Of a stretch of 64,000 nucleotides of DNA, positions 1 through 64,000 are shown piece by piece; positions within the stretch are counted from its first letter, which is position 1; each line of letters begins with the position of its first letter. Under the pieces are notes generated by a model that was not told the DNA's origin, made no database searches, and saw only the letters and a program-made list of their open reading frames with translations. The stretch covers positions 3,296,001 through 3,360,000 of the forward strand of contig OY970166.1 of assembly GCA_963706595.1 (NCBI GenBank), written 5' to 3'. The stretch is from an uncultured cyanobacterium. Its GTDB lineage: Bacteria > Cyanobacteriota > Cyanobacteriia > Cyanobacteriales > Nostocaceae. Both the position numbers and the translations under genes were made by a program.

Positions 1-94
1 CTTAATTATCAATAATCCCTGAGAGCCAACCAGCTTAAACAATTTTCTGTAAACTTGCTTAATTGCGACAAGACAAGACTGTTAGGAGTAAATC

Positions 95-331
95 ATGGCG
101 AATATCAAACTTTCTGAACTACACGCTGCTGGTTCTGAATTATTCAACGATTCTGAAAGTTTCTTGAATGAATTCAGCGATGTAGACTCCATTTCCGGTG
201 GTGGAATTGGCGGCTACGCTGGAGGAGTTAGCAACCCAGCAACATTAATGAAGCTAGCTGAGGCATTTGTGACTGTATATGCTATTGGTCACGTGACCGT
301 GTTAGCTAAATCATTCAGCGCAAACATTTAA
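95..331 (+). CDS. RiPP precursor peptide 1 (double-glycine leader)
   Basis: Leader MANIKLSEL..SELFNDSESFLNEFSDVDSISGG, AGGAG RBS, Ser/Thr-containing hydrophobic core, paralogous to the next ORFs. Confidence 0.85.
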   Translation: MANIKLSELHAAGSELFNDSESFLNEFSDVDSISGGGIGGYAGGVSNPATLMKLAEAFVTVYAIGHVTVLAKSFSANI

Positions 332-492
332 TGGTTCTGGTTTACTACAGAGCTTGATGGTTTTCCAGGGATTAAAGATAAAAAGCTATCTATGTGAATA
401 ACATGAGCTTTTGTTATTACCAATAATCCCTGTGGTCTAGCTAAATCTAAGCAATTTTCAGTTCATTACAACAAGTCTTTTAGGAGAAAATC

Positions 493-738
493 ATGGCAAA
501 TATTACACTGTCCGAATTAAACTCTGCTGGTTCTGAATTGTTTCAAGATTCTGAAAGTTTTTTGAATGAATTCAGCGATGTAGACTCCATCTCTGGTGGT
601 CAAGGCTACGGTGGTGGACTAGGCGCTCAAGTTGCTGTCAGTGATCCTACGACACTGAATAAGCTCGCTGGCGCATTTGTGACTGTATATGCCATTGGTC
701 ATGTAACTGTGTTAGCCAAGTCATTTAGTGGCATTTAA
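493..738 (+). CDS. RiPP precursor peptide 2
   Basis: Same leader ending SISGG; conserved AFVTVYAIGHVT core; RBS. Confidence 0.85.
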   Translation: MANITLSELNSAGSELFQDSESFLNEFSDVDSISGGQGYGGGLGAQVAVSDPTTLNKLAGAFVTVYAIGHVTVLAKSFSGI

Positions 739-907
739 TGACTTTGGGTAACTGCTGAAATTGATGGCTCTTTAGGAATTAAAGGTAAAAACTAATTTAT
801 GTGATTACCAATAATTCCTAAGAGCCGACTAGACACCATCTTGATCTTCACTGAAACTAACAAGTCTTCACAAGTTCACAAGTTCACAAGTCTTTTAGGA
901 GTACATC

Positions 908-1159
908 ATGGCAAATATCACTCTTTCTGAATTACACGCTGCTGGTTCTGAACTATTCAACGATTCTGAAAGTTTCTTGAATGAATTCAGCGATGTGGAT
1001 TCCATCTCTGGTGGAGCAGCAGTTGCCGCTACAGGTGCAACCTATGCCGCCAGCAATCCTTTGACACTGACCAAATTGGCTGAAGCCTTTGTGACTGTAT
1101 ATGCCATTGAACACGTAACTATCTTGGCTAAATCCTTCAGCCTAACTGGTGTTTACTAG
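908..1159 (+). CDS. RiPP precursor peptide 3
   Basis: Same leader and core family; RBS AGGAG. Confidence 0.85.
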   Translation: MANITLSELHAAGSELFNDSESFLNEFSDVDSISGGAAVAATGATYAASNPLTLTKLAEAFVTVYAIEHVTILAKSFSLTGVY

Positions 1160-1303
1160 CTCTAGTTAACAACTCGAATAAATGGCTCTTTGGGGATGAA
1201 AGGCATGATTTGATTACCACTTATCCCCAAGAGCCAGACAGATTCAACGCTCTCGATTTTCATTGAAACAAACAAGTCTTCACAAGTCTTTTAGGAGTAC
1301 ATC

Positions 1304-1573
1304 ATGGCTAATATCACTCTTTCTGAATTACACGCTGCTGGTTCTGAACTGTTCAACGATTCTGAAAGTTTCTTGAATGAACTCAGCGATGTTAATTCCA
1401 TCTCTGGTGGACAAATTGGCTACGCTGGTGGTGCTACCGTCGCTACAGGTGCAACCTATGCCGCCAGCAATCCTTTGTCACTGACCAAGTTGGCTGAAGC
1501 CTTTGTAACTGTATATGCCATTGAACACGTAACTATCTTGGCTAAATCCTTCAGCCTAACTGGTGTTTACTAA
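1304..1573 (+). CDS. RiPP precursor peptide 4
   Basis: Same leader and core family. Confidence 0.85.
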   Translation: MANITLSELHAAGSELFNDSESFLNELSDVNSISGGQIGYAGGATVATGATYAASNPLSLTKLAEAFVTVYAIEHVTILAKSFSLTGVY

Positions 1574-1721
1574 TCACTGTGATTAGTTACTTCAAATAAA
1601 TGGCTCTTTGGGGATGTAAGGCATGATTTGATTACCAGTAATCCCCAAGAGTTAGCCAAATTCAACGCTCTCGATTTTCACTGAAACAAACAAGTTCTCA
1701 CAAGTCTTTTAGGAGTACATC

Positions 1722-1973
1722 ATGGCTAATATCACTCTTTCTGAATTACACGCTGCTGGTTCTGAACTATTCAACGATTCTGAAAGTTTCTTGAATGAAT
1801 TCAGCGATGTAGATTCCATCTCTGGTGGAGCAGTAGTTGCCGCTACAGGTGCAACCTATGCCGCCAGCAATCCTTTCACATTGACCAAGTTAGCTGAAGC
1901 CTTTGTAACTGTATATGCCATTGAACACGTAACTATGTTGGCTAAATCCTTCAGCCTAACTGGTGTTTACTAG
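1722..1973 (+). CDS. RiPP precursor peptide 5
   Basis: Near-identical to precursor 3. Confidence 0.85.
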   Translation: MANITLSELHAAGSELFNDSESFLNEFSDVDSISGGAVVAATGATYAASNPFTLTKLAEAFVTVYAIEHVTMLAKSFSLTGVY

Positions 1974-2117
1974 CTCTAGTTAACAACTCAAATAAATGGC
2001 TCTTTGGGGATTAAAGGCATGATTTGATGACCAGTAATCCCTAAGAGCCAGACAGATTCAACGCTCTCGATTTTCACTGAAATAAACAAGTCTTCACAAG
2101 TCTTTTAGGAGTACATC

Positions 2118-2369
2118 ATGGCTAATATCACTCTTTCTGAATTACACGCTGCTGGTGCTGAATTGTTCAACGATTCTGAAAGTTTCTTGAATGAATTTAG
2201 CGATGTCGATTCCATCTCTGGTGGTCAAGTTACCATCGCTACAGGTGCTACCTACGTCGCCAGCAATGCTAGTACATTGACCAAATTAGCTGAAGCTTTT
2301 GTAACTGTATATGCCATTGAACACGTAACTATCTTGGCTAAATCCTTCAGCATAAGTGGTGTTTACTAA
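2118..2369 (+). CDS. RiPP precursor peptide 6
   Basis: Same leader and core family. Confidence 0.85.
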   Translation: MANITLSELHAAGAELFNDSESFLNEFSDVDSISGGQVTIATGATYVASNASTLTKLAEAFVTVYAIEHVTILAKSFSISGVY

Positions 2370-2517
2370 TCACTGTGATTAGTTACTTCAAATAAATGGC
2401 TCTTTGGGGATTAAAGGCATGATTTGATTACCAATAATCCCTAAGAGCCAGACAGATTCAACGCTCTCCATTTTCACTGAAACAAACAAGTCTTCACAAG
2501 TCTTTTAGGAGTACATC

Positions 2518-2769
2518 ATGGCTAATATAACTCTTTCTGAATTACACGCTGCTGGTTCTGAACTATTCAACGATTCTGAAAGTTTCTTGAATGAATTCAG
2601 CGATGTAGATTCCATCTCTGGTGGAGCAGCAGTTGCTGCTATAGGTGCAACCTATGCCGCCAGCAATCCTTTCACATTGACCAAGTTAGCTGAAGCTTTT
2701 GTAACTGTATATGCCATTGAACACGTAACTATCTTGGCTAAATCCTTCAGCATAAGTGGTGTTTACTAA
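2518..2769 (+). CDS. RiPP precursor peptide 7
   Basis: Same leader and core family. Confidence 0.85.
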   Translation: MANITLSELHAAGSELFNDSESFLNEFSDVDSISGGAAVAAIGATYAASNPFTLTKLAEAFVTVYAIEHVTILAKSFSISGVY

Positions 2770-2917
2770 TCACTGTGATTAGTTACTTCAAATAAATGGC
2801 TCTTTGGGGATTAAAGGCATGATTTGATTACCAATAATCCCCAAGAGCCAGACAGACTCAACGTTCTTAATTTTTAAGAAAACAAATAAGTGTTCACAAG
2901 TCTTTTAGGAGTAATTC

Positions 2918-3163
2918 ATGGCAACTATCACTCTTGATCAACTATATGCTACTGGCTCTGAACTGTTCCACGATTCCGAAAGCTTTCTCAATGAACTGAG
3001 TGATGTCGATTCTAGCTCTAAGGATCAATACAACGTTGTCGGCGGCATAATTACATTCACTGCATTCGCTGGAGCATTTGTTGGTACGTATGCCATTGGT
3101 CATGCTACTTATGTGGCCAAGTCATATAGTCAACCATACTATGGGTATGGGCGGCGCTTCTAG
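2918..3163 (+). CDS. Divergent RiPP precursor peptide 8
   Basis: GSELFHDSESFLNELSDVDS leader; AFVGTYAIGH core; RBS. Confidence 0.75.
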   Translation: MATITLDQLYATGSELFHDSESFLNELSDVDSSSKDQYNVVGGIITFTAFAGAFVGTYAIGHATYVAKSYSQPYYGYGRRF

Positions 3164-3617
3164 CTTTGTAGTTAACTATTAATCTTGATGGCTGTCTTGA
3201 GATTAAAGGTAAAAAGTAAGCAATTCTATCTGAGCAAAAACCTCATAATACAAAATAATGTTAAACATTCAGTTTCACATAAAATATAGAATTGCCCACT
3301 CTTATCTTAATCAGGTTTTGCATAACAAAAGCCTTACAGCCAGCCAAATTTAAAAAAATATGCTGTAATTCGATAACTAAATTGAAACTTAATTAAGACT
3401 AGGATCACAATTGGTGGATAAATCTGGCGACAATCGTCAAGATTGCTCAATTACCTAAATTAGATGAATTTAATTTAGTAGTCGTGGAAGATTGGGAATA
3501 AATGACAGTTTAACCTGAGCCAGGATAGCACATTAGTTGACGAATGATTAAGCTGACACTTACTGAAAGTAGCTAGCATTAATTCATTACTCAATATTTT
3601 GTGTGGAAATCAAGTAA

Positions 3618-3881
3618 ATGGCAAGAATTGTAATTTCTGAACTACACCCGACTAATTCCGAAAGCTTTTTAATCGAAATAACAGATATGTTTTCAATATC
3701 TGTGTATGGGGGGAATCAATATGTAATTGACTATGGATTTCATCAAATGCTGACCTTTACTTATAAGCTGATGGATTTTATGTTGTCAGCATTTGCTATC
3801 TACAGTATTGTCTCCCTTGCACATTCATTTATTACTGCGTCTGAGCTTAACTTTGCACCTGTTCAGTTTTACTCTTTCTAA
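3618..3881 (+). CDS. Highly divergent precursor-like peptide 9
   Basis: MARIVISEL..SESFL..VYGG leader-like part; hydrophobic AFAIYSI..LAHSF core similar to the others. Confidence 0.6.
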   Translation: MARIVISELHPTNSESFLIEITDMFSISVYGGNQYVIDYGFHQMLTFTYKLMDFMLSAFAIYSIVSLAHSFITASELNFAPVQFYSF

Positions 3882-4015
3882 TTATTGAATCTAAGTTGAC
3901 ATGATGACTAAAAAAATGTTGTGTGCAATCAATGCTTGGATAGGAATCCTCTGGTTTTACAGTTTCTTGATTAACCAGGAACAAGTTTTCACATTACTGA
4001 GGAGTATTTAACGCC

Positions 4016-5197
4016 ATGCCATTTTTATTAAGCTATCAAAATGTTTTTGACTACCTAATTCCCCTGGGATTATGTACTGAAGAAGAACGTTCATTGAGCA
4101 ATATTGAACTAAAACCTGCTAAAAACTTTAACTTATTACTCAGTTTATCAGAGGATAAGAAACTGCTAGTTAAGCAAGAGCGTCACAACCGAGAAGGAAA
4201 AACCGCCGGTGAGTTTGTGCAGGAATGGCGAATTCATGAGTTTTTGCAAAGAAACCCTGAACTTAGCTATGTGCGCCCTTTGCTTTCAGAAGCAGTACAT
4301 TTTGATGCAGAAAATTCGATCATTATTTTCAACTATCTCAATAATTATCGAGATGTAGCGGATTTTTACACCAAGGAGAATATTTTTCCTACACAGGTGG
4401 CGACCAAAATTGGCACTATTCTGGCATTAATTCATCGCGTTAGTATTCAACGTCCTGAGTATCGGGAGTTCTTTGAAAATTCTCAGGATGTACCGAGTCA
4501 AGATCCACCCAAACTAAATCAGAGAATGGATCGGATTACGCCGGAAATCTTTGGTAACGTTCCGGCTGACGGGTTGAAATTCTTTGCTCTTTATCAACGT
4601 TACGATAGTTTGGGTCAGGCGATCGCACAAGTAGGTAATTCCTATACTCCTTACTGTTTGACTCATAACGACATGAAGCTAAACAACATTCTCATCTCCT
4701 TAAATTGGCAAGATGTGAATTTAAATAGCTCATCCTCAGACCAAAGCATGATTCGATTAATTGACTGGGAACGCTGTTCTTGGGGAGATCCAGCTATCGA
4801 TTTAGGCTCATTACTCGCTAGTTACTTGCAATTATGGCTGTATAGCGTAGTCGTTGGTAAAGGAATGGAAATTGAAGAGTCTTTACGTTTAGCTACAACG
4901 CCTTTGCAAACACTCCGTCCTTCACTTGCTGCACTAGTTAAAGCTTATTTAGCAGAATTCCCCCAAATCTTAGAAGATCGTCCTGATTTCCTGCAACGAG
5001 TAGTGCAGTTTTGCGGTTTAGCCTTAATTCAATCTATTCAAGCCACACTCCAGCATGAAAAAACTTTTGGTAATCCTGGTATCAGTATGCTCCAAGTTGC
5101 TAAGAGTTTATTGTGTCGTCCAGAAGCATCTATACCCACTATTTTCGGTATGGATGCGTCGGATTTGACTCCTACTCAATATTCATCTGCACGTTAA
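4016..5197 (+). CDS. APH/choline-kinase-like phosphotransferase (class V lanthipeptide LanK-like Ser/Thr kinase)
   Basis: LLVKQE, HNDMKLNNIL (HxDxxxxN) and LIDWE motifs; next to precursors and a HopA1-like gene. Confidence 0.8.
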   Translation: MPFLLSYQNVFDYLIPLGLCTEEERSLSNIELKPAKNFNLLLSLSEDKKLLVKQERHNREGKTAGEFVQEWRIHEFLQRNPELSYVRPLLSEAVHFDAENSIIIFNYLNNYRDVADFYTKENIFPTQVATKIGTILALIHRVSIQRPEYREFFENSQDVPSQDPPKLNQRMDRITPEIFGNVPADGLKFFALYQRYDSLGQAIAQVGNSYTPYCLTHNDMKLNNILISLNWQDVNLNSSSSDQSMIRLIDWERCSWGDPAIDLGSLLASYLQLWLYSVVVGKGMEIEESLRLATTPLQTLRPSLAALVKAYLAEFPQILEDRPDFLQRVVQFCGLALIQSIQATLQHEKTFGNPGISMLQVAKSLLCRPEASIPTIFGMDASDLTPTQYSSAR

Positions 5198-5207
5198 AGC
5201 GTTTGGA

Positions 5208-5403
5208 AGACGCGATAGAAGACGCGATAAATCGCGTGATAGAAGACGCGATAAATCGCGTCTCTACAAAATATTTGGAAGCCCCCTCATCGCTTGCGGG
5301 GAGGGGGTTGGGGGTGGGGTTCTTGTACCTCATAACACCGGGAAGACGCGATAAATCGCGTCTCTACACAATATTTGGAAGACGCGATTTATCGCGTCTC
5401 TAC
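5208..5403. repeat. Cluster of palindromic REP-like repeats (AGACGCGATAAATCGCGTCT) plus a GC-rich hairpin element
   Basis: Several copies of the palindrome; the GC-rich part recurs inverted near 27681-27720. Confidence 0.8.
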
Positions 5404-5444
5404 AATTTTTTTCAACACACTCTCTTATTTACAGGCCAGCTTTT

Positions 5445-6551
5445 ATGCAACTATTAGATTCGCTACAAACACAACTAGCTACTATTCCTGAGCCTTTGCA
5501 GACATCAATACAAGACATTATTCATAAAGTTGAAATTGTTTCCCATCATTGTATTAAGCACCCAAACTATAAAAGCGTAGAATTAACTGAGCAAGCAGTT
5601 TCCCGCTTTCAAAAATTGCCGTTAGACCTCCAGAACAAATATTTAGCACTCCAATTGCGTAGTTTTCTTTATGGTGTCTACTACAACGGTTCTTTGCAAG
5701 AGGAACTCAATCTCACATCAGATGGAGAGTCAAAAAATGTAGCATTGAATCGGGATTTAGAAAATAATAGCTTTTTGGGTGTAGATATCGGTTTCTATGA
5801 CCGCTTACATGAAAGTAACAGAGGTGAAGGCTACTTCAGCCACGATTGGCTGGTAATCAAAGAAGAAACAGATGGTGCTTTGGCTGTGCATAAGGGTGGT
5901 TTAACTCTGCACATTGAGCGTGAGCAACACTTGCGACCAGAAGATCAAGCTGTAACTATCGGTAGTTTAGTTCCGATCAAATTACCCAAGAATGTGGTGC
6001 AGAATGGATTCTATATGGCAGTTGGCAATGAAGCTGCTCATGGTGATCAAGAAATAGTCAGGATCTACTTTAATTTATCCCCAGACGGTGCTGTTGCTGT
6101 CATGGATGGTTTGACTACCCAACTCAATGCTCTGCCAATTTCCTTCACATTTAAAGCCCTATATAATCCTACAGATTATGGACGTTGTGACTCAGCAGTG
6201 CTTTACTTTGACAAACACAACTATGAAGTTGTTCGTCCAGTATTAGAACGGGTGTATACAGAAAATAAATCACATTTTGGCGATTCAGTGCCTTTGTTTA
6301 CTAAATTACTTGCGCCAGGGTTAGCTCTTGCGGAAGAACCAAATAGCAAGTTTACAGACCGTGAAAGTTTTGGGATGAACCGATGCCAAATTATTGCTAA
6401 TGCTTTGCTTGATGTTTGGCAGCAAGATAATGATACGCCAGCAGGTAGGTTAGAATCTATTCTGAAACATTTCTCTATGCTGGAAATTGAATTGCAACGT
6501 CCTTATCTCAATTCCCATTCTGAAGATATCTTTACTTCTTTGCAGTTTTGA
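5445..6551 (+). CDS. HopA1-like protein (class V lanthipeptide LanY-like phospho-Ser/Thr lyase)
   Basis: VRIYFNL, R.DSAVLYF, PLFTKLLAPGLALAEEP and SFGMNRC motifs typical of the HopA1 family. Confidence 0.75.
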   Translation: MQLLDSLQTQLATIPEPLQTSIQDIIHKVEIVSHHCIKHPNYKSVELTEQAVSRFQKLPLDLQNKYLALQLRSFLYGVYYNGSLQEELNLTSDGESKNVALNRDLENNSFLGVDIGFYDRLHESNRGEGYFSHDWLVIKEETDGALAVHKGGLTLHIEREQHLRPEDQAVTIGSLVPIKLPKNVVQNGFYMAVGNEAAHGDQEIVRIYFNLSPDGAVAVMDGLTTQLNALPISFTFKALYNPTDYGRCDSAVLYFDKHNYEVVRPVLERVYTENKSHFGDSVPLFTKLLAPGLALAEEPNSKFTDRESFGMNRCQIIANALLDVWQQDNDTPAGRLESILKHFSMLEIELQRPYLNSHSEDIFTSLQF

Positions 6552-7032
6552 TATTGTATAGAACCTCACCCCAACCCTCTCCTTACTAAGGAGAGGGAGC
6601 CGGAGTTGTTTGTTTGGGAACTTCCAAGGAATAAAATACTTAATTTGTCAGGTGGGTTAGTGTGTAGGGTGTGTTGTCGCGTAGCGCAACGCACCATCTT
6701 CAATTCTCAATGCTGATATTATATATAGTTGCTTAATGTCATATTATACAATCTAGCTGCACGACAGCTTATTACAAGTTTTTCGTTTCAGTGTTAATTA
6801 CTTTTTATGTGCTTAATATATCTTTAATTGTTTCGGCTTTTACCTTGAGACACCTATCTCTGGAGATATTTTGATAACGTATCAATTAAATTGTCCTAAA
6901 TTTGGCTAACCTAAGCGTTTTTTCTCGCTTGTGATAAATCCGGGAAATGGGTTCTATATATGATATAATTAGAGATTTTGCATTAAAAAACTGGTGACTC
7001 AAAAAATTACTTGCCTAAATCCTGATTGCAAC

Positions 7033-7126
7033 GCAATACTGTTCGGTTAAGCAAATTTGTGCGCCAAAAACCCTTGTAGAGACGTTCCATGGAACGTCTC
7101 TACACTCCTTAACCGAAAAGTATTGC
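7033..7126. mobile_element. Small MITE/REP-like element
   Basis: 19-bp terminal inverted repeats (18/19 match) around a perfect 30-bp palindrome at 7075-7104; a related palindrome lies at 9764-9793. Confidence 0.6.
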
Positions 7127-7488
7127 CTCAAGGCTATATCTCAAAAAATGGCGCTGCCAGGAAGTTGCGAGCGTACAGAGTAAGATAATCGCGAGGTGCA
7201 GAAGCGAAAGGCGGTTTCTGTGATTGAGTTTTAGATTCTACGCCACTTTGAATCTACAAAACTATTTGTATATCAAGATTTGCTTACATAATAGGTCATC
7301 AAAATTTAATATGAACATCTTTTTTTTTGTTTTGGTGTGTAGGGTCAAGATTTTTGACAAACTACTAGCCCAATTCAAGTATTTGTGTGTAATCAAAAAA
7401 AGCTAAATACACGGAGTAAATTATTTCTAACTTTAGATAGAGTTAGAAAATAATTTCTTTTTGAAAAGAATTACAGAGGGGAAACTGA

Positions 7489-8319
7489 ATGCAAGCGGGA
7501 ATAGGAAAATATTTGGCAATCTTCGAGCCAGAAGTATTGCAAAATTTTTTGCAGCTAATTCGATTAAAATTTCATCTAAATTTTGGATTTGTTCTTTTAG
7601 GAGCATTAAGTTTTGCTAAACAGATAGATATTCCACTAATAGTTTCTATATTAGTGATGTACTTATCTTTTAATGTCTGTCTCTACGGTGGCATTTATAC
7701 AATGAATGCTATTACAGACCTCGAAAAAGATGCTAAACATCCACTTAAAAAAAATCGCCCCTTACCTTCAGGAAGAATTAGCATGAATACAGCCATAATC
7801 TTGGCTGTATCTTTAATTTCTTTAGGACTATTCGTGGGTTTTTTCTACTTCGGTAGAAACATTGGGTTGCTCTATATTACCTTTATTGGTGTTAACATTT
7901 TCTACTCATTTGTAGCCAGGAACGTCCCATATCTTGAATTATTTGTCAATGCAAGTACCATGCCAATTCGATTATTAATGGGTACTTTTTTAGCTGTTGA
8001 TGGTTTAGTACCGACGGTTTTGATGTTTGCAGCTTTTTGTATGGGAATTGGTTTTCTTTCTATAAGAAGAATAGTTGAGAAAGATATAAATAACTGGACA
8101 GAAGCTCGCCCTGCTTTAAAAGCTTATCAGGGAAATATCATGGTTTGGTTACAATTTATCTTTTTTGTTGGACTTCTTTTCGCATGTGAGTTTGATCCTT
8201 TTATCCACCAAGATTTTGTGGGCTACTTGCTGATGGTGATTTATTACATAGTTTTCTGTTTAGGAACTCATGTATTTCCTGCAATAAGAGGTTACTGGAC
8301 TCAATACTACGGGTATTGA
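7489..8319 (+). CDS. UbiA-family prenyltransferase (decaprenyl-phosphate phosphoribosyltransferase-like)
   Basis: Multi-TM protein with N(A)xxDxxxDxxHPxKxxRPLPSG motif. Confidence 0.75.
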   Translation: MQAGIGKYLAIFEPEVLQNFLQLIRLKFHLNFGFVLLGALSFAKQIDIPLIVSILVMYLSFNVCLYGGIYTMNAITDLEKDAKHPLKKNRPLPSGRISMNTAIILAVSLISLGLFVGFFYFGRNIGLLYITFIGVNIFYSFVARNVPYLELFVNASTMPIRLLMGTFLAVDGLVPTVLMFAAFCMGIGFLSIRRIVEKDINNWTEARPALKAYQGNIMVWLQFIFFVGLLFACEFDPFIHQDFVGYLLMVIYYIVFCLGTHVFPAIRGYWTQYYGY

Positions 8320-8621
8320 TCATATTGAGTAAAAGACGTTGAAAAAGAATACATTGTTAGACTAATTTCTTCATAATTTATTAGTGTGTTAATTAAACTG
8401 ACCACTAATTAATTCTTAGCATTATCTTGGATTGAGTTAGTCTTAAATCTATATCATTCATCTACCAGTCGTACATAATTTTCGGGTTGTATCTGATTCA
8501 TGCTTTATTTTTCAATCAAGAACTGCTTCTGCTAGGACAAAAATATCTAGATTTCGATAATCAATTTGATAATTTTGTCCTAGTAGGATTTCTTTGACAA
8601 CATATTATTATCCTCAAGGGC

Positions 8622-9299
8622 TTGGTTAATATGAGTTTATTTATTGGCTTAAATCAAACTAAACAAATACAAAGCATTAATTTTGATAAGTTCAATGCGG
8701 TTATTTTCGATGTTGATGGGACTTTCTACAATCTGAAAAAGATGTATAGTCTAATGCGCTTGGAAATCCTCAAATACTATCTAAATCATCCTTGTGAAAT
8801 TCGGGATATCAAAATTATCATAGATTTCCTGCGGGAACGTGAACGAAATGCCTTTGAAATTGTTGATGATTTGGAGAATGCTCAATATGAATGGGCAGCC
8901 AAAGCATCAGGAGCTTCATTAGAAAAGGTTCGCGCTTTAGTACAAAAATGGATTTTTAAAGTCCCTTTGGAACATATATATACTTGCCGCTATCTACCAG
9001 TTTTGGAGTTATTTGAAAATCTCACGCAGAAAGGTATAGCTACTGGTATATTTTCAGATTATCCAGCAACAGCAAAGCTGGCTAAATTAGGTCTATCTCC
9101 TAACTGCATTGTTAGCTCAACAGATGAAAATGTTCGTCGGCTCAAGCCCGACCCTCAAGGTTTATTTGTTGCTACTGAAATTCTAGGAGTTTCAGTGAAA
9201 CAATGTTTATTTATCGGTGATCGTGATGACAGGGATGGGGAATGTGCCAGGAGAGCAGGTATGCCATATCTAATATTAGGTAAAAGCTTTCTAGTATAA
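8622..9299 (+). CDS. HAD-superfamily hydrolase
   Basis: FDVDGT, KPDP and IGDRDDRD motifs; start uncertain. Confidence 0.85.
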   Translation: MVNMSLFIGLNQTKQIQSINFDKFNAVIFDVDGTFYNLKKMYSLMRLEILKYYLNHPCEIRDIKIIIDFLRERERNAFEIVDDLENAQYEWAAKASGASLEKVRALVQKWIFKVPLEHIYTCRYLPVLELFENLTQKGIATGIFSDYPATAKLAKLGLSPNCIVSSTDENVRRLKPDPQGLFVATEILGVSVKQCLFIGDRDDRDGECARRAGMPYLILGKSFLV

Positions 9300-9763
9300 G
9301 CTAATGAGCTAATGCGGATTGGGCGCAATCTTAGAAACATAAATATGGCTCTTCCGTACCAAAGTGTTCAGCAAAAATTGAAGAAGCTGCCCAGCACATA
9401 TTCATGCTTAACGTTGAAGAATTAAACACTTTCTTACGCCAACGCTTAGAAAAAAATGATTGATAGATGTAGGAGGGTATCCGCCGAGGGGTAGAGTCGA
9501 GGGGAATGTTGTGACTTGAAACATAAATTGCTTCATTTTCACAAATGGGTTATTTTATTGGGAATCAGCCCTGGTAATTGAGATATATAAATTTTTCCGT
9601 CCACCTACTTAATTTTTCAGGTGGGTTAGGATCTTAGTCTTTAACCCACTATAAACTTAAGCGATCGCTTAACGAAAAACCTCACCCTGCTTTTGCTATG
9701 CGAAGGTAAGGAGAGGGATTTTTGGAATGATTGTTGTTCGGTTTTGCATGGTGACATCACGTT

Positions 9764-9793
9764 TGTAGAGACGTTTCATGAAACGTCTCTACA
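9764..9793. repeat. Perfect 30-bp palindrome (REP-like)
   Basis: TGTAGAGACGTTTCATGAAACGTCTCTACA, a compensatory variant of 7075-7104. Confidence 0.8.
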
Positions 9794-9810
9794 TTTTTTG
9801 TCGCAGCTAT

Positions 9811-10593
9811 CTATGCTGGTTTTACCAAATTAGCTGATGCTTGAATATTTGTATTTTCTTGCAGATTGGCGACAATTTCGACAGTGGCTATTTGTTGCTG
9901 TAGCCAATTGGTAAAAAAGTCTCCCATAATTTGAAACCGCAAGTTGTCATCTAATTCTGGTTTAATTATTTCCTCAACTGCAATGATATGCGCTCCTTTG
10001 GGTGTAATGATTGGTTTAAGAATTTGTGGGGGATTAGCAGCAAAAACTGCGGCGGCGATCTCGGCTCGAAAATCAATCCGGCGGCGGATTCCCTGATAGC
10101 CACCAGAACGACGGGTTTCGGGATTTTGAATGTATTGACGAGCAATTTCTTGGAAGCTGATTTCGCCTTCTTGGAGGGCATAAAATAGTTCTAAGGCTAA
10201 ATCTTCATCATCTAAAATCACTTCATAAGTGACTGCGCCAAAATATTTTGCTTGATGAGCATAAAAGAATGGTTCGATTTGCTCTGCAAATAAATGATTG
10301 GCTAATTTGGAGGATGTGAGGTTGATTTTAGCTATTTCTTCTAAGTCATCCAGAGAAAGATGATGTTTTTCTAACCAAGACCAAGTATCTTCAGCTTTGA
10401 GTAATTGGTTAGCTAAACGAAGATTATCTGCTGCTGTTTGTAGTTCTTCTGTGCTGATTTCAATTCCTGCTTTATCGGCTGCTTCTGCAATGATTTTTTG
10501 AGTGGCGATCGCTTCTAATATGACTGGAATTTGACAAGCCATTTTTATATAGTAAATAATGTCTTCGGTTGAAACTTTTAAAATGTTTGACAT
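9811..10593 (-). CDS. Parvulin/PpiC-type peptidyl-prolyl isomerase associated with type I secretion
   Basis: SFQEIARQY..SGGYQG..PIITPKGAHII rotamase pattern; downstream of HlyD. Confidence 0.8.
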   Translation of the reverse strand: MSNILKVSTEDIIYYIKMACQIPVILEAIATQKIIAEAADKAGIEISTEELQTAADNLRLANQLLKAEDTWSWLEKHHLSLDDLEEIAKINLTSSKLANHLFAEQIEPFFYAHQAKYFGAVTYEVILDDEDLALELFYALQEGEISFQEIARQYIQNPETRRSGGYQGIRRRIDFRAEIAAAVFAANPPQILKPIITPKGAHIIAVEEIIKPELDDNLRFQIMGDFFTNWLQQQIATVEIVANLQENTNIQASANLVKPA

Positions 10594-10934
10594 AGCTAAA
10601 GTTCTCCAATTATTAACTAATTAGAATTGTTTTTTGACTGTTGAAAAGCCAGTATCTTATTCATCATTTTTGCTTGATATATTGTTTATTGTCTCTATCT
10701 AATGATAGTTTTAATGTTTTGATTAATTATCGTCAGGAATGGCATTATATTTGATTACAAATTAAATCAACCAATGAGCAATATCCCCCTAGTTGATAAA
10801 GGTTGAACACCTCAATAATAGGGGTAATTATTAACAATGAATATTTAGCATCTAGCCCTGACAAAGATGTTGGGTTTCCTTGCGTCAACCCAACCTACGT
10901 TGCCTTATTTTAGCTGTGTCACTGGACTAAAAGG

Positions 10935-12482
10935 CTAAAGTTCTAGACCGCCTTGTTGCAATTTCTTAAAGGGATCTAAGATAAAGTCAATGACTCGGCG
11001 CTGACGAATAACTACCTCTGCGGTGGCTGTCTGACCGGGGGTTAAATTAACGCGTTGGTTAGCAGCTTGTACATAAGGTTGATCTAGGGTGATATCTAAA
11101 TCATAAGTGTCTATACTGCCTTGGTTGCTAGACTGAGTTCTAGAATTAGGTGAAATCCAACTCACACGCCCTTCCATCACGCCATAATCTTGATAGGGAT
11201 AGGCATCAAATTTGATTTTAACTGGCATTCCTTCCTCTAAGAAACCACTGTGTTGGCTGGGTATCTGGGCTTTGAGAATCAATTTACTATCTTGAGGCGC
11301 AATTTGGGCAATGATTTGTCCTGGTTCGACTACAGGCCCTGGTTTGCGGATGGGCATCTCAAAAATTATGCCATCAATAGGCGATCGCACTACGCGCTGT
11401 TTCATCTGAATCTGCAAGGACGAAATCTGACTCTTGGTTTGAGCCATTTCTGAGTCCAGTGTACTAATTTGCGTTTCCATGTCTTTGAGTTGTTCCTGGC
11501 TTCTCAGCACTGCTAATTTACCAGCTTGAACAACGCTTTGATAGCTACTTTGCTGTTCTTGTAAACGTAGTTTTGCTTGCTCAATATCCGCGACAACTTG
11601 ACTCATAGTCGCCTGATAGCGGCTCATTTCTTCTTTTAAACGTAGTTGCGCTTGAGTGACATCAGATTGTGCTTGTAAATGCAAGCGTTGGCTGTCCTCT
11701 GCTGTTTTTTCTAATTCCACAAGTTGGATTTGCGGAATTGCACCCTGTTCGTACAATTCGCGAAAGCGTGCAACTTCGGCGACATCTCTGTTAAAACGAC
11801 TATTAACTAACTTCTCAGTAGTCTCGGTAGAATTAATATTCTGCCGAGCTTGTTCAACTAAAGCCTGTCTTTCTAACCTTTGTAAATTAGACGCACTTTG
11901 TCTCGCATCCAGGGTTTGCTGCGCCTGATTAACTTGAGACATTTTTTCTAATTCTTGGGCTTGATTTTGTTGTTCTTGGATATTGATCGCCAGCATCAAT
12001 TGGTTTTTCAGCAGCTTAAGTTGCGCTTGGCGATCGCTTAATCCTTGTAGTTGTGTTTGTCTCTGTTGCAATTCTTTTTCCAGGACATCAGAATCCAACT
12101 CCAGCAGCACCTGTCCAGCTTTAACTATTGCACCTTCTTGGACATTGACAGTTTTCACAGTCCCAGGAACTGGAATACCTAATTGATGCGTTGCTCCTTT
12201 GGGTTCTAAACGCCCTCTAGCGCTGCCGGTTTCATCAATTTTGGTGAGCATCGACCAAGGTAAAATGATCGAGGTAAATCCTACCAAAAAGTACAGCATA
12301 GAACGTGTCCAAAGTCTTGGTAAAGCATCTAGCAGTTCTTCTGTACCATAAAACCAATCATTGGTTTGGTTTTCTACCTGTGTCTGATTATCAACAACAG
12401 CACTAGAGTTTTCAACCTGGTGATTTTGGTCTTGCTGTGGTGCAGCAAGTACGGATGATAAATGTTGAGATGGGTTTGGCAT
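10935..12482 (-). CDS. HlyD-family secretion adaptor
   Basis: N-terminal TM, long coiled coil, RSPIDG, KFDAYPYQDYG and LTPGQTATAEV motifs. Confidence 0.92.
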   Translation of the reverse strand: MPNPSQHLSSVLAAPQQDQNHQVENSSAVVDNQTQVENQTNDWFYGTEELLDALPRLWTRSMLYFLVGFTSIILPWSMLTKIDETGSARGRLEPKGATHQLGIPVPGTVKTVNVQEGAIVKAGQVLLELDSDVLEKELQQRQTQLQGLSDRQAQLKLLKNQLMLAINIQEQQNQAQELEKMSQVNQAQQTLDARQSASNLQRLERQALVEQARQNINSTETTEKLVNSRFNRDVAEVARFRELYEQGAIPQIQLVELEKTAEDSQRLHLQAQSDVTQAQLRLKEEMSRYQATMSQVVADIEQAKLRLQEQQSSYQSVVQAGKLAVLRSQEQLKDMETQISTLDSEMAQTKSQISSLQIQMKQRVVRSPIDGIIFEMPIRKPGPVVEPGQIIAQIAPQDSKLILKAQIPSQHSGFLEEGMPVKIKFDAYPYQDYGVMEGRVSWISPNSRTQSSNQGSIDTYDLDITLDQPYVQAANQRVNLTPGQTATAEVVIRQRRVIDFILDPFKKLQQGGLEL

Positions 12483-12517
12483 AAGTAATTCAACAGTTTA
12501 TTTTCCAGGACTTGGGA

Positions 12518-12730
12518 TGTAATTCGTAATTCGTAATTCGTAATTCGTAATTCGTAATTAAAAGTCTATGTTTTGAATTTTGAATTTTGAATTTTGAATT
12601 TTGAATTGATTCATCCCTTGTCCTTTGTTCAATTGAAAATTTCCCAGGTTTTCGACGAAGAGGTAGGGGGAAATCACCCCTTTCTTCTAAGTGGAGCATA
12701 GGGGATTGGGGATTGGGGATTGGGGATTGA
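12518..12730. repeat. STRR-type heptamer tandem repeats (AATTCGT, TTTTGAA, GGGGATT)
   Basis: Visible tandem 7-mers between the ABC transporter and HlyD genes. Confidence 0.85.
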
Positions 12731-12777
12731 GATGGAGAATTTTCTTCCCCCCTGCACCCTGCACCCCTGCCTCTTCT

Positions 12778-15700
12778 TCAGGCTGTTTGTGCTGTTTGAG
12801 CTAGTTGTTGCTGGTTGAGATAGAAGTAATGACCTTTTTTGGCTATTAATTCATCGTGAGTCCCGCTTTCGACGAGTAAGCCTCGATCTAAAACTAGAAT
12901 CAGGTCAGCATTGCGGACTGTGGACAGGCGATGGGCGATAATTAGGCTGGTGCGCCCTTGAAGGATGGTTTTCAGGTTATTTTGGATAATGCGCTCAGAT
13001 TCCGAATCCAGGTGGCTGGTGGCTTCGTCTAAGAGCAATAAGCGGGGATTTCCGAGTAACGCACGGGCGATCGCAATTCTTTGGCGTTGTCCACCAGATA
13101 ACATCCCCCCACCTTCACCAATTTGGGTCTCGTAGCCGGTCGGCATAAGTTTGATAAATTCATCGGCTCCTGCTAATCTTGCCGCTTCAATAATTTCCTC
13201 TAAAGTGGCTTCTGGGTGAGCAATATTGATATTTTCGCGGATAGTACCGCCAAACAAGAAGGTATCTTGATCGACAACTCCAATTTGAGAACGCAGCGAT
13301 CGCAAAGAAATACTAGTCACATCTTGGGCATCAATTAATACTTTGCCATCTGTCGGCAGATATAGTCCCAAGATCATCTTGGCGAGGGTTGTTTTTCCTG
13401 AACCACTACGCCCAACTACCGCTACAGTCTGCTCTGGGAGGATTTCAAAGCTGAGATTTTCTAGGACATTAATATCACTTTCTGGGTGATAGCGAAAAGT
13501 CACATTTTCAAACTTAATGTGTCCTTCTAATCTTGGTAAAAACTGCCGGGGGTGATGATGTAAATCTTCTTCTGGTTCTGCTTCCAGAACATCATTAATT
13601 CTTTCACTGGAAATAACTACTTCCTGGAATTGATTCCACAAAACCACTAACCTTTGAAAGGGGCGAATAACGTTGCCCAATAACATATTGAAAGCAACTA
13701 ACTGCCCAATTGTCAGTTGATTTTGAATGACTAACCATGCCCCGAACCATAGCAAACCTGTAGTTACTAACGTTTCAATGCCGGAGCTAAAAAGCTGCAT
13801 TTTGTTACTAATAATCTGCCCGGCAAAGGTCTTTTTAATCACATTATTTAATAGCTCTTCCCAATGCCAGCGCACTGTTTGTTCAATGGCCATTGAACGA
13901 ATTGAGCTAATACCTGTGAGTGATTGAATCAGATAACTATTTTCGTTGGCTGTGGCATTAAAAGCCTCACGATTAATGCGCCGAAAGAAAGGTGTCGCCA
14001 CCAGTGCCAGAATAAAGAATGGTGGGATGATGGTTAAACTTAGTAAAGCCATTGGGGCGCTATACCAAAACATTAATCCCACGTAAATAAACACTGTCAG
14101 CAAATCCAAAGTGATGGATAAAGCTTCTCCGGTGAGGAAGCGCTGAATTTTATAGTTTTCTTGGACGCGGGAAATAATATCACCAACGTAGCGGGATTCA
14201 AAAAAGGCTAAAGGTAGGCGGAAAGTGTGTTTAATAAACCCTACCAATAAGGCTACACTGATGCGGTTGGCTGTGTGATCTAGCAGATATTGGCGCAATC
14301 CATTAATGATCACACTGAATAAGCCAAAAATCAGTAACCCGAAACCCACAGCGTTTAATGTCAGGGTGCTACGTTGCACCAAAACTCGGTCTAATAGCAA
14401 CTGAGTTAATAGGGGCGTAACTAACCCAAATATCTGAATGAACACCGAAGCCATGAAGACTTCTAACAGGACTTTGGAATGAGGTTTGACTAATTCAAAC
14501 AACTGCCAAAATTGTGTACTGTTTTCTTCAGTTTCTTTAAGTTGGGCTGTGGGTTGTAATAACAACGCGTAACCAGTCCAACCAGCTTTAAATTCCTCAT
14601 GGGTGAGGGTGCGTTGACCGAAGGCGGGATCTCCCACAATCACCTGTTTTTTGCTGACTTCATAGACAACAACGTAGTGTCTGCCTTCCCAGTGCGCGAT
14701 CGCAGGTAAGGTTTGTTGTGCTAATTTATCTAAGCTGGCTTTCACCGGACGGGTAGTAAAACCGATACTTTCCGCCGCAGTTGTTAAACCCCGCAATGAT
14801 GCACCGGTGCGATTAATATTGGCTAAATCTCGCAGTCGGTTGACGCTCAAGCGCTTACCCCAATAGCGGCTAATCATCACCAAGCAAGCGGCTCCACAGT
14901 CAGCAGCGCTTTGTTGTTCATAGAACGGATACCTCTTGGTTAACCGTCCCCACCAATGTCCAGCTTTGACTGTAGGGCTAGGAAAATAGGCTTGTTTTCG
15001 CTTCTTTTTCGGTTCTGGGTCTGGTGGTGGTAACTGTCTAATCAGACTGGGGGTAATTGCTGGTGTAGGAGTGTCTTCTGTAACTTCCTGGGGATTTTGC
15101 GATAACTCGGCTAATTGCGGCCAGTATTCTAATACCAGTGGCCAATGGGCATTTTTCAGGCTATAAACCTTTGTAAGTTGAGTCGCGCGCCAATTTTCCT
15201 GCTGGGGATATACGTAGATGTTTCCCGGTGTTAATCTGCGTCCATCTGTGTGCTGTAGTTCTCCCTGATGCAATAACCACAGTTTGGTATCTTGGAATAA
15301 AGTCACTGGGAGTGAGTCGCCTTCGACGGTGTGGCGCTCAAATAAAGTCAAGGCTTTGAGTATTTCTTCTACAGACCCATTATGTGGCACTAGGGACGTT
15401 TGACAACATAGTAACAGTAAATCCCACAATTCGGCACGTTGTTTGAGGCGATCGCGAATACTCGGATGTTTGCGAATTACCTCTTGTAAAGATGCTTGCG
15501 GAAAATAAGCCAGCTTTAACTTCACAGAAGCTCTCGCCACATAAGGGCTAAATTCTTCTTCTGTAAATAAAGTCAGTTCGCCAAATGATGCTCCTGTTGT
15601 CAGGGTGGTAATTAAGTTATTCGAGCCATCTAAAAGCCTGACTTTACCCCCCAGGACGAGATAGATCCCATTCGGTGCGTTTGCTGCTTGCCAAAATTGC

Positions 15701-15828
15701 TTGGCTACAGGTGGTTCGACAATTTCTACCCCAATCAAACATCTTTCAATTTCTTGCTCTGATAACGGCTCACCCAGGCTGTGGATAAGTTGTTGCGCTA
15801 AGTATTCCGGGGAAAATGCTGATGCCAT
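12778..15828 (-). CDS. Peptidase-containing ABC transporter (cNMP-like + C39 + TM + ATPase)
   Basis: QQSAADCGAACL (catalytic Cys), HWEGRHYVVV, GRSGSGKT, LSGGQRQR, LLLDEATS. Confidence 0.93.
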   Translation of the reverse strand: MASAFSPEYLAQQLIHSLGEPLSEQEIERCLIGVEIVEPPVAKQFWQAANAPNGIYLVLGGKVRLLDGSNNLITTLTTGASFGELTLFTEEEFSPYVARASVKLKLAYFPQASLQEVIRKHPSIRDRLKQRAELWDLLLLCCQTSLVPHNGSVEEILKALTLFERHTVEGDSLPVTLFQDTKLWLLHQGELQHTDGRRLTPGNIYVYPQQENWRATQLTKVYSLKNAHWPLVLEYWPQLAELSQNPQEVTEDTPTPAITPSLIRQLPPPDPEPKKKRKQAYFPSPTVKAGHWWGRLTKRYPFYEQQSAADCGAACLVMISRYWGKRLSVNRLRDLANINRTGASLRGLTTAAESIGFTTRPVKASLDKLAQQTLPAIAHWEGRHYVVVYEVSKKQVIVGDPAFGQRTLTHEEFKAGWTGYALLLQPTAQLKETEENSTQFWQLFELVKPHSKVLLEVFMASVFIQIFGLVTPLLTQLLLDRVLVQRSTLTLNAVGFGLLIFGLFSVIINGLRQYLLDHTANRISVALLVGFIKHTFRLPLAFFESRYVGDIISRVQENYKIQRFLTGEALSITLDLLTVFIYVGLMFWYSAPMALLSLTIIPPFFILALVATPFFRRINREAFNATANENSYLIQSLTGISSIRSMAIEQTVRWHWEELLNNVIKKTFAGQIISNKMQLFSSGIETLVTTGLLWFGAWLVIQNQLTIGQLVAFNMLLGNVIRPFQRLVVLWNQFQEVVISSERINDVLEAEPEEDLHHHPRQFLPRLEGHIKFENVTFRYHPESDINVLENLSFEILPEQTVAVVGRSGSGKTTLAKMILGLYLPTDGKVLIDAQDVTSISLRSLRSQIGVVDQDTFLFGGTIRENINIAHPEATLEEIIEAARLAGADEFIKLMPTGYETQIGEGGGMLSGGQRQRIAIARALLGNPRLLLLDEATSHLDSESERIIQNNLKTILQGRTSLIIAHRLSTVRNADLILVLDRGLLVESGTHDELIAKKGHYFYLNQQQLAQTAQTA

Positions 15829-15849
15829 TTTTTGACCTCCAAGACAGAA

Positions 15850-16482
15850 TTATTTATTGGTCTGAATCAGATTTAATGACCAATTAAAATTAGGTTCGGA
15901 GTGAGATTGCAAATCGCCAATTCTAATTCCAGCATCCATTCGGCTTCGCTCATGACAAGCCTTGGTTTGGTCAGTTTCTGGTGGCTGGGAACTTTTCCGT
16001 TTAGTGGATAGTCCCATTTGTTTAAGTAGGCGATTAATGTGGCGATCGCTAATTTGGATGTTAAATTCGTTAGCTAAATGTTTGCTTAACCATTGGGCTG
16101 TCCAATAAGTAAATGCATAACCATAATCACGAGGGCTATGGCTGACCAACTCTTTCAAACGATCCAGATATTGATCATTCACAATTTTCGGTCTCCCAAT
16201 AGGTCGCTCATTCCACTTGTGCGCTAAACCTGCTTCCGCTAAACCAATCCAGTAACGCGCCATTTCCTGAGAACAACCGATAGTTTCACAGATTTGACTT
16301 TGAGATTTACCCACATCGGCTAATAACATAATTTCAATGCGCCGCCGATATTCTGGCTGTAAATCAGTTTGTAAGCTTTTCAGCAATGCCTTCTTTTGAA
16401 AAGAGGTTAAAAACTTACCTTCTTGAAAATTTTGGATGTTGTAATTTTCCAAGTTTTCGCTTTGACTAAGAGAGTGTGACAT
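15850..16482 (-). CDS. Helix-turn-helix protein resembling the IS630 transposase DNA-binding region (no DDE domain)
   Basis: HTH, GRP linker, then SPRDYGY..WTAQWL..ISDRHINRLLKQMGLS winged-HTH pattern. Confidence 0.7.
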   Translation of the reverse strand: MSHSLSQSENLENYNIQNFQEGKFLTSFQKKALLKSLQTDLQPEYRRRIEIMLLADVGKSQSQICETIGCSQEMARYWIGLAEAGLAHKWNERPIGRPKIVNDQYLDRLKELVSHSPRDYGYAFTYWTAQWLSKHLANEFNIQISDRHINRLLKQMGLSTKRKSSQPPETDQTKACHERSRMDAGIRIGDLQSHSEPNFNWSLNLIQTNK

Positions 16483-17539
16483 ATTTATTACCAGTTGTCA
16501 TTTACTGAAAATGTGGGCAATTTTATCCGTTACAGCTATGCTCAAACCTCAATAAATCAGGTTTCACAACTGCAAGATTAATTAGCCTTTTCCAGCTAAT
16601 TAAGTATTTACGTGATGTGGGTATAATGCTTGGTAATTTCCCTCTAGTATCGTGACGAGATTGAGGGCATATACCCGTGTTATCTTGGCTTTTTATCCTC
16701 AATATTTCACCATGCTAATTGGTTGTGCATCGAATGAGAGGTGTCATCAAAAAGCTGCCGACACATCACGGAATTTTGCTATTTTTCCCAGTCAACACAT
16801 TCTTAGTTAAAAGCTGCGCTCTTGTGGTGTGAGCGATAGATTGCGTGGCGTAGCCATAGATATTCAGTAAGTAGTAGTAAGCAAACCTGACAAAATATGA
16901 AGCAAGCATAGCTGTTGTTTAATCTGATAAACAGCAATTTCTGGTAAGACACCTAAAACCAGTAAATTATTTACTGGCTAACCCCAATAACGTGACAAAC
17001 TTCCCTGAAAATCTGGTGTGTTTCGATTACCAAAAATGTGGTTGAAACTTGTTCCACGACAACATGGAACCTAGAGGCAGCTAAGGTCAGGTATGAATAC
17101 AAATCTACTTCCTAGACTAGCCTAATACTAGCTAATATCTCATCAGCAGATTTTAATAAATCTGGAATTATCTAGAAAACAAGTTAAACGAAAAAACGAC
17201 AGTTCTTTACTATGTTGTCTTAACCTACTGTTATCCTTTTAGAAATTTTCCTACATCTAGTCAAGGGTTTTGAGAAAAAAACCGAAATCTTTACTCAATA
17301 TTGATTATATCTTCATTTAAAATTAATAATTAATTTTGTCCAGACAAAATTAACATATTTATTCAGTTTAGCTTTGCGTAAAATTTTGGCATTAAACTTT
17401 ACTAATTCAAGCATGGTATGTATTCTAAAATTAGTAGATTACTCAAATCAATTTGAAGCTAAATAGTAATCCTAAATAATTAAAGATGTTTTTACATCTA
17501 TCTCCAGCCAGAAAAAAATATATTCATTAATATATAGGA

Positions 17540-17651
17540 CTACTAGCGTGGCAAGCTTAAAATAGTGCATTAGGTAAAAAGCAGAAAACATTGATTTATC
17601 CCAATTTTCTCAAAAATCTATTGCAATATTTTAGCCTTGCCATGCCAGTAG
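17540..17651. mobile_element. MITE-like element
   Basis: Imperfect ~25-bp terminal inverted repeats CTACTAGCGTGGCAAGCTTAAAATA / TATTTTAGCCTTGCCATGCCAGTAG. Confidence 0.5.
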
Positions 17652-17907
17652 TATTAACGGTGCGTTGCGCTTCGCGACAACACACCCTACAAGAGAAAAT
17701 TACTTAACATAGTTGGAAACATTTGTGCCGACTTACTTATTGGGATGGGCAATTCCATAAAAATAACTCATAATTTTCAGGAAGATTACACTTTTCACGA
17801 TGTCTTTTAGTTAAAAAAGTGTCATTTTACTATTTCATTTCATAGTAGTTTTTGTCAAAGGGGATAAAATCACCCTTTAAAATCTTGGAGACAGATTTTA
17901 ACAGTTA

Positions 17908-19422
17908 GTGTTGCCAAAAAATACTCTGTTTGAGGAGAAAATATATATGCCCATTGACGATCTTAATCACAATTTATTTCCTCATAACGGGCTAGACTTC
18001 AACACTATCTCCTCAGTCGATACTTTTCAAACTCAGAATGACTATAGTTTTAGTGGTCGTAGTAGCTTTAATTCAGTCAGTGATATTACTGCAAATTCTG
18101 TCCAAACTGCTAACTATAATTTCTCTTCTGGCTATGGCTTAATTAACGCCGCCGCCGCAGTAGCTAGAGCGGCTAATCAGAACACTTTTGGTGATGTTCC
18201 TAGTCTTGGTGGTAATAATTGGGGAGCAGATTTAGTTAAAGCCCCAGCCGCTTGGGAGCAAGGATATACTGGCAGAGGGATTGTGATTGCGGTGTTAGAT
18301 ACTGGGGTTGACTACAACCACGCAGATTTGAAGGATAATATTTGGACTAATCCCGGAGAAATTCCTGGTAATGGCATAGATGACGATGGTAATGGCTATG
18401 TTGATGATGCCCAAGGCTGGAGTTTTGCTGACAATAGTAATAATGCCATAGACGTTAATGGTCACGGGACTCATGTAGCGGGAACCATTGCTGGGGGTAA
18501 TAATGGCTTTGGGGTGACGGGTATTGCCTATGATGCCAAGATTATGCCAGTTAAAGTGCTGAATGACGACGGAGCAGGTAGCACTAATTCTGTTGCTGAT
18601 GGTATTTACTATGCTGTGAATAATGGCGCTAATGTGATTAATCTCAGTTTGGGTGGTAATTTTCCTAACAGCACCCTGGAGGCTGCAATTGAGTACGCTA
18701 GTAGTAAAGGTGCTGTAGTGGTGATGGCAGCAGGTAATAATGGCTACCCATTTACTAATTATCCGGCTCGCTATGCCAACAACTGGGGGTTAGCTGTGGG
18801 GGCAGTTGATAGTAATAATCAGATGGCTAATTTCTCTAACCAAGCAGGGTTGAGTGCTTTCCCCTATGTGACTGCGCCAGGAGTCGGTATTTATTCTACG
18901 GTTCCTGATAATCAGTATGCTACATATAGCGGTACATCTATGGCTACTCCCCATGTTGCTGGTGTGGTGGCTTTGATGCTCAGTGCTAATCCTAGTTTGA
19001 CTGATGCTCAAATTCGGCAAATCATTCTGGAAACATCGGGAAATAGTACACCAGGGGCAAGTTCTAACTCGTTCAATATCCGCCCTGGCATTTCTGAGGC
19101 GATCGCACAGATGGTAGGAAATCGGACATCAGCGACTACCTTTAAGTTGGAATTACAAGTCACCATTTTAACCGATAGTAATACACCAGCTTCTAATTTG
19201 CCTCCGACGTTTTCGTTTGTCAGCAGAGGCTTATCCATGAATCTAGGAAATATGACTCGGTATTACAATAGTATTAGTAATGTTCTGGGCAGCATCGCTA
19301 ATAACATCTTCGATGGCGATAGTGCTGAAAAAAATAACGAAAATCCTACAGATATCGCCAAAATCCTGAATCAGTTGCAGCAGCAGATAGAAGAATTTAG
19401 AAAATTTTTCCCTGGCTTCTGA
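17908..19422 (+). CDS. Subtilisin-family (S8) serine peptidase
   Basis: Triad motifs VLDTG, HGTHVAG and GTSMATPH; start may be ATG 17947. Confidence 0.92.
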   Translation: MLPKNTLFEEKIYMPIDDLNHNLFPHNGLDFNTISSVDTFQTQNDYSFSGRSSFNSVSDITANSVQTANYNFSSGYGLINAAAAVARAANQNTFGDVPSLGGNNWGADLVKAPAAWEQGYTGRGIVIAVLDTGVDYNHADLKDNIWTNPGEIPGNGIDDDGNGYVDDAQGWSFADNSNNAIDVNGHGTHVAGTIAGGNNGFGVTGIAYDAKIMPVKVLNDDGAGSTNSVADGIYYAVNNGANVINLSLGGNFPNSTLEAAIEYASSKGAVVVMAAGNNGYPFTNYPARYANNWGLAVGAVDSNNQMANFSNQAGLSAFPYVTAPGVGIYSTVPDNQYATYSGTSMATPHVAGVVALMLSANPSLTDAQIRQIILETSGNSTPGASSNSFNIRPGISEAIAQMVGNRTSATTFKLELQVTILTDSNTPASNLPPTFSFVSRGLSMNLGNMTRYYNSISNVLGSIANNIFDGDSAEKNNENPTDIAKILNQLQQQIEEFRKFFPGF

Positions 19423-19467
19423 TTTGACAGGGGAGTTCCAAATCCCCCTGCTCCCCTGCTTCTTCAA

Positions 19468-20964
19468 CTACCTGACTGAAAAGGCTTCGCTAAATCTACG
19501 AGTTACAGGCTCGATGATGAAGGTTAGAACTGACTTTTGACGCGTGACAATTTCACCGTTGGCTGACATTCCGGGAGTAAATGCTACTTCTTCTCCCCGG
19601 ACTTTCATTGAGTGTTGACTTAATTTTATTCTGGTGGGGAAGACTAAACCTAAGTCTTTGTCAACGACTGCATTCGGACTAATTTGCACAACTTTACCGT
19701 CAATTGTGCCAAATTCTTGAAAGGGAAAGGTGGCCATTTTTACTTTTGCTCTCATCCCTGGACGAATAAATCCAATATCGCGGTTGAGGACTTTCACTTC
19801 TAATAAAATGTCTTCTCCCGCCGGCAAAATTGACAGCAATTCTTCACCTGCTTGGACTGGTCCTTGGGTGGCTTTAATTTTGTAAATTGTGCCTGCGACT
19901 GGGGCTGTGATGGTTTCGCCAGCTTGCTGTTTTTTCGCTTGTTCTAGTTGACCATTCAGATTTGTGAGTTCTTCTTGGCGCTGTTTGATCTGGGTTAAAA
20001 TCTCGCTTTGGCGCTCAGATACTAAACGTTGGGCTTGCTGGCGAACTCCTTGATAAGCTTGTTCGGCTTGGCGAATTTCTTGGTCTTGGGCGGCAATTTC
20101 TCTTTTTAAGGATGCTATTCGATCTTCAGACTCTGTGACTCGATTTTTGGCGTTAATTACTTCGTCTTTTGCCCTAGTCATGTCTGTGTTGGCGCGATTT
20201 AATCTTTCTTGCGCTTCTAAGTAATCAATTCTAGGTAATGCACCAGGAGCAATGAGGGTGCTGAGGTTTCTTTCTCTTTGTTGCGCGATCGCAATATTTT
20301 TTTCAATTCCGACAACTAACTTTTCGGCGTTGACTACGTTAGCTTGGGCATTTTTAAAGCTGGTTTGAGCATTTACGAGGTTTTCTTGTAACCGTTGCTG
20401 GCGTTGTTTTACTTGAGCCACAATTGCTAGTTGGCGATTTGCTTCGGCTGCGGTTACAGCTTGACGGGCTTGGTAATCTGCGAGGCGTGATTCTAAAAGT
20501 TCATCTTGTAGTTTTGTCCCAGATTCTGTTGTCCCGATGCGTTCTGCTTGCAAACGCTGTAAGTCTTCCCTGATTAATTTGGCAGATTGGGCGAGGCGAT
20601 TGACATCTGTTTGTTGTAAGTCTGTGTCGCGTTGAATTAAAACTTGGTCTTTAGTGACATGATCGCCTTCTTCTACATTCACTTTCAAAATCGAACCACC
20701 GCCCAAGGATGTCACCGGTCGCACTTGTGTAGAGGCGATTAATTCTCCAGGTGCGATCGCCACTTCATCGATTTGAGAGAAATTTGCCCAGGCGATCGCC
20801 CCAAATACCACTAAGCTCAGTGTTCCTGCTAAAACTCTGGTATATAGCGGTGGTAATTCTTGTACAGCCTTACCGACTTCATAAGATAGTTGGTCTTCTG
20901 GTTTGGCAAATTGTTGTCTTGTTTGACGGGCTTGAGCAGCATTTGCAAGTAAGGAATATTTCAT
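19468..20964 (-). CDS. HlyD-family secretion adaptor (second copy)
   Basis: TM, coiled coil, ITAPVAG, FPFQEFGTIDG and FTPGMSANGEI motifs. Confidence 0.9.
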   Translation of the reverse strand: MKYSLLANAAQARQTRQQFAKPEDQLSYEVGKAVQELPPLYTRVLAGTLSLVVFGAIAWANFSQIDEVAIAPGELIASTQVRPVTSLGGGSILKVNVEEGDHVTKDQVLIQRDTDLQQTDVNRLAQSAKLIREDLQRLQAERIGTTESGTKLQDELLESRLADYQARQAVTAAEANRQLAIVAQVKQRQQRLQENLVNAQTSFKNAQANVVNAEKLVVGIEKNIAIAQQRERNLSTLIAPGALPRIDYLEAQERLNRANTDMTRAKDEVINAKNRVTESEDRIASLKREIAAQDQEIRQAEQAYQGVRQQAQRLVSERQSEILTQIKQRQEELTNLNGQLEQAKKQQAGETITAPVAGTIYKIKATQGPVQAGEELLSILPAGEDILLEVKVLNRDIGFIRPGMRAKVKMATFPFQEFGTIDGKVVQISPNAVVDKDLGLVFPTRIKLSQHSMKVRGEEVAFTPGMSANGEIVTRQKSVLTFIIEPVTRRFSEAFSVR

Positions 20965-20979
20965 AAAATTTTAGATTAT

Positions 20980-21056
20980 TGGGGGAATAGGGAGTGGGGA
21001 GTGGGGAGTGGGGAATGAGGAATGGGGAATGAGGAATGGGGAATGGGGAATGGGGA
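20980..21056. repeat. STRR heptamer repeats (GGGGAGT/GGGGAAT)
   Basis: Tandem 7-mers. Confidence 0.85.
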
Positions 21057-21170
21057 GAAGAGAATAGGTTGTTAAGCAGTCGTCCGTGTAAAGTAATTTC
21101 CAACTTACCCCTGCTCCCTGCTCGCTGCTCCCCTGCCTATTTAATCCCCCTACTCCCTACTCCCCATAAT

Positions 21171-22046
21171 TCAAACCGCAAGATAGCGCCGCAGAAAATT
21201 TTCTAAAGTTTCCAAGTGAAAATTAAAAATCCTTTCTAAGTTGGCTATTTCCTCTTTTCTACAGAAAAACTCATTAGACAGTAATGTGCGATAGGTTCCG
21301 AAAGCTGTTTGTGCTTGGGGGTTAAATAAACCCAATGCACTGCGTAACCCATCCACAACAAACAAAGGTGAATTAATGATAATTGGTTCTTTGTTGAAGA
21401 TGCGACTAAAAATTTGGGGAATATCCTCACGCAATAAAATCTCTGGACCTCCCACTGGTAATATTTGGTTGCGTGCGCCTTCAGCTGTGATGGAGTTAAC
21501 TACTATCCTGGCTAAATCATCTGTACTGACAACCGAAGTTCGATTTTTAGGATCACCAATCAGCAAATACAAACCTGTTTCCCGAAAACGTTCTGCTAAT
21601 GAGAGTAAATTAGATGCTAATCCAGCCGGGCGTAAAATTGTGTAATTCAAGCCACTAGCCTCTAAATATTGTTCTACTGCGCGTTTGGCTTTGAACACGG
21701 GCGCATCTTCATAACCCCGTTCTGCTCCCAGTACAGAAATAAACACAAAATGCTTGACTTGATTAGCTATAGCCTGATCGATCAGTTCAATATTGGCGCG
21801 ATAGTCCAGAGATAAAGAGTCACCATCAGAACCGTGGGCGCTGATCATGTACTCGACACCCCGACAAGCTTTGACAATATCCTTGTCTCGGCGCAAATCA
21901 CCGATGAAGATTTCTGCTCCTCGGTGTTCTAACTCGTTATAACGCGAAGTGAGGCGGACAAATGCCCTCACTGGCTTTTCTTCTAGGCGTAGGAGTCGCA
22001 CGACTCGGCGACCAATTCCTCCCGTTGCTCCAGTTACCAGAAACAT
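21171..22046 (-). CDS. Atypical SDR / NmrA-like NAD(P)-binding protein
   Basis: MFLVTGATGGIG Rossmann motif; YTILRP. Confidence 0.85.
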   Translation of the reverse strand: MFLVTGATGGIGRRVVRLLRLEEKPVRAFVRLTSRYNELEHRGAEIFIGDLRRDKDIVKACRGVEYMISAHGSDGDSLSLDYRANIELIDQAIANQVKHFVFISVLGAERGYEDAPVFKAKRAVEQYLEASGLNYTILRPAGLASNLLSLAERFRETGLYLLIGDPKNRTSVVSTDDLARIVVNSITAEGARNQILPVGGPEILLREDIPQIFSRIFNKEPIIINSPLFVVDGLRSALGLFNPQAQTAFGTYRTLLSNEFFCRKEEIANLERIFNFHLETLENFLRRYLAV

Positions 22047-22083
22047 AAGGATTTTCGGTGATGAATTCCATCTACACACTAAT

Positions 22084-22867
22084 CTAAAATTCGACAATTA
22101 CTGGGGTATGGTCGCTGGGTTGGGGTAATTTTCTGGGGGTTACGTCAATCATGCAGCTTTTAGCGCGTTCGTAAAGGATTGGGGTGAGATAATGATGGTC
22201 AATTCGCCAACCCATATTGCGTCTAAAAGCGGCGGCGCGATAGTCCCACCAACTGTAGTGTCCGCCTTCTGTGGTAAACTTACGAAAGGCATCAGCAAAT
22301 CCCAATTCTAGGATATCTCGTAAGGCCTTGGCGCTCTGGTTCCGATGCCATAATGTGATTGTCTGGATTGGCTTTTTCGTGAATGTCTTCGGCTGCTAGG
22401 GCAATATTGAAGTCACCACACATACAGATTGCCGGTTGTGACAGTAAAAGGGTTTGCAAATATTCTTTTAGCACTGTTAGCCAGCCTAGCTTGAATTCGT
22501 ATTTTTCGCTGCCCACTGCTGAACCATTAGGGACATATAAATTTACAATGCGAATGCCATCTATTACGCCTGTAATCACGCGTTTCTGTACATCCCAGGC
22601 TGGATCGATATTGGGCAAAATGGGGGTGAAACCAGCGCTGACATCCAGGAGTGGTTGGCGACTAATCAGGGCTACACCGTTATAAGCTTTCTGCCCAGAG
22701 AAATAAACATGATAGCCTAATTCTTCAAAAGGCGATCGCGGAAAATCCGCGTCTACAACTTTTGTTTCCTGCAAGCAGAGAACATCAATGGGATTTTCGC
22801 TTAACCAAAAGATCACCTGTTCTAGGCGAGTCCGAACTGAGTTAACATTCCAAGTGGCAATTTTCAT
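22084..22867 (-). CDS. xth: Exodeoxyribonuclease III, split by a +1 frameshift near 22326
   Basis: MKIATWNVNS, LQETK, GDFN, WRIDH and SDH motifs across two frames. Confidence 0.9.
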
Positions 22868-23324
22868 TTTTTAGTTTTCAGGATGGAAAATCAATATTAA
22901 TTTTTAATAAGTTATGTTTTGACAATTGTTTAACTTTGACGTAATTTACCCATTTTTGTTAACTGTAACTTAAGAAAAATTGATACTATATCTTAATTTT
23001 AGTATTCTCAGCTACAAAAACTATTATTTTGTCAGTTTAGCTACCAAAAATATTCATGGTGGCATGATCCCCAAGGTAGATGAAACCGCTAGAACCTAAG
23101 CTATATTTTAAAAGTGTAGCTGCTTAGTAGCTATTGTTGATGTTTTAATTGATGTTTTAAAATGTATTGGTAGTGGTTGAAGGTACGGTTAACCAAGATT
23201 GCCCTCCCAAGAGTAAATAAGGTTAATTTAAATCTGAACAAAGTAAGTGTAAATCCTCTGGTTTTCCATAAGAGAATATTACTTGCTTTGCAGGATATTT
23301 TCTCGGCTGAACCGAAACAACTTT

Positions 23325-24392
23325 ATGAATATCGCTCAAGTCGCCCCTTTATGGGAACGAGTTCCACCTCCTAGTTATGGAGGAATTGAACTGGTAGTGA
23401 GTCACTTAACCGATGAACTGGTTCGTCGCGGTCATAATGTTACTTTGTTTGCTTCTGGTGACTCTCAAACCTTGGCTGATTTAAAGGCAGTTTCTCCCCT
23501 TGCATTGCGCTTGGACAAATATGTTCAAGATTATGCAGGGTATGAAACTTTAGAACTTAGCCAAGTTTACCAACACGCTGCAAAGTTCGATATTATTCAT
23601 TCTCATGTCGGGATAGCAGCATTACCTTTGGCAAGTTTGGTATCAACACCCACCGTTCATACCTTGCATAACAGTTTTACCCAAGACAACCAAAAAGTCT
23701 TTAGATACCATCACCAACAACCTTATGTCAGCATTAGTAAAGCCCAGCGTCAAATCAAATTAAACTATGTAGCTACGGTTTATAACGGCATAGAAACTAC
23801 CGATTATCCATTTATAGCCCAACCACAAGAACCGCAATATTTAGCATTTTTAGGCCGCTTTTCTCCAGAGAAGGGTCCACAACAGGCGATCGCCATTGCT
23901 AAACAAACTGGTTGGCGCTTGAAAATGGCAGGGAAAGTTGATATCGGTGATGCTCAGTTTTTTGAACAAGAGATTGTCCCCCATATTGATGGTCAGCAAA
24001 TTGAATATTTGGGCGAAATCAACCACGCCGAAAAAACTAAACTGCTGGGAAATGCGGCTATAACTCTGTTTCCAATTAATTGGCAAGAACCTTTTGGCTT
24101 AGTCATGATTGAATCAATGGCGACTGGGACACCAGTAATTGCCATGAATTTAGGTTCTGTACAGGAGGTAATTGTTCACGGCAAAACAGGTTTTATTTGC
24201 CACAACTATGCAGAAATGGTAACAATGATTCCGGCGGCGTTGGCACTCAATCGTCAAGCCTGTCGAAAACATATAGAAAACAATTTTAGTGTTAACCACA
24301 TGGTTAACGGCTACGAAGCAGTTTACAAACAAATTATCGATAACCGCATTCATTTAAATGGTTATTTAGATGCGGCTCAAGTCCGGTTTTAA
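23325..24392 (+). CDS. Glycosyltransferase family 4
   Basis: MNIAQVAP..PPPSYGGIE and EPFGLVMIESMATGTPV motifs. Confidence 0.92.
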   Translation: MNIAQVAPLWERVPPPSYGGIELVVSHLTDELVRRGHNVTLFASGDSQTLADLKAVSPLALRLDKYVQDYAGYETLELSQVYQHAAKFDIIHSHVGIAALPLASLVSTPTVHTLHNSFTQDNQKVFRYHHQQPYVSISKAQRQIKLNYVATVYNGIETTDYPFIAQPQEPQYLAFLGRFSPEKGPQQAIAIAKQTGWRLKMAGKVDIGDAQFFEQEIVPHIDGQQIEYLGEINHAEKTKLLGNAAITLFPINWQEPFGLVMIESMATGTPVIAMNLGSVQEVIVHGKTGFICHNYAEMVTMIPAALALNRQACRKHIENNFSVNHMVNGYEAVYKQIIDNRIHLNGYLDAAQVRF

Positions 24393-24451
24393 TTAATAAC
24401 TTTTTTTGAAGATTTTAAACAACAACAACTTTGTTTTAGGGGGATCTTGCT

Positions 24452-24643
24452 ATGAATATGAGAGCCAACAGCTGTCCGTGTTGCGGTGGTTCCCTTCTGC
24501 GTCATGTCCGTCATGGTGAACTGTATTGGTTTTGCCAGTCTTGCAGGCAAGAAGTACCTCTGTTGACGGTGGTTCGTGTGTCTCATCCTCGTGGGGAAAC
24601 TCAGAATACGGCAGTGCTGACTCAGCCGACATTAAGGGAGTAA
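24452..24643 (+). CDS. Small zinc-ribbon protein
   Basis: CPCC..LLRH..YWFCQSCRQE, two CxxC pairs. Confidence 0.65.
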   Translation: MNMRANSCPCCGGSLLRHVRHGELYWFCQSCRQEVPLLTVVRVSHPRGETQNTAVLTQPTLRE

Positions 24644-24822
24644 GGGTAGCGTTAGCGTTGATAGCTAGTGGTAAAATACCTTTTGAGTTATTGATTAGTG
24701 AAGAGCGATCGCTCCAGGATTTAGAACAGTTATTCTGTAATAGGAAGGCGCGTAAAGTGATTAAGGTGGCGATGATTCCTCACCCACCAGGCGCACCAGG
24801 CGCGGAGAATGAGAGTTTTTGA
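24640..24822 (+). pseudogene. C-terminal remnant of a zinc-dependent alcohol dehydrogenase
   Basis: VRVALALIASGKIPFELLISEERSLQDLEQ..KVIKVAMIP resembles the MDR C-terminus; no N-terminus present. Confidence 0.5.
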
Positions 24823-25032
24823 GGGGTTGTTTTGCGATCGCACAGATGAAATTGAAGCATCTAATATCGCAGATGAAATATTGTTAAACCCTCCATTGCA
24901 AGGATTTTTAACTATTTCTAACGCCTTGCAATGGCGACTTCAATATAGAAGGCTCAGAATCTTATAAAATAGGATATCGAAATAATATTCTCATCAAAGA
25001 TATATCTACTTTTGATCAACTGAGTAAATTGT

Positions 25033-25281
25033 ATGATTTCAGGGCTGAAACAAAATGGCGTTCTGGTATTAAACATGATTGCTGATCATGAGGAGACAGC
25101 ACAAAAGATTTTTGAGATTTTGACTTCTCCATCAGCTATAAATTATTATTCATCTCTAATTTTTTGGGATGAAAAGCGCCCAATTAAGTCCAGCATCTTA
25201 AATACCTTAAACCTGACAGCCTTAATCGCGGCAGAAGAGAGCTTTTATGGTTCAAAGGGGCGTTCTAAGATTAATTTGTAA
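25033..25281 (+). pseudogene. Probable gene fragment (possibly a DNA methyltransferase C-terminus)
   Basis: YYSSLIFWDEKRPIKSSILN segment recognised from memory only; overlaps the 3' end of the convergent gene. Confidence 0.3.
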
Positions 25282-26252
25282 TATCCCAAGACTCCTCCTT
25301 TAGACATGAAAGTGAAAGGCATTAAAAGACCAGCAATTGAATTTCTGACTAAATATTTAGGCAACATATAAGCAAGTATTTTTGCTTTCCAAGACAAAGA
25401 AAAAAGTCTCAGGGACAATTTTTGTAATTTTGATAAGGTAGGCTGAATTGCCAAAGAAACATCTTCAAGGACTTGAACTTGAAAGCCAATTGATTGTGCG
25501 GTCGCATTCCAATGATCAATTTGTGAAAATCCCTGCCGAACTGCCATTGAGACTTCTACAAGTAGACTGGCGGTTTTAAGTAACTTAGGGACTTGTTCAA
25601 GCTGGATATTACGATAGCCATCGAAGACAATTAATTGTCCACCAGGGCGCAGCACACGAAAAATTTCTGCCAGGGGAATTTCTGGTTGAGATGCATGACA
25701 TAAACACTCAAAAGCAAAAACAATATCAAAGGATTGATCTAAAAAATTTAATTGATTAAAGTTGCCTTCTTGAAAAGATAAGCTAGAAAATTTATCTGCT
25801 TTTTGACGTGCTATGTTAATATGCAATGGAGTTAAATCAATTCCTGTGAAGCTTACTTCTGGATATTGCTCGGCTAAAAAACAGCTATTAAATCCTTTGC
25901 CGCATCCTAATTCTAAAACAGTCTTGGCATCAAGTTTACGAATTTGTTCGCCAACTACTCGCGGTTGAGCATAGTAACCATCTGGATGAAATACACCATC
26001 AAAGTTCAACCCCAAGTGGATAGCATCTTCTCCAGAGTGAAAGGTTTGATAACCCCATTCACTTTGGGTGTAGTAAGATATGGTAAAGTCTGAATCAAAT
26101 TCTTTTAAGACGGATTCGCAACCAAACAGCCAGTCAATTTTGGCGATCGCATCTGCTAAAGTTAGTTGACTAGCCAGCGTCGCATAGTCAACTTTTGATC
26201 CCCAAGTAAGTAGTTTAATAATGGTATTTTTCAAAAATTTATTTGCTGTCAT
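25245..26252 (-). CDS. Class I SAM-dependent methyltransferase
   Basis: VLELGCGKG, GIDLT, SFDIV and VLRPGG motifs; ATG start chosen at 26252. Confidence 0.88.
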   Translation of the reverse strand: MTANKFLKNTIIKLLTWGSKVDYATLASQLTLADAIAKIDWLFGCESVLKEFDSDFTISYYTQSEWGYQTFHSGEDAIHLGLNFDGVFHPDGYYAQPRVVGEQIRKLDAKTVLELGCGKGFNSCFLAEQYPEVSFTGIDLTPLHINIARQKADKFSSLSFQEGNFNQLNFLDQSFDIVFAFECLCHASQPEIPLAEIFRVLRPGGQLIVFDGYRNIQLEQVPKLLKTASLLVEVSMAVRQGFSQIDHWNATAQSIGFQVQVLEDVSLAIQPTLSKLQKLSLRLFSLSWKAKILAYMLPKYLVRNSIAGLLMPFTFMSKGGVLGYYKLILERPFEP

Positions 26253-26515
26253 AAGTGCTGGAAAAAATATTGTTATACTAATATAGCAGTCTACTCTCAA
26301 ACATCTGGGTTAGCAAAACAATAAGCAGGTAGTCATACCATTTATATATTGCCGCTCCAGGCTAATTGAGTGAATTTTTATCAATAACTGGTATGAGTAA
26401 GACTTTATAGCAGCTAGAGTACCTACAAATCTCATGCAAGAATCTTACTCCAAAACGGGAAAACTATGGTTATCCCCTGACGGGGGAAATTTCTATGTAA
26501 GTCCCGAATAGGAAA

Positions 26516-27127
26516 ATGTTGCAAAAATTTCTGCTTAACTTCTTGATTTTACCTTTTTCTCTAGTTCCCTGGCTGGGTATGGGAATGGTTTTTGATTCCC
26601 AAGCTGATGCGTTACCGGGAGAAACTACAGAAGAAGTAACTACCTGGATTAAAGCACATCCGACACTCCGCCCTAGACCGGGAGAACGTTTATTTATCCA
26701 AAAGAGTGATACAGCAGCCCAGCGATTCACTTTTCAAGCATCGGTGTTACCTCCTGGTAGGGTGCGATTAACCCCAGACAGAGGCCGGATTCGTAGTGAG
26801 CGCCTGACTATGTATGATGCGATTAACGGGATGAGTTTTCAGCGTCTCCAGGAGTCTCTGCGGGTAATTTATGGCTTAGATATCTATCAAGATTTTAATC
26901 GCGCTCAAGTCATATATGAGTATCCTAACCAGAGTGCAATTAACTCGGCGCGGATGGCTAGAACGCCTATCAGGGAAGCTTTACAGGGAGAATTACGTGT
27001 AGGCGATCGCTATGCTTATTGGCTGGAAATTGCCCAACCCCCAGAAGGTAAAGCTTTCACAGGTCAGATGACGGTTTTACTCAAAGCTGACCTCGATAAA
27101 TTGGAATCTGAATTGCGAAATCGCTAA
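26516..27127 (+). CDS. Hypothetical exported protein
   Basis: Signal-peptide-like N-terminus ending ADA-LPG. Confidence 0.7.
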   Translation: MLQKFLLNFLILPFSLVPWLGMGMVFDSQADALPGETTEEVTTWIKAHPTLRPRPGERLFIQKSDTAAQRFTFQASVLPPGRVRLTPDRGRIRSERLTMYDAINGMSFQRLQESLRVIYGLDIYQDFNRAQVIYEYPNQSAINSARMARTPIREALQGELRVGDRYAYWLEIAQPPEGKAFTGQMTVLLKADLDKLESELRNR

Positions 27128-27179
27128 TAATTGGCGTTTGCTGTGGGTTCGGTTGAACCCAACCTGCTGCAATCTGCCT

Positions 27180-27548
27180 CTATAATCCTCCTAATCCTAC
27201 AGGAGATGGGGTTTGCCAGACACCAGAAAAGATGCTTTCAGTGGCTAGGGAAATTCTCAGTAAATCTTCTTTGAGCAGAGGCGGCCAATCAACCCCAGCT
27301 TTGCGCCCGGCTACAAAGATTTGTTGCGCCTTGACCCCCAACTGATAAAGAGCAAAGGCTAATTCTCGGTCTAAGTTGGGTGAGTCTTTCATGGCTTCAA
27401 ATACCACTTTCAACGCTAACAAAATCGAGGTGATTTGACCGGGTACTGGTGATTTTCCTAGCTTCATTCGCATTAACAAAGCGTCTGGGTGTTCATCAGT
27501 TGTTAGTGTCTGGGCTACGAGGAGTTGGCGAGCTGTTTCGTAATTCAT
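27180..27548 (-). CDS. Conserved cyanobacterial hypothetical protein
   Basis: Clean 122-aa helical ORF. Confidence 0.7.
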   Translation of the reverse strand: MNYETARQLLVAQTLTTDEHPDALLMRMKLGKSPVPGQITSILLALKVVFEAMKDSPNLDRELAFALYQLGVKAQQIFVAGRKAGVDWPPLLKEDLLRISLATESIFSGVWQTPSPVGLGGL

Positions 27549-27802
27549 TTATCCAGCTTATCTTAGTTGTGAGCGTCAGCAAGAGTACCTACATCCAAAT
27601 TACTATGAGGATGTAATTTTACTAGTTATCTTGCTATAGTCAATATTCTTGAAATTTAACCACAGATGCACATAGATGAACCCCACCCCCAACCCCCTCC
27701 CCGCAAGCGAGGAGGGGGCTATGATGTAGTTCATTTAAGTACACACAGATAGTTTATCGGTGTTTATCTATGGTTCATTTTTTGGTGATTTAAGCCAGAA
27801 GC

Positions 27803-29329
27803 TTAGTATTTATGCTGAGATTGTGCCTCAATTTGTCTGACCACTGTTAGGGCTGAGTAACTGACTCCAGCTGTACCTTCTCCAGGATGAGTGGAATCAC
27901 CGACTAACCATAAATGGTTGATGGGTGTGCGATTGGCAAATCCAAAGGGGCCAAAGGTGGGTATTCTTTGACCTATACCGCCAACTATACCGCGATCGCG
28001 TGCTGTGTAATGAGCAAAACTCCGGGGTGTGGCGGCTTCTTGATGAATGATGGTTTCTGGTTTGAGGTAGAAGTATTCCGAAAGACGGGCGATCGCATCT
28101 TCTGTATACTTCTGTTTAAGTCCTTGATAATTATTCGTTTCCCACCACGGTGCAGGATCGACAAAGGATGAAGCGATAATTGTGGCTTTCCCGTCTGGGG
28201 CGCGTCCATCTCCGGGATGACTAACGGAAACAAACAAAGAATTATTTTCCCCAATTGGTCCATCAACATCATAGAGGAATTGTAGATGGGGCGGACAATC
28301 TGGAGGAATGGCGCTGATATCTACACCTAAATACACCACAAATGCACCCGACGCTTGGGGTAAATTTTCTACCCGATTTTTATACCCAGAGGGTGTTTTT
28401 TCTCCCAATAGTTGCACTAAGTTCTGCACAGTGACGTTAGCAACTACATGGTCTACAACTTCTGTGCAGATTTCGCCTGTTTTCTGATTTCTAATCACTA
28501 CAGATGTAGCTTGGTTATTTTCCACCTGGATTTTTTCTACAGTGTGGCGCATTAATAACTTACCACCATCTCTTTCTAAGGATTCCACCAGGCGATCGCT
28601 TAGTACCTGCATACTACCCTGGAGGTGAAATAAACCTTGGGGTAATTGGGAGACACTCAACGCCGTAGCTGCATAAAGTAAAGCTGTTTCCTCCGTATCA
28701 ACTTGAGAATATAGCTTTAATTGCAAATCCAAAAACGTTCTCAAACGATGGTCGTTACCCAGTCCGTAAAACCTTAAAGCATCGCCCACAGTAAATAATG
28801 TATAGGGTACAGTAATTAATGTACTGGGGCGTACTGCTTGAGTTAATTGCCATAAATCCCACAAACTCCGGGGAGGTAATACCGGGTCGCGTCCTTGGAA
28901 TTGCCAACTAGCCTCAAATAACACCGCCATCATTTGCCAAAACGGTTCACTACCGGGAAATTGTTTTTGGCGTTCCTCTCGCCATTTATTTTGGTCACGC
29001 CAAACATTAATCGGTGTACTTTCCCCAGGTAAATACACAGCACAAGCCGGGTCACAAGGTGTCGCTGCTGGTAAATCTATCCCTAATTCTGAGAAAATCC
29101 GGTGATGGATTCCCCCTGGTTCTAATCCTGCAACCTGAGTCGCCCCCACATCAAAGGTAAATCCGCGCCGTTGAAATGTGGAAGCACAACCCCCCGGAAC
29201 CAGGGCTTGGTCTAAGACTAAAACGCTGTAACCCCTATGGGCTAATAATGCCGCCGCAGTCAGTCCGCCTATCCCCGCACCGACGACAGCAACACGGGAT
29301 TTAGTTTTGTGAGTAGAAATATTAGACAT
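27803..29329 (-). CDS. crtD: Carotenoid C-3',4' desaturase (CrtD-like FAD oxidoreductase)
   Basis: VVGAGIGG, FTFDVGATQVAGLEPGGIH and GDSTHPGEGTAGV motifs. Confidence 0.8.
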   Translation of the reverse strand: MSNISTHKTKSRVAVVGAGIGGLTAAALLAHRGYSVLVLDQALVPGGCASTFQRRGFTFDVGATQVAGLEPGGIHHRIFSELGIDLPAATPCDPACAVYLPGESTPINVWRDQNKWREERQKQFPGSEPFWQMMAVLFEASWQFQGRDPVLPPRSLWDLWQLTQAVRPSTLITVPYTLFTVGDALRFYGLGNDHRLRTFLDLQLKLYSQVDTEETALLYAATALSVSQLPQGLFHLQGSMQVLSDRLVESLERDGGKLLMRHTVEKIQVENNQATSVVIRNQKTGEICTEVVDHVVANVTVQNLVQLLGEKTPSGYKNRVENLPQASGAFVVYLGVDISAIPPDCPPHLQFLYDVDGPIGENNSLFVSVSHPGDGRAPDGKATIIASSFVDPAPWWETNNYQGLKQKYTEDAIARLSEYFYLKPETIIHQEAATPRSFAHYTARDRGIVGGIGQRIPTFGPFGFANRTPINHLWLVGDSTHPGEGTAGVSYSALTVVRQIEAQSQHKY

Positions 29330-29477
29330 TGTTTACCTTTACAATTTTTAATATTACTACTCATAATTTTACGTTATCTGGCAAAAAAAGGCCGTGTCAT
29401 ATTCACAACCCTAAGATGCTGATTTGAATTGCTAGATAAGATAAAGGAATAACAAAGCTGTTCACTCCTCACTACCC

Positions 29478-30752
29478 ATGACCTCAACCGTGCTAAAATT
29501 TCCTCGGATAAATGCCCCCACAGTGCATAAATTGCCCAATGGCTTGACCATAGTTGCAGAACAAATGCCAGTGGAAGCGGTAAATCTCAGCTTGTGGATT
29601 AAAGTTGGCTCGGCTGTAGAATCTGATGCTATTAATGGCATGGCTCATTTTTTAGAACACATGATTTTTAAAGGAACCGAGCGTTTAGCAAGCGGTGAGT
29701 TTGAACGTCACATTGAAGAACGGGGTGCTGTGACTAATGCTGCAACTAGCCAAGACTATACTCAATACTATATAAATACGGCTCCCAAGGATTTTGCCGC
29801 CCTCGCTCCACTGCAAATAGATGTAGTATGTAACGCTCTCATCCCTGACGATGCCTTTGAACGGGAACGTTTGGTAGTTTTGGAAGAAATTCGCCGTTCT
29901 GAAGATAACCCCCGGCGCAGGACGTTTAGAAGGTCAATGGAGACAGCTTTTGAACAGTTACCTTATCGCCGTCCAGTGTTGGGGCCAGAAGCGGTAATTT
30001 CTCAACTTAAAGCCCAGCAAATGCGCGATTTTCATCGGACTTGGTATCACCCTCAGTCAATTACGGCCGTAGCTGTGGGTAATTTACCTGTGGAAGAATT
30101 AATTGCAACTGTGGCTCAGGGATTTAGTGTCAGTGAACAGTTAACAGTTAACAGTCAACAGTCGGCGGTTAATCCTGAACCTGCGTTTACAGAAGTTGTG
30201 CGGCGGGAGTTTGTTGATGACAGTCTTCAGCAAGCGCGTTTAGTCATGGTTTGGCGGGTTCCAGGTTTGGGACAGTTAAATGATATTTATGGTTTGGATG
30301 TTTTAGCGGGAGTTTTGGCACATGGACGGACTTCTAGGCTGGTGCGGGATTTGCGGGAAGAACGGGGACTGGTGACTTCTATTGGTGTGAGTAATATGAC
30401 CAATCAGTTACAAGGGACGTTTTATATTTCTGCTAAATGTGCGGTGGAAAATTTACAGGCTGTTGAGGAAGCGATCGCTCAACATATCCGTATACTTCAT
30501 ACAGAGTTAGTCTCAGAACCAGAAATTGCTCGCATCCGGCGACGGGTAGCTAACAAGTTTATTTTTGCCAATGAAACACCAAGCGATCGCGCTGGTTTAT
30601 ACGGTTATTATCAATCTATGGTGGGAGATTTAGAACCTGCGTTTAATTACCCAGATCATATTCAATCCCAAGAAGCAACAGACTTAATGCAAGCCGCAAA
30701 ACAGTATCTTTCCCCAGATGCTTATGGTGTAGTGGTATTGAAACCGTCTTAG
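29478..30752 (+). CDS. M16 family zinc peptidase
   Basis: HFLEH (HxxEH) motif, NAATS. Confidence 0.92.
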   Translation: MTSTVLKFPRINAPTVHKLPNGLTIVAEQMPVEAVNLSLWIKVGSAVESDAINGMAHFLEHMIFKGTERLASGEFERHIEERGAVTNAATSQDYTQYYINTAPKDFAALAPLQIDVVCNALIPDDAFERERLVVLEEIRRSEDNPRRRTFRRSMETAFEQLPYRRPVLGPEAVISQLKAQQMRDFHRTWYHPQSITAVAVGNLPVEELIATVAQGFSVSEQLTVNSQQSAVNPEPAFTEVVRREFVDDSLQQARLVMVWRVPGLGQLNDIYGLDVLAGVLAHGRTSRLVRDLREERGLVTSIGVSNMTNQLQGTFYISAKCAVENLQAVEEAIAQHIRILHTELVSEPEIARIRRRVANKFIFANETPSDRAGLYGYYQSMVGDLEPAFNYPDHIQSQEATDLMQAAKQYLSPDAYGVVVLKPS

Positions 30753-30883
30753 ACTGGGGACTGGTTTGTAGGGGCGGGTTTAGCAATATCCTCGTTGATT
30801 TTGAATCATATCTGTAAACCCGCCCCTACCGTGGACTGGGAATTAGTGAATAATGATTTTAATACCCGATACCCAATTTAAAA

Positions 30884-31747
30884 ATGTGGACTGAAATTGA
30901 TACCCATATCAGCCAAGTCACTGGCGAAAAATTTCAAACTCAGCATAAGCGCAGTGTGAGTGGTGGCTGTATTAATCAAGGTTATGCGGTGGCTGATGGT
31001 GATTTGACTTACTTTGTCAAACTCAATCAAGCCTCTCAAGTTGCTATGTTTGAAGCTGAGGCGCTGGGTTTAAAAGAAATGCTGGCGACAAATACCATTC
31101 TTGTACCCAAACCGATTTGCTGGGGTACTGCTGGAAACTCTAGCTATATAGTGTTGGAATGGCTAGAAATGGGAGGCGGTAACAGCAAATCTTCCCAAGA
31201 AATGGGACGCAAGTTAGCACAGATGCACAAAGCCAGCAGCAGCAAAGGTTTTGGATGGGAAATTAATAATACTATTGGTTCCACACCCCAAATTAATACC
31301 TGGACAGCAGATTGGGCAAAATTTTATACTCAATATCGCTTGAGTTATCAATTTCAGTTAGCTAGACGACGGGGGGGGAGTTTTCCCAAACAAGAGCAAT
31401 TACTTGCAGCTATTCCAGAATTATTAGCAAATCATCAAGTGCAACCATCCTTAGTACATGGTGATTTATGGGGTGGAAATGCTGGGTGTACTGTGTCCGG
31501 TGAACCAGTAATATTTGATCCAGCAACTTATTTTGGCGATAGAGAAGTTGATATTGCCATGACAGAATTATTTGGTGGGTTTTCAGCCGATTTTTACCAA
31601 GGCTATCACGAGGTGTTTCCTTTAGATGCAGGTTATGAGCAGAGAAAAACTCTGTATAACCTGTATCACATTCTCAATCACTTCAATTTATTTGGCGGTG
31701 GTTATGCTTCCCAAGCCAACCGCATGATTGACCAGATTTTGCGCTAA
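30884..31747 (+). CDS. Fructosamine kinase family protein
   Basis: SGGCIN, LVHGDLWGGN and IFDPATY motifs. Confidence 0.92.
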   Translation: MWTEIDTHISQVTGEKFQTQHKRSVSGGCINQGYAVADGDLTYFVKLNQASQVAMFEAEALGLKEMLATNTILVPKPICWGTAGNSSYIVLEWLEMGGGNSKSSQEMGRKLAQMHKASSSKGFGWEINNTIGSTPQINTWTADWAKFYTQYRLSYQFQLARRRGGSFPKQEQLLAAIPELLANHQVQPSLVHGDLWGGNAGCTVSGEPVIFDPATYFGDREVDIAMTELFGGFSADFYQGYHEVFPLDAGYEQRKTLYNLYHILNHFNLFGGGYASQANRMIDQILR

Positions 31748-31770
31748 TATACGAAGCCAAAATTTAGCTC

Positions 31771-32055
31771 CTATTGTTGTGAAACAGCACTTAGCTGATA
31801 TTCTGAAATCGGCTGTTTTGTAATTAATGCATAAATAACATCTGGGTCTAAATCGGCTCCCGATTCCCATTGAATTGTCCCGTATTCAGGGTTAACTTGA
31901 ACAGTGGCAAAGTATTCTGGTTCTTTCAAAGGTGCAAACACGCCAGTAAATTCAACAATTTTGCTAATATCAATTACTCCTGCTACGCCATCTTCAAAGC
32001 TGATGTGAAGTTGATAGTTTTCTCTTGGTTCAACTGCAACGATATCTTTAAGCAT
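31771..32055 (-). CDS. DUF2442-family protein (putative antitoxin)
   Basis: L.ISFEDG..F..L..GTIQW..GADLDPD pattern. Confidence 0.75.
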   Translation of the reverse strand: MLKDIVAVEPRENYQLHISFEDGVAGVIDISKIVEFTGVFAPLKEPEYFATVQVNPEYGTIQWESGADLDPDVIYALITKQPISEYQLSAVSQQ

Positions 32056-32058
32056 GAT

Positions 32059-32319
32059 TTACTCTAATGGGGAGATTTTCTGTAAAGTTTGATTTTCTCT
32101 AGCCAGTTCCCAGTCTTCCATCAGTTCGGCTTGATGCAAAGTTGCCCATTCTGTGACTAGTTTAAAGAGTCTGGTTGTCAGTTCTCCTTCTAGAATTTCT
32201 AGAGTTTGAATGCTGACTATGGCCTTTTGGTTATTGTACCGAACATGAAAGTGTGGCGGTGGATGGTCGTTGTAGTACATGGTGATGATAATTCCAAAAA
32301 AACGGCTAATTTCTGGCAT
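32059..32319 (-). CDS. DUF4160-family protein (putative toxin)
   Basis: MPEISRFFGIII.MYYNDHPPPHFHV pattern. Confidence 0.8.
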   Translation of the reverse strand: MPEISRFFGIIITMYYNDHPPPHFHVRYNNQKAIVSIQTLEILEGELTTRLFKLVTEWATLHQAELMEDWELARENQTLQKISPLE

Positions 32320-32323
32320 TACT

Positions 32324-33190
32324 TCACTCCCTGGTTTCGATATCGTATAACTGGCATAAAGTGAGCAGTTTTTGTTTTAGGCGATCGCGCACATTTTCTG
32401 GCATAATCACTACACAGTCTGGCGCATATTGCATCACTTCACGACTAAACCAAAAGGTACTGGATACACGCCTGATAACTCGCCGCACTTTGGGTTTATC
32501 TGGTAGCCATTCATTGATATTGTCTTCTGGTTTCGCTTTATAGCCAAAAGCCAAGCCACCAAATATGTGCATTTCTACTTCTATCTCATCTAAGTGATTA
32601 CGCCACTCCCCAGGAATAGAAATCACCGCCGCATCTGTAATTCTATCTAAACGCAAACACCAGTTATGAATTAGTTCGGGGATATCAAAGTTTCCTTCTG
32701 TTTCTTCACACCAGCAATCAAGATATTCCCGCTTTTCGTGGGGATTAAGCTTTGCATGGCGGACGGTAAAATTAAATATACGCCCTGCTGGATCTTGATA
32801 GGAAAGCTGAAATGGTTGCTGTCGCCGGATATAGTTATCTATTTGTAAGCGCCAAGCTGGGGGGAGGTTTTCTAGGAAACCTTGAATTTCGGTTCGCAAT
32901 GGTATTGATAGTTCGCTGCGTTCGAGAAGTAAATTGGCAATAATTTGAGCTTGTTCTATTTGTCCAATATCGGTTAATGCACCAATACATCGGTGTAATG
33001 CCCTAATGCGGGCTTCTGTCCAATCATTATTATTACCGATAAGTAGCTTTCTTTGAGCGATCGCTTCTACCAGTTTCGAGATATTCGGGCGATCGCCCCA
33101 CATCATACCAAATTGTAAGGCGATCGCTTCTAGTTCCGCTTTATCGCGTTCTGTTAAAGAGAGAGTTATAGACTGACCTTTCCGACTCAT
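32324..33190 (-). CDS. CRISPR-associated WYL-domain regulator with N-terminal RHH-like domain
   Basis: SITLSL..NISKLVEAIA N-terminus; YLDCWC..LRLDRI WYL core; divergent from cas3'. Confidence 0.85.
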   Translation of the reverse strand: MSRKGQSITLSLTERDKAELEAIALQFGMMWGDRPNISKLVEAIAQRKLLIGNNNDWTEARIRALHRCIGALTDIGQIEQAQIIANLLLERSELSIPLRTEIQGFLENLPPAWRLQIDNYIRRQQPFQLSYQDPAGRIFNFTVRHAKLNPHEKREYLDCWCEETEGNFDIPELIHNWCLRLDRITDAAVISIPGEWRNHLDEIEVEMHIFGGLAFGYKAKPEDNINEWLPDKPKVRRVIRRVSSTFWFSREVMQYAPDCVVIMPENVRDRLKQKLLTLCQLYDIETRE

Positions 33191-33286
33191 ATTTATACGG
33201 ACACTTTATATGGATATATCTTGCCAATCTTTATTTTGCATGGCAATATAAGAAGTAACAACCAGTTACGGACACTATTTAAGTTT

Positions 33287-35468
33287 ATGTCCGAAGAATA
33301 CAAAATTACTCTCAAGCCTGTTTATTCTCAAACCGTCCCCACACCTGACGGAGTGAAATTACCTAAAGATTGGTCGCTTTCTTGGCATCAATTAGCTACA
33401 TTAGAAGCACTACGCGATCCAAATATTGATGTAGTATTCAACACAGCCATGACAGGCGATGGTAAAAGCTTGGCTGCATATTTAGAAGTTCTCCAAAGTC
33501 AATTTTCCGCCATTGGACTTTACCCAACTAATGAACTCGCCCGTGACCAAGAAACGCAAATTAGAGGATATATTGAACAATTCCAGCCAGAAGATGAGCC
33601 GCGTGTAGTTAGATTAAGTGGGGCTGATTTAGAAAATTATGCCGAAAATGAAGGATTGAAAAAAGCAGCAGCAATTTCTACCCTCACTAGCCAAAGAGAG
33701 GTATTACTCACTAACCCCGATATTTTTCACTACTTGCATCGAGGGGCTTATATAATTCGTGGCGATAGCCCAGATAAGTTATGGGGCAGAATTGATAAAG
33801 ATTTTGACTTATTTATTTTTGATGAGTTCCATGTTTTTGCAGCCCCTCAAATTGCCAGTGTAATTAACACAATGTTGTTAATTCGCTGTACAAATCGCCG
33901 CAAAAAATTTCTGTTTCTCTCAGCTACACCAGACACAAATTTAATTGGTAGATTAGAACAGGCAGGATTTCGTTGTCAAGTTATTAATCCTATTGCCGAA
34001 AATAAATACCAATTTCCCGAAACACCAGAAGAAGGACAGCAACTGCAAACACAGGGCTGGCGGCAGGTAGTCGCGAACAATCTCATTGAATTTTATTCCT
34101 TTAGAACCTGCTTTTAAATCTTCGGAAACTTGGCTAAAAGAAAACAGTGATTTAATTTTAGCTCAATTTCAACAGTATCCAGGTAGTAAAGGAGCAATTA
34201 TTCTCAATTCAATTGCAGCAGTCAAACGCCTAACGGTATTCTTTCAGGAAATATTCAAACCTTATAAATTAACAGTAGGAGAAAATACCGGACTTTCGGG
34301 AAAAGGCATAAAAGAGCAAAGTTTGATGGCTGATTTAGTTATTGGCACTAGCACAATTGATGTGGGGGTGGATTTTAAAATCAATTTTCTGATTTTTGAA
34401 TCATCAGATGCAGGTAACTTTATTCAGCGTTTGGGGCGATTAGGCAGACATGAAGGCTATGAGAAAAATGGTCAAATAATTAAATTTGAAAAGTTTACAG
34501 CTTTTGCCCTTGATGCCTAACTTTTTAGTAGAACGTTTATTTCAGGTAGATTCAGCACCCTTAGAGGTAAATAGTATATATGAGCGTCCATGTTTTCATA
34601 ATACAATTAGTGAAAATTATCGACAAATAAATGATTTTCGTGGTTATTATCGCCGTTGGGGAACTGTACAATCATTTTGGCTGTATTATCAATTGAGCGA
34701 TCGCACAATTAAACAACAGTATGCCCAAAGCCGAGAAACAGTTTCAAAAAGCCTGTGAGGAAGTCTTTGGAAGCAAGCTGAATCCATAGCTGGACGTAGT
34801 TTCAGGATGGGCGAAAGAATGGAAAGCACTGTCAGGTAAATCAGGAAATCCCATCGCTGACGATGCGGCTAGTTTTCGAGGTTCTAGTCCTTTGCAATGT
34901 GGTATTATACGATTTAACCGAAGAAAACGAAGCAGACAGGTTTAAAACCTACGATTTACCGGGAATTTTGGGCAATTTGGACATTGAGATGTGGACAGAG
35001 GCGGGATTTGTACGGACACTTAAAGAAACCGCACAACGCACCGGACAACCCATAGCCAAAGGTAGATTTGCTCATTGTCTAGCATTTATGAAGTTGCGTT
35101 CCTACCGCGAGGAACGGCTGAACTGGAAATTTACATATCCTGGGGACTTACAGCCAATAGCCGACGCTTGGAAAGTTCAGGTTTTAACTGGCGTGGAAAT
35201 TTGGCAACCTGACAATCAATGGATTGGTGCAATTAACAAACGACTGAAGAAGGAAGGTTTGGTTTGTTATGTAATTCGCCGTCCTGTGTCTGAGGTGCGG
35301 ATGCGGTTACGGCTACCGATGCACTTTCAGATTTATCCCATTAGTGATCAGTATAGCTTTCATGATGTTAGTGCGCCGTATGCGATCGCCTTTGGTCACT
35401 CTGCACTGCTGCTAGATACCCTCGCTTACACGTTTAAAAGCACAGGAGATGAGATATGGATTGTTTAA
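33287..35468 (+). CDS. cas3: Type I-D Cas3' helicase, broken by multiple frameshifts
   Basis: TGDGKS, DEFH, LSAT, STIDVGVD and QRLGRLGR helicase motifs spread over at least 4 ORF pieces. Confidence 0.88.
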
Positions 35469-35469
35469 C

Positions 35470-35585
35470 GTTTCAATCCCTGATAGGGATTTTAGTGATT
35501 GAAAGTCTAAAGGCGGAAGAACGAGCAGTAGTACGTTCACAGGGTATTTTTTCAATCCCTGATAGGGATTCAATGAATTTAAGCG
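35470..35585 (-). CRISPR. Mini-CRISPR: two degenerate repeats (35470-35505, 35549-35585) and one 43-nt spacer
   Basis: Both repeats keep the 21-nt AATCCCTATCAGGGATTGAAA 3' hairpin and handle of the main array repeat, in the opposite orientation. Confidence 0.85.
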
Positions 35586-35646
35586 CTTTAGACTTATACT
35601 ATAATTATAGTACACAAGTTTTACACAGGGTAAAAAAGTTTCCCTG

Positions 35647-35689
35647 GTTAATACAATGTGAACTCTATGTACTGTTCATTATTCTGACT
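35647..35689 (+). promoter_or_regulatory. Predicted promoter (-10 TACAAT at 35652-35657) and PAM-flanked target of the mini-array spacer
   Basis: GTT followed by AATACAATGTGAAC, which matches 12 of the first 14 spacer nt. Confidence 0.65.
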
Positions 35690-35699
35690 AATCAGGAAA

Positions 35700-35996
35700 A
35701 TGCAAAATCGAAATGCCGACCCCCACCTGACCAACCTTATACTCAATGCTGATTTTGAGCATCTTAACCAAGCATTGACTCTACGCCTATTTGATGAAGT
35801 CCGTGAAAACCGACGTAGTATTAGTGCGTTAAAAAGACAATTAGACGCGCTAAATGAAGATATATTACACATACTTGACAATCAAGATATGGAAATAAGC
35901 GAGTGTAAGGATCTGATTCTGAATCGTATTAGAAATCAGACTAGCGAAATTGAAGAGTTAAGGAGTCTCGTTAATTGGTATTGCATACCAGACTAA
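35700..35996 (+). CDS. Hypothetical 98-aa coiled-coil protein
   Basis: ATG with AGGA RBS; heptad-like helix; no family recognised. Confidence 0.6.
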   Translation: MQNRNADPHLTNLILNADFEHLNQALTLRLFDEVRENRRSISALKRQLDALNEDILHILDNQDMEISECKDLILNRIRNQTSEIEELRSLVNWYCIPD

Positions 35997-36055
35997 AATG
36001 AGATTTTCAACGTATTAAATGAGACAAGCCTTTACCGCCAATAACTACTGCGGCT

Positions 36056-37075
36056 ATGAATAAACCAATTTCAGACGAATACAGAAATTTACTAATAGAA
36101 GTAAAACAACGCATTCGTTCTGCCCAATATGAAGCACTGAAAGCAGTCAATAAAGAACTCATTGCCCTTTATTGGGATATTGGAAAGATGATTGTTACTC
36201 GACAACAGAATGCTACTTGGGGTAAATCAGTGGTGGAACAGTTAGCAAAAGACTTACAAGCAGAGTTTCCTGGGATTAGTGGTTTTTCTACGGCAAACCT
36301 TTGGCGAATGAGGCTTTTTTATGAAACTTATACCAAGAATGAAAAACTCGCACCATTGGTGCGAGAAATTGGATGGACTCACAATATAGTCATTTTAGAA
36401 AAGTGCAAAGATGACTTGGAACGAGAGTTTTATATCAAAATGACTCGCAAATTTGGTTGGACAAAGAATGTTTTGATTCACCAAATTGAAAATCAAACTT
36501 ATGAAAAGACTCTGTTGAATCAGACTAACTTTGATCAAACTGTTCCAGCAGAGATCCGTAATCAATTAAAACTAGCTGTCAAAGATGAATATACTTTCGA
36601 TTTCTTGGAACTAGCAGATGAACACAGCGAACGACAGCTAGAAGAAGCGATTTTGGCAAGAGTTGAACCATTTTTACAAGAAATGGGCGGGATATTTGCT
36701 TTTATCGGTAGTCAATATCGACTAGAAATTAATGATGAAGAATATTTCATAGATATTTTATTATACCATCGCTGTTTAAAGTGTTTGGTAGCAATAGAAC
36801 TAAAAATTGGTAAATTTTTACCCGAATATATTGGTAAAATGCAGTTTTATTTGGCTGTATTAGATGACACGGTAAAATTACCTGATGAAAATCCTTCCAT
36901 TGGTATAATTCTTTGTAAATCTAAGCAGAGAACCATCGTTGAATATGCATTAAAAGAATCTAATAAACCAATTGGTGTAGGAACTTATCAAATAGTTTCA
37001 ACATTGCCTGAAGAATTAAAAAATCAACTTCCAGACCCAGAGCAAGTTGCAAAACTGCTAGAAGGTTTTGAATAA
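36056..37075 (+). CDS. YhcG/DUF1016 PD-(D/E)XK nuclease-domain protein
   Basis: LYWDIG..WGKSVVEQLAKDL, KDEYTFDFL, IDILLYH..VAIELK and GKMQFY motifs. Confidence 0.9.
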   Translation: MNKPISDEYRNLLIEVKQRIRSAQYEALKAVNKELIALYWDIGKMIVTRQQNATWGKSVVEQLAKDLQAEFPGISGFSTANLWRMRLFYETYTKNEKLAPLVREIGWTHNIVILEKCKDDLEREFYIKMTRKFGWTKNVLIHQIENQTYEKTLLNQTNFDQTVPAEIRNQLKLAVKDEYTFDFLELADEHSERQLEEAILARVEPFLQEMGGIFAFIGSQYRLEINDEEYFIDILLYHRCLKCLVAIELKIGKFLPEYIGKMQFYLAVLDDTVKLPDENPSIGIILCKSKQRTIVEYALKESNKPIGVGTYQIVSTLPEELKNQLPDPEQVAKLLEGFE

Positions 37076-37168
37076 ACACTCGAATTTATAAAATTAATTA
37101 TGTGGTTAATCAATATCCGTTTTACGTGCGATAAATAAATACCTATTTAATTACATTGGATGTAGATA

Positions 37169-40100
37169 ATGAATAAAAAAACAAAACCCACCGCAAAAAA
37201 TCAACAACTGTCTTTGTTTGAAAATAATACTGAAGAAACGGAAGAATTAGAAGATGATTTCTTAAATCAAGACTTTGGCTTTGATGGTGATTCTTCAGAC
37301 CGTACCATTGAAAATGACGGCGAATTACTCACACTCAAGTTATTGCGAGAAGCAATTCAGGCGGAAAATCCTGATGATCAAGTAATGGCAGATTTTGCCG
37401 AATATGTTTTACCAAACTTGCTAAAGATAGCCATTGGTGTCACGGCTAAAGGAGGTAAATTCTTTGATGAAATCGACCAACAGCGAGAAGCAGAAGGTAA
37501 AACTAAAGTTAGGCGAGATAATGCTGCTGACCAATCTCTAAATACTCACTTACTCAATGGGTTATTTCCCGCTAATTTAATAGAAAAGCGGTTAGAAAAA
37601 CTCAATACCACAGTGCGGCGAGTGGTGAAAGAAAGAGAACGCCGCTTAGTAATTGCTGGGTTTATTTTACATGATTTTGAAAAATTTCCTGATGCACCAG
37701 AAGATTGTCGCAAGTTACCGTTAGCAGAACATCGCCAAATTATTGATCAAAAAGTTCGCCAGTTAGGACTTGATAAGTTTATCAACCCAGATAACTCAGA
37801 AGCTTATCGAGAGTATTTAGATGATTTATTGTGCATGGCTTATAATGCTCAACGACGCTGGGATACTAACTGGAATTTCTCGGAATTTGGCTTAAATCCT
37901 GTTCTCAAAGACCGTACCCTTCGCAGTCTGTCTGATTTAACTTGTTTGGCTGATTCTCTCGCTTCAATTGTTAAACATCCTCAAGATGCAGAAAATACCA
38001 GACTCCAAGAAATTATCCATAATTTGAGTGATGGACAGTTGAAATTTACCTATCACAGCATTGCTGAGAATAGAGGTGTTTTAACTAATGTGGTGAATAA
38101 TGCTTTAATTAAAGCTCATACAAGTCTTAACACTGATGAAAATATCTACTATGAACCTTTGTTATATCTGCCAACAGGTGTAATTTATTTAGCTTTGCGT
38201 AATGCGCCACCTATTGCACAAGCAGACTTATCAGACCGTGTAGTTGATAGTATTAAATCACTTTGTGCAGGTCAATTGCGCCTCAGACAAACAGGATTTG
38301 GTAGAGATGGTAAAGGTATGAAATATGCCGAATATTACAATTTATTCTTTGATGATTTAGGTTTAATGCGAGTAGCTTTAGATGCTACATTACGTATATT
38401 GAATCCAAACAAAACTTCTGTTGCTCAAAGTCGCAGTGAAAATCTGATTAAATTTCAGCAAAAAAATGTTTTATCTCCTGATTATAACTTTAACTTTACA
38501 GATGATATCCGCATCGACCAAATAGCCGAATTTGGTGATTTAATCAGTCGGAAGATTTGGGAAGAAACAGTTAATCGCATTGATGTTGCTAGGAAGAAAG
38601 ATAAAAAACTGCCAGCAGTTCCAGATTTAGATTTAACTCACAAAGTGGCAGAGTTTTGGAACTTAGCAGAATATTTACCCCCCATTCGAGAAATTCAACG
38701 CATTAATGAAAGTCTCAAAGAAAATAAGTTAAAAGGAAATACTGGCGGAGTACCTTATGAATGGTATTACCTCGCAGCGAAATATCTCGAACTTCATCCT
38801 GGAATTGAAAATGTCCGCGAAACTTGTCAGCAAGTTATCGATTACTTAGCAACTTTGATTTCTCCGATTATTTCTCAGTATGAATTACCTGATGGGTGGG
38901 ATGATTTAAGGCTTTGGGTAAATCGCGTTGTCATGTTACCAAACACAAATCAAGAATTATCACCCGAAACTCAAGTTCAGACATTTTTAGAGGAGTTAAA
39001 TAACTATAATGCTGCCAAAAAACCAGGACGAGGAAAACAACTTATTTGCTCAATTTCTCACTCAGCTTATACTGTGACTGAACAAATGGAATCAGCAGTT
39101 TTATTTACGCCGCAGGTTTATACAAATAAGCAAATGTTAGGAGGTTCTAACGCCAAGCGTAATATTTCTAGTATTGCTGGTGTAGAGATGATGCTGAGGC
39201 AAATATTAATGAATCAAACTCAAGCAGTTGGGAAACGATTTGAGGATGGTAAATATCGCTATCTCTACTTTTACCCGACTTATTACTTCACACCGGAAAC
39301 TAATAAGTTTTTGCAAAAAGCTTACAACGGTATTGCTCAAACTCGCTTTGATACCAGCGTCCGTAATCATTTTATCAGTAAGGATTTACAAGCCGATTTA
39401 TCTAGAGAAAATTACCAAAGTGTAGATAGTTTCTTAATTGACGAAAATCTCCAGGCTGACAAAGACCGCACATTTAAACTTTCTTATCCAGAAGACCAGC
39501 CTTTAACATTTTACTTCATGGCACTGCCACCAGGAAGAGATAGCACAGATACAGAATCTTGGGTAATGCCAACTTGGTTAGCCTTTGCTTTTCCGATGAT
39601 TTTAGATGTGAAAACTGTGGTTTCTGAGTCGCCAATTCCACCTTTTAACGATGGTTCTGAATTTGAGGAAAGCGTTTTCTTAGATAGTGCGCCTCATGCT
39701 TTCCGGGCTTTGGTAAAAAGAGATAGATTTCGTCTTGACTATATTCTGGAAGGTTGGCAAGAAAACGGTATTCAATACCCTGCACCCTTGAATGTGCTTA
39801 CAGCCGCTTATGCCATTCATTTAGATGTGAATGCTAGACAAGGTAAAACTGGTTACGATGCCAATTGGGGGAGATTTACAGAACTAGCAAAGGATTTTGA
39901 AACCAGTTCTTTGTATGTGTTTGCTTATCTCAATCGTTGGGTGCGTAACCAAGGAGTAGAAACAGCACGCATTGAGAAAATTAGGCTTTATGTCTATCAT
40001 TTTTACCCTTGTTTTGACCCTTATGTTAAATATGACAAAAATATGGAGCAATTAATTGTGGGAGAAGAATCAAGCCTAAATCATCCGAAAAAAGTAACAG

Positions 40101-40507
40101 ATTTATACCGCCGATTTTACCGAGCAAATAAGCGTTATAATCCCAAGTCTAATGCTGTGTTGAAACCAATAGATATCGCTGCTGAAACTATTCTTAAAGC
40201 TGACTCAAGTGTGTTTCATGGAGAAACATTAGTGGCGGCTGTAGCGGCTGAAGTCTTCAAACTCATGGATCGTGTTCATTCTTCTACTGCTGAAGGACGT
40301 TGGGTAATGAGTAAACGGGAGGAAGAACGACAAGCTGTTCTGGAGTTTGCTAAATATTTTGTACAGGAGGTATTTGAGAAATCTTTTGCAGGCGATCGCG
40401 CACGTTTAGCAGGTCGTCAACTTAACTTAATTCGAGATACTTGTGAATTTCTTTATCGCCTTGAAGATGACAAAGAAAATGCAGAAAAACTTGTAGAAAC
40501 CGAATAG
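37169..40507 (+). CDS. cas10d: Type I-D large subunit Cas10d/Csc3 with HD domain
   Basis: DQSLNTHLLNG and ILHDFEK HD motifs; size and position. Confidence 0.92.
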   Translation: MNKKTKPTAKNQQLSLFENNTEETEELEDDFLNQDFGFDGDSSDRTIENDGELLTLKLLREAIQAENPDDQVMADFAEYVLPNLLKIAIGVTAKGGKFFDEIDQQREAEGKTKVRRDNAADQSLNTHLLNGLFPANLIEKRLEKLNTTVRRVVKERERRLVIAGFILHDFEKFPDAPEDCRKLPLAEHRQIIDQKVRQLGLDKFINPDNSEAYREYLDDLLCMAYNAQRRWDTNWNFSEFGLNPVLKDRTLRSLSDLTCLADSLASIVKHPQDAENTRLQEIIHNLSDGQLKFTYHSIAENRGVLTNVVNNALIKAHTSLNTDENIYYEPLLYLPTGVIYLALRNAPPIAQADLSDRVVDSIKSLCAGQLRLRQTGFGRDGKGMKYAEYYNLFFDDLGLMRVALDATLRILNPNKTSVAQSRSENLIKFQQKNVLSPDYNFNFTDDIRIDQIAEFGDLISRKIWEETVNRIDVARKKDKKLPAVPDLDLTHKVAEFWNLAEYLPPIREIQRINESLKENKLKGNTGGVPYEWYYLAAKYLELHPGIENVRETCQQVIDYLATLISPIISQYELPDGWDDLRLWVNRVVMLPNTNQELSPETQVQTFLEELNNYNAAKKPGRGKQLICSISHSAYTVTEQMESAVLFTPQVYTNKQMLGGSNAKRNISSIAGVEMMLRQILMNQTQAVGKRFEDGKYRYLYFYPTYYFTPETNKFLQKAYNGIAQTRFDTSVRNHFISKDLQADLSRENYQSVDSFLIDENLQADKDRTFKLSYPEDQPLTFYFMALPPGRDSTDTESWVMPTWLAFAFPMILDVKTVVSESPIPPFNDGSEFEESVFLDSAPHAFRALVKRDRFRLDYILEGWQENGIQYPAPLNVLTAAYAIHLDVNARQGKTGYDANWGRFTELAKDFETSSLYVFAYLNRWVRNQGVETARIEKIRLYVYHFYPCFDPYVKYDKNMEQLIVGEESSLNHPKKVTDLYRRFYRANKRYNPKSNAVLKPIDIAAETILKADSSVFHGETLVAAVAAEVFKLMDRVHSSTAEGRWVMSKREEERQAVLEFAKYFVQEVFEKSFAGDRARLAGRQLNLIRDTCEFLYRLEDDKENAEKLVETE
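40058..40507 (+). CDS. cas11d: Cas11d small subunit, predicted internal in-frame translation of cas10d
   Basis: GGAG at 40045-40048, 9 nt before in-frame GTG 40058; 149 aa; alternative ATG at 40043. Confidence 0.6.
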   Translation: MGEESSLNHPKKVTDLYRRFYRANKRYNPKSNAVLKPIDIAAETILKADSSVFHGETLVAAVAAEVFKLMDRVHSSTAEGRWVMSKREEERQAVLEFAKYFVQEVFEKSFAGDRARLAGRQLNLIRDTCEFLYRLEDDKENAEKLVETE

Positions 40508-40559
40508 ATAAATCTGTTCTTTTGGTACATCATAAAAAATCATTCTTTGGAGACTAATT

Positions 40560-41570
40560 ATGTCATTTCTCAAAACTGTTGAATCCAAATTATTTCAATC
40601 TGAAATACCCTATAAACCAATGGGTAAATATGTCCATTTTCTCACTGTCCGCATCACTGAATCTTATCCTCTCTTTCAAACAGATGGAGAATTAAATAAA
40701 GCCAGAGTACGAGCCGGAGTCAAAGATAAGACTACAATTAGCCGTTTGTCAATGTTTAAACGCAAACAGTCTACACCAGAGCGTTTAGTTGGACGGGAAT
40801 TACTGCGTAACTATGGCTTGATGACTGCGGAAGAATGCGAATATAACGTTAGTTTTGCAATGGATAATCCTGATTGCATCATTTACGGTTTTGCTATTGG
40901 TGATTCTGGTTCTGAAAAATCTAAAGTTGTAGTAGATACCGCATTTTCAATTACATCTTTTGATCAATCACACGAAACATTTACTCTTAACGCTCCCTAT
41001 GAAAATGGTACAATGGCTTCTAAGGGTGAAAATGGTTCTAAACCGGGTGAAGTCACCAGTCGAATTAATCAGCAAGATCATATTATTCCACAGGTTTTCT
41101 TCCCTAGTATTGTCACCCTCAAAGACCCCACTGAAGCTAGTTTTCTTTACGTTTTTAACAATATCCTCAGAACGCGCCACTATGGAGCGCAGACTACCCG
41201 TACAGGTCGCGTTAGAAATGAGTTAATTGGTGTTGTATTTGCAGATGGAGAAATTACCAGTAATCTCCGTTGGACTCAAGCAATATATGATCAAATGAAG
41301 GCACAAAATACAATCAATCCTCCTGAACCTTTGGATGAAGATGATGTAATTACTGCTGCTAAAAGTGCAATTGAGGCTTTAATGGCTGATGAGTTTATTG
41401 TGCATACTGATTTCATTGGTGATGCTTTTTCACCTCTACTAAATGAAGTTAAAAGCATAGTGGGTGATGAAACAGGAATTAAGGCAGTTTTAGAAAAAGC
41501 TGATGCAGAAGCGAAAAATTATGCCAGTAAACATATTAGCAAAAAGAAAACTGCTGCTAAGGCTAAGTAA
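40560..41570 (+). CDS. cas7: Type I-D Cas7/Csc2
   Basis: RKQSTPERLVGRELLR, PDCIIYGFA and YGAQTTRTG motifs. Confidence 0.92.
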   Translation: MSFLKTVESKLFQSEIPYKPMGKYVHFLTVRITESYPLFQTDGELNKARVRAGVKDKTTISRLSMFKRKQSTPERLVGRELLRNYGLMTAEECEYNVSFAMDNPDCIIYGFAIGDSGSEKSKVVVDTAFSITSFDQSHETFTLNAPYENGTMASKGENGSKPGEVTSRINQQDHIIPQVFFPSIVTLKDPTEASFLYVFNNILRTRHYGAQTTRTGRVRNELIGVVFADGEITSNLRWTQAIYDQMKAQNTINPPEPLDEDDVITAAKSAIEALMADEFIVHTDFIGDAFSPLLNEVKSIVGDETGIKAVLEKADAEAKNYASKHISKKKTAAKAK

Positions 41571-41575
41571 CAGCT

Positions 41576-42283
41576 ATGGCTATAATCTACCGATGTCAAT
41601 TAGAACTACACGACAGCCTCTATTTTGCGACTCGTGAAATTGGGCGACTCTACGAAACAGAGCCGATAATTCATAATTACGCTCTTTGTTATGCACTGGG
41701 TTTAGTTGATAGCGAAATCTACTCTACTACGGTGGCTGAAGAACATTCCTATCGCTATTTTTGCCCTGAACAAGTGCCAAAATATGAGGAGCATTTAACC
41801 CCACTTAATCAACAGGGGATTTATATTACTCCGGCTCGTTCTCTCAAGCATTCAGCCATTCTCAATACCTGGAAGTATGCTAACAACAACTACCACGTTG
41901 AAATGGAGAAAACACAGAAGAATATTCCTAGTTTTGGCAGAGCAAAGGAAATTGCGCCAGAAAGTCAATTTGAGTTTTTCGTAATTTCTCAAAAACAAGT
42001 TAAATTACCAAAATGGGTTCGTTTGGGTAAATGGATGAGTAAGGCTGAGGTGACGGTTGCAGAGTTACCTAAATCTAAAACTATTTCAGGTGTATTTACT
42101 TGTAAATATCCTTTAAATCCTTTAGATGTGATGTTTACTCATCAAGTTATTAGCTATGATGTGGTAAATATGCCTCCAGTTAGTCTGATTCAAAATGTGC
42201 AAATGCGCGGTGAATACTATCAGTTTGAGGGTATTCCAGAATTAAAGCTTCCGGCTAGGATGGAATATCGTTTTCAAGGTTAA
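41576..42283 (+). CDS. cas5: Type I-D Cas5/Csc1
   Basis: LYFATRE..HNYALCYALG and PKWVRLGKWMSK motifs. Confidence 0.9.
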   Translation: MAIIYRCQLELHDSLYFATREIGRLYETEPIIHNYALCYALGLVDSEIYSTTVAEEHSYRYFCPEQVPKYEEHLTPLNQQGIYITPARSLKHSAILNTWKYANNNYHVEMEKTQKNIPSFGRAKEIAPESQFEFFVISQKQVKLPKWVRLGKWMSKAEVTVAELPKSKTISGVFTCKYPLNPLDVMFTHQVISYDVVNMPPVSLIQNVQMRGEYYQFEGIPELKLPARMEYRFQG

Positions 42284-42541
42284 TCATTTGGCTTCTTGCA
42301 AAGGTCTTTTTTAGAAAGTTGAAACTGCGGTTTCAGTTAATAAATTAGTGCTTTTGCAGGAGGCGTATTCACAAGGTTGATGCAAAGGAATGAAGTTCTC
42401 TTTATTCTATTTGTGTTGTGAAGATGAACGAACCGCCAAGTCGCCAAGTGCGCCAAGGAATGACGGAGAAGATTTTAGGTTCGCGCGGGAGTGTGTCTGC
42501 AAGATTTATGATTACTGGTAGATATTTATTTTATTCTTCTA

Positions 42542-43171
42542 TTGCTCTCTATACTGACTGTGAAACACTTTCAACAACAACCCAACGCTTTCCCTAGCGA
42601 ATACCTAAATAATTTATGGGGAGAAATTCAAGCTTGTCGCTATTTTGCTATCAATAATCTCAACCGCGATTTTGTCGGGACGAAGGGATTTTCTGTAGTA
42701 TTCAGGCGATCGCACATCCCCACAGTACAAGAAAAGTTCCCCTACTTCAAATCATACCTCGATTTGGCTCTGCAACCGGGTTGTAATGCTTTTTACCTCA
42801 ATCCGTTACAACTCAAGGAAGGTTCCCGTGTAGACCCGCACATTGACCGCTCGTTGCGTTCTTACTGCAAAACCATTGAACCGCCGGCAGTTGTCAGCGT
42901 TCTTTATGTGCGCTTACCTGAAAATATGGAAGGGGGAGAATTGGTACTGAAGTCGCAGAAACGCCAACTGGGACAAATTAAGCCCCAGGTAAATACTTTA
43001 GTTTACTTCCAAGGTGATTTAACCCACTCTGTCAACGCTGTGAAAACTCCGGGAAATCGCTTGAGTTTGGTTTGTGAACAGTATAGTTTGAGTGAAGCGG
43101 AACTTGCAGAAATCCCAGAATTTACTGTGGAATCAAGAATTGTTCAGTCCACAACAAAAAAACGCAAGTAA
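42542..43171 (+). CDS. 2OG-Fe(II) oxygenase family protein
   Basis: HID, GGEL, H.V and R.SLV jelly-roll motifs; start may be GTG 42560. Confidence 0.8.
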   Translation: MLSILTVKHFQQQPNAFPSEYLNNLWGEIQACRYFAINNLNRDFVGTKGFSVVFRRSHIPTVQEKFPYFKSYLDLALQPGCNAFYLNPLQLKEGSRVDPHIDRSLRSYCKTIEPPAVVSVLYVRLPENMEGGELVLKSQKRQLGQIKPQVNTLVYFQGDLTHSVNAVKTPGNRLSLVCEQYSLSEAELAEIPEFTVESRIVQSTTKKRK

Positions 43172-43261
43172 ATTTCTGACTTTTAAATTCAAACCCAATT
43201 ACGAATTACGTTCGCGCAGCGTTTCCGAAGGAAATATTACGAATTACGAATTATTGAAAAT

Positions 43262-44089
43262 ATGCCTCATAGCTTAGTTCTCAACCTACTTCCGCAATCG
43301 TCTATCCCATCCCAGTTTCTCACAGGGAGACATCTGCACGCACTATTTTTGACCCTTGTTAGTTCTGTAGATCACGCATTAGGCGATCGCCTACATGATT
43401 CTACCGCAGATAAAGCCTTCACCCTCTCACCCCTACAAACTAATTTCCCGTCTCAGGGAACTAGGGGAATATCTAAATTGCAACACTCACATCAACAACC
43501 CATTTCCGCCGGAACCCCTTGTTGGTGGCGCATTTCTCTCTTAGATGACACACTTTTTAGCGAACTTACTCAACTCTGGCTGAATCTTAACCCCAATCAT
43601 CCTTGGCATCTTGGCCCTGCTGACTTGTATATTACCAGCATTCAAGGCACACCCCAATCTACCCAACCCTGGGCAAATGCCTGTAGCTATACCCAATTAT
43701 ACGAGCAAGCCAGCGATCGCGATCGCGCCATTGACTTTATTTTCTCCACACCTACCGCCTTTCGCCAAGGAAAATTTGACACTACCCTTCCTACGAGAGA
43801 ATGTGTTTTCAATTCCCTGCTTTCCCGGTGGAATAAATATAGTGGAATCGAATTTTCTCAATTTTCCATCGAGTCAATATTTCCCTCCTTTGTCAACATT
43901 CGTACAGAAATATTAGCAGACTCCCGCAGCAAATTTATCGGCATTGTCGGAGAAGTTAATTATCGGATTTTAGGTGAAATTGAACCCATACAAATTAAAC
44001 AAATTAACGCTTTAGCCGAATTTGCTTTATATGCAGGTGTAGGACGAAAAACACCAATGGGTATGGGGATGATGCGGCGACGACATTAA
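43262..44089 (+). CDS. cas6: Cas6 endoribonuclease
   Basis: C-terminal YAGVGRKTPMGMG glycine-rich loop. Confidence 0.93.
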   Translation: MPHSLVLNLLPQSSIPSQFLTGRHLHALFLTLVSSVDHALGDRLHDSTADKAFTLSPLQTNFPSQGTRGISKLQHSHQQPISAGTPCWWRISLLDDTLFSELTQLWLNLNPNHPWHLGPADLYITSIQGTPQSTQPWANACSYTQLYEQASDRDRAIDFIFSTPTAFRQGKFDTTLPTRECVFNSLLSRWNKYSGIEFSQFSIESIFPSFVNIRTEILADSRSKFIGIVGEVNYRILGEIEPIQIKQINALAEFALYAGVGRKTPMGMGMMRRRH

Positions 44090-44108
44090 CCACAACTTAA
44101 ACCAAATC

Positions 44109-44702
44109 ATGAAAAATACTGAATATATCGAGATAGCAGCTTTGAACCAATACGCCTATTGTTCCCATCGCTGCTGGCGGATGTTTTGTGCTGGCGAATT
44201 TGCCGACAATCAATATACAATTGAAGGTACAGCTTTACATGACAGAGTTCACACCACAGGCGATATTGAAAAAGAAGATACTTGGCAAATACGAGCAATT
44301 TATTTGAAGTCAGAAAAATATAAACTCATCGGTAAATCTGACTTAATCGAAGTCGTCTCAGGTGAATATTATCCTATTGAATACAAACGCGGACGTAAAG
44401 GTGAATGGGATAACGATGAATTGCAAGTTTGCGCCCAAGCATTATGTTTAGAAGAAATGACAGGGCAAACTATCAACATCGGATATATCTATTATGCTCA
44501 TTCCCATCAACGGCAATTAGTCGAGATTAATCAAGAACTTAGAGAAAGTGCGATCGCTACCATTGCAGCCGTGACAAATTTACTTGAAACTGGCACAATG
44601 CCACCACCATCTTACAGTAAAAGGTGCAAAGGTTGTAGTCTTTATTCGCAATGTTTACCCAAAGCATCTGACAAGTTAAGAAACTATCAAGAAGCCAATT
44701 AA
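44109..44702 (+). CDS. cas4: Cas4
   Basis: YC, GKSD..PIEYKRG, Q..AQ..C and CxxCxxxxxC motifs. Confidence 0.93.
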   Translation: MKNTEYIEIAALNQYAYCSHRCWRMFCAGEFADNQYTIEGTALHDRVHTTGDIEKEDTWQIRAIYLKSEKYKLIGKSDLIEVVSGEYYPIEYKRGRKGEWDNDELQVCAQALCLEEMTGQTINIGYIYYAHSHQRQLVEINQELRESAIATIAAVTNLLETGTMPPPSYSKRCKGCSLYSQCLPKASDKLRNYQEAN

Positions 44703-44821
44703 TTTCAGGTTTGTAACTTGGTAGAAAATACAGAACCTCACCCCCAACCCCTCTCCTTAGTAAGGAGAGGGGAGTCTTTGACGCAACTTTGAGGAAATTT
44801 TATTAAATTTTGGAGAAAATT

Positions 44822-45823
44822 ATGGGAACAGTTTACGTCACACAAGAAGAAGCCTATATTGGAAAAGTTGATGAAATTCTGATTGTCAAAGCTGATAAAA
44901 AGACAGTTTTCGACGTACCTCTGATTAAAGTTGATGGTTTAGTCATCATGGGGAGAGCTAATATTTCCCCGGCGGCTATTTCTGAACTGATTTCTCGAAA
45001 AATTCCCATTACTTATCTCAACTTTAATGGCAAATTTCTCGCTCGTTTAGAACCCGATATGGGTAAAAATATTTTTGTCAGAAATGCTCAATGGAAAGCC
45101 GCCGGCGAATCAGCACAAGCAGTCCATGTTACTCAAGGTTTTGTCAGGGGAAAACTCAAAAATTATCGTCAATCTTTATTACTAGCACAACGCCGTTATG
45201 ACCTAGATTTAAACTCTAATATTACTCAATTATCTCATGCGATCGCATCCCTAGAGCAAGCCAAAACAATTAATTCTCTCAGAGGTTATGAAGGCGCTGG
45301 AAGTGCAGCATATTTTGGTTGTTTTAATCAACTAATTCGGGTAGATAACTTTAGCTTTTCCACCCGCAACCGTCGCCCACCCACAGATCCAGTAAACTCC
45401 CTTTTGAGTTTAGGTTATTCCCTACTGCGTCACGATATCCAAGGCGCATTAAATATGATTGGTTTTGACCCTTATTTAGGATACCTGCACACAGAACGAT
45501 ATGGTAGACCTTCACTAGCACTAGATTTAATGGAAGAATTTCGACCATTAATCGTAGATGCTGTAGTTTTAGCTGCAATTAATCGCCGGATGTTAGCACC
45601 AAAAGATTTTATTACTGAACCTGTTAGTGGTGCGGTTTCACTTACTAAGGAAGGATTGCATAATTTTCTGCGATTATATCAAGAAAAGAAGCTGAGTAAA
45701 TTTAAACATCCAGTCTTGCAGAAACAATATACCTATCAAGAAACCTTTGAGATTCAAGGACGTTTCCTCGCTAAATATCTCCTGGGAGAGATTGACAAGT
45801 ATCCCCCATTAGTAATGAGATAA
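44822..45823 (+). CDS. cas1: Cas1 (type I-D)
   Basis: RGYEG, RPPTDPVNSLLS, GYLH and LDLMEEFRP motifs. Confidence 0.95.
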   Translation: MGTVYVTQEEAYIGKVDEILIVKADKKTVFDVPLIKVDGLVIMGRANISPAAISELISRKIPITYLNFNGKFLARLEPDMGKNIFVRNAQWKAAGESAQAVHVTQGFVRGKLKNYRQSLLLAQRRYDLDLNSNITQLSHAIASLEQAKTINSLRGYEGAGSAAYFGCFNQLIRVDNFSFSTRNRRPPTDPVNSLLSLGYSLLRHDIQGALNMIGFDPYLGYLHTERYGRPSLALDLMEEFRPLIVDAVVLAAINRRMLAPKDFITEPVSGAVSLTKEGLHNFLRLYQEKKLSKFKHPVLQKQYTYQETFEIQGRFLAKYLLGEIDKYPPLVMR

Positions 45824-45836
45824 CTCCCTACACCCC

Positions 45837-46109
45837 ATGTTTGTAGTAATTTCCTACGATATTTCAGAAGACAAGCGCCGCACCAAAGTTCACAAAATTC
45901 TCAAGTCTTACGGACAGTGGATGCAATATTCTGTATTTGAATGCGACTTAACCAAGACTCAGTATGCTAAACTGCGATCGCGCTTGTCTAAAGTCATCAA
46001 ACCTAACGAAGACAACATCCGTTTTTATTTCCTCTGTGCTTGCTGTCAGGGAAAAGTTGAGCGCATCGGCGGTGATATGCCAAGAGACACCACAGTATTT
46101 TTTGCCTGA
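45837..46109 (+). CDS. cas2: Cas2
   Basis: VISYDI..RRTK..QYSVFEC motifs. Confidence 0.95.
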   Translation: MFVVISYDISEDKRRTKVHKILKSYGQWMQYSVFECDLTKTQYAKLRSRLSKVIKPNEDNIRFYFLCACCQGKVERIGGDMPRDTTVFFA

Positions 46110-46362
46110 GTTTTGCGTCAACCAGTAGGTGTTTTTTTGAACATTGAAAATTTTACGCCTGTAATCCTTACCTCATCTGGTTTTGAACCCTCTCACACCT
46201 AATTTGAGGTTGACGCAAACTCCCAAACTCTTGCTATCAAAGCTTTTGAGCTATTTATTCCTCTGTCTCTCTTGACAACCCAATCGCTGAAAAGCTATAT
46301 TCATTTTAGATTGACGAAACAGCACCTTGAAAACCAAATATATCAACGCTTTCAACTGCGGG
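46110..46362 (+). promoter_or_regulatory. CRISPR leader with sigma70-like promoter
   Basis: TTGACA 46272-46277, 18-nt spacer, TATATT 46296-46301; lies between cas2 and the first repeat. Confidence 0.7.
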
Positions 46363-47353
46363 GTTCCAATTACTAATAATCCCTATCAGGGATTGAAACC
46401 AATGATTATGAAGCTGCTGCTATGGTTACAGCCTTCCAATTACTAATAATCCCTATCAGGGATTGAAACCAAAATTAAGGCAGAGGTTTCAATGTAAGGT
46501 TGAAAGTTCCAATTACTAATAATCCCTATCAGGGATTGAAACTTATCTTTGTATTTGTCGGGTAAAACACTTAACAGTTCCAATTACTAATAATCCCTAT
46601 CAGGGATTGAAACAAATACTTAGGGCAAATGCTAGCGGGTGAATTATCTGTTCCAATTACTAATAATCCCTATCAGGGATTGAAACTTTAGTATCCACTT
46701 GTTTCAGCAAACACTCGCTTAAGTTCCAATTACTAATAATCCCTATCAGGGATTGAAACACTATAATTTAATAGAAGAAAAGTGGGGAGACTCAGTTCCA
46801 ATTACTAATAATCCCTATCAGGGATTGAAACAATGGCATATCTTCATCCTCTTCTGTTGGTTCTGGGTGTTCCAATTACTAATAATCCCTATCAGGGATT
46901 GAAACTGAAGCCACGTATGAATCTGGAAATTTTGTATTCAAGTTCCAATTACTAATAATCCCTATCAGGGATTGAAACTAAGCAATTTGACCGTGAGCGG
47001 GGGACAGGTGACACGTGTTCCAATTACTAATAATCCCTATCAGGGATTGAAACCGCCGACTCTGAAGGTGAATGGGTAGCTTGGATTGGGCATCGTTCCA
47101 ATTACTAATAATCCCTATCAGGGATTGAAACGCCAGTATTCAGAGGTAAGCTCATCATTCCAATCAAGTTCCAATTACTAATAATCCCTATCAGGGATTG
47201 AAACGGGCAAATTCACGATGGCTTGCCACAGGCTACCAGTTCCAATTACTAATAATCCCTATCAGGGATTGAAACAGCAGTTCTTTTCCTTGTATTTGAA
47301 TGTATATTTGCCACATGTTCCAATTACTAATAATCCCTATCAGGGATTGAAAT
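46363..47353 (+). CRISPR. Type I-D CRISPR array: 14 repeats of 37 nt, 13 spacers
   Basis: Repeat GTTCCAATTACTAATAATCCCTATCAGGGATTGAAAC; repeat 2 starts with C; terminal repeat ends GAAAT; spacers 33-41 nt. Confidence 0.98.
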
Positions 47354-47477
47354 AAGAAAGAAGAAATTTGTATTTTCTAGAGTCCGCGCAGGCGGACTTT
47401 GTTTGTGTAGCCGCGATTTCTAATCGCCCGTGATATTTGCTTTGCGTCTTTGCGCCTTTGCGTGAAACTAACTCTTA

Positions 47478-47835
47478 GAGGATGTTTTAAAAGTAGTTAG
47501 CTGTAATGTTAAGCACGAGTCAATCCCCCCTAGCCCCCCTTAAAAAGGCAGGGCTGTTTCATTCCATCAGGAGGGAGGATTTGTCAATATCATTAGGGAT
47601 AATTTTTGGGACAGAAGTCATGGAAAACCTACATTTCAATCCAAAAAATTCAAATTTTTCTCAGGATATTTAGAGCGATTGCTTTAAATATCCCTTGACA
47701 TAATAAGCCTTTGAGGGAATGAAACAGCCCTGCCTTAAAAAGGGGGGAACTAGAATCAAAGTCCCCCTTTCTAAGGGGGATTTAGGGGGATCTAAAACGT
47801 TTTGCTACTAAAAAAAAGACTTTTAAAACATCCTC
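47478..47835. mobile_element. Outer MITE with 17-bp TIRs and TTA target duplication
   Basis: GAGGATGTTTTAAAAGT ... ACTTTTAAAACATCCTC flanked by TTA on both sides. Confidence 0.7.
47549..47732. mobile_element. Inner 184-bp MITE with 17-bp TIRs and 11-bp target duplication
   Basis: CAGGGCTGTTTCATTCC ... GGAATGAAACAGCCCTG flanked by CCTTAAAAAGG direct repeats. Confidence 0.8.
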
Positions 47836-47899
47836 TTAAAAAAAATCAACCTCCCACAAAAATAACATTTGCAAAAGGTTGATTAAATTCGATTAAAAA

Positions 47900-49942
47900 T
47901 TACTGCTCAATAATTGGGAGAATAGGCTCAAATACTTCAGGCTCAGGATTGAGAACATACTGCCAATTTTGAATTTGCTGTTGCGCCGTACTGTAAACAG
48001 AACTACTGCGAGGAATCAACTTAGCAGTCTCAATAGCACGAGGAATATTAACCTCACCCTGAGAACGGGCAATATCTAACAATTGCTGACTCCATTGATT
48101 AATAGCAATATTCGCATCCATCCGCAACGTGCTACTTCTGGGAACCCTATCAGCCAGTCCTATAGCCTGAGACAAAGCTTCTGGTGTACTAGCAGCAGCC
48201 ACCTGCGTCGCTCGACTCCAATTTTCTCTAGCGCGGATTTGCCCTTGCCAATCATCTATAGCCCTCCTCGCTTCACCAGCAAGCGATCGCCCAGATGATA
48301 CAATTGGCTGAACAGTATTAATCGCAGCCGTCAAATCCCCACCCCGTGCCAGCATTCTTGCTTGATCTAACAATGGCTGATCTTGTATTCTTTGAACAGT
48401 TGCTGTCCATGTGCTAATTTTTCTCTGTGCTTCCGAATACAAAGCCCTACCCCTGCGGATTTGTCCAGCCTCAGATATAGCAGCTTGCAAAGAATTCAGA
48501 TCATTTAACCATGCCAATTGTTGAGCGCGTTCCAAAATCGGTCTATCTTCAATAGTCTCCACTTGGTTACGCCAACGGTTGACTTCCTTCCTCGCTTCAG
48601 AAGCGCGAGGATTACTAGAAGAAATCATCTGGACTTCACTAATCGCTGCCGTTAAATATTCAATAGTCCCTTGGCTAGCAAGTGTCCGGGCTTTTTCTAA
48701 CCGCGCCACATCTTCAATTTCCATTTGCCAACGAGCAATCAACTGCTGCGCTTCACCATAATTTGACCTGGAAACATCAACTTGTTGCGCCTGAAAGATA
48801 GCCGTTTCCAAACCAGACACAGTACCAATCCAGGCATTCCTTTGGGCATCAGTTAAAGCTATAAAATCTGATATTTCTGATTGTAACTTAGTCTGATCTG
48901 GAATTTGTCTAGCAATATCTAAAGCTGTATTCGCGTCCCGCCTATCCAGACTTGCCTGTGCCAAATCCAGCATTTTCCGGCCAATTTCAGGAATCAACTC
49001 CTGGGCTTTTGCATACAAGTAACTTTCTGATTTAATAGACTCAGATATTTTAATCGCTTCCAGTAAATTATTTACTACTTTGCTATTTGCTAAACGTTCA
49101 GCATTTGCTAACTTATCACCATCTTCTCGTGCAGAATTAATCAAGTTATTTAACTGATCATACTTAATACTTGACCAGTATTGATTATCCACACGCAGTA
49201 ATCTAGCCGATAGCATAAATGCCGAATGCCAACGCCGTTCTTGTAGTTCCTCTTCGGCATTCTCATATACACCTTCTGCCTGAGACCAAATCAACTCCCA
49301 CTTAGTAATTTGCTCATCCACTAATTGATAAGCCGGCAGTTCATTTGGTATTTTACGCGCAGTTGCGATCGCTTCCTCCAAATTTCCCGCTTGAAAACTC
49401 TGGTCTGCAAGCTTTAAAATATCCCGTGACCATTCCTTTAAATACCGATCAATTTCTGAGCGCAACGGGTGATCATCTGGTATTTTACCTACAATGGCGA
49501 TCGCTTGCAGTAAATCATTCACATTCTGCTTAGAAGCCGATATCTGAGCGCAATGTAACTTCACCGCAGCACTGACAAAAGGTCGAGAAATCCCAGGACA
49601 ACTGGGGGCGCTGGGCAGCTTCAGCAGCATAGCCATCGCCACAAATCCCACACTGCCAGGAATGAATGTCAACATTAACACCCACAAAACCCAGCTTTTC
49701 ATCCAGCGTCGGGATTTCCCAGCAATTCTAGTAGGTAAACTAGTTTCTGCTGACTGATTATTTAAAGGTAATTCCGCACTGTCTTGTGTTTGTCGCTTCA
49801 CTGATTTAGAGGTAGAACCAGAAGCCGAGACACCAAATGCTTGAGATTCACCGAATTGTGGCGTTCGGGATAATCTGGTCATATCATCTGGCTCTCCGGC
49901 TCTGGATGGGGGCCAACGTTCTGGAATATCCCGCTCTGTCAT
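47900..49942 (-). CDS. Membrane-anchored helical-repeat protein (conserved cyanobacterial hypothetical)
   Basis: One TM segment, then repeated A..AI..A..IP..Y.EAQ..I..W units. Confidence 0.75.
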   Translation of the reverse strand: MTERDIPERWPPSRAGEPDDMTRLSRTPQFGESQAFGVSASGSTSKSVKRQTQDSAELPLNNQSAETSLPTRIAGKSRRWMKSWVLWVLMLTFIPGSVGFVAMAMLLKLPSAPSCPGISRPFVSAAVKLHCAQISASKQNVNDLLQAIAIVGKIPDDHPLRSEIDRYLKEWSRDILKLADQSFQAGNLEEAIATARKIPNELPAYQLVDEQITKWELIWSQAEGVYENAEEELQERRWHSAFMLSARLLRVDNQYWSSIKYDQLNNLINSAREDGDKLANAERLANSKVVNNLLEAIKISESIKSESYLYAKAQELIPEIGRKMLDLAQASLDRRDANTALDIARQIPDQTKLQSEISDFIALTDAQRNAWIGTVSGLETAIFQAQQVDVSRSNYGEAQQLIARWQMEIEDVARLEKARTLASQGTIEYLTAAISEVQMISSSNPRASEARKEVNRWRNQVETIEDRPILERAQQLAWLNDLNSLQAAISEAGQIRRGRALYSEAQRKISTWTATVQRIQDQPLLDQARMLARGGDLTAAINTVQPIVSSGRSLAGEARRAIDDWQGQIRARENWSRATQVAAASTPEALSQAIGLADRVPRSSTLRMDANIAINQWSQQLLDIARSQGEVNIPRAIETAKLIPRSSSVYSTAQQQIQNWQYVLNPEPEVFEPILPIIEQ

Positions 49943-50080
49943 CTCTCACACCAAAATAGTTGAATAGCGATCTGTTTTAGGCTGATAATTCCAATGCTGC
50001 CATAGTAAAAGCTACTTGATTGAATATCCTCTGACCACAGATAGCATGAATTTTATCAGCTTTTAGTATTTATTTATACT

Positions 50081-50986
50081 TTAACCAGAAACGGAAGATT
50101 CTGTTTGCAAATCAACAATTAGCTGCGCCAAGTGATGACTATTTGCCTGATAAACTTCACCGCAAAACTCACAAATTGCCTCAGCACCATCATCTTTGAT
50201 AATCATGTCTTGCAACTCCTCTGCTCCCAGGATTTTCAGCGCCCCTAGCACACGGTCAAAAGAGCAGCCACAGTGGAAGCGCAACATTTGACGTTCAGGA
50301 AATATTGACAGCCCCATATCTCCCAGCAAATCATTAAAAATTTCTGGCAACGTCTTTCCAGCTTGTAGCAATGGTGTAAATCCAGACAAACTAGCCACCC
50401 GTGATTCCAGTATTTCCACCAAAGCTTCATCCCTCGCCGCTTTCGGTAAAACTTGCACAAGCAACCCTCCCGAAGCCGTTACACCACTTGCTCCCACAAA
50501 TACACCTAAAACCAAAGCCGAAGGCGTTTGTTCAGAACTAACTAAGTAATGAGCCACATCGTCGCCGATTTCTCCCGATACTAGTTCCACCGTACTAGAG
50601 TAAGGATAGCCATAACCGATATCTCGCACTACGTACAGATAACCGTTACCGACTGCACCACCAACATCAAGCTTACCTTTGGCATTAGGAGGCAATTCCA
50701 CCGATGGATTAGCCACATAACCGCGTACAGTGCCATCCAAGCCAGCATCTACCAAGATACCACCCAAAGGACCATCGCCCTTCACCCGGACATTCACCCT
50801 AGAACCAGGACGCTTCATACTAGAAGCCATTAATAAACCCGCCGACATACTCCGCCCCAGTGCAGCAGTTGCCACATAAGACAGCTTGTGACGTTGCCGT
50901 GCTTCTTCCGTTAAACGAGTGGTAATCACACCCACGGCACGAATTCCACCGTCGGCAGCTGTGGCACGAATTAATTGGTCAGCCAT
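50081..50986 (-). CDS. hslO: Hsp33 redox-regulated chaperone
   Basis: MADQLIRA, SEQTPS, CGCS and CEFC zinc motifs. Confidence 0.93.
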   Translation of the reverse strand: MADQLIRATAADGGIRAVGVITTRLTEEARQRHKLSYVATAALGRSMSAGLLMASSMKRPGSRVNVRVKGDGPLGGILVDAGLDGTVRGYVANPSVELPPNAKGKLDVGGAVGNGYLYVVRDIGYGYPYSSTVELVSGEIGDDVAHYLVSSEQTPSALVLGVFVGASGVTASGGLLVQVLPKAARDEALVEILESRVASLSGFTPLLQAGKTLPEIFNDLLGDMGLSIFPERQMLRFHCGCSFDRVLGALKILGAEELQDMIIKDDGAEAICEFCGEVYQANSHHLAQLIVDLQTESSVSG

Positions 50987-51136
50987 GAAAAACCTTACAT
51001 TTCTTAACAAGTCTACATTTTCTATTCTAAATTCTCATCTAGCAGAAAAACGCCACTGTGATTCGTGATTGTATTTGCAATACTAGAACTACAACGCCCT
51101 AAAAGTCAGTCCTGACCTTTAAACAATTATTAAAAA

Positions 51137-51520
51137 ATGCTAGGTAACTTTCAACAAAGTCAACTACGGATAGAAATCAACGCCAGAGCCTGTGCAATTC
51201 GTGATAGTTTGCAACAGCCTGAAAATTTAGCCAAATGGCTTGTCGGGCAAAGTTTCGCCCCAGGGATGCCAGAAGAACTGCATAGTGGGTTCCAGTTTAC
51301 AACCTGGACTGGGCCAATTTCAATTCATCATCAAGTAGAAGTGGCCAAACCCAACTGTCTCCGGTTGCTACTCAGTGGAGGCATTGATGGCTTTCATGAA
51401 TGGTACTGGGGCGAAGGTTGGGTGCAGTCCCGCTTAGAGGGAATTTCCATTCTGCCCATCAATTTAGGACAAACCTTAAATTTGTTGAGTTTGCGGCAGT
51501 TTTTGGTCAATAAATCGTAG
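51137..51520 (+). CDS. Conserved hypothetical protein (possibly SRPBCC-like)
   Basis: Clean 127-aa ORF. Confidence 0.65.
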   Translation: MLGNFQQSQLRIEINARACAIRDSLQQPENLAKWLVGQSFAPGMPEELHSGFQFTTWTGPISIHHQVEVAKPNCLRLLLSGGIDGFHEWYWGEGWVQSRLEGISILPINLGQTLNLLSLRQFLVNKS

Positions 51521-51787
51521 AAACGCCATTAATCCTGTTTCTACAACAGGAATTAAGTCACCCACTTTTATCACTCTGATTCCAGAAAAAAAGTAGCTTG
51601 GGTTGAGGCTTTACGAAACCCAACAAGAGGCAGGGGAGCAGGGCGCAGGGGGCAAGGGGGAAGGAATCAGGATTTTCCCTGCCAACACGGAATAGGGCAA
51701 CTAAATTTATTTATGAACATTAGAAAAAAAATTATTTCGAGATGCGAAGCACGAGAAATAATTTGTCCTTATTTCAAGCCCCTAAAT

Positions 51788-52258
51788 TTATTTATGGGGT
51801 TCTCCCCTGCCCCCTGCCCCCTGCCCCCCTGCCTCTTCTTTGACCACCAACACCGAACAATTAGCTTCTTCCACTACTTGAGTGCTGACAGAACCCAAAA
51901 CAATTCGCTTCATCCCAACTAATCCGCGACTGCCAATGATAATTAAATCAGCCTTGTAAATATTGGCAATCCGAATAATTTCCACCGCCGGATCACCGGT
52001 TGCCAATTCTAATTCACTGTTGAATGATAACTTTTCTTTATAACTTAACAGTTGTTTTTCAATATGGAAATCAGGAAATTTTGAAGATTCTGGATGAGGG
52101 CGGTCTGCCGGTAGTTCCCTCTCTGACTCTGCTGTAGCAAACACATGACAGAGAATGACTTTGGCATCACTAGCCAACACCAAATCATTTAAACTTTCAA
52201 TAACTCGTTCTACAATTTCCGAACCGTCAAGAGCTACCAAAACATTTTTTAGCACCAC
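51788..52258 (-). CDS. Universal stress protein
   Basis: VLVALDGS, ADLIIIGSRG and LGSVS..V..ANCSVLVV motifs. Confidence 0.92.
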   Translation of the reverse strand: MVLKNVLVALDGSEIVERVIESLNDLVLASDAKVILCHVFATAESERELPADRPHPESSKFPDFHIEKQLLSYKEKLSFNSELELATGDPAVEIIRIANIYKADLIIIGSRGLVGMKRIVLGSVSTQVVEEANCSVLVVKEEAGGQGAGGRGEPHK

Positions 52259-52675
52259 TCATCTCCTAAAAGGTAGATTCCTTTCATATAGTTACTTAAT
52301 ACAACTTGTTCGCAGTTACAGCCTTGATGACAGCATCTAAATATACCCTTAGTCACATAGGTGATATCATGTTCGCCTAATTAGTTCTAATTCCCACCTC
52401 TGTGCAAAACACGTAAAATCCTCTTTCCCCCCTGCTCCCTGCTCCCCTTCGACTGCGCTCAGGGCAAGCCTGCTCCCCTGCGGCCTTAATGATAAGTCTT
52501 TCACCGAACACGATATGAGGACGGTGAGAACTGGGTTTATACTCAGCGCTTTCTTCTACAGACGCGATTTGTCACCTCTGTGTAGTTGCCTGGGGGATAC
52601 TGCTGCCCAAGCTTATATCTTGCAGCTACCGAGTAGCTTTGTCCAATAGTTTATGCAAAAAATAAACATTCCAAA

Positions 52676-53978
52676 TCACTCTTCCTGCTGAATTCTGCGC
52701 CTGACTGAATCTTTATGAGACGGTAAGCCCTCGGCAGTTGCTAGCGCGTCAATAGCCCCAGCCGCCTTTTGCAGTGCAGTAGGTGAGTATTGAATAATAC
52801 TGGAATGTTTGAGGAATGTTTCCACTCCTAAAGGTGAAGCATAACGAGCCGCACCAGAAGTCGGCAAGGTGTGGTTAGGTCCTGCCAAATAGTCGCCTAC
52901 AGCTTCTGGTGTAGAATAGCCCAAGAATATTGCCCCGGCGTGACGGATATTGGGAAGTAATGCCCAAGGATCTTTAATTTCTAACTCTAAATGTTCGGGA
53001 GCAAATTCATTGGAAAATTCTGCTGCTGCTGATAAAGATTCGACAACAACAATTAATCCATAATGAGCGATCGCTTTCTCTGTGTCTATCCGTCGGGGAT
53101 GATCTACTAATTGTCTTTCCACAGCTACTTGCACGTTTTTCGCTAAAGCAGTGTCAGTGGTCAACAAAATAGCTGCGGCCATGGGGTCATGTTCAGCTTG
53201 CGCCAACAAATCAGCCGCCACATTCACCGGATTTGCAGTTTCATCGGCAATAATTAATACTTCACTCGGACCTGCTAAGGAATCAATACCAACCGTACCG
53301 TAAACCAGTTTTTTGGCTAAAGTGACATAAATATTACCAGGACCAGTAATTACATTGACTTTAGGAATCGTTTCTGTACCGTAAGCCAAAGCCGCGATCG
53401 CTTGCGCCCCCCCAACACGATAAATTTCTTGTATACCTGCTTCTTGTGCAGCTACCAACACAGCTGGATGAATTGCTTTTCTGGAACCAGGAGGCGTTAC
53501 CATCACCACACGAGGCACACCAGCCACCTTAGCCGGAATAGCATTCATGAGTACAGGTACTAGGATAAGCACCACGCCCACCCGGTACATATAACCCGGC
53601 ACGGTCTACAGGAGTATAACGTTTGCCCAGCACTACATCATCATCGCCAAAGTGTACCCAACTTTTCGGGACACGCTGGCGATGAAATGCTTCAATTTGG
53701 CGGCTAGCCAACTGAATCGCCTGGAGTAACTCCTGCGACACCTGTTGGTAAGCTGCATCCATTTCCGAGCCGGTAACACGCAATTCCTCTGACTTGAGAG
53801 TTTGATTATCGAATTCAGCTGTATAATGCAAAACAGCTTTGTCGCCTTGGCGCTGCACTGCTTGCAATACTTCGCGGACAGTTGCTTCTTTGTGAAGCAC
53901 GTGTTCATCGTGAGTACGATTGCAGATACGTTGTAGTTCTGATACAACGTCTGCCTGCTGAGTAATGATTCGCAGCAT
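52676..53978 (-). CDS. hisD: Histidinol dehydrogenase, +1 frameshift near 53556
   Basis: GLYVPGG, GPGNIYV, AGPSE, QAEHD, APEHLE and GPNHTLPT motifs across two frames. Confidence 0.93.
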
Positions 53979-54444
53979 GGAGTAAGGAGAATGCCAAAAT
54001 TTAGAATATTCCCGCCGGAGAATCAGTCTTAACTCTTGACCCATGAGGTTGTCGAGCTAATTTTAATTCTCTTCTCTAGCTTAACCTGGATTTTTTTGAT
54101 ACTTCCCAGGCTGCCAGCATATAGGTTGCTTGAGAAGGCGACTATTATTGCTCAGTCCGATTCACCTAATTGGCTCGCCCTAGCGGCAAGCTGTTTGGTA
54201 TCCGGCAGAGAGAAGGTGTGCCATACCCTCTACCCTTACAACCTAGCCTGTACTCCTTGGGGGTTTCTTGGTGACACATTTGCACATCCATTGGCCTTGA
54301 ACAAGGAGGTGGAATAGGGTCTGAGTATATTTTTTACTTATTTTTCTACTTTAGTAGCTAACATTCCATCGAAGTAACTTATTTTAACCCATTTTTTCAA
54401 TCGGTTACACACAAACTGTAAAGTTGTCAAGGATACTTTAAATT

Positions 54445-54585
54445 AGTCATTGGTCATTGGTCATTAGTCATTAGTCATTAGTCATTGGGAAATTACCGTC
54501 TTCTCTCCCCTGCTCCCTACTCCCCACTCCCTGCTCCCTACTCCCTGCTCCCTACTCCCCACTCCCCACTCCCTACTCCCTACTC
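54445..54585. repeat. STRR heptamer repeats (GTCATTG/A, CTCCCT/CA)
   Basis: Tandem 7-mers. Confidence 0.85.
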
Positions 54586-54689
54586 TTAAAAAGTTTCTTT
54601 TTGAATAAATTCTGACATTGGCAGTATGGATGCTATATTAGTAAGTCTAGTAGTGTGTGTACATATTAATAGTATTTTTGGAATAGACT

Positions 54690-54989
54690 GTGGCGAATAC
54701 AAAATCTGCTCTCAAACGCGCCCAAATTGGAGAACGCAACCGTTTGCGTAACAAAGCTTACAAATCGGCAGTAAGAACGCTGATGAAAAAATATTTTAGT
54801 GCAGTAGATGTCTATGCAGCTAATCCTAACTCAGAATTAGAAAAAGAAGTACAGGTACGGCTGTCTGAAGCTGTTAGCAAAATTGACAAAGCTGTAAAGC
54901 GCGGTGTTCTCCACCCAAATAATGGCGCTCGGAAAAAATCCAGATTGGCTCGCAAACTCAAGCCACTGGCTCCAGCATCTGCTGGGTAG
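54690..54989 (+). CDS. rpsT: 30S ribosomal protein S20
   Basis: [33 protein letters not shown]. Confidence 0.97.
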
Positions 54990-55065
54990 TTTAACTGTTC
55001 AGTAATCAGTAAATATATTTGTATATCACTGATTACTGCTCACGAAATCATGACCGATAACTGCA

Positions 55066-55851
55066 ATGCAGCTGATTGATACTCACGTTCATATTAACTT
55101 TGATACATTTCAGGCGGATTTAGCCGCAGTGCGATCGCGATGGCAAGAAGCAGGTGTGGTACGCCTTGTACACTCCTGCGTCGAACCCTCAGAATTTTCC
55201 AGTATTCAATCCCTAGCGCACCAGTTTCCCGAACTCAGTTTTGCCGTGGGTCTGCATCCCTTAGATGTGGAAAAATGGCACAGCGACACAGCCGCCGAAA
55301 TCAAATCTTTGGCTAGTTCCGAAGCAAAAGTGGTAGCGGTTGGGGAAACGGGTATGGATCTTTACAAAGCCGATAACTATGCAATTCAACGCATAGCCTT
55401 TGAAGCCCAACTAGCGATCGCCTGCGAACTCAATCTACCAGTAATTATCCATTGTCGTGATGCAGCCCCAGAAGTCAGGGAAATACTGCAAAAATGGCAG
55501 GAGAACACCGGACAAACCCCTAGAGGTGTCATGCATTGTTGGGGCGGTACACCAGAAGAAACTCAATGGTTTCTGGACTTAGGCTTCTACATCAGCTTTA
55601 GCGGGACGGTAACATTCAAAAACGCTAAAACTATCCAAGCCTCAGCCGCGATGGTGACAAGCGATCGCCTGCTAGTGGAAACAGACTGCCCTTTTTTGTC
55701 TCCAGTCCCCAAACGGGGTGAAAAACGGAATGAGCCAGCTTATGTTCGTTATGTCGCCGAACAAGTAGCTCATTTACGTGGGGAGACATTAGAAGCGATC
55801 GCGGCTCAAACTACCCAAAATGCTTGTGACTTATTTGGATTAGCACTATAA
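55066..55851 (+). CDS. tatD: TatD-family DNase
   Basis: IDTHVH, GLHP, GETG, IIHCRDA and ETDCP motifs. Confidence 0.95.
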
Positions 55852-56612
55852 AGCCTGCTCATCTATATCCCAGGGAGTGCTGAAAAAATTAAACTCTAGG
55901 AGGACAAAAATATGCTAAGATTAATCCCTCCAAAACAATTTGAATACGCCATAATAGAAAAGGAAAGAATTGAAAACTTTTAAAATTGATTTTGTACTGT
56001 CAACAACTTGATCATCCACCTCATCTCCACAAGCGGATGTTCTGAATTGATGACTGATGTCAGGATTCGACAGTCACCTAGACTTTGGCCAAAAAACGTT
56101 TGTGCTGTACTTAACCTATAGAAAATTGTTAAACGTAAACTACCTTGTGAGCAAAACCCACCAAAATCAAGCCCGGAGTTACAAATCAGAGCCGACAAAA
56201 TACGCGGCTCTTTCCCTGTGTCTTAGGAGACTACCGTAGGTATAGACGGGGAATTGACGACACAAATAGTCTAGAAATGTCTAGGCAAATTCATTGAGCT
56301 TCATGGGAGGGGAAGTGAGGAAAGCACAAAAAATTCATCGATTTTTCAGCCGACGACTGTTAAGGAATCAAATTAATATCTTGATTTTAACGCATCTGGA
56401 GAGAGAAAAAGGGCGATTACCCCCCTTGCCAAAATCTTTCTTTGCAGCTTCAATAGCGGCGTTTGCCTACACCTAGAAATAGCAGATGGCATAAACAAAC
56501 AGAAGTTCCCAAATAGTTATGGACACAAGGCACTTGCTCAGGGAACAGGCCAGCAACAGAGATTAAAGCAGTGTCCTAAAACAAGTTTAACCAGGTTGAT
56601 GAAGGTAAAGGC

Positions 56613-59600
56613 ATGACTACAGATACATATATGGAATCCGCCTTTTTGTTGCCCGACTTGATTGAAATCCAGCGTGCAAGTTTTCGCTGGTTTTTAGAAG
56701 AAGGGCTGATAGAAGAACTCAACTCATTTAGTCCCATTACAGACTACACAGGCAAACTAGAACTGCACTTTTTAGGTAACAACTACAAACTTAAAGAGCC
56801 AAAATACAGCGTTGAGGAATCGAAACGGCGGGATAGTACCTATGCTGTACAGATGTATGTTCCCACCCGTCTGTTGAACAAAGAAACAGGGGATATCAAA
56901 GAACAAGAAGTATTTATTGGGGATCTGCCTTTAATGACAGACCGAGGCACGTTTATTATTAACGGAGCCGAGCGGGTAATTGTTAACCAGATAGTGCGAT
57001 CGCCTGGAGTTTACTACAAATCAGAAATCGACAAAAACGGGAGACGTACTTATTCAGCTAGCTTAATCCCTAACCGGGGAGCTTGGCTGAAATTTGAAAC
57101 AGACCGTAACGATTTAGTGTGGGTTCGCATCGACAAAACCCGTAAACTCTCAGCACAGGTGCTATTAAAAGCCCTGGGCTTGTCAGACAACGAAATATTT
57201 GATGCCCTGCGCCACCCAGAATACTTTCAAAAAACCATCGAAAAAGAAGGGCAGTTTTCCGAAGAAGAAGCCCTGATGGAGTTGTACCGGAAATTACGCC
57301 CCGGTGAACCACCCACAGTATTAGGTGGACAACAGCTATTAGACTCCCGCTTTTTCGACCCCAAACGTTATGACCTCGGTCGCGTTGGTCGTTACAAACT
57401 CAACAAAAAATTACGCTTGTCTGTTCCCGACACCATGCGCGTGCTAAGTCCTGGGGACATATTGGCAGCAGTAGATTACCTGATTAACCTCGAATATGAC
57501 ATCGGTAATATCGACGATATTGACCACTTAGGTAATCGTCGGGTGAGAAGCGTCGGCGAACTACTGCAAAACCAAGTGCGAGTCGGCTTAAACCGTTTAG
57601 AGCGGATCATTCGGGAAAGAATGACCGTATCCGATGCCGAAGTTTTAACCCCAGCTTCCTTAGTTAACCCCAAACCATTGGTAGCAGCAATCAAAGAATT
57701 CTTTGGTTCTAGCCAATTAAGTCAGTTCATGGATCAAACAAATCCCTTAGCAGAACTGACCCACAAACGCCGTCTCAGCGCCCTTGGACCTGGTGGTTTA
57801 ACTCGTGAACGGGCAGGATTTGCCGTGCGAGATATTCACCCTTCTCACTACGGTAGAATCTGCCCCATTGAGACACCAGAAGGACCTAACGCCGGTTTGA
57901 TTGGTTCCTTAGCCACCCATGCGCGAGTCAACCTCTATGGATTCTTAGAAACCCCCTTTAGACCAGTAGAAAATGGTCGAGTCCGGTTTGACTTACCGCC
58001 AGTCTATATGACAGCCGACGAAGAAGACGATTTGCGGACTGCCACAGGTGACATTCCCGTAGATGAAAATGGCTACATTAAGGGTCCACAAGTACCAGTA
58101 CGTTATCGCCAAGACTGGGCAACCACAACCCCAGAACAAGTAGACTACGTAGCTGTATCCCCAGTGCAAATTGTGTCTGTAGCGACCAGCATGATTCCCT
58201 TTTTGGAACATGACGACGCTAACCGAGCGCTAATGGGTTCCAATATGCAACGGCAAGCAGTACCCCTGCTGAAGCCGGAGCGTCCTTTGGTCGGTACTGG
58301 CTTAGAAGCCCAAGGCGCGAGAGACTCCGGAATGGTGGTGGTATCCCGTACCGATGGCGATGTTACTTATGTGGATGCCACCGAAATTCGTGTTCGTCCT
58401 AAAGGCGGTACCTCAGAAACTAGATATCGACTTTCTAAATACCAAAGATCCAACCAAGACACTTGTTTAAATCAAAAACCCCTCGTCCGCATTGGTGAGC
58501 GAGTAGTTGCTGGTCAAGTTTTAGCTGATGGTTCAGCCACCGAAGGTGGTGAATTAGCCTTGGGTCAAAATATTGTCCTCGCCTATATGCCTTGGGAAGG
58601 GTATAACTACGAAGACGCGATTTTGATTTCCGAAAGACTGGTACAGGATGATGTCTACACTTCCATTCACATTGAAAAATATGAAATTGAAGCCAGACAA
58701 ACCAAACTTGGCCCAGAAGAAATTACCAGAGAAATTCCCAACGTCGGGGAAGATGCCCTGCGTCAGTTAGATGAACAGGGAATCATCCGTATCGGTGCTT
58801 GGGTAGAAGCTGGAGATATTCTGGTAGGAAAGGTGACACCAAAAGGTGAATCTGACCAACCACCAGAAGAAAAACTCTTACGTGCCATTTTTGGTGAGAA
58901 GGCGCGAGATGTAAGGGACAATTCCTTACGAGTTCCCAACGGTGAAAAAGGACGCGTCGTTGACGTGCGTTTATTTACCCGTGAACAAGGCGATGAATTA
59001 CCACCAGGAGCGAATATGGTGGTGCGGGTGTATGTTGCCCAGAAGCGCAAAATCCAAGTGGGCGACAAAATGGCAGGTCGTCACGGTAATAAAGGGATTA
59101 TTTCTCGAATATTGCCTGTGGAAGATATGCCTTATTTAGCCGATGGTTCCACTGTGGACATCGTGCTAAACCCCTTGGGTGTACCTAGTCGGATGAATGT
59201 TGGACAGGTATTTGAGTGTATGTTGGGCTGGGCGGCTCATACTTTGGGAGTCAGGTTCAAAATTACGCCTTTTGACGAAATGTATGGGGAAGAAACATCC
59301 CGTAGCATCGTACATGGCAAGTTGCAAGAAGCACGAGACGAAACAGGCAAGGACTGGGTATACAACCCAGATAACCCCGGCAAAATTATGGTGTTTGATG
59401 GTCGGACGGGGGAACCGTTTGACCGACCGATAACTGTAGGCGTAGCTTATATTCTCAAGCTGGTGCATTTGGTGGATGACAAAATCCACGCTCGTTCCAC
59501 AGGGCCATACTCGCTAGTAACTCAGCAACCCTTGGGTGGTAAAGCCCAACAAGGTGGTCAGCGCTTTGGGGAAATGGAAGTGTGGGCTTTGGAAGCCTTT

Positions 59601-59912
59601 GGTGCCGCTTACACTTTGCAGGAATTGCTGACTGTGAAATCAGACGATATGCAGGGACGGAATGAAGCGTTAAATGCGATCGTTAAAGGCAAGTCAATTC
59701 CTCGACCAGGAACACCAGAATCCTTTAAGGTGCTAATGCGAGAACTGCAATCATTAGGATTAGACATTGCCGTACATAAGGTAGAAACCCAACCCGACGG
59801 TAGTTCCTTGGATGTGGAAGTCGATTTAATGGCAGACCAATCACCGCGACGTACACCCCCTCGACCAACCTACGAATCTCTCTCCCGTGAATCCCTAGAA
59901 GGGGAAGAGTAG
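56613..59912 (+). CDS. rpoB: RNA polymerase beta subunit
   Basis: [21 protein letters not shown] and other conserved motifs. Confidence 0.99.
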
Positions 59913-60066
59913 GGAATGGGGAATGGGGAGTGGGGAGTAGGGGAAAGAGGCAGGGGAGCAGGGAGAAAGAGGCAGGGGAGCAGGGAGAAAGAGGCAGGGG
60001 GGAAAATTTCCTACCTAATCCCCATTACCTGAACTGTAATCCCTAATCCCTAATCCCCAATCCCCA
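59912..60066. repeat. STRR-like purine-rich and CCCTAAT tandem repeats
   Basis: Tandem short repeats after the rpoB stop. Confidence 0.75.
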
Positions 60067-60084
60067 AATTACGAACACTGATTA

Positions 60085-60258
60085 AAGGATTGCGCGGATG
60101 AGATTATTTGTGATAGCAACAGATGCTCAAATCCGTGAAATCCTTTAATCCGTCTAATCCGTGATCAGAATAAGGATTGCGCGGATGAGATTATTTGTAA
60201 TAGCAACAGATGCTCAAATCCGTGAAATCCTTTAATCCGTCTAATCCGTGATCAGAAT
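60085..60258. repeat. 87-bp direct tandem duplication
   Basis: 60085-60171 and 60172-60258 differ at one base. Confidence 0.9.
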
Positions 60259-60270
60259 AAAAAATTAATT

Positions 60271-62148
60271 ATGAGACCCGCCCAAAGTAATCAGTTTGAC
60301 TACGTTAAAATCGGCTTGGCATCACCGGAACGCATCAGGCAGTGGGGTGAGCGCACTTTACCTAATGGTCAACTCGTTGGTGAAGTAACAAAGCCGGAGA
60401 CAATTAATTACCGCACCTTGAAACCAGAGATGGACGGCTTATTTTGTGAGCGCATCTTTGGCCCGGCGAAAGATTGGGAATGCCATTGTGGTAAGTATAA
60501 AAGAGTCCGTCACCGTGGCATTGTCTGCGAGCGCTGTGGTGTAGAAGTCACCGAGTCGCGCGTGCGTCGTCACAGAATGGGGTATATTAAACTCGCTGCC
60601 CCGGTCGCCCACGTTTGGTATCTCAAGGGTATTCCTAGCTACATCTCCATTCTGCTCGATATGCCCTTGCGAGATGTGGAGCAGATAGTCTATTTCAACT
60701 CTTATGTTGTCCTGAGTCCTGGTAATGCAGAAACATTAAGCTACAAACAGCTACTCAGTGAAGACCAATGGTTGGAAATCGAAGACCAAATATATAGTGA
60801 AGATTCCCTGTTGGTAGGGGTAGAGGTCGGCATCGGTGCAGAAGCATTACTACGTTTACTAGCTGATATTAATTTAGAGCAAGAAGCCGAAAACCTGCGC
60901 GAGGAAATTGGTAATGCTAAGGGACAGAAGCGGGCAAAGCTGATTAAACGGCTACGGGTAATTGACAACTTCATTGCTACTGGTTCTAAACCAGAGTGGA
61001 TGGTGATGGCAGTGATTCCGGTAATTCCCCCTGATTTGCGCCCAATGGTACAGCTGGATGGTGGACGGTTCGCCACTAGTGATTTGAACGATTTGTATCG
61101 CCGGGTAATTAACCGTAACAATCGTTTGGCGCGTCTGCAAGAAATTCTCGCACCAGAAATTATTGTGCGGAACGAAAAGCGGATGCTGCAAGAAGCAGTG
61201 GATGCTTTGATTGACAATGGTCGTCGGGGACGCACAGTGGTGGGGGCAAATAACCGACCCCTCAAGTCTTTGTCTGACATTATTGAAGGTAAACAAGGAC
61301 GTTTCCGCCAAAACTTGTTGGGTAAACGAGTTGACTATTCGGGACGTTCGGTAATTGTAGTCGGACCGAAGCTGAGAATTCACCAGTGCGGTTTGCCCAG
61401 GGAAATGGCCATTGAGTTATTTCAGCCCTTTGTGATTAATCGCCTGATTCGTAGCGGCATGGTGAATAATATCAAGGCGGCTAAGAAGCTGATTTCTCGC
61501 AACGACCCCAGTGTGTGGGATGTGCTGGAAGAGGTAATTTCAGGACACCCAGTGATGCTGAACCGTGCGCCAACTCTACACCGCTTAGGTATTCAGGCTT
61601 TTGAACCTGTGTTGGTGGAAGGACGAGCGATTCAATTACATCCGTTGGTTTGTCCAGCTTTTAACGCTGACTTTGATGGTGACCAAATGGCGGTACACGT
61701 GCCTCTGTCTCTAGAAAGTCAGGCGGAAGCCCGGTTGTTGATGCTGGCTTCTAATAATGTTTTGTCTCCGGCTACGGGTAGACCGATTATTACTCCTAGT
61801 CAAGATATGGTGTTGGGGGCATATTATTTAACCGCCGAAAACCCTGGTGCTACTAAGGGTACTGGTAAGTTTTATGCTTCCATGGAAGATGTAATTATGG
61901 CTTTCCATCAAGACCAAGTTGACTTACACGCGTATGTTTACGTGCGGTTTGATGGCGAGGTGGAATGTGATGAACCGGATAATCAGCCGCTAGAAGTGAC
62001 GGAAAACGCTGACAAAACTCGGACTTTGCTGTATAAATATCGCCGCATTAGGGAAGATGCTCAGGGAAATATGATTTCTCAGTATGTCCGGACTACGCCT
62101 GGACGAGTTATTTACAACAATGCTATTCAGGAAGCTTTGGCGGTCTAG
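60271..62148 (+). CDS. rpoC1: RNA polymerase gamma subunit
   Basis: NADFDGD catalytic motif; zinc finger. Confidence 0.99.
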
Positions 62149-62251
62149 GGAGCAAAGAATTTTGGATTTTGGATTTGCGATTTTAGATTGCAGTCTAATC
62201 CAAAATCTAAAATCTAAAATCTAAAATTGATTGACTAAGGACTAATAATTA

Positions 62252-64000
62252 ATGACTAAGGAAAAGGCTGTTTTTCGGAATCGCGTAGTTGACAAGGGTC
62301 AACTGAGAAAGTTAATTTCCTGGGCGTTTACCCATTATGGTACGGCGCGCACTGCTGTAATGGCGGATAAGTTGAAAGAGTTGGGTTTTCGCTATGCTAC
62401 TAAGGCGGGAGTCTCTATTAGTGTAGATGACTTGATGATTCCGCCCACTAAGCGATCGCTCTTAGAAGCAGCAGAAGAAGAAATTCGGGCTACGGAAACT
62501 CGTTACCAACGGGGTGAAATCACTGAGGTGGAGCGTTTCCAAAAGGTAATTGATACTTGGAACGGTACGAGTGAAGCTCTGAAGGATGAGGTGGTGGTTC
62601 ACTTTAAGAAAACTGACCCCCTGAACTCTGTCTACATGATGGCCTTCTCTGGGGCGCGGGGTAATATCTCTCAGGTGCGGCAGTTGGTGGGGATGCGGGG
62701 GCTGATGGCAGATCCGCAAGGGGAAATTATAGATTTACCGATTAAAACCAATTTCCGCGAAGGTCTGACGGTAACGGAATACATTATCTCCTCTTACGGT
62801 GCGCGCAAAGGGTTGGTAGATACTGCATTGCGGACTGCTGACTCTGGTTATCTTACCCGGCGGCTGGTGGATGTTTCCCAAGATGTAATTATTCGGGAAT
62901 TTGACTGCGGCACTACCAGAGGGATTCCGGTACGGGCGATGACCGAAGGGGGCAAAATCTTGATTCCTCTGGCTCAACGCTTGCTGGGACGGGTAGTTGC
63001 TGAGGATGTAGTGCATCCGGTCACTAAGGAAGTGATTGCCGCCCGCAATACACCAATTTCTGATGACTTGGCTATAGAAATTGGGAAAGCTGGGGTGACT
63101 CAAGTGGTGACGCGATCGCCTCTAACTTGTGAAGCCGCCCGTTCGGTGTGTCAACACTGCTACGGCTGGAGTTTGGCACACGCCAAAATGGTAGATTTGG
63201 GCGAAGCGGTGGGGATTATTGCGGCTCAAAGTATCGGTGAACCTGGAACACAGTTGACCATGCGGACATTCCACACCGGGGGTGTGTTTACCGGGGAAGT
63301 GGCGCAGCAAGTCCGTTCTAAAACCGAAGGTACTATCCGTCTACCCCGGAAATTGAGAACTAGAACCTATCGCACCCGCCACGGGGAAGATGCTCTGTAT
63401 GTTGAAGCCAATGGCATCATCAACTTGGAACCGAAAAAAGACGGTTCTGGGGACAAGGAACATCAAGAAATTCATGTGACTCAAGGTTCGACTCTCTATG
63501 TCCATGAAGGACAACAGGTAAAAATCGGTCAGTTGCTGGCTGAGGTGGCACTGGGTGGACGCACAACTCGGACGAATACTGAAAAAGCAGTCAAAGATGT
63601 AGCTTCTAACTTAGCCGGAGAGGTGCAGTTTGCTGATGTGGTTCCCGAACAAAAAACCGACCGTCAGGGAAACACCACCACCACAGCCGCACGGGGGGGT
63701 TTGATTTGGGTGCTGTCTGGAGAAGTTTATAACTTGCCTCCTGGGGCAGAATTGATTGTCAAAAATGGCGATCAAGTTGCCGAAAATGGAGTTTTGGCAG
63801 AAACCAAGTTAACTACGGTGCATGGTGGTGTAGTGCGTTTGCCAGAAGCGATCGCAGGTAAGAGTACCAGAGAAATTGAAATTATCACGGCTTCGGTAGT
63901 CTTAGACCAAGCCACGGTGACTGTGGAAAGTTCTCAAGGGCGCAACCACTATTTAATCACCACTGGTAATAACCAAGTGTTTAACCTCCGGGCTACCCCA
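62252..64000 (+). CDS. rpoC2: RNA polymerase beta' subunit (partial, runs off the window; missing from the ORF track)
   Basis: ATG 62252 gives [18 protein letters not shown]..; [14 protein letters not shown] and [15 protein letters not shown] motifs. Confidence 0.97.

Follow-up and report, generated by a model that had tools for sequence, protein, structure and literature searches.

A cyanobacterial kinase/HopA1-lyase RiPP-like cluster with tandem cysteine-free, double-glycine-leader precursors

Gene content and conservation of the locus

The window analysed is a 64,000-nt stretch of the genome of an uncultured Nostocaceae cyanobacterium (contig OY970166.1, positions 3,296,001 to 3,360,000). 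Open reading frames, a leader-HMM and Pfam searches locate nine double-glycine-leader (GG) precursor genes at 95–3881, followed in order by genes for an APH-type kinase, a HopA1-domain protein, a PPIase, an HlyD protein and a cNMP-C39-ABC exporter. The original prediction had named all of these parts, and each is present among the following features:

95–331, + strand: A-type precursor 1, Cys-free, GG leader, core ending ...LAKSFS (ORF and leader-HMM match, as for A-type precursors 2 to 7)
493–738, + strand: A-type precursor 2
908–1159, + strand: A-type precursor 3, the partner in the complex model
1304–1573, + strand: A-type precursor 4
1722–1973, + strand: A-type precursor 5
2118–2369, + strand: A-type precursor 6
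2518–2769, + strand: A-type precursor 7
2918–3163, + strand: divergent precursor, leader conserved, GG shifted downstream (...YNVVGG), core ending ...VAKSYS
3618–3881, + strand: B-type precursor, very divergent, leader MARIVISELHP... ...SVYGG, single copy directly 5' of the kinase
4016–5197, + strand: LanK-like APH-fold Ser/Thr kinase (PF01636, 1e-9)
5218–5417, no strand: short palindromic repeat units in the kinase–lyase spacer (repeat search; D1, I3, I4)
5445–6551, + strand: LanY-like HopA1-domain phospho-Ser/Thr lyase (PF17914, 4.9e-60)
7075–7104, no strand: 30-nt palindrome, left flank of the putative UbiA–HAD insertion, pairing with 9764–9793 (repeat search; D2/I1)
7489–8319, + strand: UbiA-family prenyltransferase-like membrane protein (PF01040, 7.5e-17)
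8622–9299, + strand: HAD-family hydrolase, in the same putative insertion as UbiA (PF00702, 4.6e-14)
9764–9793, no strand: 30-nt palindrome, right flank of the putative UbiA–HAD insertion (repeat search)
9811–10593, − strand: PPIC-type PPIase ('SurA' of Wang et al.), no evident signal peptide (PF00639, 8.5e-10)
10935–12482, − strand: HlyD-family type I secretion adaptor (PF13437, 6.5e-25; TIGR01843, 205 bits)
12778–15828, − strand: long-type exporter with cNMP-binding, C39 peptidase and ABC domains (PF00027; PF03412, 2.1e-41; PF00664; PF00005)
15850–16482, − strand: HTH/transposase-N-terminal-like ORF (PF13565, PF13592), probably outside the system

None of the nine precursors in the window contains Cys, as had been claimed. 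Seven are close paralogues; one is divergent, with counterparts in two related loci (L031 and L032), and one, the B-type precursor, is very divergent and occupies the same position in L031–L034, L036–L038, L041 and L042, ten loci including this one. The suggestion to look upstream of the window proved fruitful, as a tenth precursor lies at −336 to −79 relative to the window start together with two M16 peptidase genes, and Cys is found in 0/10 cores at the locus. Five further A-type paralogues, likewise without Cys, sit at two other loci in the genome with no enzymes nearby, and could either be modified in trans or not be modified at all.

A synteny sample of 40 HopA1 loci from 26 related genomes shows that the arrangement is conserved. 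The kinase is present at all 40 and adjacent on the same strand at 39, at least one leader-HMM precursor is found at 36, and the precursor–kinase–lyase(–PPIase–HlyD–exporter) layout recurs at 36/40. A PPIase homologue at 45% identity or more, HlyD and the C39-ABC exporter are present at 27, 26 and 27 loci, respectively, and the precursor number is 10 here versus at most 8 in the sample. The PPIase scores 70.6 bits against TIGR04500 (PpiC_rel_mature), under the cut-off of 180, and the translated exporter carries a Cys within ...AADCGAACL..., which we take to be the C39 catalytic motif. RNA-library contigs of relatives run from the last precursors through the kinase into the lyase, and a 3,507-nt one covers 2790–6391; DNA may be present in such libraries and depth cannot rank genes, and these contigs lend weak support to the cluster reading. 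In such contigs the kinase–lyase spacer has other sequence, with 5172 joined to 5409 through 176 other letters.

The kinase and lyase resemble a solved lanthipeptide dehydratase

The kinase matches the NCBIfam LxmK model (NF038156) at 81.7 bits over positions 25–344 of 347, where the equivalog cut-off is far higher at 315, and chain A ('Kinase') of PDB 9DK1 (9dk1_A, E 0.0038). Residues K53, E70, H217-N218-D219, N224 and D250 are invariant among 35 sequences. The HopA1 protein is matched by none of the NCBIfam models and by chain B ('Lyase') of the same entry (9dk1_B, E 2.1e-7), which is LxmK–LxmY, the lexapeptide dehydratase (PMC12141560). Lyase residues R206, K237, R247 and Y254 are invariant in 34/34 precursor-linked homologues, with a spacing of 31/10/7 versus 32/10/7 for R187, K219, R229 and Y236 of CaoY. 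Elimination is impaired in CaoY R187A, K219A and R229Q, while Tyr236 is aligned to SpvC Tyr158 and the paper's text describes no mutant of it (PMC9486802). Judged by this alignment, the catalytic residues of the lyase are intact.

A model of the kinase and lyase with precursor 908–1159 places the conserved leader on the kinase with an ipSAE of 0.70, where the best of three controls gives 0.00. In the benchmark this mark was reached by 116/157 solved complexes and 2/215 mismatched pairs, a calibration that holds only roughly here because our own alignments were used. Leader residues 10–30 contact kinase residues 188–199, 279–301 and 352–375 in the model; at least 26% of contacts are common to the runs, and the precursor has a pLDDT of at least 39 (40–44) and an uncertain fold. 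The model supports binding of the leader to the kinase, although it could pass partly from likeness, as the related complex 9DK1 is already solved. The original prediction of a RiPP-like cluster is supported in its main parts, with a LanK-like kinase and LanY/HopA1 lyase at the centre, Cys-free GG-leader precursors and a C39 exporter. The genome has only two full LxmK-like genes, each paired with a HopA1 gene, and the second pair has no precursor beside it, so the pair is not always tied to these peptides.

Precursor cores are rich in Ser/Thr and, at this locus, lack partners for thioether formation

The A-type leader comprises 31 conserved residues (...GSELFxDSESFLNEL...). Across 43 unique A-type cores, both Ser of a K-S-(F/Y)-S motif are invariant (43/43 each), other Ser/Thr positions are 30–67% conserved, and Lys (42/43), Tyr (40/43) and His (38/43) accompany the invariant pair. 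The 'regularly spaced Thr/Ser' described earlier is therefore an overstatement, as only the C-terminal S-x-S is invariant, and since the other Ser/Thr vary, the cores do not by themselves point to a 'poly-dehydro' product; the core string quoted alongside it fits five of the nine precursors. Among 124 cores from related loci, S+T content is 19.8% versus a genome background of 12.1%, Cys content is 0.57% versus 0.97%, and none lacks Ser/Thr, while 102 lack Cys.

LanC, Flavoprotein and YcaO domains are found in none of the 44 window ORFs scanned (13 + 31), in agreement with the reported absence of flavin decarboxylase, LanC and YcaO genes, and no cyclase or decarboxylase is seen in the window or within 30 kb upstream. 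A true lanthipeptide system, with Cys-bearing substrates and a cyclase or decarboxylase elsewhere in the genome, would agree with the 22/124 related cores that do carry Cys and with the Cys-containing cyanobacterial 'type-B' LanA candidates of Liang et al. 2022 (PMC9486802). We nevertheless consider it highly improbable, as Cys occurs in neither the ten precursors of the locus nor the five listed paralogues, both Flavoprotein-family matches in the genome are distant from the cluster (~567 kb and 2.3 Mb), and the only two full LxmK-like genes are both HopA1-paired. Searching the genome, a single contig of 5.57 Mb, for LanC (PF05147) gives no match, a weak argument since the control of that search also had none.

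Relation to known systems

The cluster type and peptide family are already catalogued by genome mining. The novelty implied by the original prediction thus does not hold: Eyles, Vior, Lacret and Truman 2021 (Chem Sci, PMC8153245) describe exactly this cyanobacterial family as 'Family 1A' HopA1/phosphotransferase-associated precursors and BGCs, and in their supplementary peptide table the leader motif (DSESFLNEL) occurs 69 times and the core motif (LAKSFS) 44 times, and one listed peptide has a core of the same TLTKLAEA...LAKSFS type. As in that account, a HopA1 protein lies beside an APH phosphotransferase, a conserved double-glycine leader precedes variable cores in which Cys is not conserved, and several non-identical precursors occur per cluster. 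Nothing essential differs here beyond the ten precursors and the UbiA–HAD insertion. Our literature search found no characterised product of this peptide family.

Like the class Va LanK–LanY pairs (LxmKY, PDB 9DK1; CaoK–CaoY, PMC9486802), the kinase and HopA1-like lyase are encoded by separate adjacent genes, match both 9DK1 chains, if only distantly (E 2e-7 and 4e-3), and keep the Arg/Lys/Arg/Tyr set; leader docking on the kinase is predicted here as it was modelled for CaoA–CaoK (PMC9486802). Unlike those systems, the precursors have a GG-type leader, predicted to be cut by a C39 exporter, and the cluster has no LanD, LanX, LanC or core Cys, so that lanthionine and AviCys, and with them any thioether, are impossible. 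The locus also agrees with what Wang, Fewer and Sivonen 2011 (PLoS One, PMC3140520) say in their text of the group II cyanobacterial 'bacteriocin' clusters, with a long-type C39-ABC transporter, HlyD, SurA-like rotamase, M16 peptidase, extra 'modification' genes and several GG precursors. A kinase, present here, is mentioned 0 times in the text of that paper.

Proposed pathway

This is a real cluster for many exported Cys-free peptides, which its kinase and phospho-lyase probably convert to dehydro-amino-acid peptides. We put a probability of about 0.6 on membership of the Family 1A kinase/HopA1-lyase group together with the following pathway. The analysis itself shows the genes present, their homology to a dehydratase of known structure, catalytic residues that are intact, a synteny that is conserved and a complex model in favour; the chemical steps, the modified sites, the roles of the PPIase and M16 peptidases, and the biological function are inferred. 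The ten tandem precursors, plus the five paralogues from two other loci, would be made with a 31-residue leader that docks on the LanK-like kinase at its C-terminal lobe, the kinase being in a heterodimer with the LanY-like lyase. The kinase would phosphorylate Ser/Thr of the Cys-free core and the lyase would eliminate phosphate to give Dha/Dhb, the likeliest sites being the invariant Ser in the K-S-(F/Y)-S motif at the C-terminus. Cleavage after GG would then fall to the exporter's C39 domain, with export through the ABC–HlyD type I system, and further trimming may be done by the pair of secreted M16 peptidases from the upstream genes.

It is possible, with a distinctly lower probability, that the A-type peptides leave the cell with essentially no modification and resemble class II bacteriocins or EbfG-like matrix/amyloid peptides, and that the kinase–lyase pair serves a minority substrate or stops at phosphorylation. 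The B-type precursor, fixed directly 5' of the kinase in ten loci, could be such a substrate, and the loci of the five A-type paralogues have no enzyme at all. In gene layout the locus is like EbfG1-4/PteB of Synechococcus elongatus PCC 7942, where tandem small GG-leader proteins lie beside a C39-peptidase exporter and HlyD, and the EbfG peptides use that exporter, are secreted and are reported to form an amyloid matrix (PMC12267927); the S. elongatus control genome gives no hit to the HopA1 family, which is present here. A hydrophobic, beta-prone core (…AFVTVYAIGHVT…) would likewise suit aggregation. Part of a GG leader is sufficient for C39 cleavage. The A-type leader, however, is conserved well upstream of that part, in the segment that the model sets on the kinase. 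The invariance of the lyase catalytic residues in all precursor-linked copies, and the Ser/Thr enrichment of cores that never lack these residues, also argue against unmodified export.

Dehydration could instead be a first step only, with Dha/Dhb captured by Lys/His (lysinoalanine/histidinoalanine-type), reduced to D-residues or hydrolysed, spontaneously or by enzymes encoded elsewhere. The Lys, His and Tyr next to the invariant Ser pair and the lack of any thiol in the ten cores would suit such chemistry, but that conservation may equally reflect how the mature peptide acts or folds, and the conserved cluster offers no candidate for a cross-linking enzyme or a reductase; we regard this further chemistry as unlikely.

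A strain-specific insertion

Within the cluster lie the UbiA and HAD genes, on which the original prediction was silent. Both are absent from all 40 related loci and from nine same-genus loci, in which nothing UbiA-like separates lyase and PPIase, and a UbiA homologue (E ≤ 1e-20) is found in none of 24 same-family genomes (0/10 same-genus, 0/14 others of the family). Their place between lyase and PPIase, on the precursor strand, and the closeness of UbiA to decaprenyl-phosphate phosphoribosyltransferase models, though far under their cut-offs, might suggest that they tailor the strain's own product, for example by a prenyl or polyprenyl-phosphate-linked modification. This seems very doubtful against their absence in relatives, the bordering 30-nt palindromic repeats and the G+C content of the segment (0.36 vs 0.41). 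The same three features fit a recent insertion, and by sequence comparison we place both genes outside the conserved cluster as a strain-specific acquisition.

Gene content of the locus and its surroundings

The window is part of a single 5.57-Mb contig (G000:C1:3296001–3360000, the only contig of the source genome). The ORF listing and Pfam matches reproduce the gene inventory of the original prediction, whose parts list is thereby confirmed as real.

Genes of the precursor, putative dehydratase and export locus
95–2769, + strand, seven precursor genes, close paralogues (ORF listing)
2918–3163, + strand, divergent precursor (ORF listing)
3618–3881, + strand, very divergent precursor, termed B-type (ORF listing)
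4016–5197, APH-type kinase (PF01636, 1e-9)
5445–6551, HopA1-domain protein, the putative lyase (PF17914, 4.9e-60)
7489–8319, UbiA (Pfam)
8622–9299, HAD (Pfam)
9811–10593, − strand, PPIC rotamase (Pfam)
10935–12482, − strand, HlyD (Pfam)
12778–15828, − strand, cNMP-binding/C39-peptidase/ABC exporter, 1016 aa (Pfam)
15850–16482, − strand, transposase-like HTH ORF (the Pfam matches are transposase-type HTH domains)

The nine precursors in the window are 78–89 aa long, share a common N-terminal leader and, as had been predicted, contain no cysteine in the ORF listing. The kinase and HopA1 genes lie on the same strand, spaced by 248 nt. No LanC, Flavoprotein or YcaO family member was found among the 44 window ORFs scanned (13 + 31), which agrees with the earlier claim that the window holds no flavin decarboxylase, LanC or YcaO gene.

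That claim came with a proposal to inspect the sequence upstream for further enzymes. The 30 kb upstream of the window contains no cyclase or decarboxylase; it does contain a tenth precursor just outside the window at −336 to −79 (negative positions are counted upstream of window base 1) and a small ORF at −1221 to −913 whose leader is related but decayed. Directly upstream of the precursor array are two M16 (insulinase-type) peptidase genes, −4588 to −1423 (G000:C1 about 3291412–3294577), identified by eye and by family-level homology to an M16 that Pfam confirms within the window (29478–30752). Both products have signal-peptide-like N-termini, and an M16 pair also precedes the array in eight related HopA1 loci (L031, L033, L035, L036, L037, L041, L042 and L046). 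A tblastn search places 15 genes of the precursor family in the genome: nine in the window, one just upstream and five elsewhere. The last group comprises four tandem paralogues at G000:C1:1416876–1418204 and a single one at 5213125–5213382, all with the same core type, and no modifying or export genes were found near either site.

Farther upstream, at about −13820 to −6000, genes judged by eye only resemble a lasso-peptide-type cluster, with a PqqD-like small protein, a transglutaminase-like B2 protein, an HPr-kinase-like protein, a nucleotidyltransferase, glycosyltransferases and a split ABC transporter.

The kinase, HopA1 protein and precursors form a conserved association

Homologues of the window HopA1 protein are present in 40 of the 61 genomes searched; they occur in 36 of 36 genomes of the same family (Nostocaceae), with 1–5 copies each, and in 3 of 24 genomes from other families of the order. 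In the Nostocaceae sampled, kinase/HopA1 clusters with GG-leader precursors are present throughout, and one genome often holds several. Synteny was assessed for 40 HopA1 hits in 26 genomes, taking up to 20 kb around each and labelling ORFs with a leader HMM and by BLAST against the window proteins.

Parts present in the 40 related loci (counts are lower bounds, since several stretches stop at contig ends)
Kinase: 40/40 loci; adjacent and on the same strand in 39
At least one precursor (up to 8): 36/40 loci
Precursor directly upstream of the kinase: 26/36 loci
C39-ABC exporter: 27/40 loci
HlyD: 26/40 loci
PPIase, at least 45% identity: 27/40 loci
UbiA or HAD: 0/40 loci

Of the 41 loci compared, this one has the largest array, with ten precursors. 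Here and in L031–L034, L036–L038, L041 and L042, one B-type precursor gene sits immediately before the kinase; its leader reads M-A-K/R-I-I-I-S-E-L... and ends in ...VYGG, and its core contains ...FAIYSIVSLAKSF.... That it has been kept next to the kinase as a single copy across genera suggests a role unlike that of the amplified A-type copies, the GG-leader peptides of the LAKSFS core type.

The UbiA and HAD genes were considered as parts of the system and rejected as a strain-specific insertion, given their absence from all 40 related loci. The next gene after the lyase is the PPIase in nine loci of the same genus, with no UbiA, and at E ≤ 1e-20 UbiA was found in 0 of 10 same-genus genomes, 0 of 14 same-family genomes and 1 of 16 genomes of other families, there at 34% identity. 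The segment is bounded by 30-nt palindromes (7075–7104 and 9764–9793) and has a G+C content of 0.36 vs 0.41 in the first 6 kb. We read 7075–9793 as a recent insertion that lies outside the system.

Conserved leaders precede hypervariable, cysteine-poor cores

The leader HMM retrieved 126 ORFs, and in 124 of them GG or GA falls no more than 14 residues from the end of the leader. Conservation lies in the leader: all 59 aligned sequences share G13, D19 and E21, and each of I4, L9, L16, F17 and the GG is kept in at least 90%. The cores are hypervariable, with 120 of 124 unique. Relative to genome ORFs of at least 200 aa they are rich in Ser (11.3% vs 6.4%) and Thr (8.5% vs 5.7%) and poor in Cys (0.57% vs 0.97%); every one of the 124 contains Ser or Thr, and 102 have no Cys. 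None of the 10 cores at this locus has a Cys, and neither do the five distant paralogues.

Of 129 cores taken from 11 related loci and this genome, 44 (43 unique) are of the window's own type, …TLTKLAEAFVTVYAIGHVTxLAKSFS…. Among the unique cores both serines of a K-S-(F/Y)-S motif are present in 43/43, along with Lys in 42/43, Tyr in 40/43 and His in 38/43. The regularly spaced Thr/Ser described in the original prediction therefore stand as one invariant S-x-S, but the remaining Ser/Thr positions are only 30–67% conserved.

The enzyme pair is related to class V dehydratases

In PDB searches the HopA1 protein matched 9dk1 chain B ("Lyase") at E 2.1e-7 and the kinase matched chain A ("Kinase") at E 0.0038; a 2025 review (PMC12141560) identifies 9DK1 as the LxmK–LxmY lexapeptide dehydratase heterodimer. 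The NCBIfam LxmK model NF038156 aligns to the kinase over nearly its full length, and its score of 81.7 bits, where the cut-off is 315, marks the kinase as a remote relative of LxmK, not an equivalog. No NCBIfam family matched any precursor or the lyase.

The catalytic residues of both enzymes are conserved. For CaoY, the lyase of the related class Va pair CaoK–CaoY, Liang et al. 2022 (PMC9486802) report that R187A and K219A abolish elimination, that R229Q makes it inefficient and that Tyr236 aligns with the catalytic Tyr158 of SpvC. The 9DK1 alignment places R206, K237, R247 and Y254 of our lyase at a spacing of 31/10/7 vs 32/10/7 in CaoY, and none of the four varies across 34 aligned precursor-linked homologues. 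Kinase residues K53, E70, H217-N218-D219, N224 and D250 are likewise invariant in an alignment of 35 sequences.

The genome encodes a second kinase–HopA1 pair (G000:C1:5461062–5463424), located next to genes of phylloquinone/menaquinone type (named by eye) and with no adjoining precursor or exporter. Together with the precursor-less pairs of loci L066, L068, L069 and L070 it forms a separate group at ~51% identity to the window lyase, in which all five members carry Gln at the position of the catalytic Lys (K237) and keep the Arg/Arg/Tyr. The ~50%-identity match found in every same-family genome may be this precursor-less pair.

A complex model of the kinase, the lyase and the precursor encoded at 908–1159, each supplied with an alignment, supports predicted binding of the leader to the enzymes. 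It scored an ipSAE of 0.70 over three runs, compared with 0.00 for the best of three controls, and passes a mark that was attained by 116 of the 157 solved complexes and by 2 of the 215 mismatched pairs; part of this pass may reflect likeness, since a related complex is already solved. The runs, which used our own alignments, have at least 26% of contacts in common, and the partner, whose fold is uncertain, has a pLDDT of at least 39. The confident contacts are predicted between leader residues 10–30, which include the conserved GSELFxDSESFLNE stretch, and kinase residues 188–199, 279–301 and 352–375.

RNA-library contigs from relatives

Contigs from RNA libraries of relatives (90–99% likeness; shares of 0.05–0.06 in 7 runs of 4 studies) cover the precursor genes, as seen in the 4 runs compared (4 studies). 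A 3,507-nt contig (run X2; 2790–6391) bridges the last precursors through the lyase, and one of 2,649 nt (run X4; 3729–6391) also bridges through the lyase. Such libraries can contain DNA and contig depth cannot rank genes, and the contigs give a weak hint of transcription of the precursor–kinase–lyase stretch. The UbiA–HAD stretch at 7349–9352 has no contig cover, which by itself is no evidence.

Short palindromic repeat units, such as a 20-nt palindrome in three copies, occur in the intergenic stretches 5218–5417, about 6350–7350 and 9690–10000. Over these stretches the summed depth of the relatives' contigs is very high and loose ends are many, as expected of dispersed small repeats.

Comparison with known systems

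Both the type of cluster and the core family seen here have been catalogued before. From 1,340 mined HopA1 proteins, Eyles et al. 2021 (PMC8153245) defined a Family 1A of 570 peptides in 183 BGCs that is exclusive to Cyanobacteria, with a conserved double-glycine leader, several precursors per cluster and variable cores in which no Ser, Thr or Cys is conserved. Our locus is alike in pairing a HopA1 protein with an APH-type phosphotransferase, in its conserved GG leader and in its several non-identical precursors with variable cores (here ten, none with Cys). Supplement file 2 (Network 1) contains the leader motif in 69 occurrences and the LAKSFS core motif in 44, and the peptide table includes a TLTKLAEA…LAKSFS-type peptide. 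Liang et al. 2022 (PMC9486802) also describe cyanobacterial "type-B" LanA candidates, obtained after Cys filtering.

The original prediction called the cluster class V lanthipeptide-like. LanK, LanY, LanD and LanX are all required for class Va lanthipeptides, and class Vb relies on LanC (PMC12291118). The locus resembles class Va in a LanK, present as a remote homologue, and in a LanY with the CaoY Arg187/Lys219/Arg229/Tyr236 set. It differs in having no LanD, the flavin-dependent Cys decarboxylase (PF02441), among the window ORFs, the genome's two PF02441 matches being ~567 kb and 2.3 Mb away; in having one APH-like gene in the cluster and no LanX, the second kinase-fold protein that serves as cyclase, as judged from a search for LxmK-like genes that found only two full ones genome-wide, both with a HopA1 partner gene, and a single fragment of 61 positions; and in offering no core Cys for Lan or AviCys. 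Unlike class Vb and classes I–IV, it has no LanC among the 44 window ORFs; LanC (PF05147) had no match genome-wide either, a weak rather than proven absence since the control also matched in none of 14 genomes. With LanD, LanX, LanC and core Cys each missing, the class V label holds for the LanK/LanY dehydratase homologues but not for the rest, and we describe the locus as having a class V-like dehydratase rather than as a lanthipeptide cluster.

The export side has its own parallels. Group II bacteriocin clusters, as described in the text of Wang et al. 2011 (PMC3140520), combine a long C39-ABC, HlyD, a SurA rotamase, an M16 peptidase and extra modification genes; judged by that text description all these parts are present here, as are several GG precursors. 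In architecture, the one level compared, the GG-leader/C39/HlyD layout recurs in the EbfG/PteB biofilm peptide system of S. elongatus, and the HopA1 family had no match in the S. elongatus control genome. Nostolysamide (preprint) was set aside as irrelevant, being a class II system. The literature outside subscription-only papers yielded no characterised product of the cyanobacterial kinase/HopA1 family.

Possible products

The best-supported reading, to which we assign a probability of roughly 60%, is that the putative kinase–lyase pair dehydrates Cys-free GG-leader peptides, which would then be cleaved by the C39 domain and exported. We also considered that the products form a chemically new RiPP class, in which the invariant K-S-(F/Y)-S serines of the exported peptides would become Dha and be captured by the neighbouring invariant Lys (or invariant His), giving lysinoalanine- or histidinoalanine-type links without a dedicated cyclase, and in which the fifteen gene copies would supply a bulk reactive extracellular matrix or adhesive rather than an antibiotic; we regard this as very improbable.

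What is specific to this locus is the size of the array, the invariant S-x-S, the conserved upstream M16 pair, the UbiA–HAD insertion and the precursor-less pair with its Lys-to-Gln change. As the cluster is already in print, its value lies in its open chemistry rather than in its discovery. The locus is a convenient entry point, with ten near-identical candidate substrates, an intact enzyme pair, a conserved two-serine motif to mutate and, from the complex model, predicted kinase-binding leader residues. One solved product would show what purpose LanK/LanY dehydration serves where cysteine is absent.

Other genes in the window

A secreted-type S8 subtilase gene (17908–19422) and a second HlyD-family gene (19468–20964), whose product is 26% identical to the cluster's HlyD, are arranged back to back. 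The pair (17908–20964) may correspond to the S8-containing "group VI" clusters of Wang et al. (PMC3140520).

The histidinol dehydrogenase gene at 52676–54044 (− strand) is split into two overlapping ORFs that match profile positions 9–126 and 124–410, the result of a frameshift or else of an error in sequencing. A CRISPR-Cas locus at 33221–45823 encodes Csc2, Cas6, Cas4 and Cas1, and its Csc2 gene suggests type I-D. Its Cas3-like helicase is apparently split between the overlapping ORFs 33221–34117 (DEAD) and 34086–34520 (Cas3 C-terminal), and the locus includes an ORF of 1112 aa (37169–40507) with no Pfam match.

Follow-up and report, generated by a model that had tools for sequence, protein, structure and literature searches.

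A predicted regulatory mini-CRISPR beside a decayed cas3' gene in the type I-D locus of a Nostocaceae cyanobacterium

Experimental evidence for self-regulating mini-CRISPRs exists for types I-B, I-E, I-F and V-A. In CreTA, Cas3 is reportedly dispensable for repression. For type I-D, mini-arrays lying between cas3 and cas10d and targeting the promoters of cas10d or of 'cargo' genes were predicted computationally, according to the accessible text of Shmakov et al. 2023 (PMC10120712), and I-D mini-arrays are also mentioned in that of Liu et al. 2023 (bioRxiv 10.1101/2023.03.10.532045). An experimental test of a self-regulating mini-CRISPR in type I-D or in cyanobacteria was not found in the literature searched. 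The Anabaena Cas6 paper (bioRxiv 10.1101/2020.04.14.041012) mentions neither cas3 nor cas10d nor a mini-array, and the text supplements of PMC10120712 hold no Nostoc, Anabaena or I-D rows.

The element described here resembles the I-D cases in the accessible text of Shmakov et al. 2023 in several respects. It lies between cas3 and cas10d with a predicted transcription opposite to cas3, its seed adjoins the repeat that gives the handle, and a partial match flanked by the cognate PAM is found in the promoter of a cargo gene (in their cases toxin-antitoxin pairs and regulators). The position is fixed, and spacers, targets and cargo are shuffled. As far as that text goes, there is no difference in principle from their computational prediction, and the element is another case of the predicted I-D regulatory mini-array type rather than the first of its kind. 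The first-pass annotation of this DNA, made from the sequence only, had thus overrated its novelty. What the present comparison adds is a pairing profile by position (with dips at 6, 12 and 18, and ending at about nt 16), counts of the GTT and GTC PAMs, a random scatter of cassettes on the cas3' tree, a tight linkage between spacer families and small-ORF families, and a cas3' gene that has decayed while Cascade was retained.

CreTA of Haloarcula hispanica (type I-B; bioRxiv 10.1101/2023.03.10.532045) and CrePA of Acinetobacter (type I-F; bioRxiv 10.1101/2024.01.05.574328), as described in the available parts of both preprints, are likewise degenerate two-repeat mini-CRISPRs with a PAM-flanked match, confined to the seed, in the promoter of a small neighbouring gene. 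A further likeness, proposed here from sequence, would be that Cascade represses without cleaving, in a module guarding the effector genes. Subtype and host differ; moreover, the toxin is an RNA in the case of CreT and a phage-derived protein in that of CreP, whereas the payload here is an orphan coiled-coil protein (a winged-helix protein in sister cassettes) whose toxicity is hypothetical. CreR, in the available text of Liu et al. 2023 (bioRxiv 10.1101/2023.03.10.532045), is also a degenerate mini-CRISPR by cas3, with a target adjoining the promoter upstream of the effector genes. A negative feedback that senses the status of Cascade and crRNA, as we propose for the present locus, would be shared with it, and I-D elements appear in Figure S7 of that work. 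However, the tests of CreR reported there concern only I-B, I-E and V-A, and in our locus two non-cas genes, the first of which co-varies with the guide, separate the target from cas10d.

The window analysed was a 64,000-nt stretch of contig OY970166.1 from an uncultured Nostocaceae cyanobacterium, to which all coordinates refer. It carries a type I-D set of cas10d, csc2, csc1, cas6, cas3', cas4-cas1-cas2 and an array, all above NCBIfam/Pfam cut-offs. The genes cas10d (37169-40507, TIGR03174; a single copy in the genome), cas7/csc2 (40560-41570, TIGR03157) and cas5/csc1 (41576-42283, TIGR03159) are on the plus strand, full length and covered over the full NCBIfam profiles. An intact cas6 (43262-44089, plus strand; Pfam CRISPR_Cas6_N, 4e-76; TIGR01877) follows, and the canonical I-D array (46363-47353, plus strand) has 14 repeats of 37 nt. 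Upstream of cas10d, yhcG (36056-37075, plus strand) encodes DUF1016_N and YhcG PDDEXK nuclease domains (Pfam, 5.5e-62 and 5.6e-49); most related loci likewise have this gene after the cassette.

The helicase gene cas3' (33221-35468, plus strand), previously taken as intact, is a pseudogene split over frames 2, 0, 1 and 0, and it is the sole I-D cas3' copy of the genome. TIGR03158 matches two separate ORFs in it (profile positions 1-239 and 243-357). By comparison with two relatives, five 1-nt insertions and one 1-nt deletion were located between about 34071 and 34904. The open C-terminal frame is 507-508 aa in 28 of 30 family loci and 222 aa in the window (locus L033 was unscored). As cas3' has decayed, the entire system might be in the course of being lost, which is a counterpoint to the explanation that we prefer below.

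The mini-array is located inside the cas locus, about 10.8 kb from the main array and on the strand opposite to cas3', and consists of two repeats around one spacer. The cas3' stop codon TAA (35466-35468) leaves a gap of 1 nt to repeat 2 (35470-35505, minus strand), which is 36 nt long and near-complete, matches CRISPR-DR5 of Rfam with 45 bits against a gathering score of 40, and is identical to the array repeat over its final 22 nt. Repeat 1 (35549-35585, minus strand) has a degenerate 5' half and ends in A instead of C, with an intact hairpin and 8-nt handle; its CRISPR-DR5 match (35550-35584, minus strand) reaches 30.7 bits, under the gathering score. Over hairpin and handle, both units are identical to the array repeat at 21/21 nt, and both hairpins form in the predicted fold. 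The corresponding 21-mer, AATCCCTATCAGGGATTGAAA, occurs 16 times in the window, with 0 copies expected by chance: 14 in the plus-strand array and two on the minus strand, at 35471-35491 and 35550-35570. Between the repeats lies a spacer-like guide of 43 nt (35506-35548, minus strand, read from 35548 to 35506), the seed of which comprises nt 1-14 (35548 to 35535). The first-pass annotation had described a minus-strand mini-array with a 43-nt spacer 1 nt past the cas3' stop, and all of its coordinates and counts were reproduced. The guide sequence is conserved with few changes in five genomes of four genera. A plus-strand ORF of 98 codons (35456-35752) that spans the mini-array was considered as a gene and rejected, as its substitutions were not concentrated at third codon positions; it is stop-free in 5/5 loci with the same (type-A) spacer.

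Two candidate -10 boxes of a mini-array promoter were read from the sequence on the minus strand at 35598-35609, TATAAT (35609 to 35604) and TATAGT (35603 to 35598). The former, proposed earlier as the promoter box, is indeed present; the TAnnnT hexamer closest to repeat 1, which is kept in 5/5 type-A loci, is the neighbouring TATAGT. On the plus strand, a GTT PAM (35647-35649) directly precedes the seed target (35650-35663), which matches spacer nt 1-14 at 12 of 14 positions with mismatches at 6 and 7, in agreement with the initial reading. The target contains the -10-like TACAAT (35652-35657) already pointed out there. Among the five type-A loci the PAM is GTT in four and GTC in one, and the TAnnnT hexamer at the -10 site of the seed target is kept in all five. 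A sigma-70 consensus scan flagged neither proposed promoter and called a single, unrelated minus-strand site; such sigma-70 and terminator consensus scans are uninformative for cyanobacterial promoters that have no -35 box. In this genome, position 7 holds the only informative seed mismatch. The substitution also converts a TACACT-like -10 box into TACAAT, and repression may therefore be less strong than in the relatives. An imperfect palindrome, CAGGGTAAA / TTTCCCTG (35626-35646, unstranded), lies immediately 5' of the PAM, between the two proposed divergent promoters; its arms vary together in two relatives, and it is possibly an operator.

Further similarity to the guide is found at 35670-35689 (plus strand), where spacer nt 19-38 match at 15/20 positions after a 2-nt offset, with mismatches at spacer positions 24, 27, 30, 34 and 36. 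This count was reproduced, but 179 of 5000 shuffles score as high, which is marginal when taken alone, and independent support for the match was not obtained. The similarity is seen in 5/5 type-A loci, and the mismatch positions differ among them by hand reading of the alignment. A hand comparison of the type-A genomes revealed no shared 6-nt periodicity and no clear advantage of own over foreign spacers. The distal match was therefore rejected as evidence of pairing; it probably reflects common origin.

In the window, 0.5 14-mers with at most 2 mismatches to the seed are expected in 64 kb and three were found, the spacer itself included; within this window, 3 of 100 shuffles reach three such matches. 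The case for more than chance rests on the comparison across genomes rather than on the window alone. A survey of 301 genomes sampled from the same family turned up mini-arrays of this type in at least 41, belonging to 19 genera. Among the 30 best family loci, 29 have a two-repeat mini-array, and in 29/30 the last repeat begins 1 nt past the cas3' stop. The spacers fall into at least six unrelated families with eight distinct seeds, and they are constant within families, unlike array spacers. With a threshold of GTN plus at most one mismatch across 10 informative nt, 25 of 29 loci are matched by their own spacer, and every such match lies 54-155 nt upstream of repeat 1. Foreign spacers match in 1 of 520 locus-spacer pairs, and shuffled seeds in 62 of 5800 trials. 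The four remaining loci (L014, L025, L030 and L037) have no PAM-flanked target within 450 nt even with 2 mismatches. The first-pass annotation had suggested looking for covariation of spacer and target in related loci, and it was found across at least six unrelated spacer families. Given this covariation and the conserved position, the mini-array is not a product of chance as judged from the relatives, and the central proposal of repression guided by Cascade gained support from the contrast between own and foreign spacers.

When the search was run without a PAM, GTT (30) or GTC (16) preceded 46 of 52 seed matches. This fits the GTN PAM put forward initially; GTT and GTC are given as the preferred I-D PAMs in the accessible part of PMC8216271. 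The fraction of loci matched was at least 0.87 at spacer positions 1-5 and 7-9 and 0.69-0.73 at positions 10-11 and 13-16, fell to 0.23, 0.31 and 0.04 at positions 6, 12 and 18, and was mostly below 0.5 from position 17 on. In both this profile and the PAM-free tally, L035 and L038 count as misses, the relaxed repeat search having picked the wrong strand; their targets were found in the GTN-seed search. The dips at 6, 12 and 18, down to the level of chance, are the pattern expected of Cas7 flipping every sixth base. Mismatches at every sixth base, noted before in this single genome, thus hold at these positions across loci and fail in the offset distal part. Cleavage requires about 23 paired nt, as published. 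Pairing that falls to chance beyond about nt 16 would be too short for it, which points to a block rather than a cut.

These comparisons also bear on whether the element might be a non-functional relic, either a decayed array end or an accidental self-targeting spacer tolerated alongside a broken cas3', with the palindromic repeat after the stop being at most a cas3' terminator hairpin. The pseudogene state of cas3' in this genome would suit such an origin. Repeat 2 read on the plus strand is a hairpin followed by TTTT, 1 nt past the stop, and one deletion variant, L017, retains repeat 2 as the only remnant of its mini-array. However, the terminator scan did not call repeat 2, the cas3' C-terminal frame is open in the 28 scored relatives, and neither the spread of the mini-array over so many genomes nor the constancy of spacers within families, nor the covariation of spacer, PAM and target across families, is what a relic would leave. 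We consider this origin very improbable.

The first gene downstream of the target, ORF35700 (35700-35996, plus strand), encodes an orphan protein of 98 aa predicted to form a single long helix (coiled coil). AlphaFold2 placed a helix over residues 19-94 with a mean pLDDT of 87. The protein matched no Pfam or NCBIfam family, no membrane segment was predicted in it, and the ESM Atlas gave no useful lead (best score 0.85). Its homologues form four clusters in 5.8 billion proteins, its own protein counted. ORF35700 occurs solely with the type-A spacer, and every spacer family is paired with its own small first ORF. The small ORF of cassette types B and D has a winged-helix fold, with mostly winged-helix proteins as top Foldseek matches at weak E values (0.03-0.3); a search of PDB sequences with its profile found no significant match (best E = 0.085). 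This family is present in 29 of 301 genomes, and these provide an independent sample, picked via the small ORF: in 26 of them a mini-array runs divergently within 600 nt, and in 24 a target with PAM and seed lies between ORF and mini-array. On the cas3' tree, cassette types change 18 times against a mean of 18.2 after shuffling, which corresponds to random scatter. Among deletion variants, L017 lost the ORF together with the seed of the guide, and L037 lost the ORF while the mini-array stayed. None of the loci L009-L038 keeps the small ORF without a mini-array.

Taken together, the element is likely a regulatory mini-CRISPR of the I-D system that encodes a crRNA-like RNA, with which Cascade would repress the adjacent promoter without cutting. 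Transcription of the mini-array would rely on a -10 box near 35598-35609 and run antisense to cas3'. Cas6 would then cut both hairpins, as the exact conservation of hairpin and handle suggests, and repeat 2 would supply the 3' end of the RNA. After loading into a Cascade of Cas10d, Csc2 and Csc1, the RNA would direct binding to the GTT-flanked partial protospacer at 35650-35663, where the pairing is read from sequence and covariation. This target overlaps the putative divergent promoter of ORF35700 at its -10 box and start region. Pairing over roughly the first 14-16 nt may block transcription rather than lead to cleavage, for which about 23 paired nt are needed according to published work. 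The main payload under control would be the type-specific small gene of each cassette, in this case ORF35700. Such a circuit would report the presence of functional Cascade; if Cascade were lost or inhibited, the payload would be released from repression, probably along with the Cascade genes.

How far the control would extend depends on the downstream genes. ORF35700 to csc1 (35700-42283) are co-oriented, with gaps of 60 nt before yhcG and 94 nt before cas10d, and no plus-strand terminator-like site was predicted between 35950 and 37250. Given this layout, yhcG and cas10d-csc2-csc1 probably share some of the control. The same arrangement could be taken to mean pure autoregulation of Cascade as in CreR, in which the effector operon would depend mainly on the targeted promoter, and the small ORF and yhcG would be passengers inserted ahead of cas10d. 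Autorepression of the CreR type was shown in I-B, I-E and V-A and creA-like elements are noted in I-D, according to the available text of bioRxiv 10.1101/2023.03.10.532045, and I-D mini-arrays targeting the cas10d promoter are reported in that of Shmakov et al. 2023 (PMC10120712). Yet the small ORF varies with the spacer family and is almost always there, which is unexpected of passengers, and the target lies 1.5 kb upstream of cas10d. Furthermore, cas10d persists in L017, which has lost the cassette promoter, and is probably transcribed from a second promoter as well. Pure autoregulation is in our judgement somewhat unlikely.

A specific version of the preferred reading, repression by Cascade, is that of an addiction or anti-anti-CRISPR guard like CreTA or CrePA, in which a harmful small ORF is silenced by Cascade with the crRNA-like RNA and cells stop growing on loss or inhibition of Cascade. 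The small ORF moves with spacer and target as one cassette, the random scatter of which on the cas3' tree resembles that of mobile toxin-antitoxin-like modules. The loss of the ORF in L017 and L037, with no ORF left without its mini-array, and the rarity of ORF35700 as an orphan are in line with a harmful product. A decayed cas3' beside intact Cascade genes and cas6 would be expected if the cell were addicted to Cascade and not to Cas3. In the available parts of the respective texts, type I-F protein toxins are repressed by such RNAs (bioRxiv 10.1101/2024.01.05.574328), and toxin-antitoxin systems are enriched at I-D mini-arrays (Shmakov et al. 2023, PMC10120712). On the other hand, ORF35700 has neither a family nor a membrane segment that would speak for toxicity, and three distant homologues of the type B/D small ORF have no recognisable mini-array nearby. 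The winged-helix fold of the type B/D proteins, suggested by weak Foldseek matches, is typical of DNA-binding regulators and not of toxins. A harmful payload is a tentative proposal, and we regard it as somewhat unlikely, to the same degree as pure autoregulation.

At a single fixed position, the locus and its relatives present a natural series in which guide, promoter and payload come as at least six orthogonal sets. This series would let one test which pairing I-D Cascade needs to bind without cutting, whether the payload proteins are toxins or regulators, and whether such modules retain Cascade genes after loss of Cas3'. For CRISPR interference in filamentous cyanobacteria, the guide-promoter pairs would be natural orthogonal candidates. 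A more speculative idea, which we think improbable, is that the cas3'-cas10d junction of Nostocaceae I-D loci serves as a site for interchangeable guard cassettes, each made up of a matched guide RNA, PAM-flanked promoter and small protein particular to that cassette (a coiled coil here and winged-helix proteins in others). Swapped by recombination, these cassettes would provide new outputs on loss of Cascade, such as growth arrest or a transcriptional alarm, and the guard would have kept Cascade and cas6 in place after cas3' decayed. If this were true, the CRISPR system of this cyanobacterium would now be mainly a transcriptional regulator.

The mini-array, encoded on the minus strand, immediately follows the cas3' stop codon (TAA, 35466-35468, plus strand). 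Repeat 2 (35505 to 35470) is 36 nt long and reproduces almost completely the 37-nt repeat of the CRISPR array in the same locus (46363-47353, plus strand, 14 repeats). Repeat 1 (35585 to 35549) has a degenerate 5' half and A, not C, as its last base; a 43-nt spacer separates the two. A 21-mer comprising hairpin and handle was common to both mini-array repeats and the array (16 matches in the window, 14 of them in the array, against a chance expectation of none), and the hairpin formed in the predicted fold of both repeats. Rfam CRISPR-DR5 scored repeat 2 at 45 bits (gathering score 40) and repeat 1 at 30.7 bits, both on the minus strand. On the plus strand, the PAM GTT (35647-35649) stands directly 5' of a 14-mer identical to spacer nt 1-14 at 12 of 14 positions (mismatches at 6 and 7), and spacer nt 19-38 match 35670-35689 at 15 of 20 positions with a 2-nt offset. 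Recomputation reproduced every number of the first-pass annotation, for repeats, spacer, GTT, seed and distal match alike.

Just 5' of repeat 1, AAGTCTAAAG (35585-35594, minus strand) has its complement at the spacer's 3' end, CTTTAGACTT (35503-35512); the two form a long stem in the predicted fold, and the former may in part precede the transcription start. A comparable 8-nt complementarity is visible in cassettes of another spacer family, type B. A 98-codon plus-strand ORF (35456-35752), which runs across mini-array and promoter and is stop-free in all five loci of the window's own family (type A), is probably no gene, as its substitutions are not enriched at third codon positions. Contig C1 of the window's own genome (G000) carries at least six further arrays with the same repeat core, of which about 103 copies occur in the genome; there is one I-D cas locus.

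Taken by itself, the window makes an only suggestive case against chance. By chance, 64 kb should contain 0.5 copies of a 14-mer with at most two mismatches; the search gave three, the spacer itself included, a count reached in 3 of 100 shuffles. The distal similarity was equalled by 179 of 5000 shuffles. The decisive evidence against chance is the sequence comparison with relatives. When 35440-35720 was searched against 301 genomes of the same family, full-length matches were obtained in four other genomes from three other genera, at 77-85% identity, and many further genomes matched the cas3' end and mini-array only. A two-repeat mini-array antisense to cas3' was present in 29 of the 30 best loci; in 29 of these 30 the last repeat lay exactly 1 nt past the cas3' stop, one locus being unscored by the script. 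With a second sample chosen via the small ORF included, the mini-array was found in at least 41 of the 301 genomes, from 19 genera.

Eight different seeds occur among the 29 mini-arrays, with no sequence relationship between the main families. Both strands of each complete 3-kb locus were scanned for GT-flanked sites with at most one mismatch in the ten seed positions counted as informative (1-5 and 7-11). Such a site for the locus's own spacer was found in 25 of 29 loci, and all of these sites fall 54-155 nt upstream of repeat 1, within the divergent intergenic region. Spacers of foreign families matched in 1 of 520 locus-spacer pairs and shuffled seeds in 62 of 5800 trials. With the PAM requirement off, 46 of 52 seed matches still followed GTT (30) or GTC (16), the PAMs favoured by type I-D (PMC8216271), and the others CTG (5) or AAT (1). 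No target was detected in L014, L025, L030 and L037, even allowing two mismatches; in L037 the target region is deleted. Ten type-B cassettes (L016, L018, L020-L024, L028, L029 and L036) have two back-to-back PAM-flanked seed sites, one per strand and few nt apart, of which the same-strand site pairs further, to about nt 23.

The excess of own over foreign matches supports what the first-pass annotation had proposed, crRNA-guided repression of the adjacent promoter by Cascade. From these comparisons we consider it probable that a crRNA-like guide directs I-D Cascade to the cassette promoter and that repression occurs without cutting. The mini-array would be transcribed and processed by Cas6, and the guide, once loaded, would take Cascade to the PAM-flanked partial protospacer, where the bound complex would sit on the -10/start region of the cassette promoter. 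Across loci, spacer positions 1-5 and 7-9 are matched in a fraction of at least 0.87, and positions 10-11 and 13-16 in 0.69-0.73; the fraction drops to 0.23 at position 6, 0.31 at 12 and 0.04 at 18, and is mostly below 0.5 from 17 onward. The dips at 6, 12 and 18 give the footprint expected if Cas7 flips out every sixth base; the similar periodicity suggested earlier for the distal part of the spacer does not hold. As judged from this profile, pairing is limited to about 14-16 nt. For I-D editing activity about 23 PAM-proximal nt matter, excepting positions 1, 6, 12 and 18 (PMC8216271); binding without cleavage would therefore be expected from the shorter pairing.

In the alignment of the five type-A loci (A1), the PAM is GTT in four and GTC in one, and seed position 6 is mismatched in all. 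Each has a TAnnnT hexamer within the seed target, consistent with a -10 box, and the ORF start codon follows about 43-50 nt downstream. The window target has one informative mismatch, at position 7, and the same change makes the hexamer TACAAT; two type-A relatives have no informative seed mismatch, so repression may be weaker here than in those two. The mini-array promoter contains two tandem hexamers. TATAAT (35609 to 35604), previously taken as its -10 box, is present, but the hexamer kept in all five loci is the neighbouring TATAGT (35603 to 35598). Neither promoter was picked up by a simple sigma-70 scan; as that scan requires a -35 box, we attach no weight to the result. Between the divergent promoters and immediately 5' of the PAM lies an imperfect palindrome, CAGGGTAAA / TTTCCCTG (35626-35646), both arms of which co-change in two relatives. 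Read as its reverse complement, the left-arm region has 9 nt in common with the spacer (nt 3-11), but no GTN PAM. The palindrome could serve as an operator or represent a second target that has decayed.

The first gene after the target, ORF35700 (plus strand, from 35700), encodes 98 aa. No family was found for it, and a search of 5.8 billion proteins returned four clusters only, its own protein included; it is predicted to form a single long helix (residues 19-94, mean pLDDT 87). It is followed on the plus strand by yhcG (DUF1016/PDDEXK, 36056-37075), cas10d, csc2, csc1, a 2OG-Fe(II) oxygenase-family ORF (42542-43171, Pfam 8.5e-09) inserted before cas6, and then cas6, cas4, cas1, cas2 and the CRISPR array. 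In related loci the first gene varies with the spacer family; further downstream come an optional DUF433/DUF5615 pair, yhcG, an optional nucleotidyltransferase/HepT pair and cas10d. In types B and D, two other families, the first gene encodes a 66-69-aa protein with a predicted winged-helix fold (AlphaFold2 mean pLDDT 83), for which Foldseek ranked mainly winged-helix proteins highest, with numerous transcription regulators among them, at E-values of only 0.03-0.3. Single copies of a gene of this family were found in 29 of 301 genomes; 26 of the 29 have a divergent mini-array no more than 600 nt away, and in 24 a PAM-plus-seed target lies between the two. One distant member (31% identity) has a wholly different spacer-target pair that still matches. 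Since the first gene tracks the spacer family and the small ORF is linked to the mini-array, guide, target and small gene constitute one cassette. In a tree built from the 3'-terminal 1.5 kb of cas3' we counted 18 cassette-type changes against a shuffled mean of 18.2, a random-like scatter which indicates that cassettes were exchanged between loci.

Two deletion variants bear on what such repression would serve. L017 (1530-2060, compared with window 36614-37094) has a type-A-like spacer 3' end that runs directly into the 3' part of yhcG; it has lost repeat 1, seed, promoter and small ORF and kept cas10d. L037 is the converse, with the mini-array kept and the target, small ORF and 5' part of yhcG lost. 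CreR-like feedback on the Cascade genes would agree with the same-strand gene order and with the result that no plus-strand terminator-like site was predicted within 35950-37250; against it speak the small ORF's strict linkage to the guide and the fact that L017 kept cas10d after losing the promoter. If instead the small protein were harmful and silenced by guide and Cascade, as in the CreTA/CrePA guard systems, the cassette behaviour and the co-loss patterns in both variants would be explained; against this, the sister cassettes carry regulator-like winged-helix proteins.

The first-pass annotation treated cas3' as a gene; here it is a frameshifted pseudogene. Hits of the I-D cas3' model are split between two ORFs, and the gene (33221-35468) spans four frames. 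Compared with two relatives it has five 1-nt insertions and one 1-nt deletion, at about 34071-34904, none within a long homopolymer run. The C-terminal open frame is 507-508 aa in 28 of the 30 loci and 222 aa in the window, with one locus unscored. The genome has one cas10d and no second I-D cas3' was found in it. General sequencing error is an unlikely cause of the indels, because cas10d (1112 aa), csc2, csc1 and cas6 are full length; the adaptation genes are also intact. That Cascade outlives cas3' here is a further point for a harmful protein kept under guard. A mini-array serving as relic or terminator only is very improbable, since it is kept in genomes where the C-terminal frame of cas3' is open. 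A divergent gene 5' of cas3' (32324-33190, minus strand) with a WCX (WYL-associated) domain is a candidate protein regulator of the locus. Farther away, 73-3220 holds about eight tandem copies of a unit of about 400 bp, each opening with a conserved small-ORF start (ATGGC.AATAT...); these are a tandem family of small genes.

Repeat-like sequences adjoining cas3 in I-D loci were described by Shmakov et al. (2023; PMC10120712), who reported I-D mini-arrays that are transcribed in the direction opposite to cas3 and partially match PAM-flanked sites at the cas10d promoter. They distinguished two I-D Cas3 clades, with mini-arrays targeting promoters of cargo genes (toxin-antitoxin pairs, regulators) located between mini-array and cas10d, in regions termed hotspots of gene shuffling. 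The window locus has the same architecture as these cargo mini-arrays, and is therefore a well-supported example of an element already predicted computationally. CreR was tested in types I-B, I-E and V-A by Liu et al. (2023; bioRxiv 10.1101/2023.03.10.532045), where creA-like elements in I-D are mentioned; no experimental I-D or cyanobacterial case was found in the limited collection of literature searched. The locus is a good starting point for testing regulation of this kind experimentally in type I-D for the first time. The related loci offer a natural panel of orthogonal cassettes, and in the window's genome cas3' was lost while Cascade was kept.
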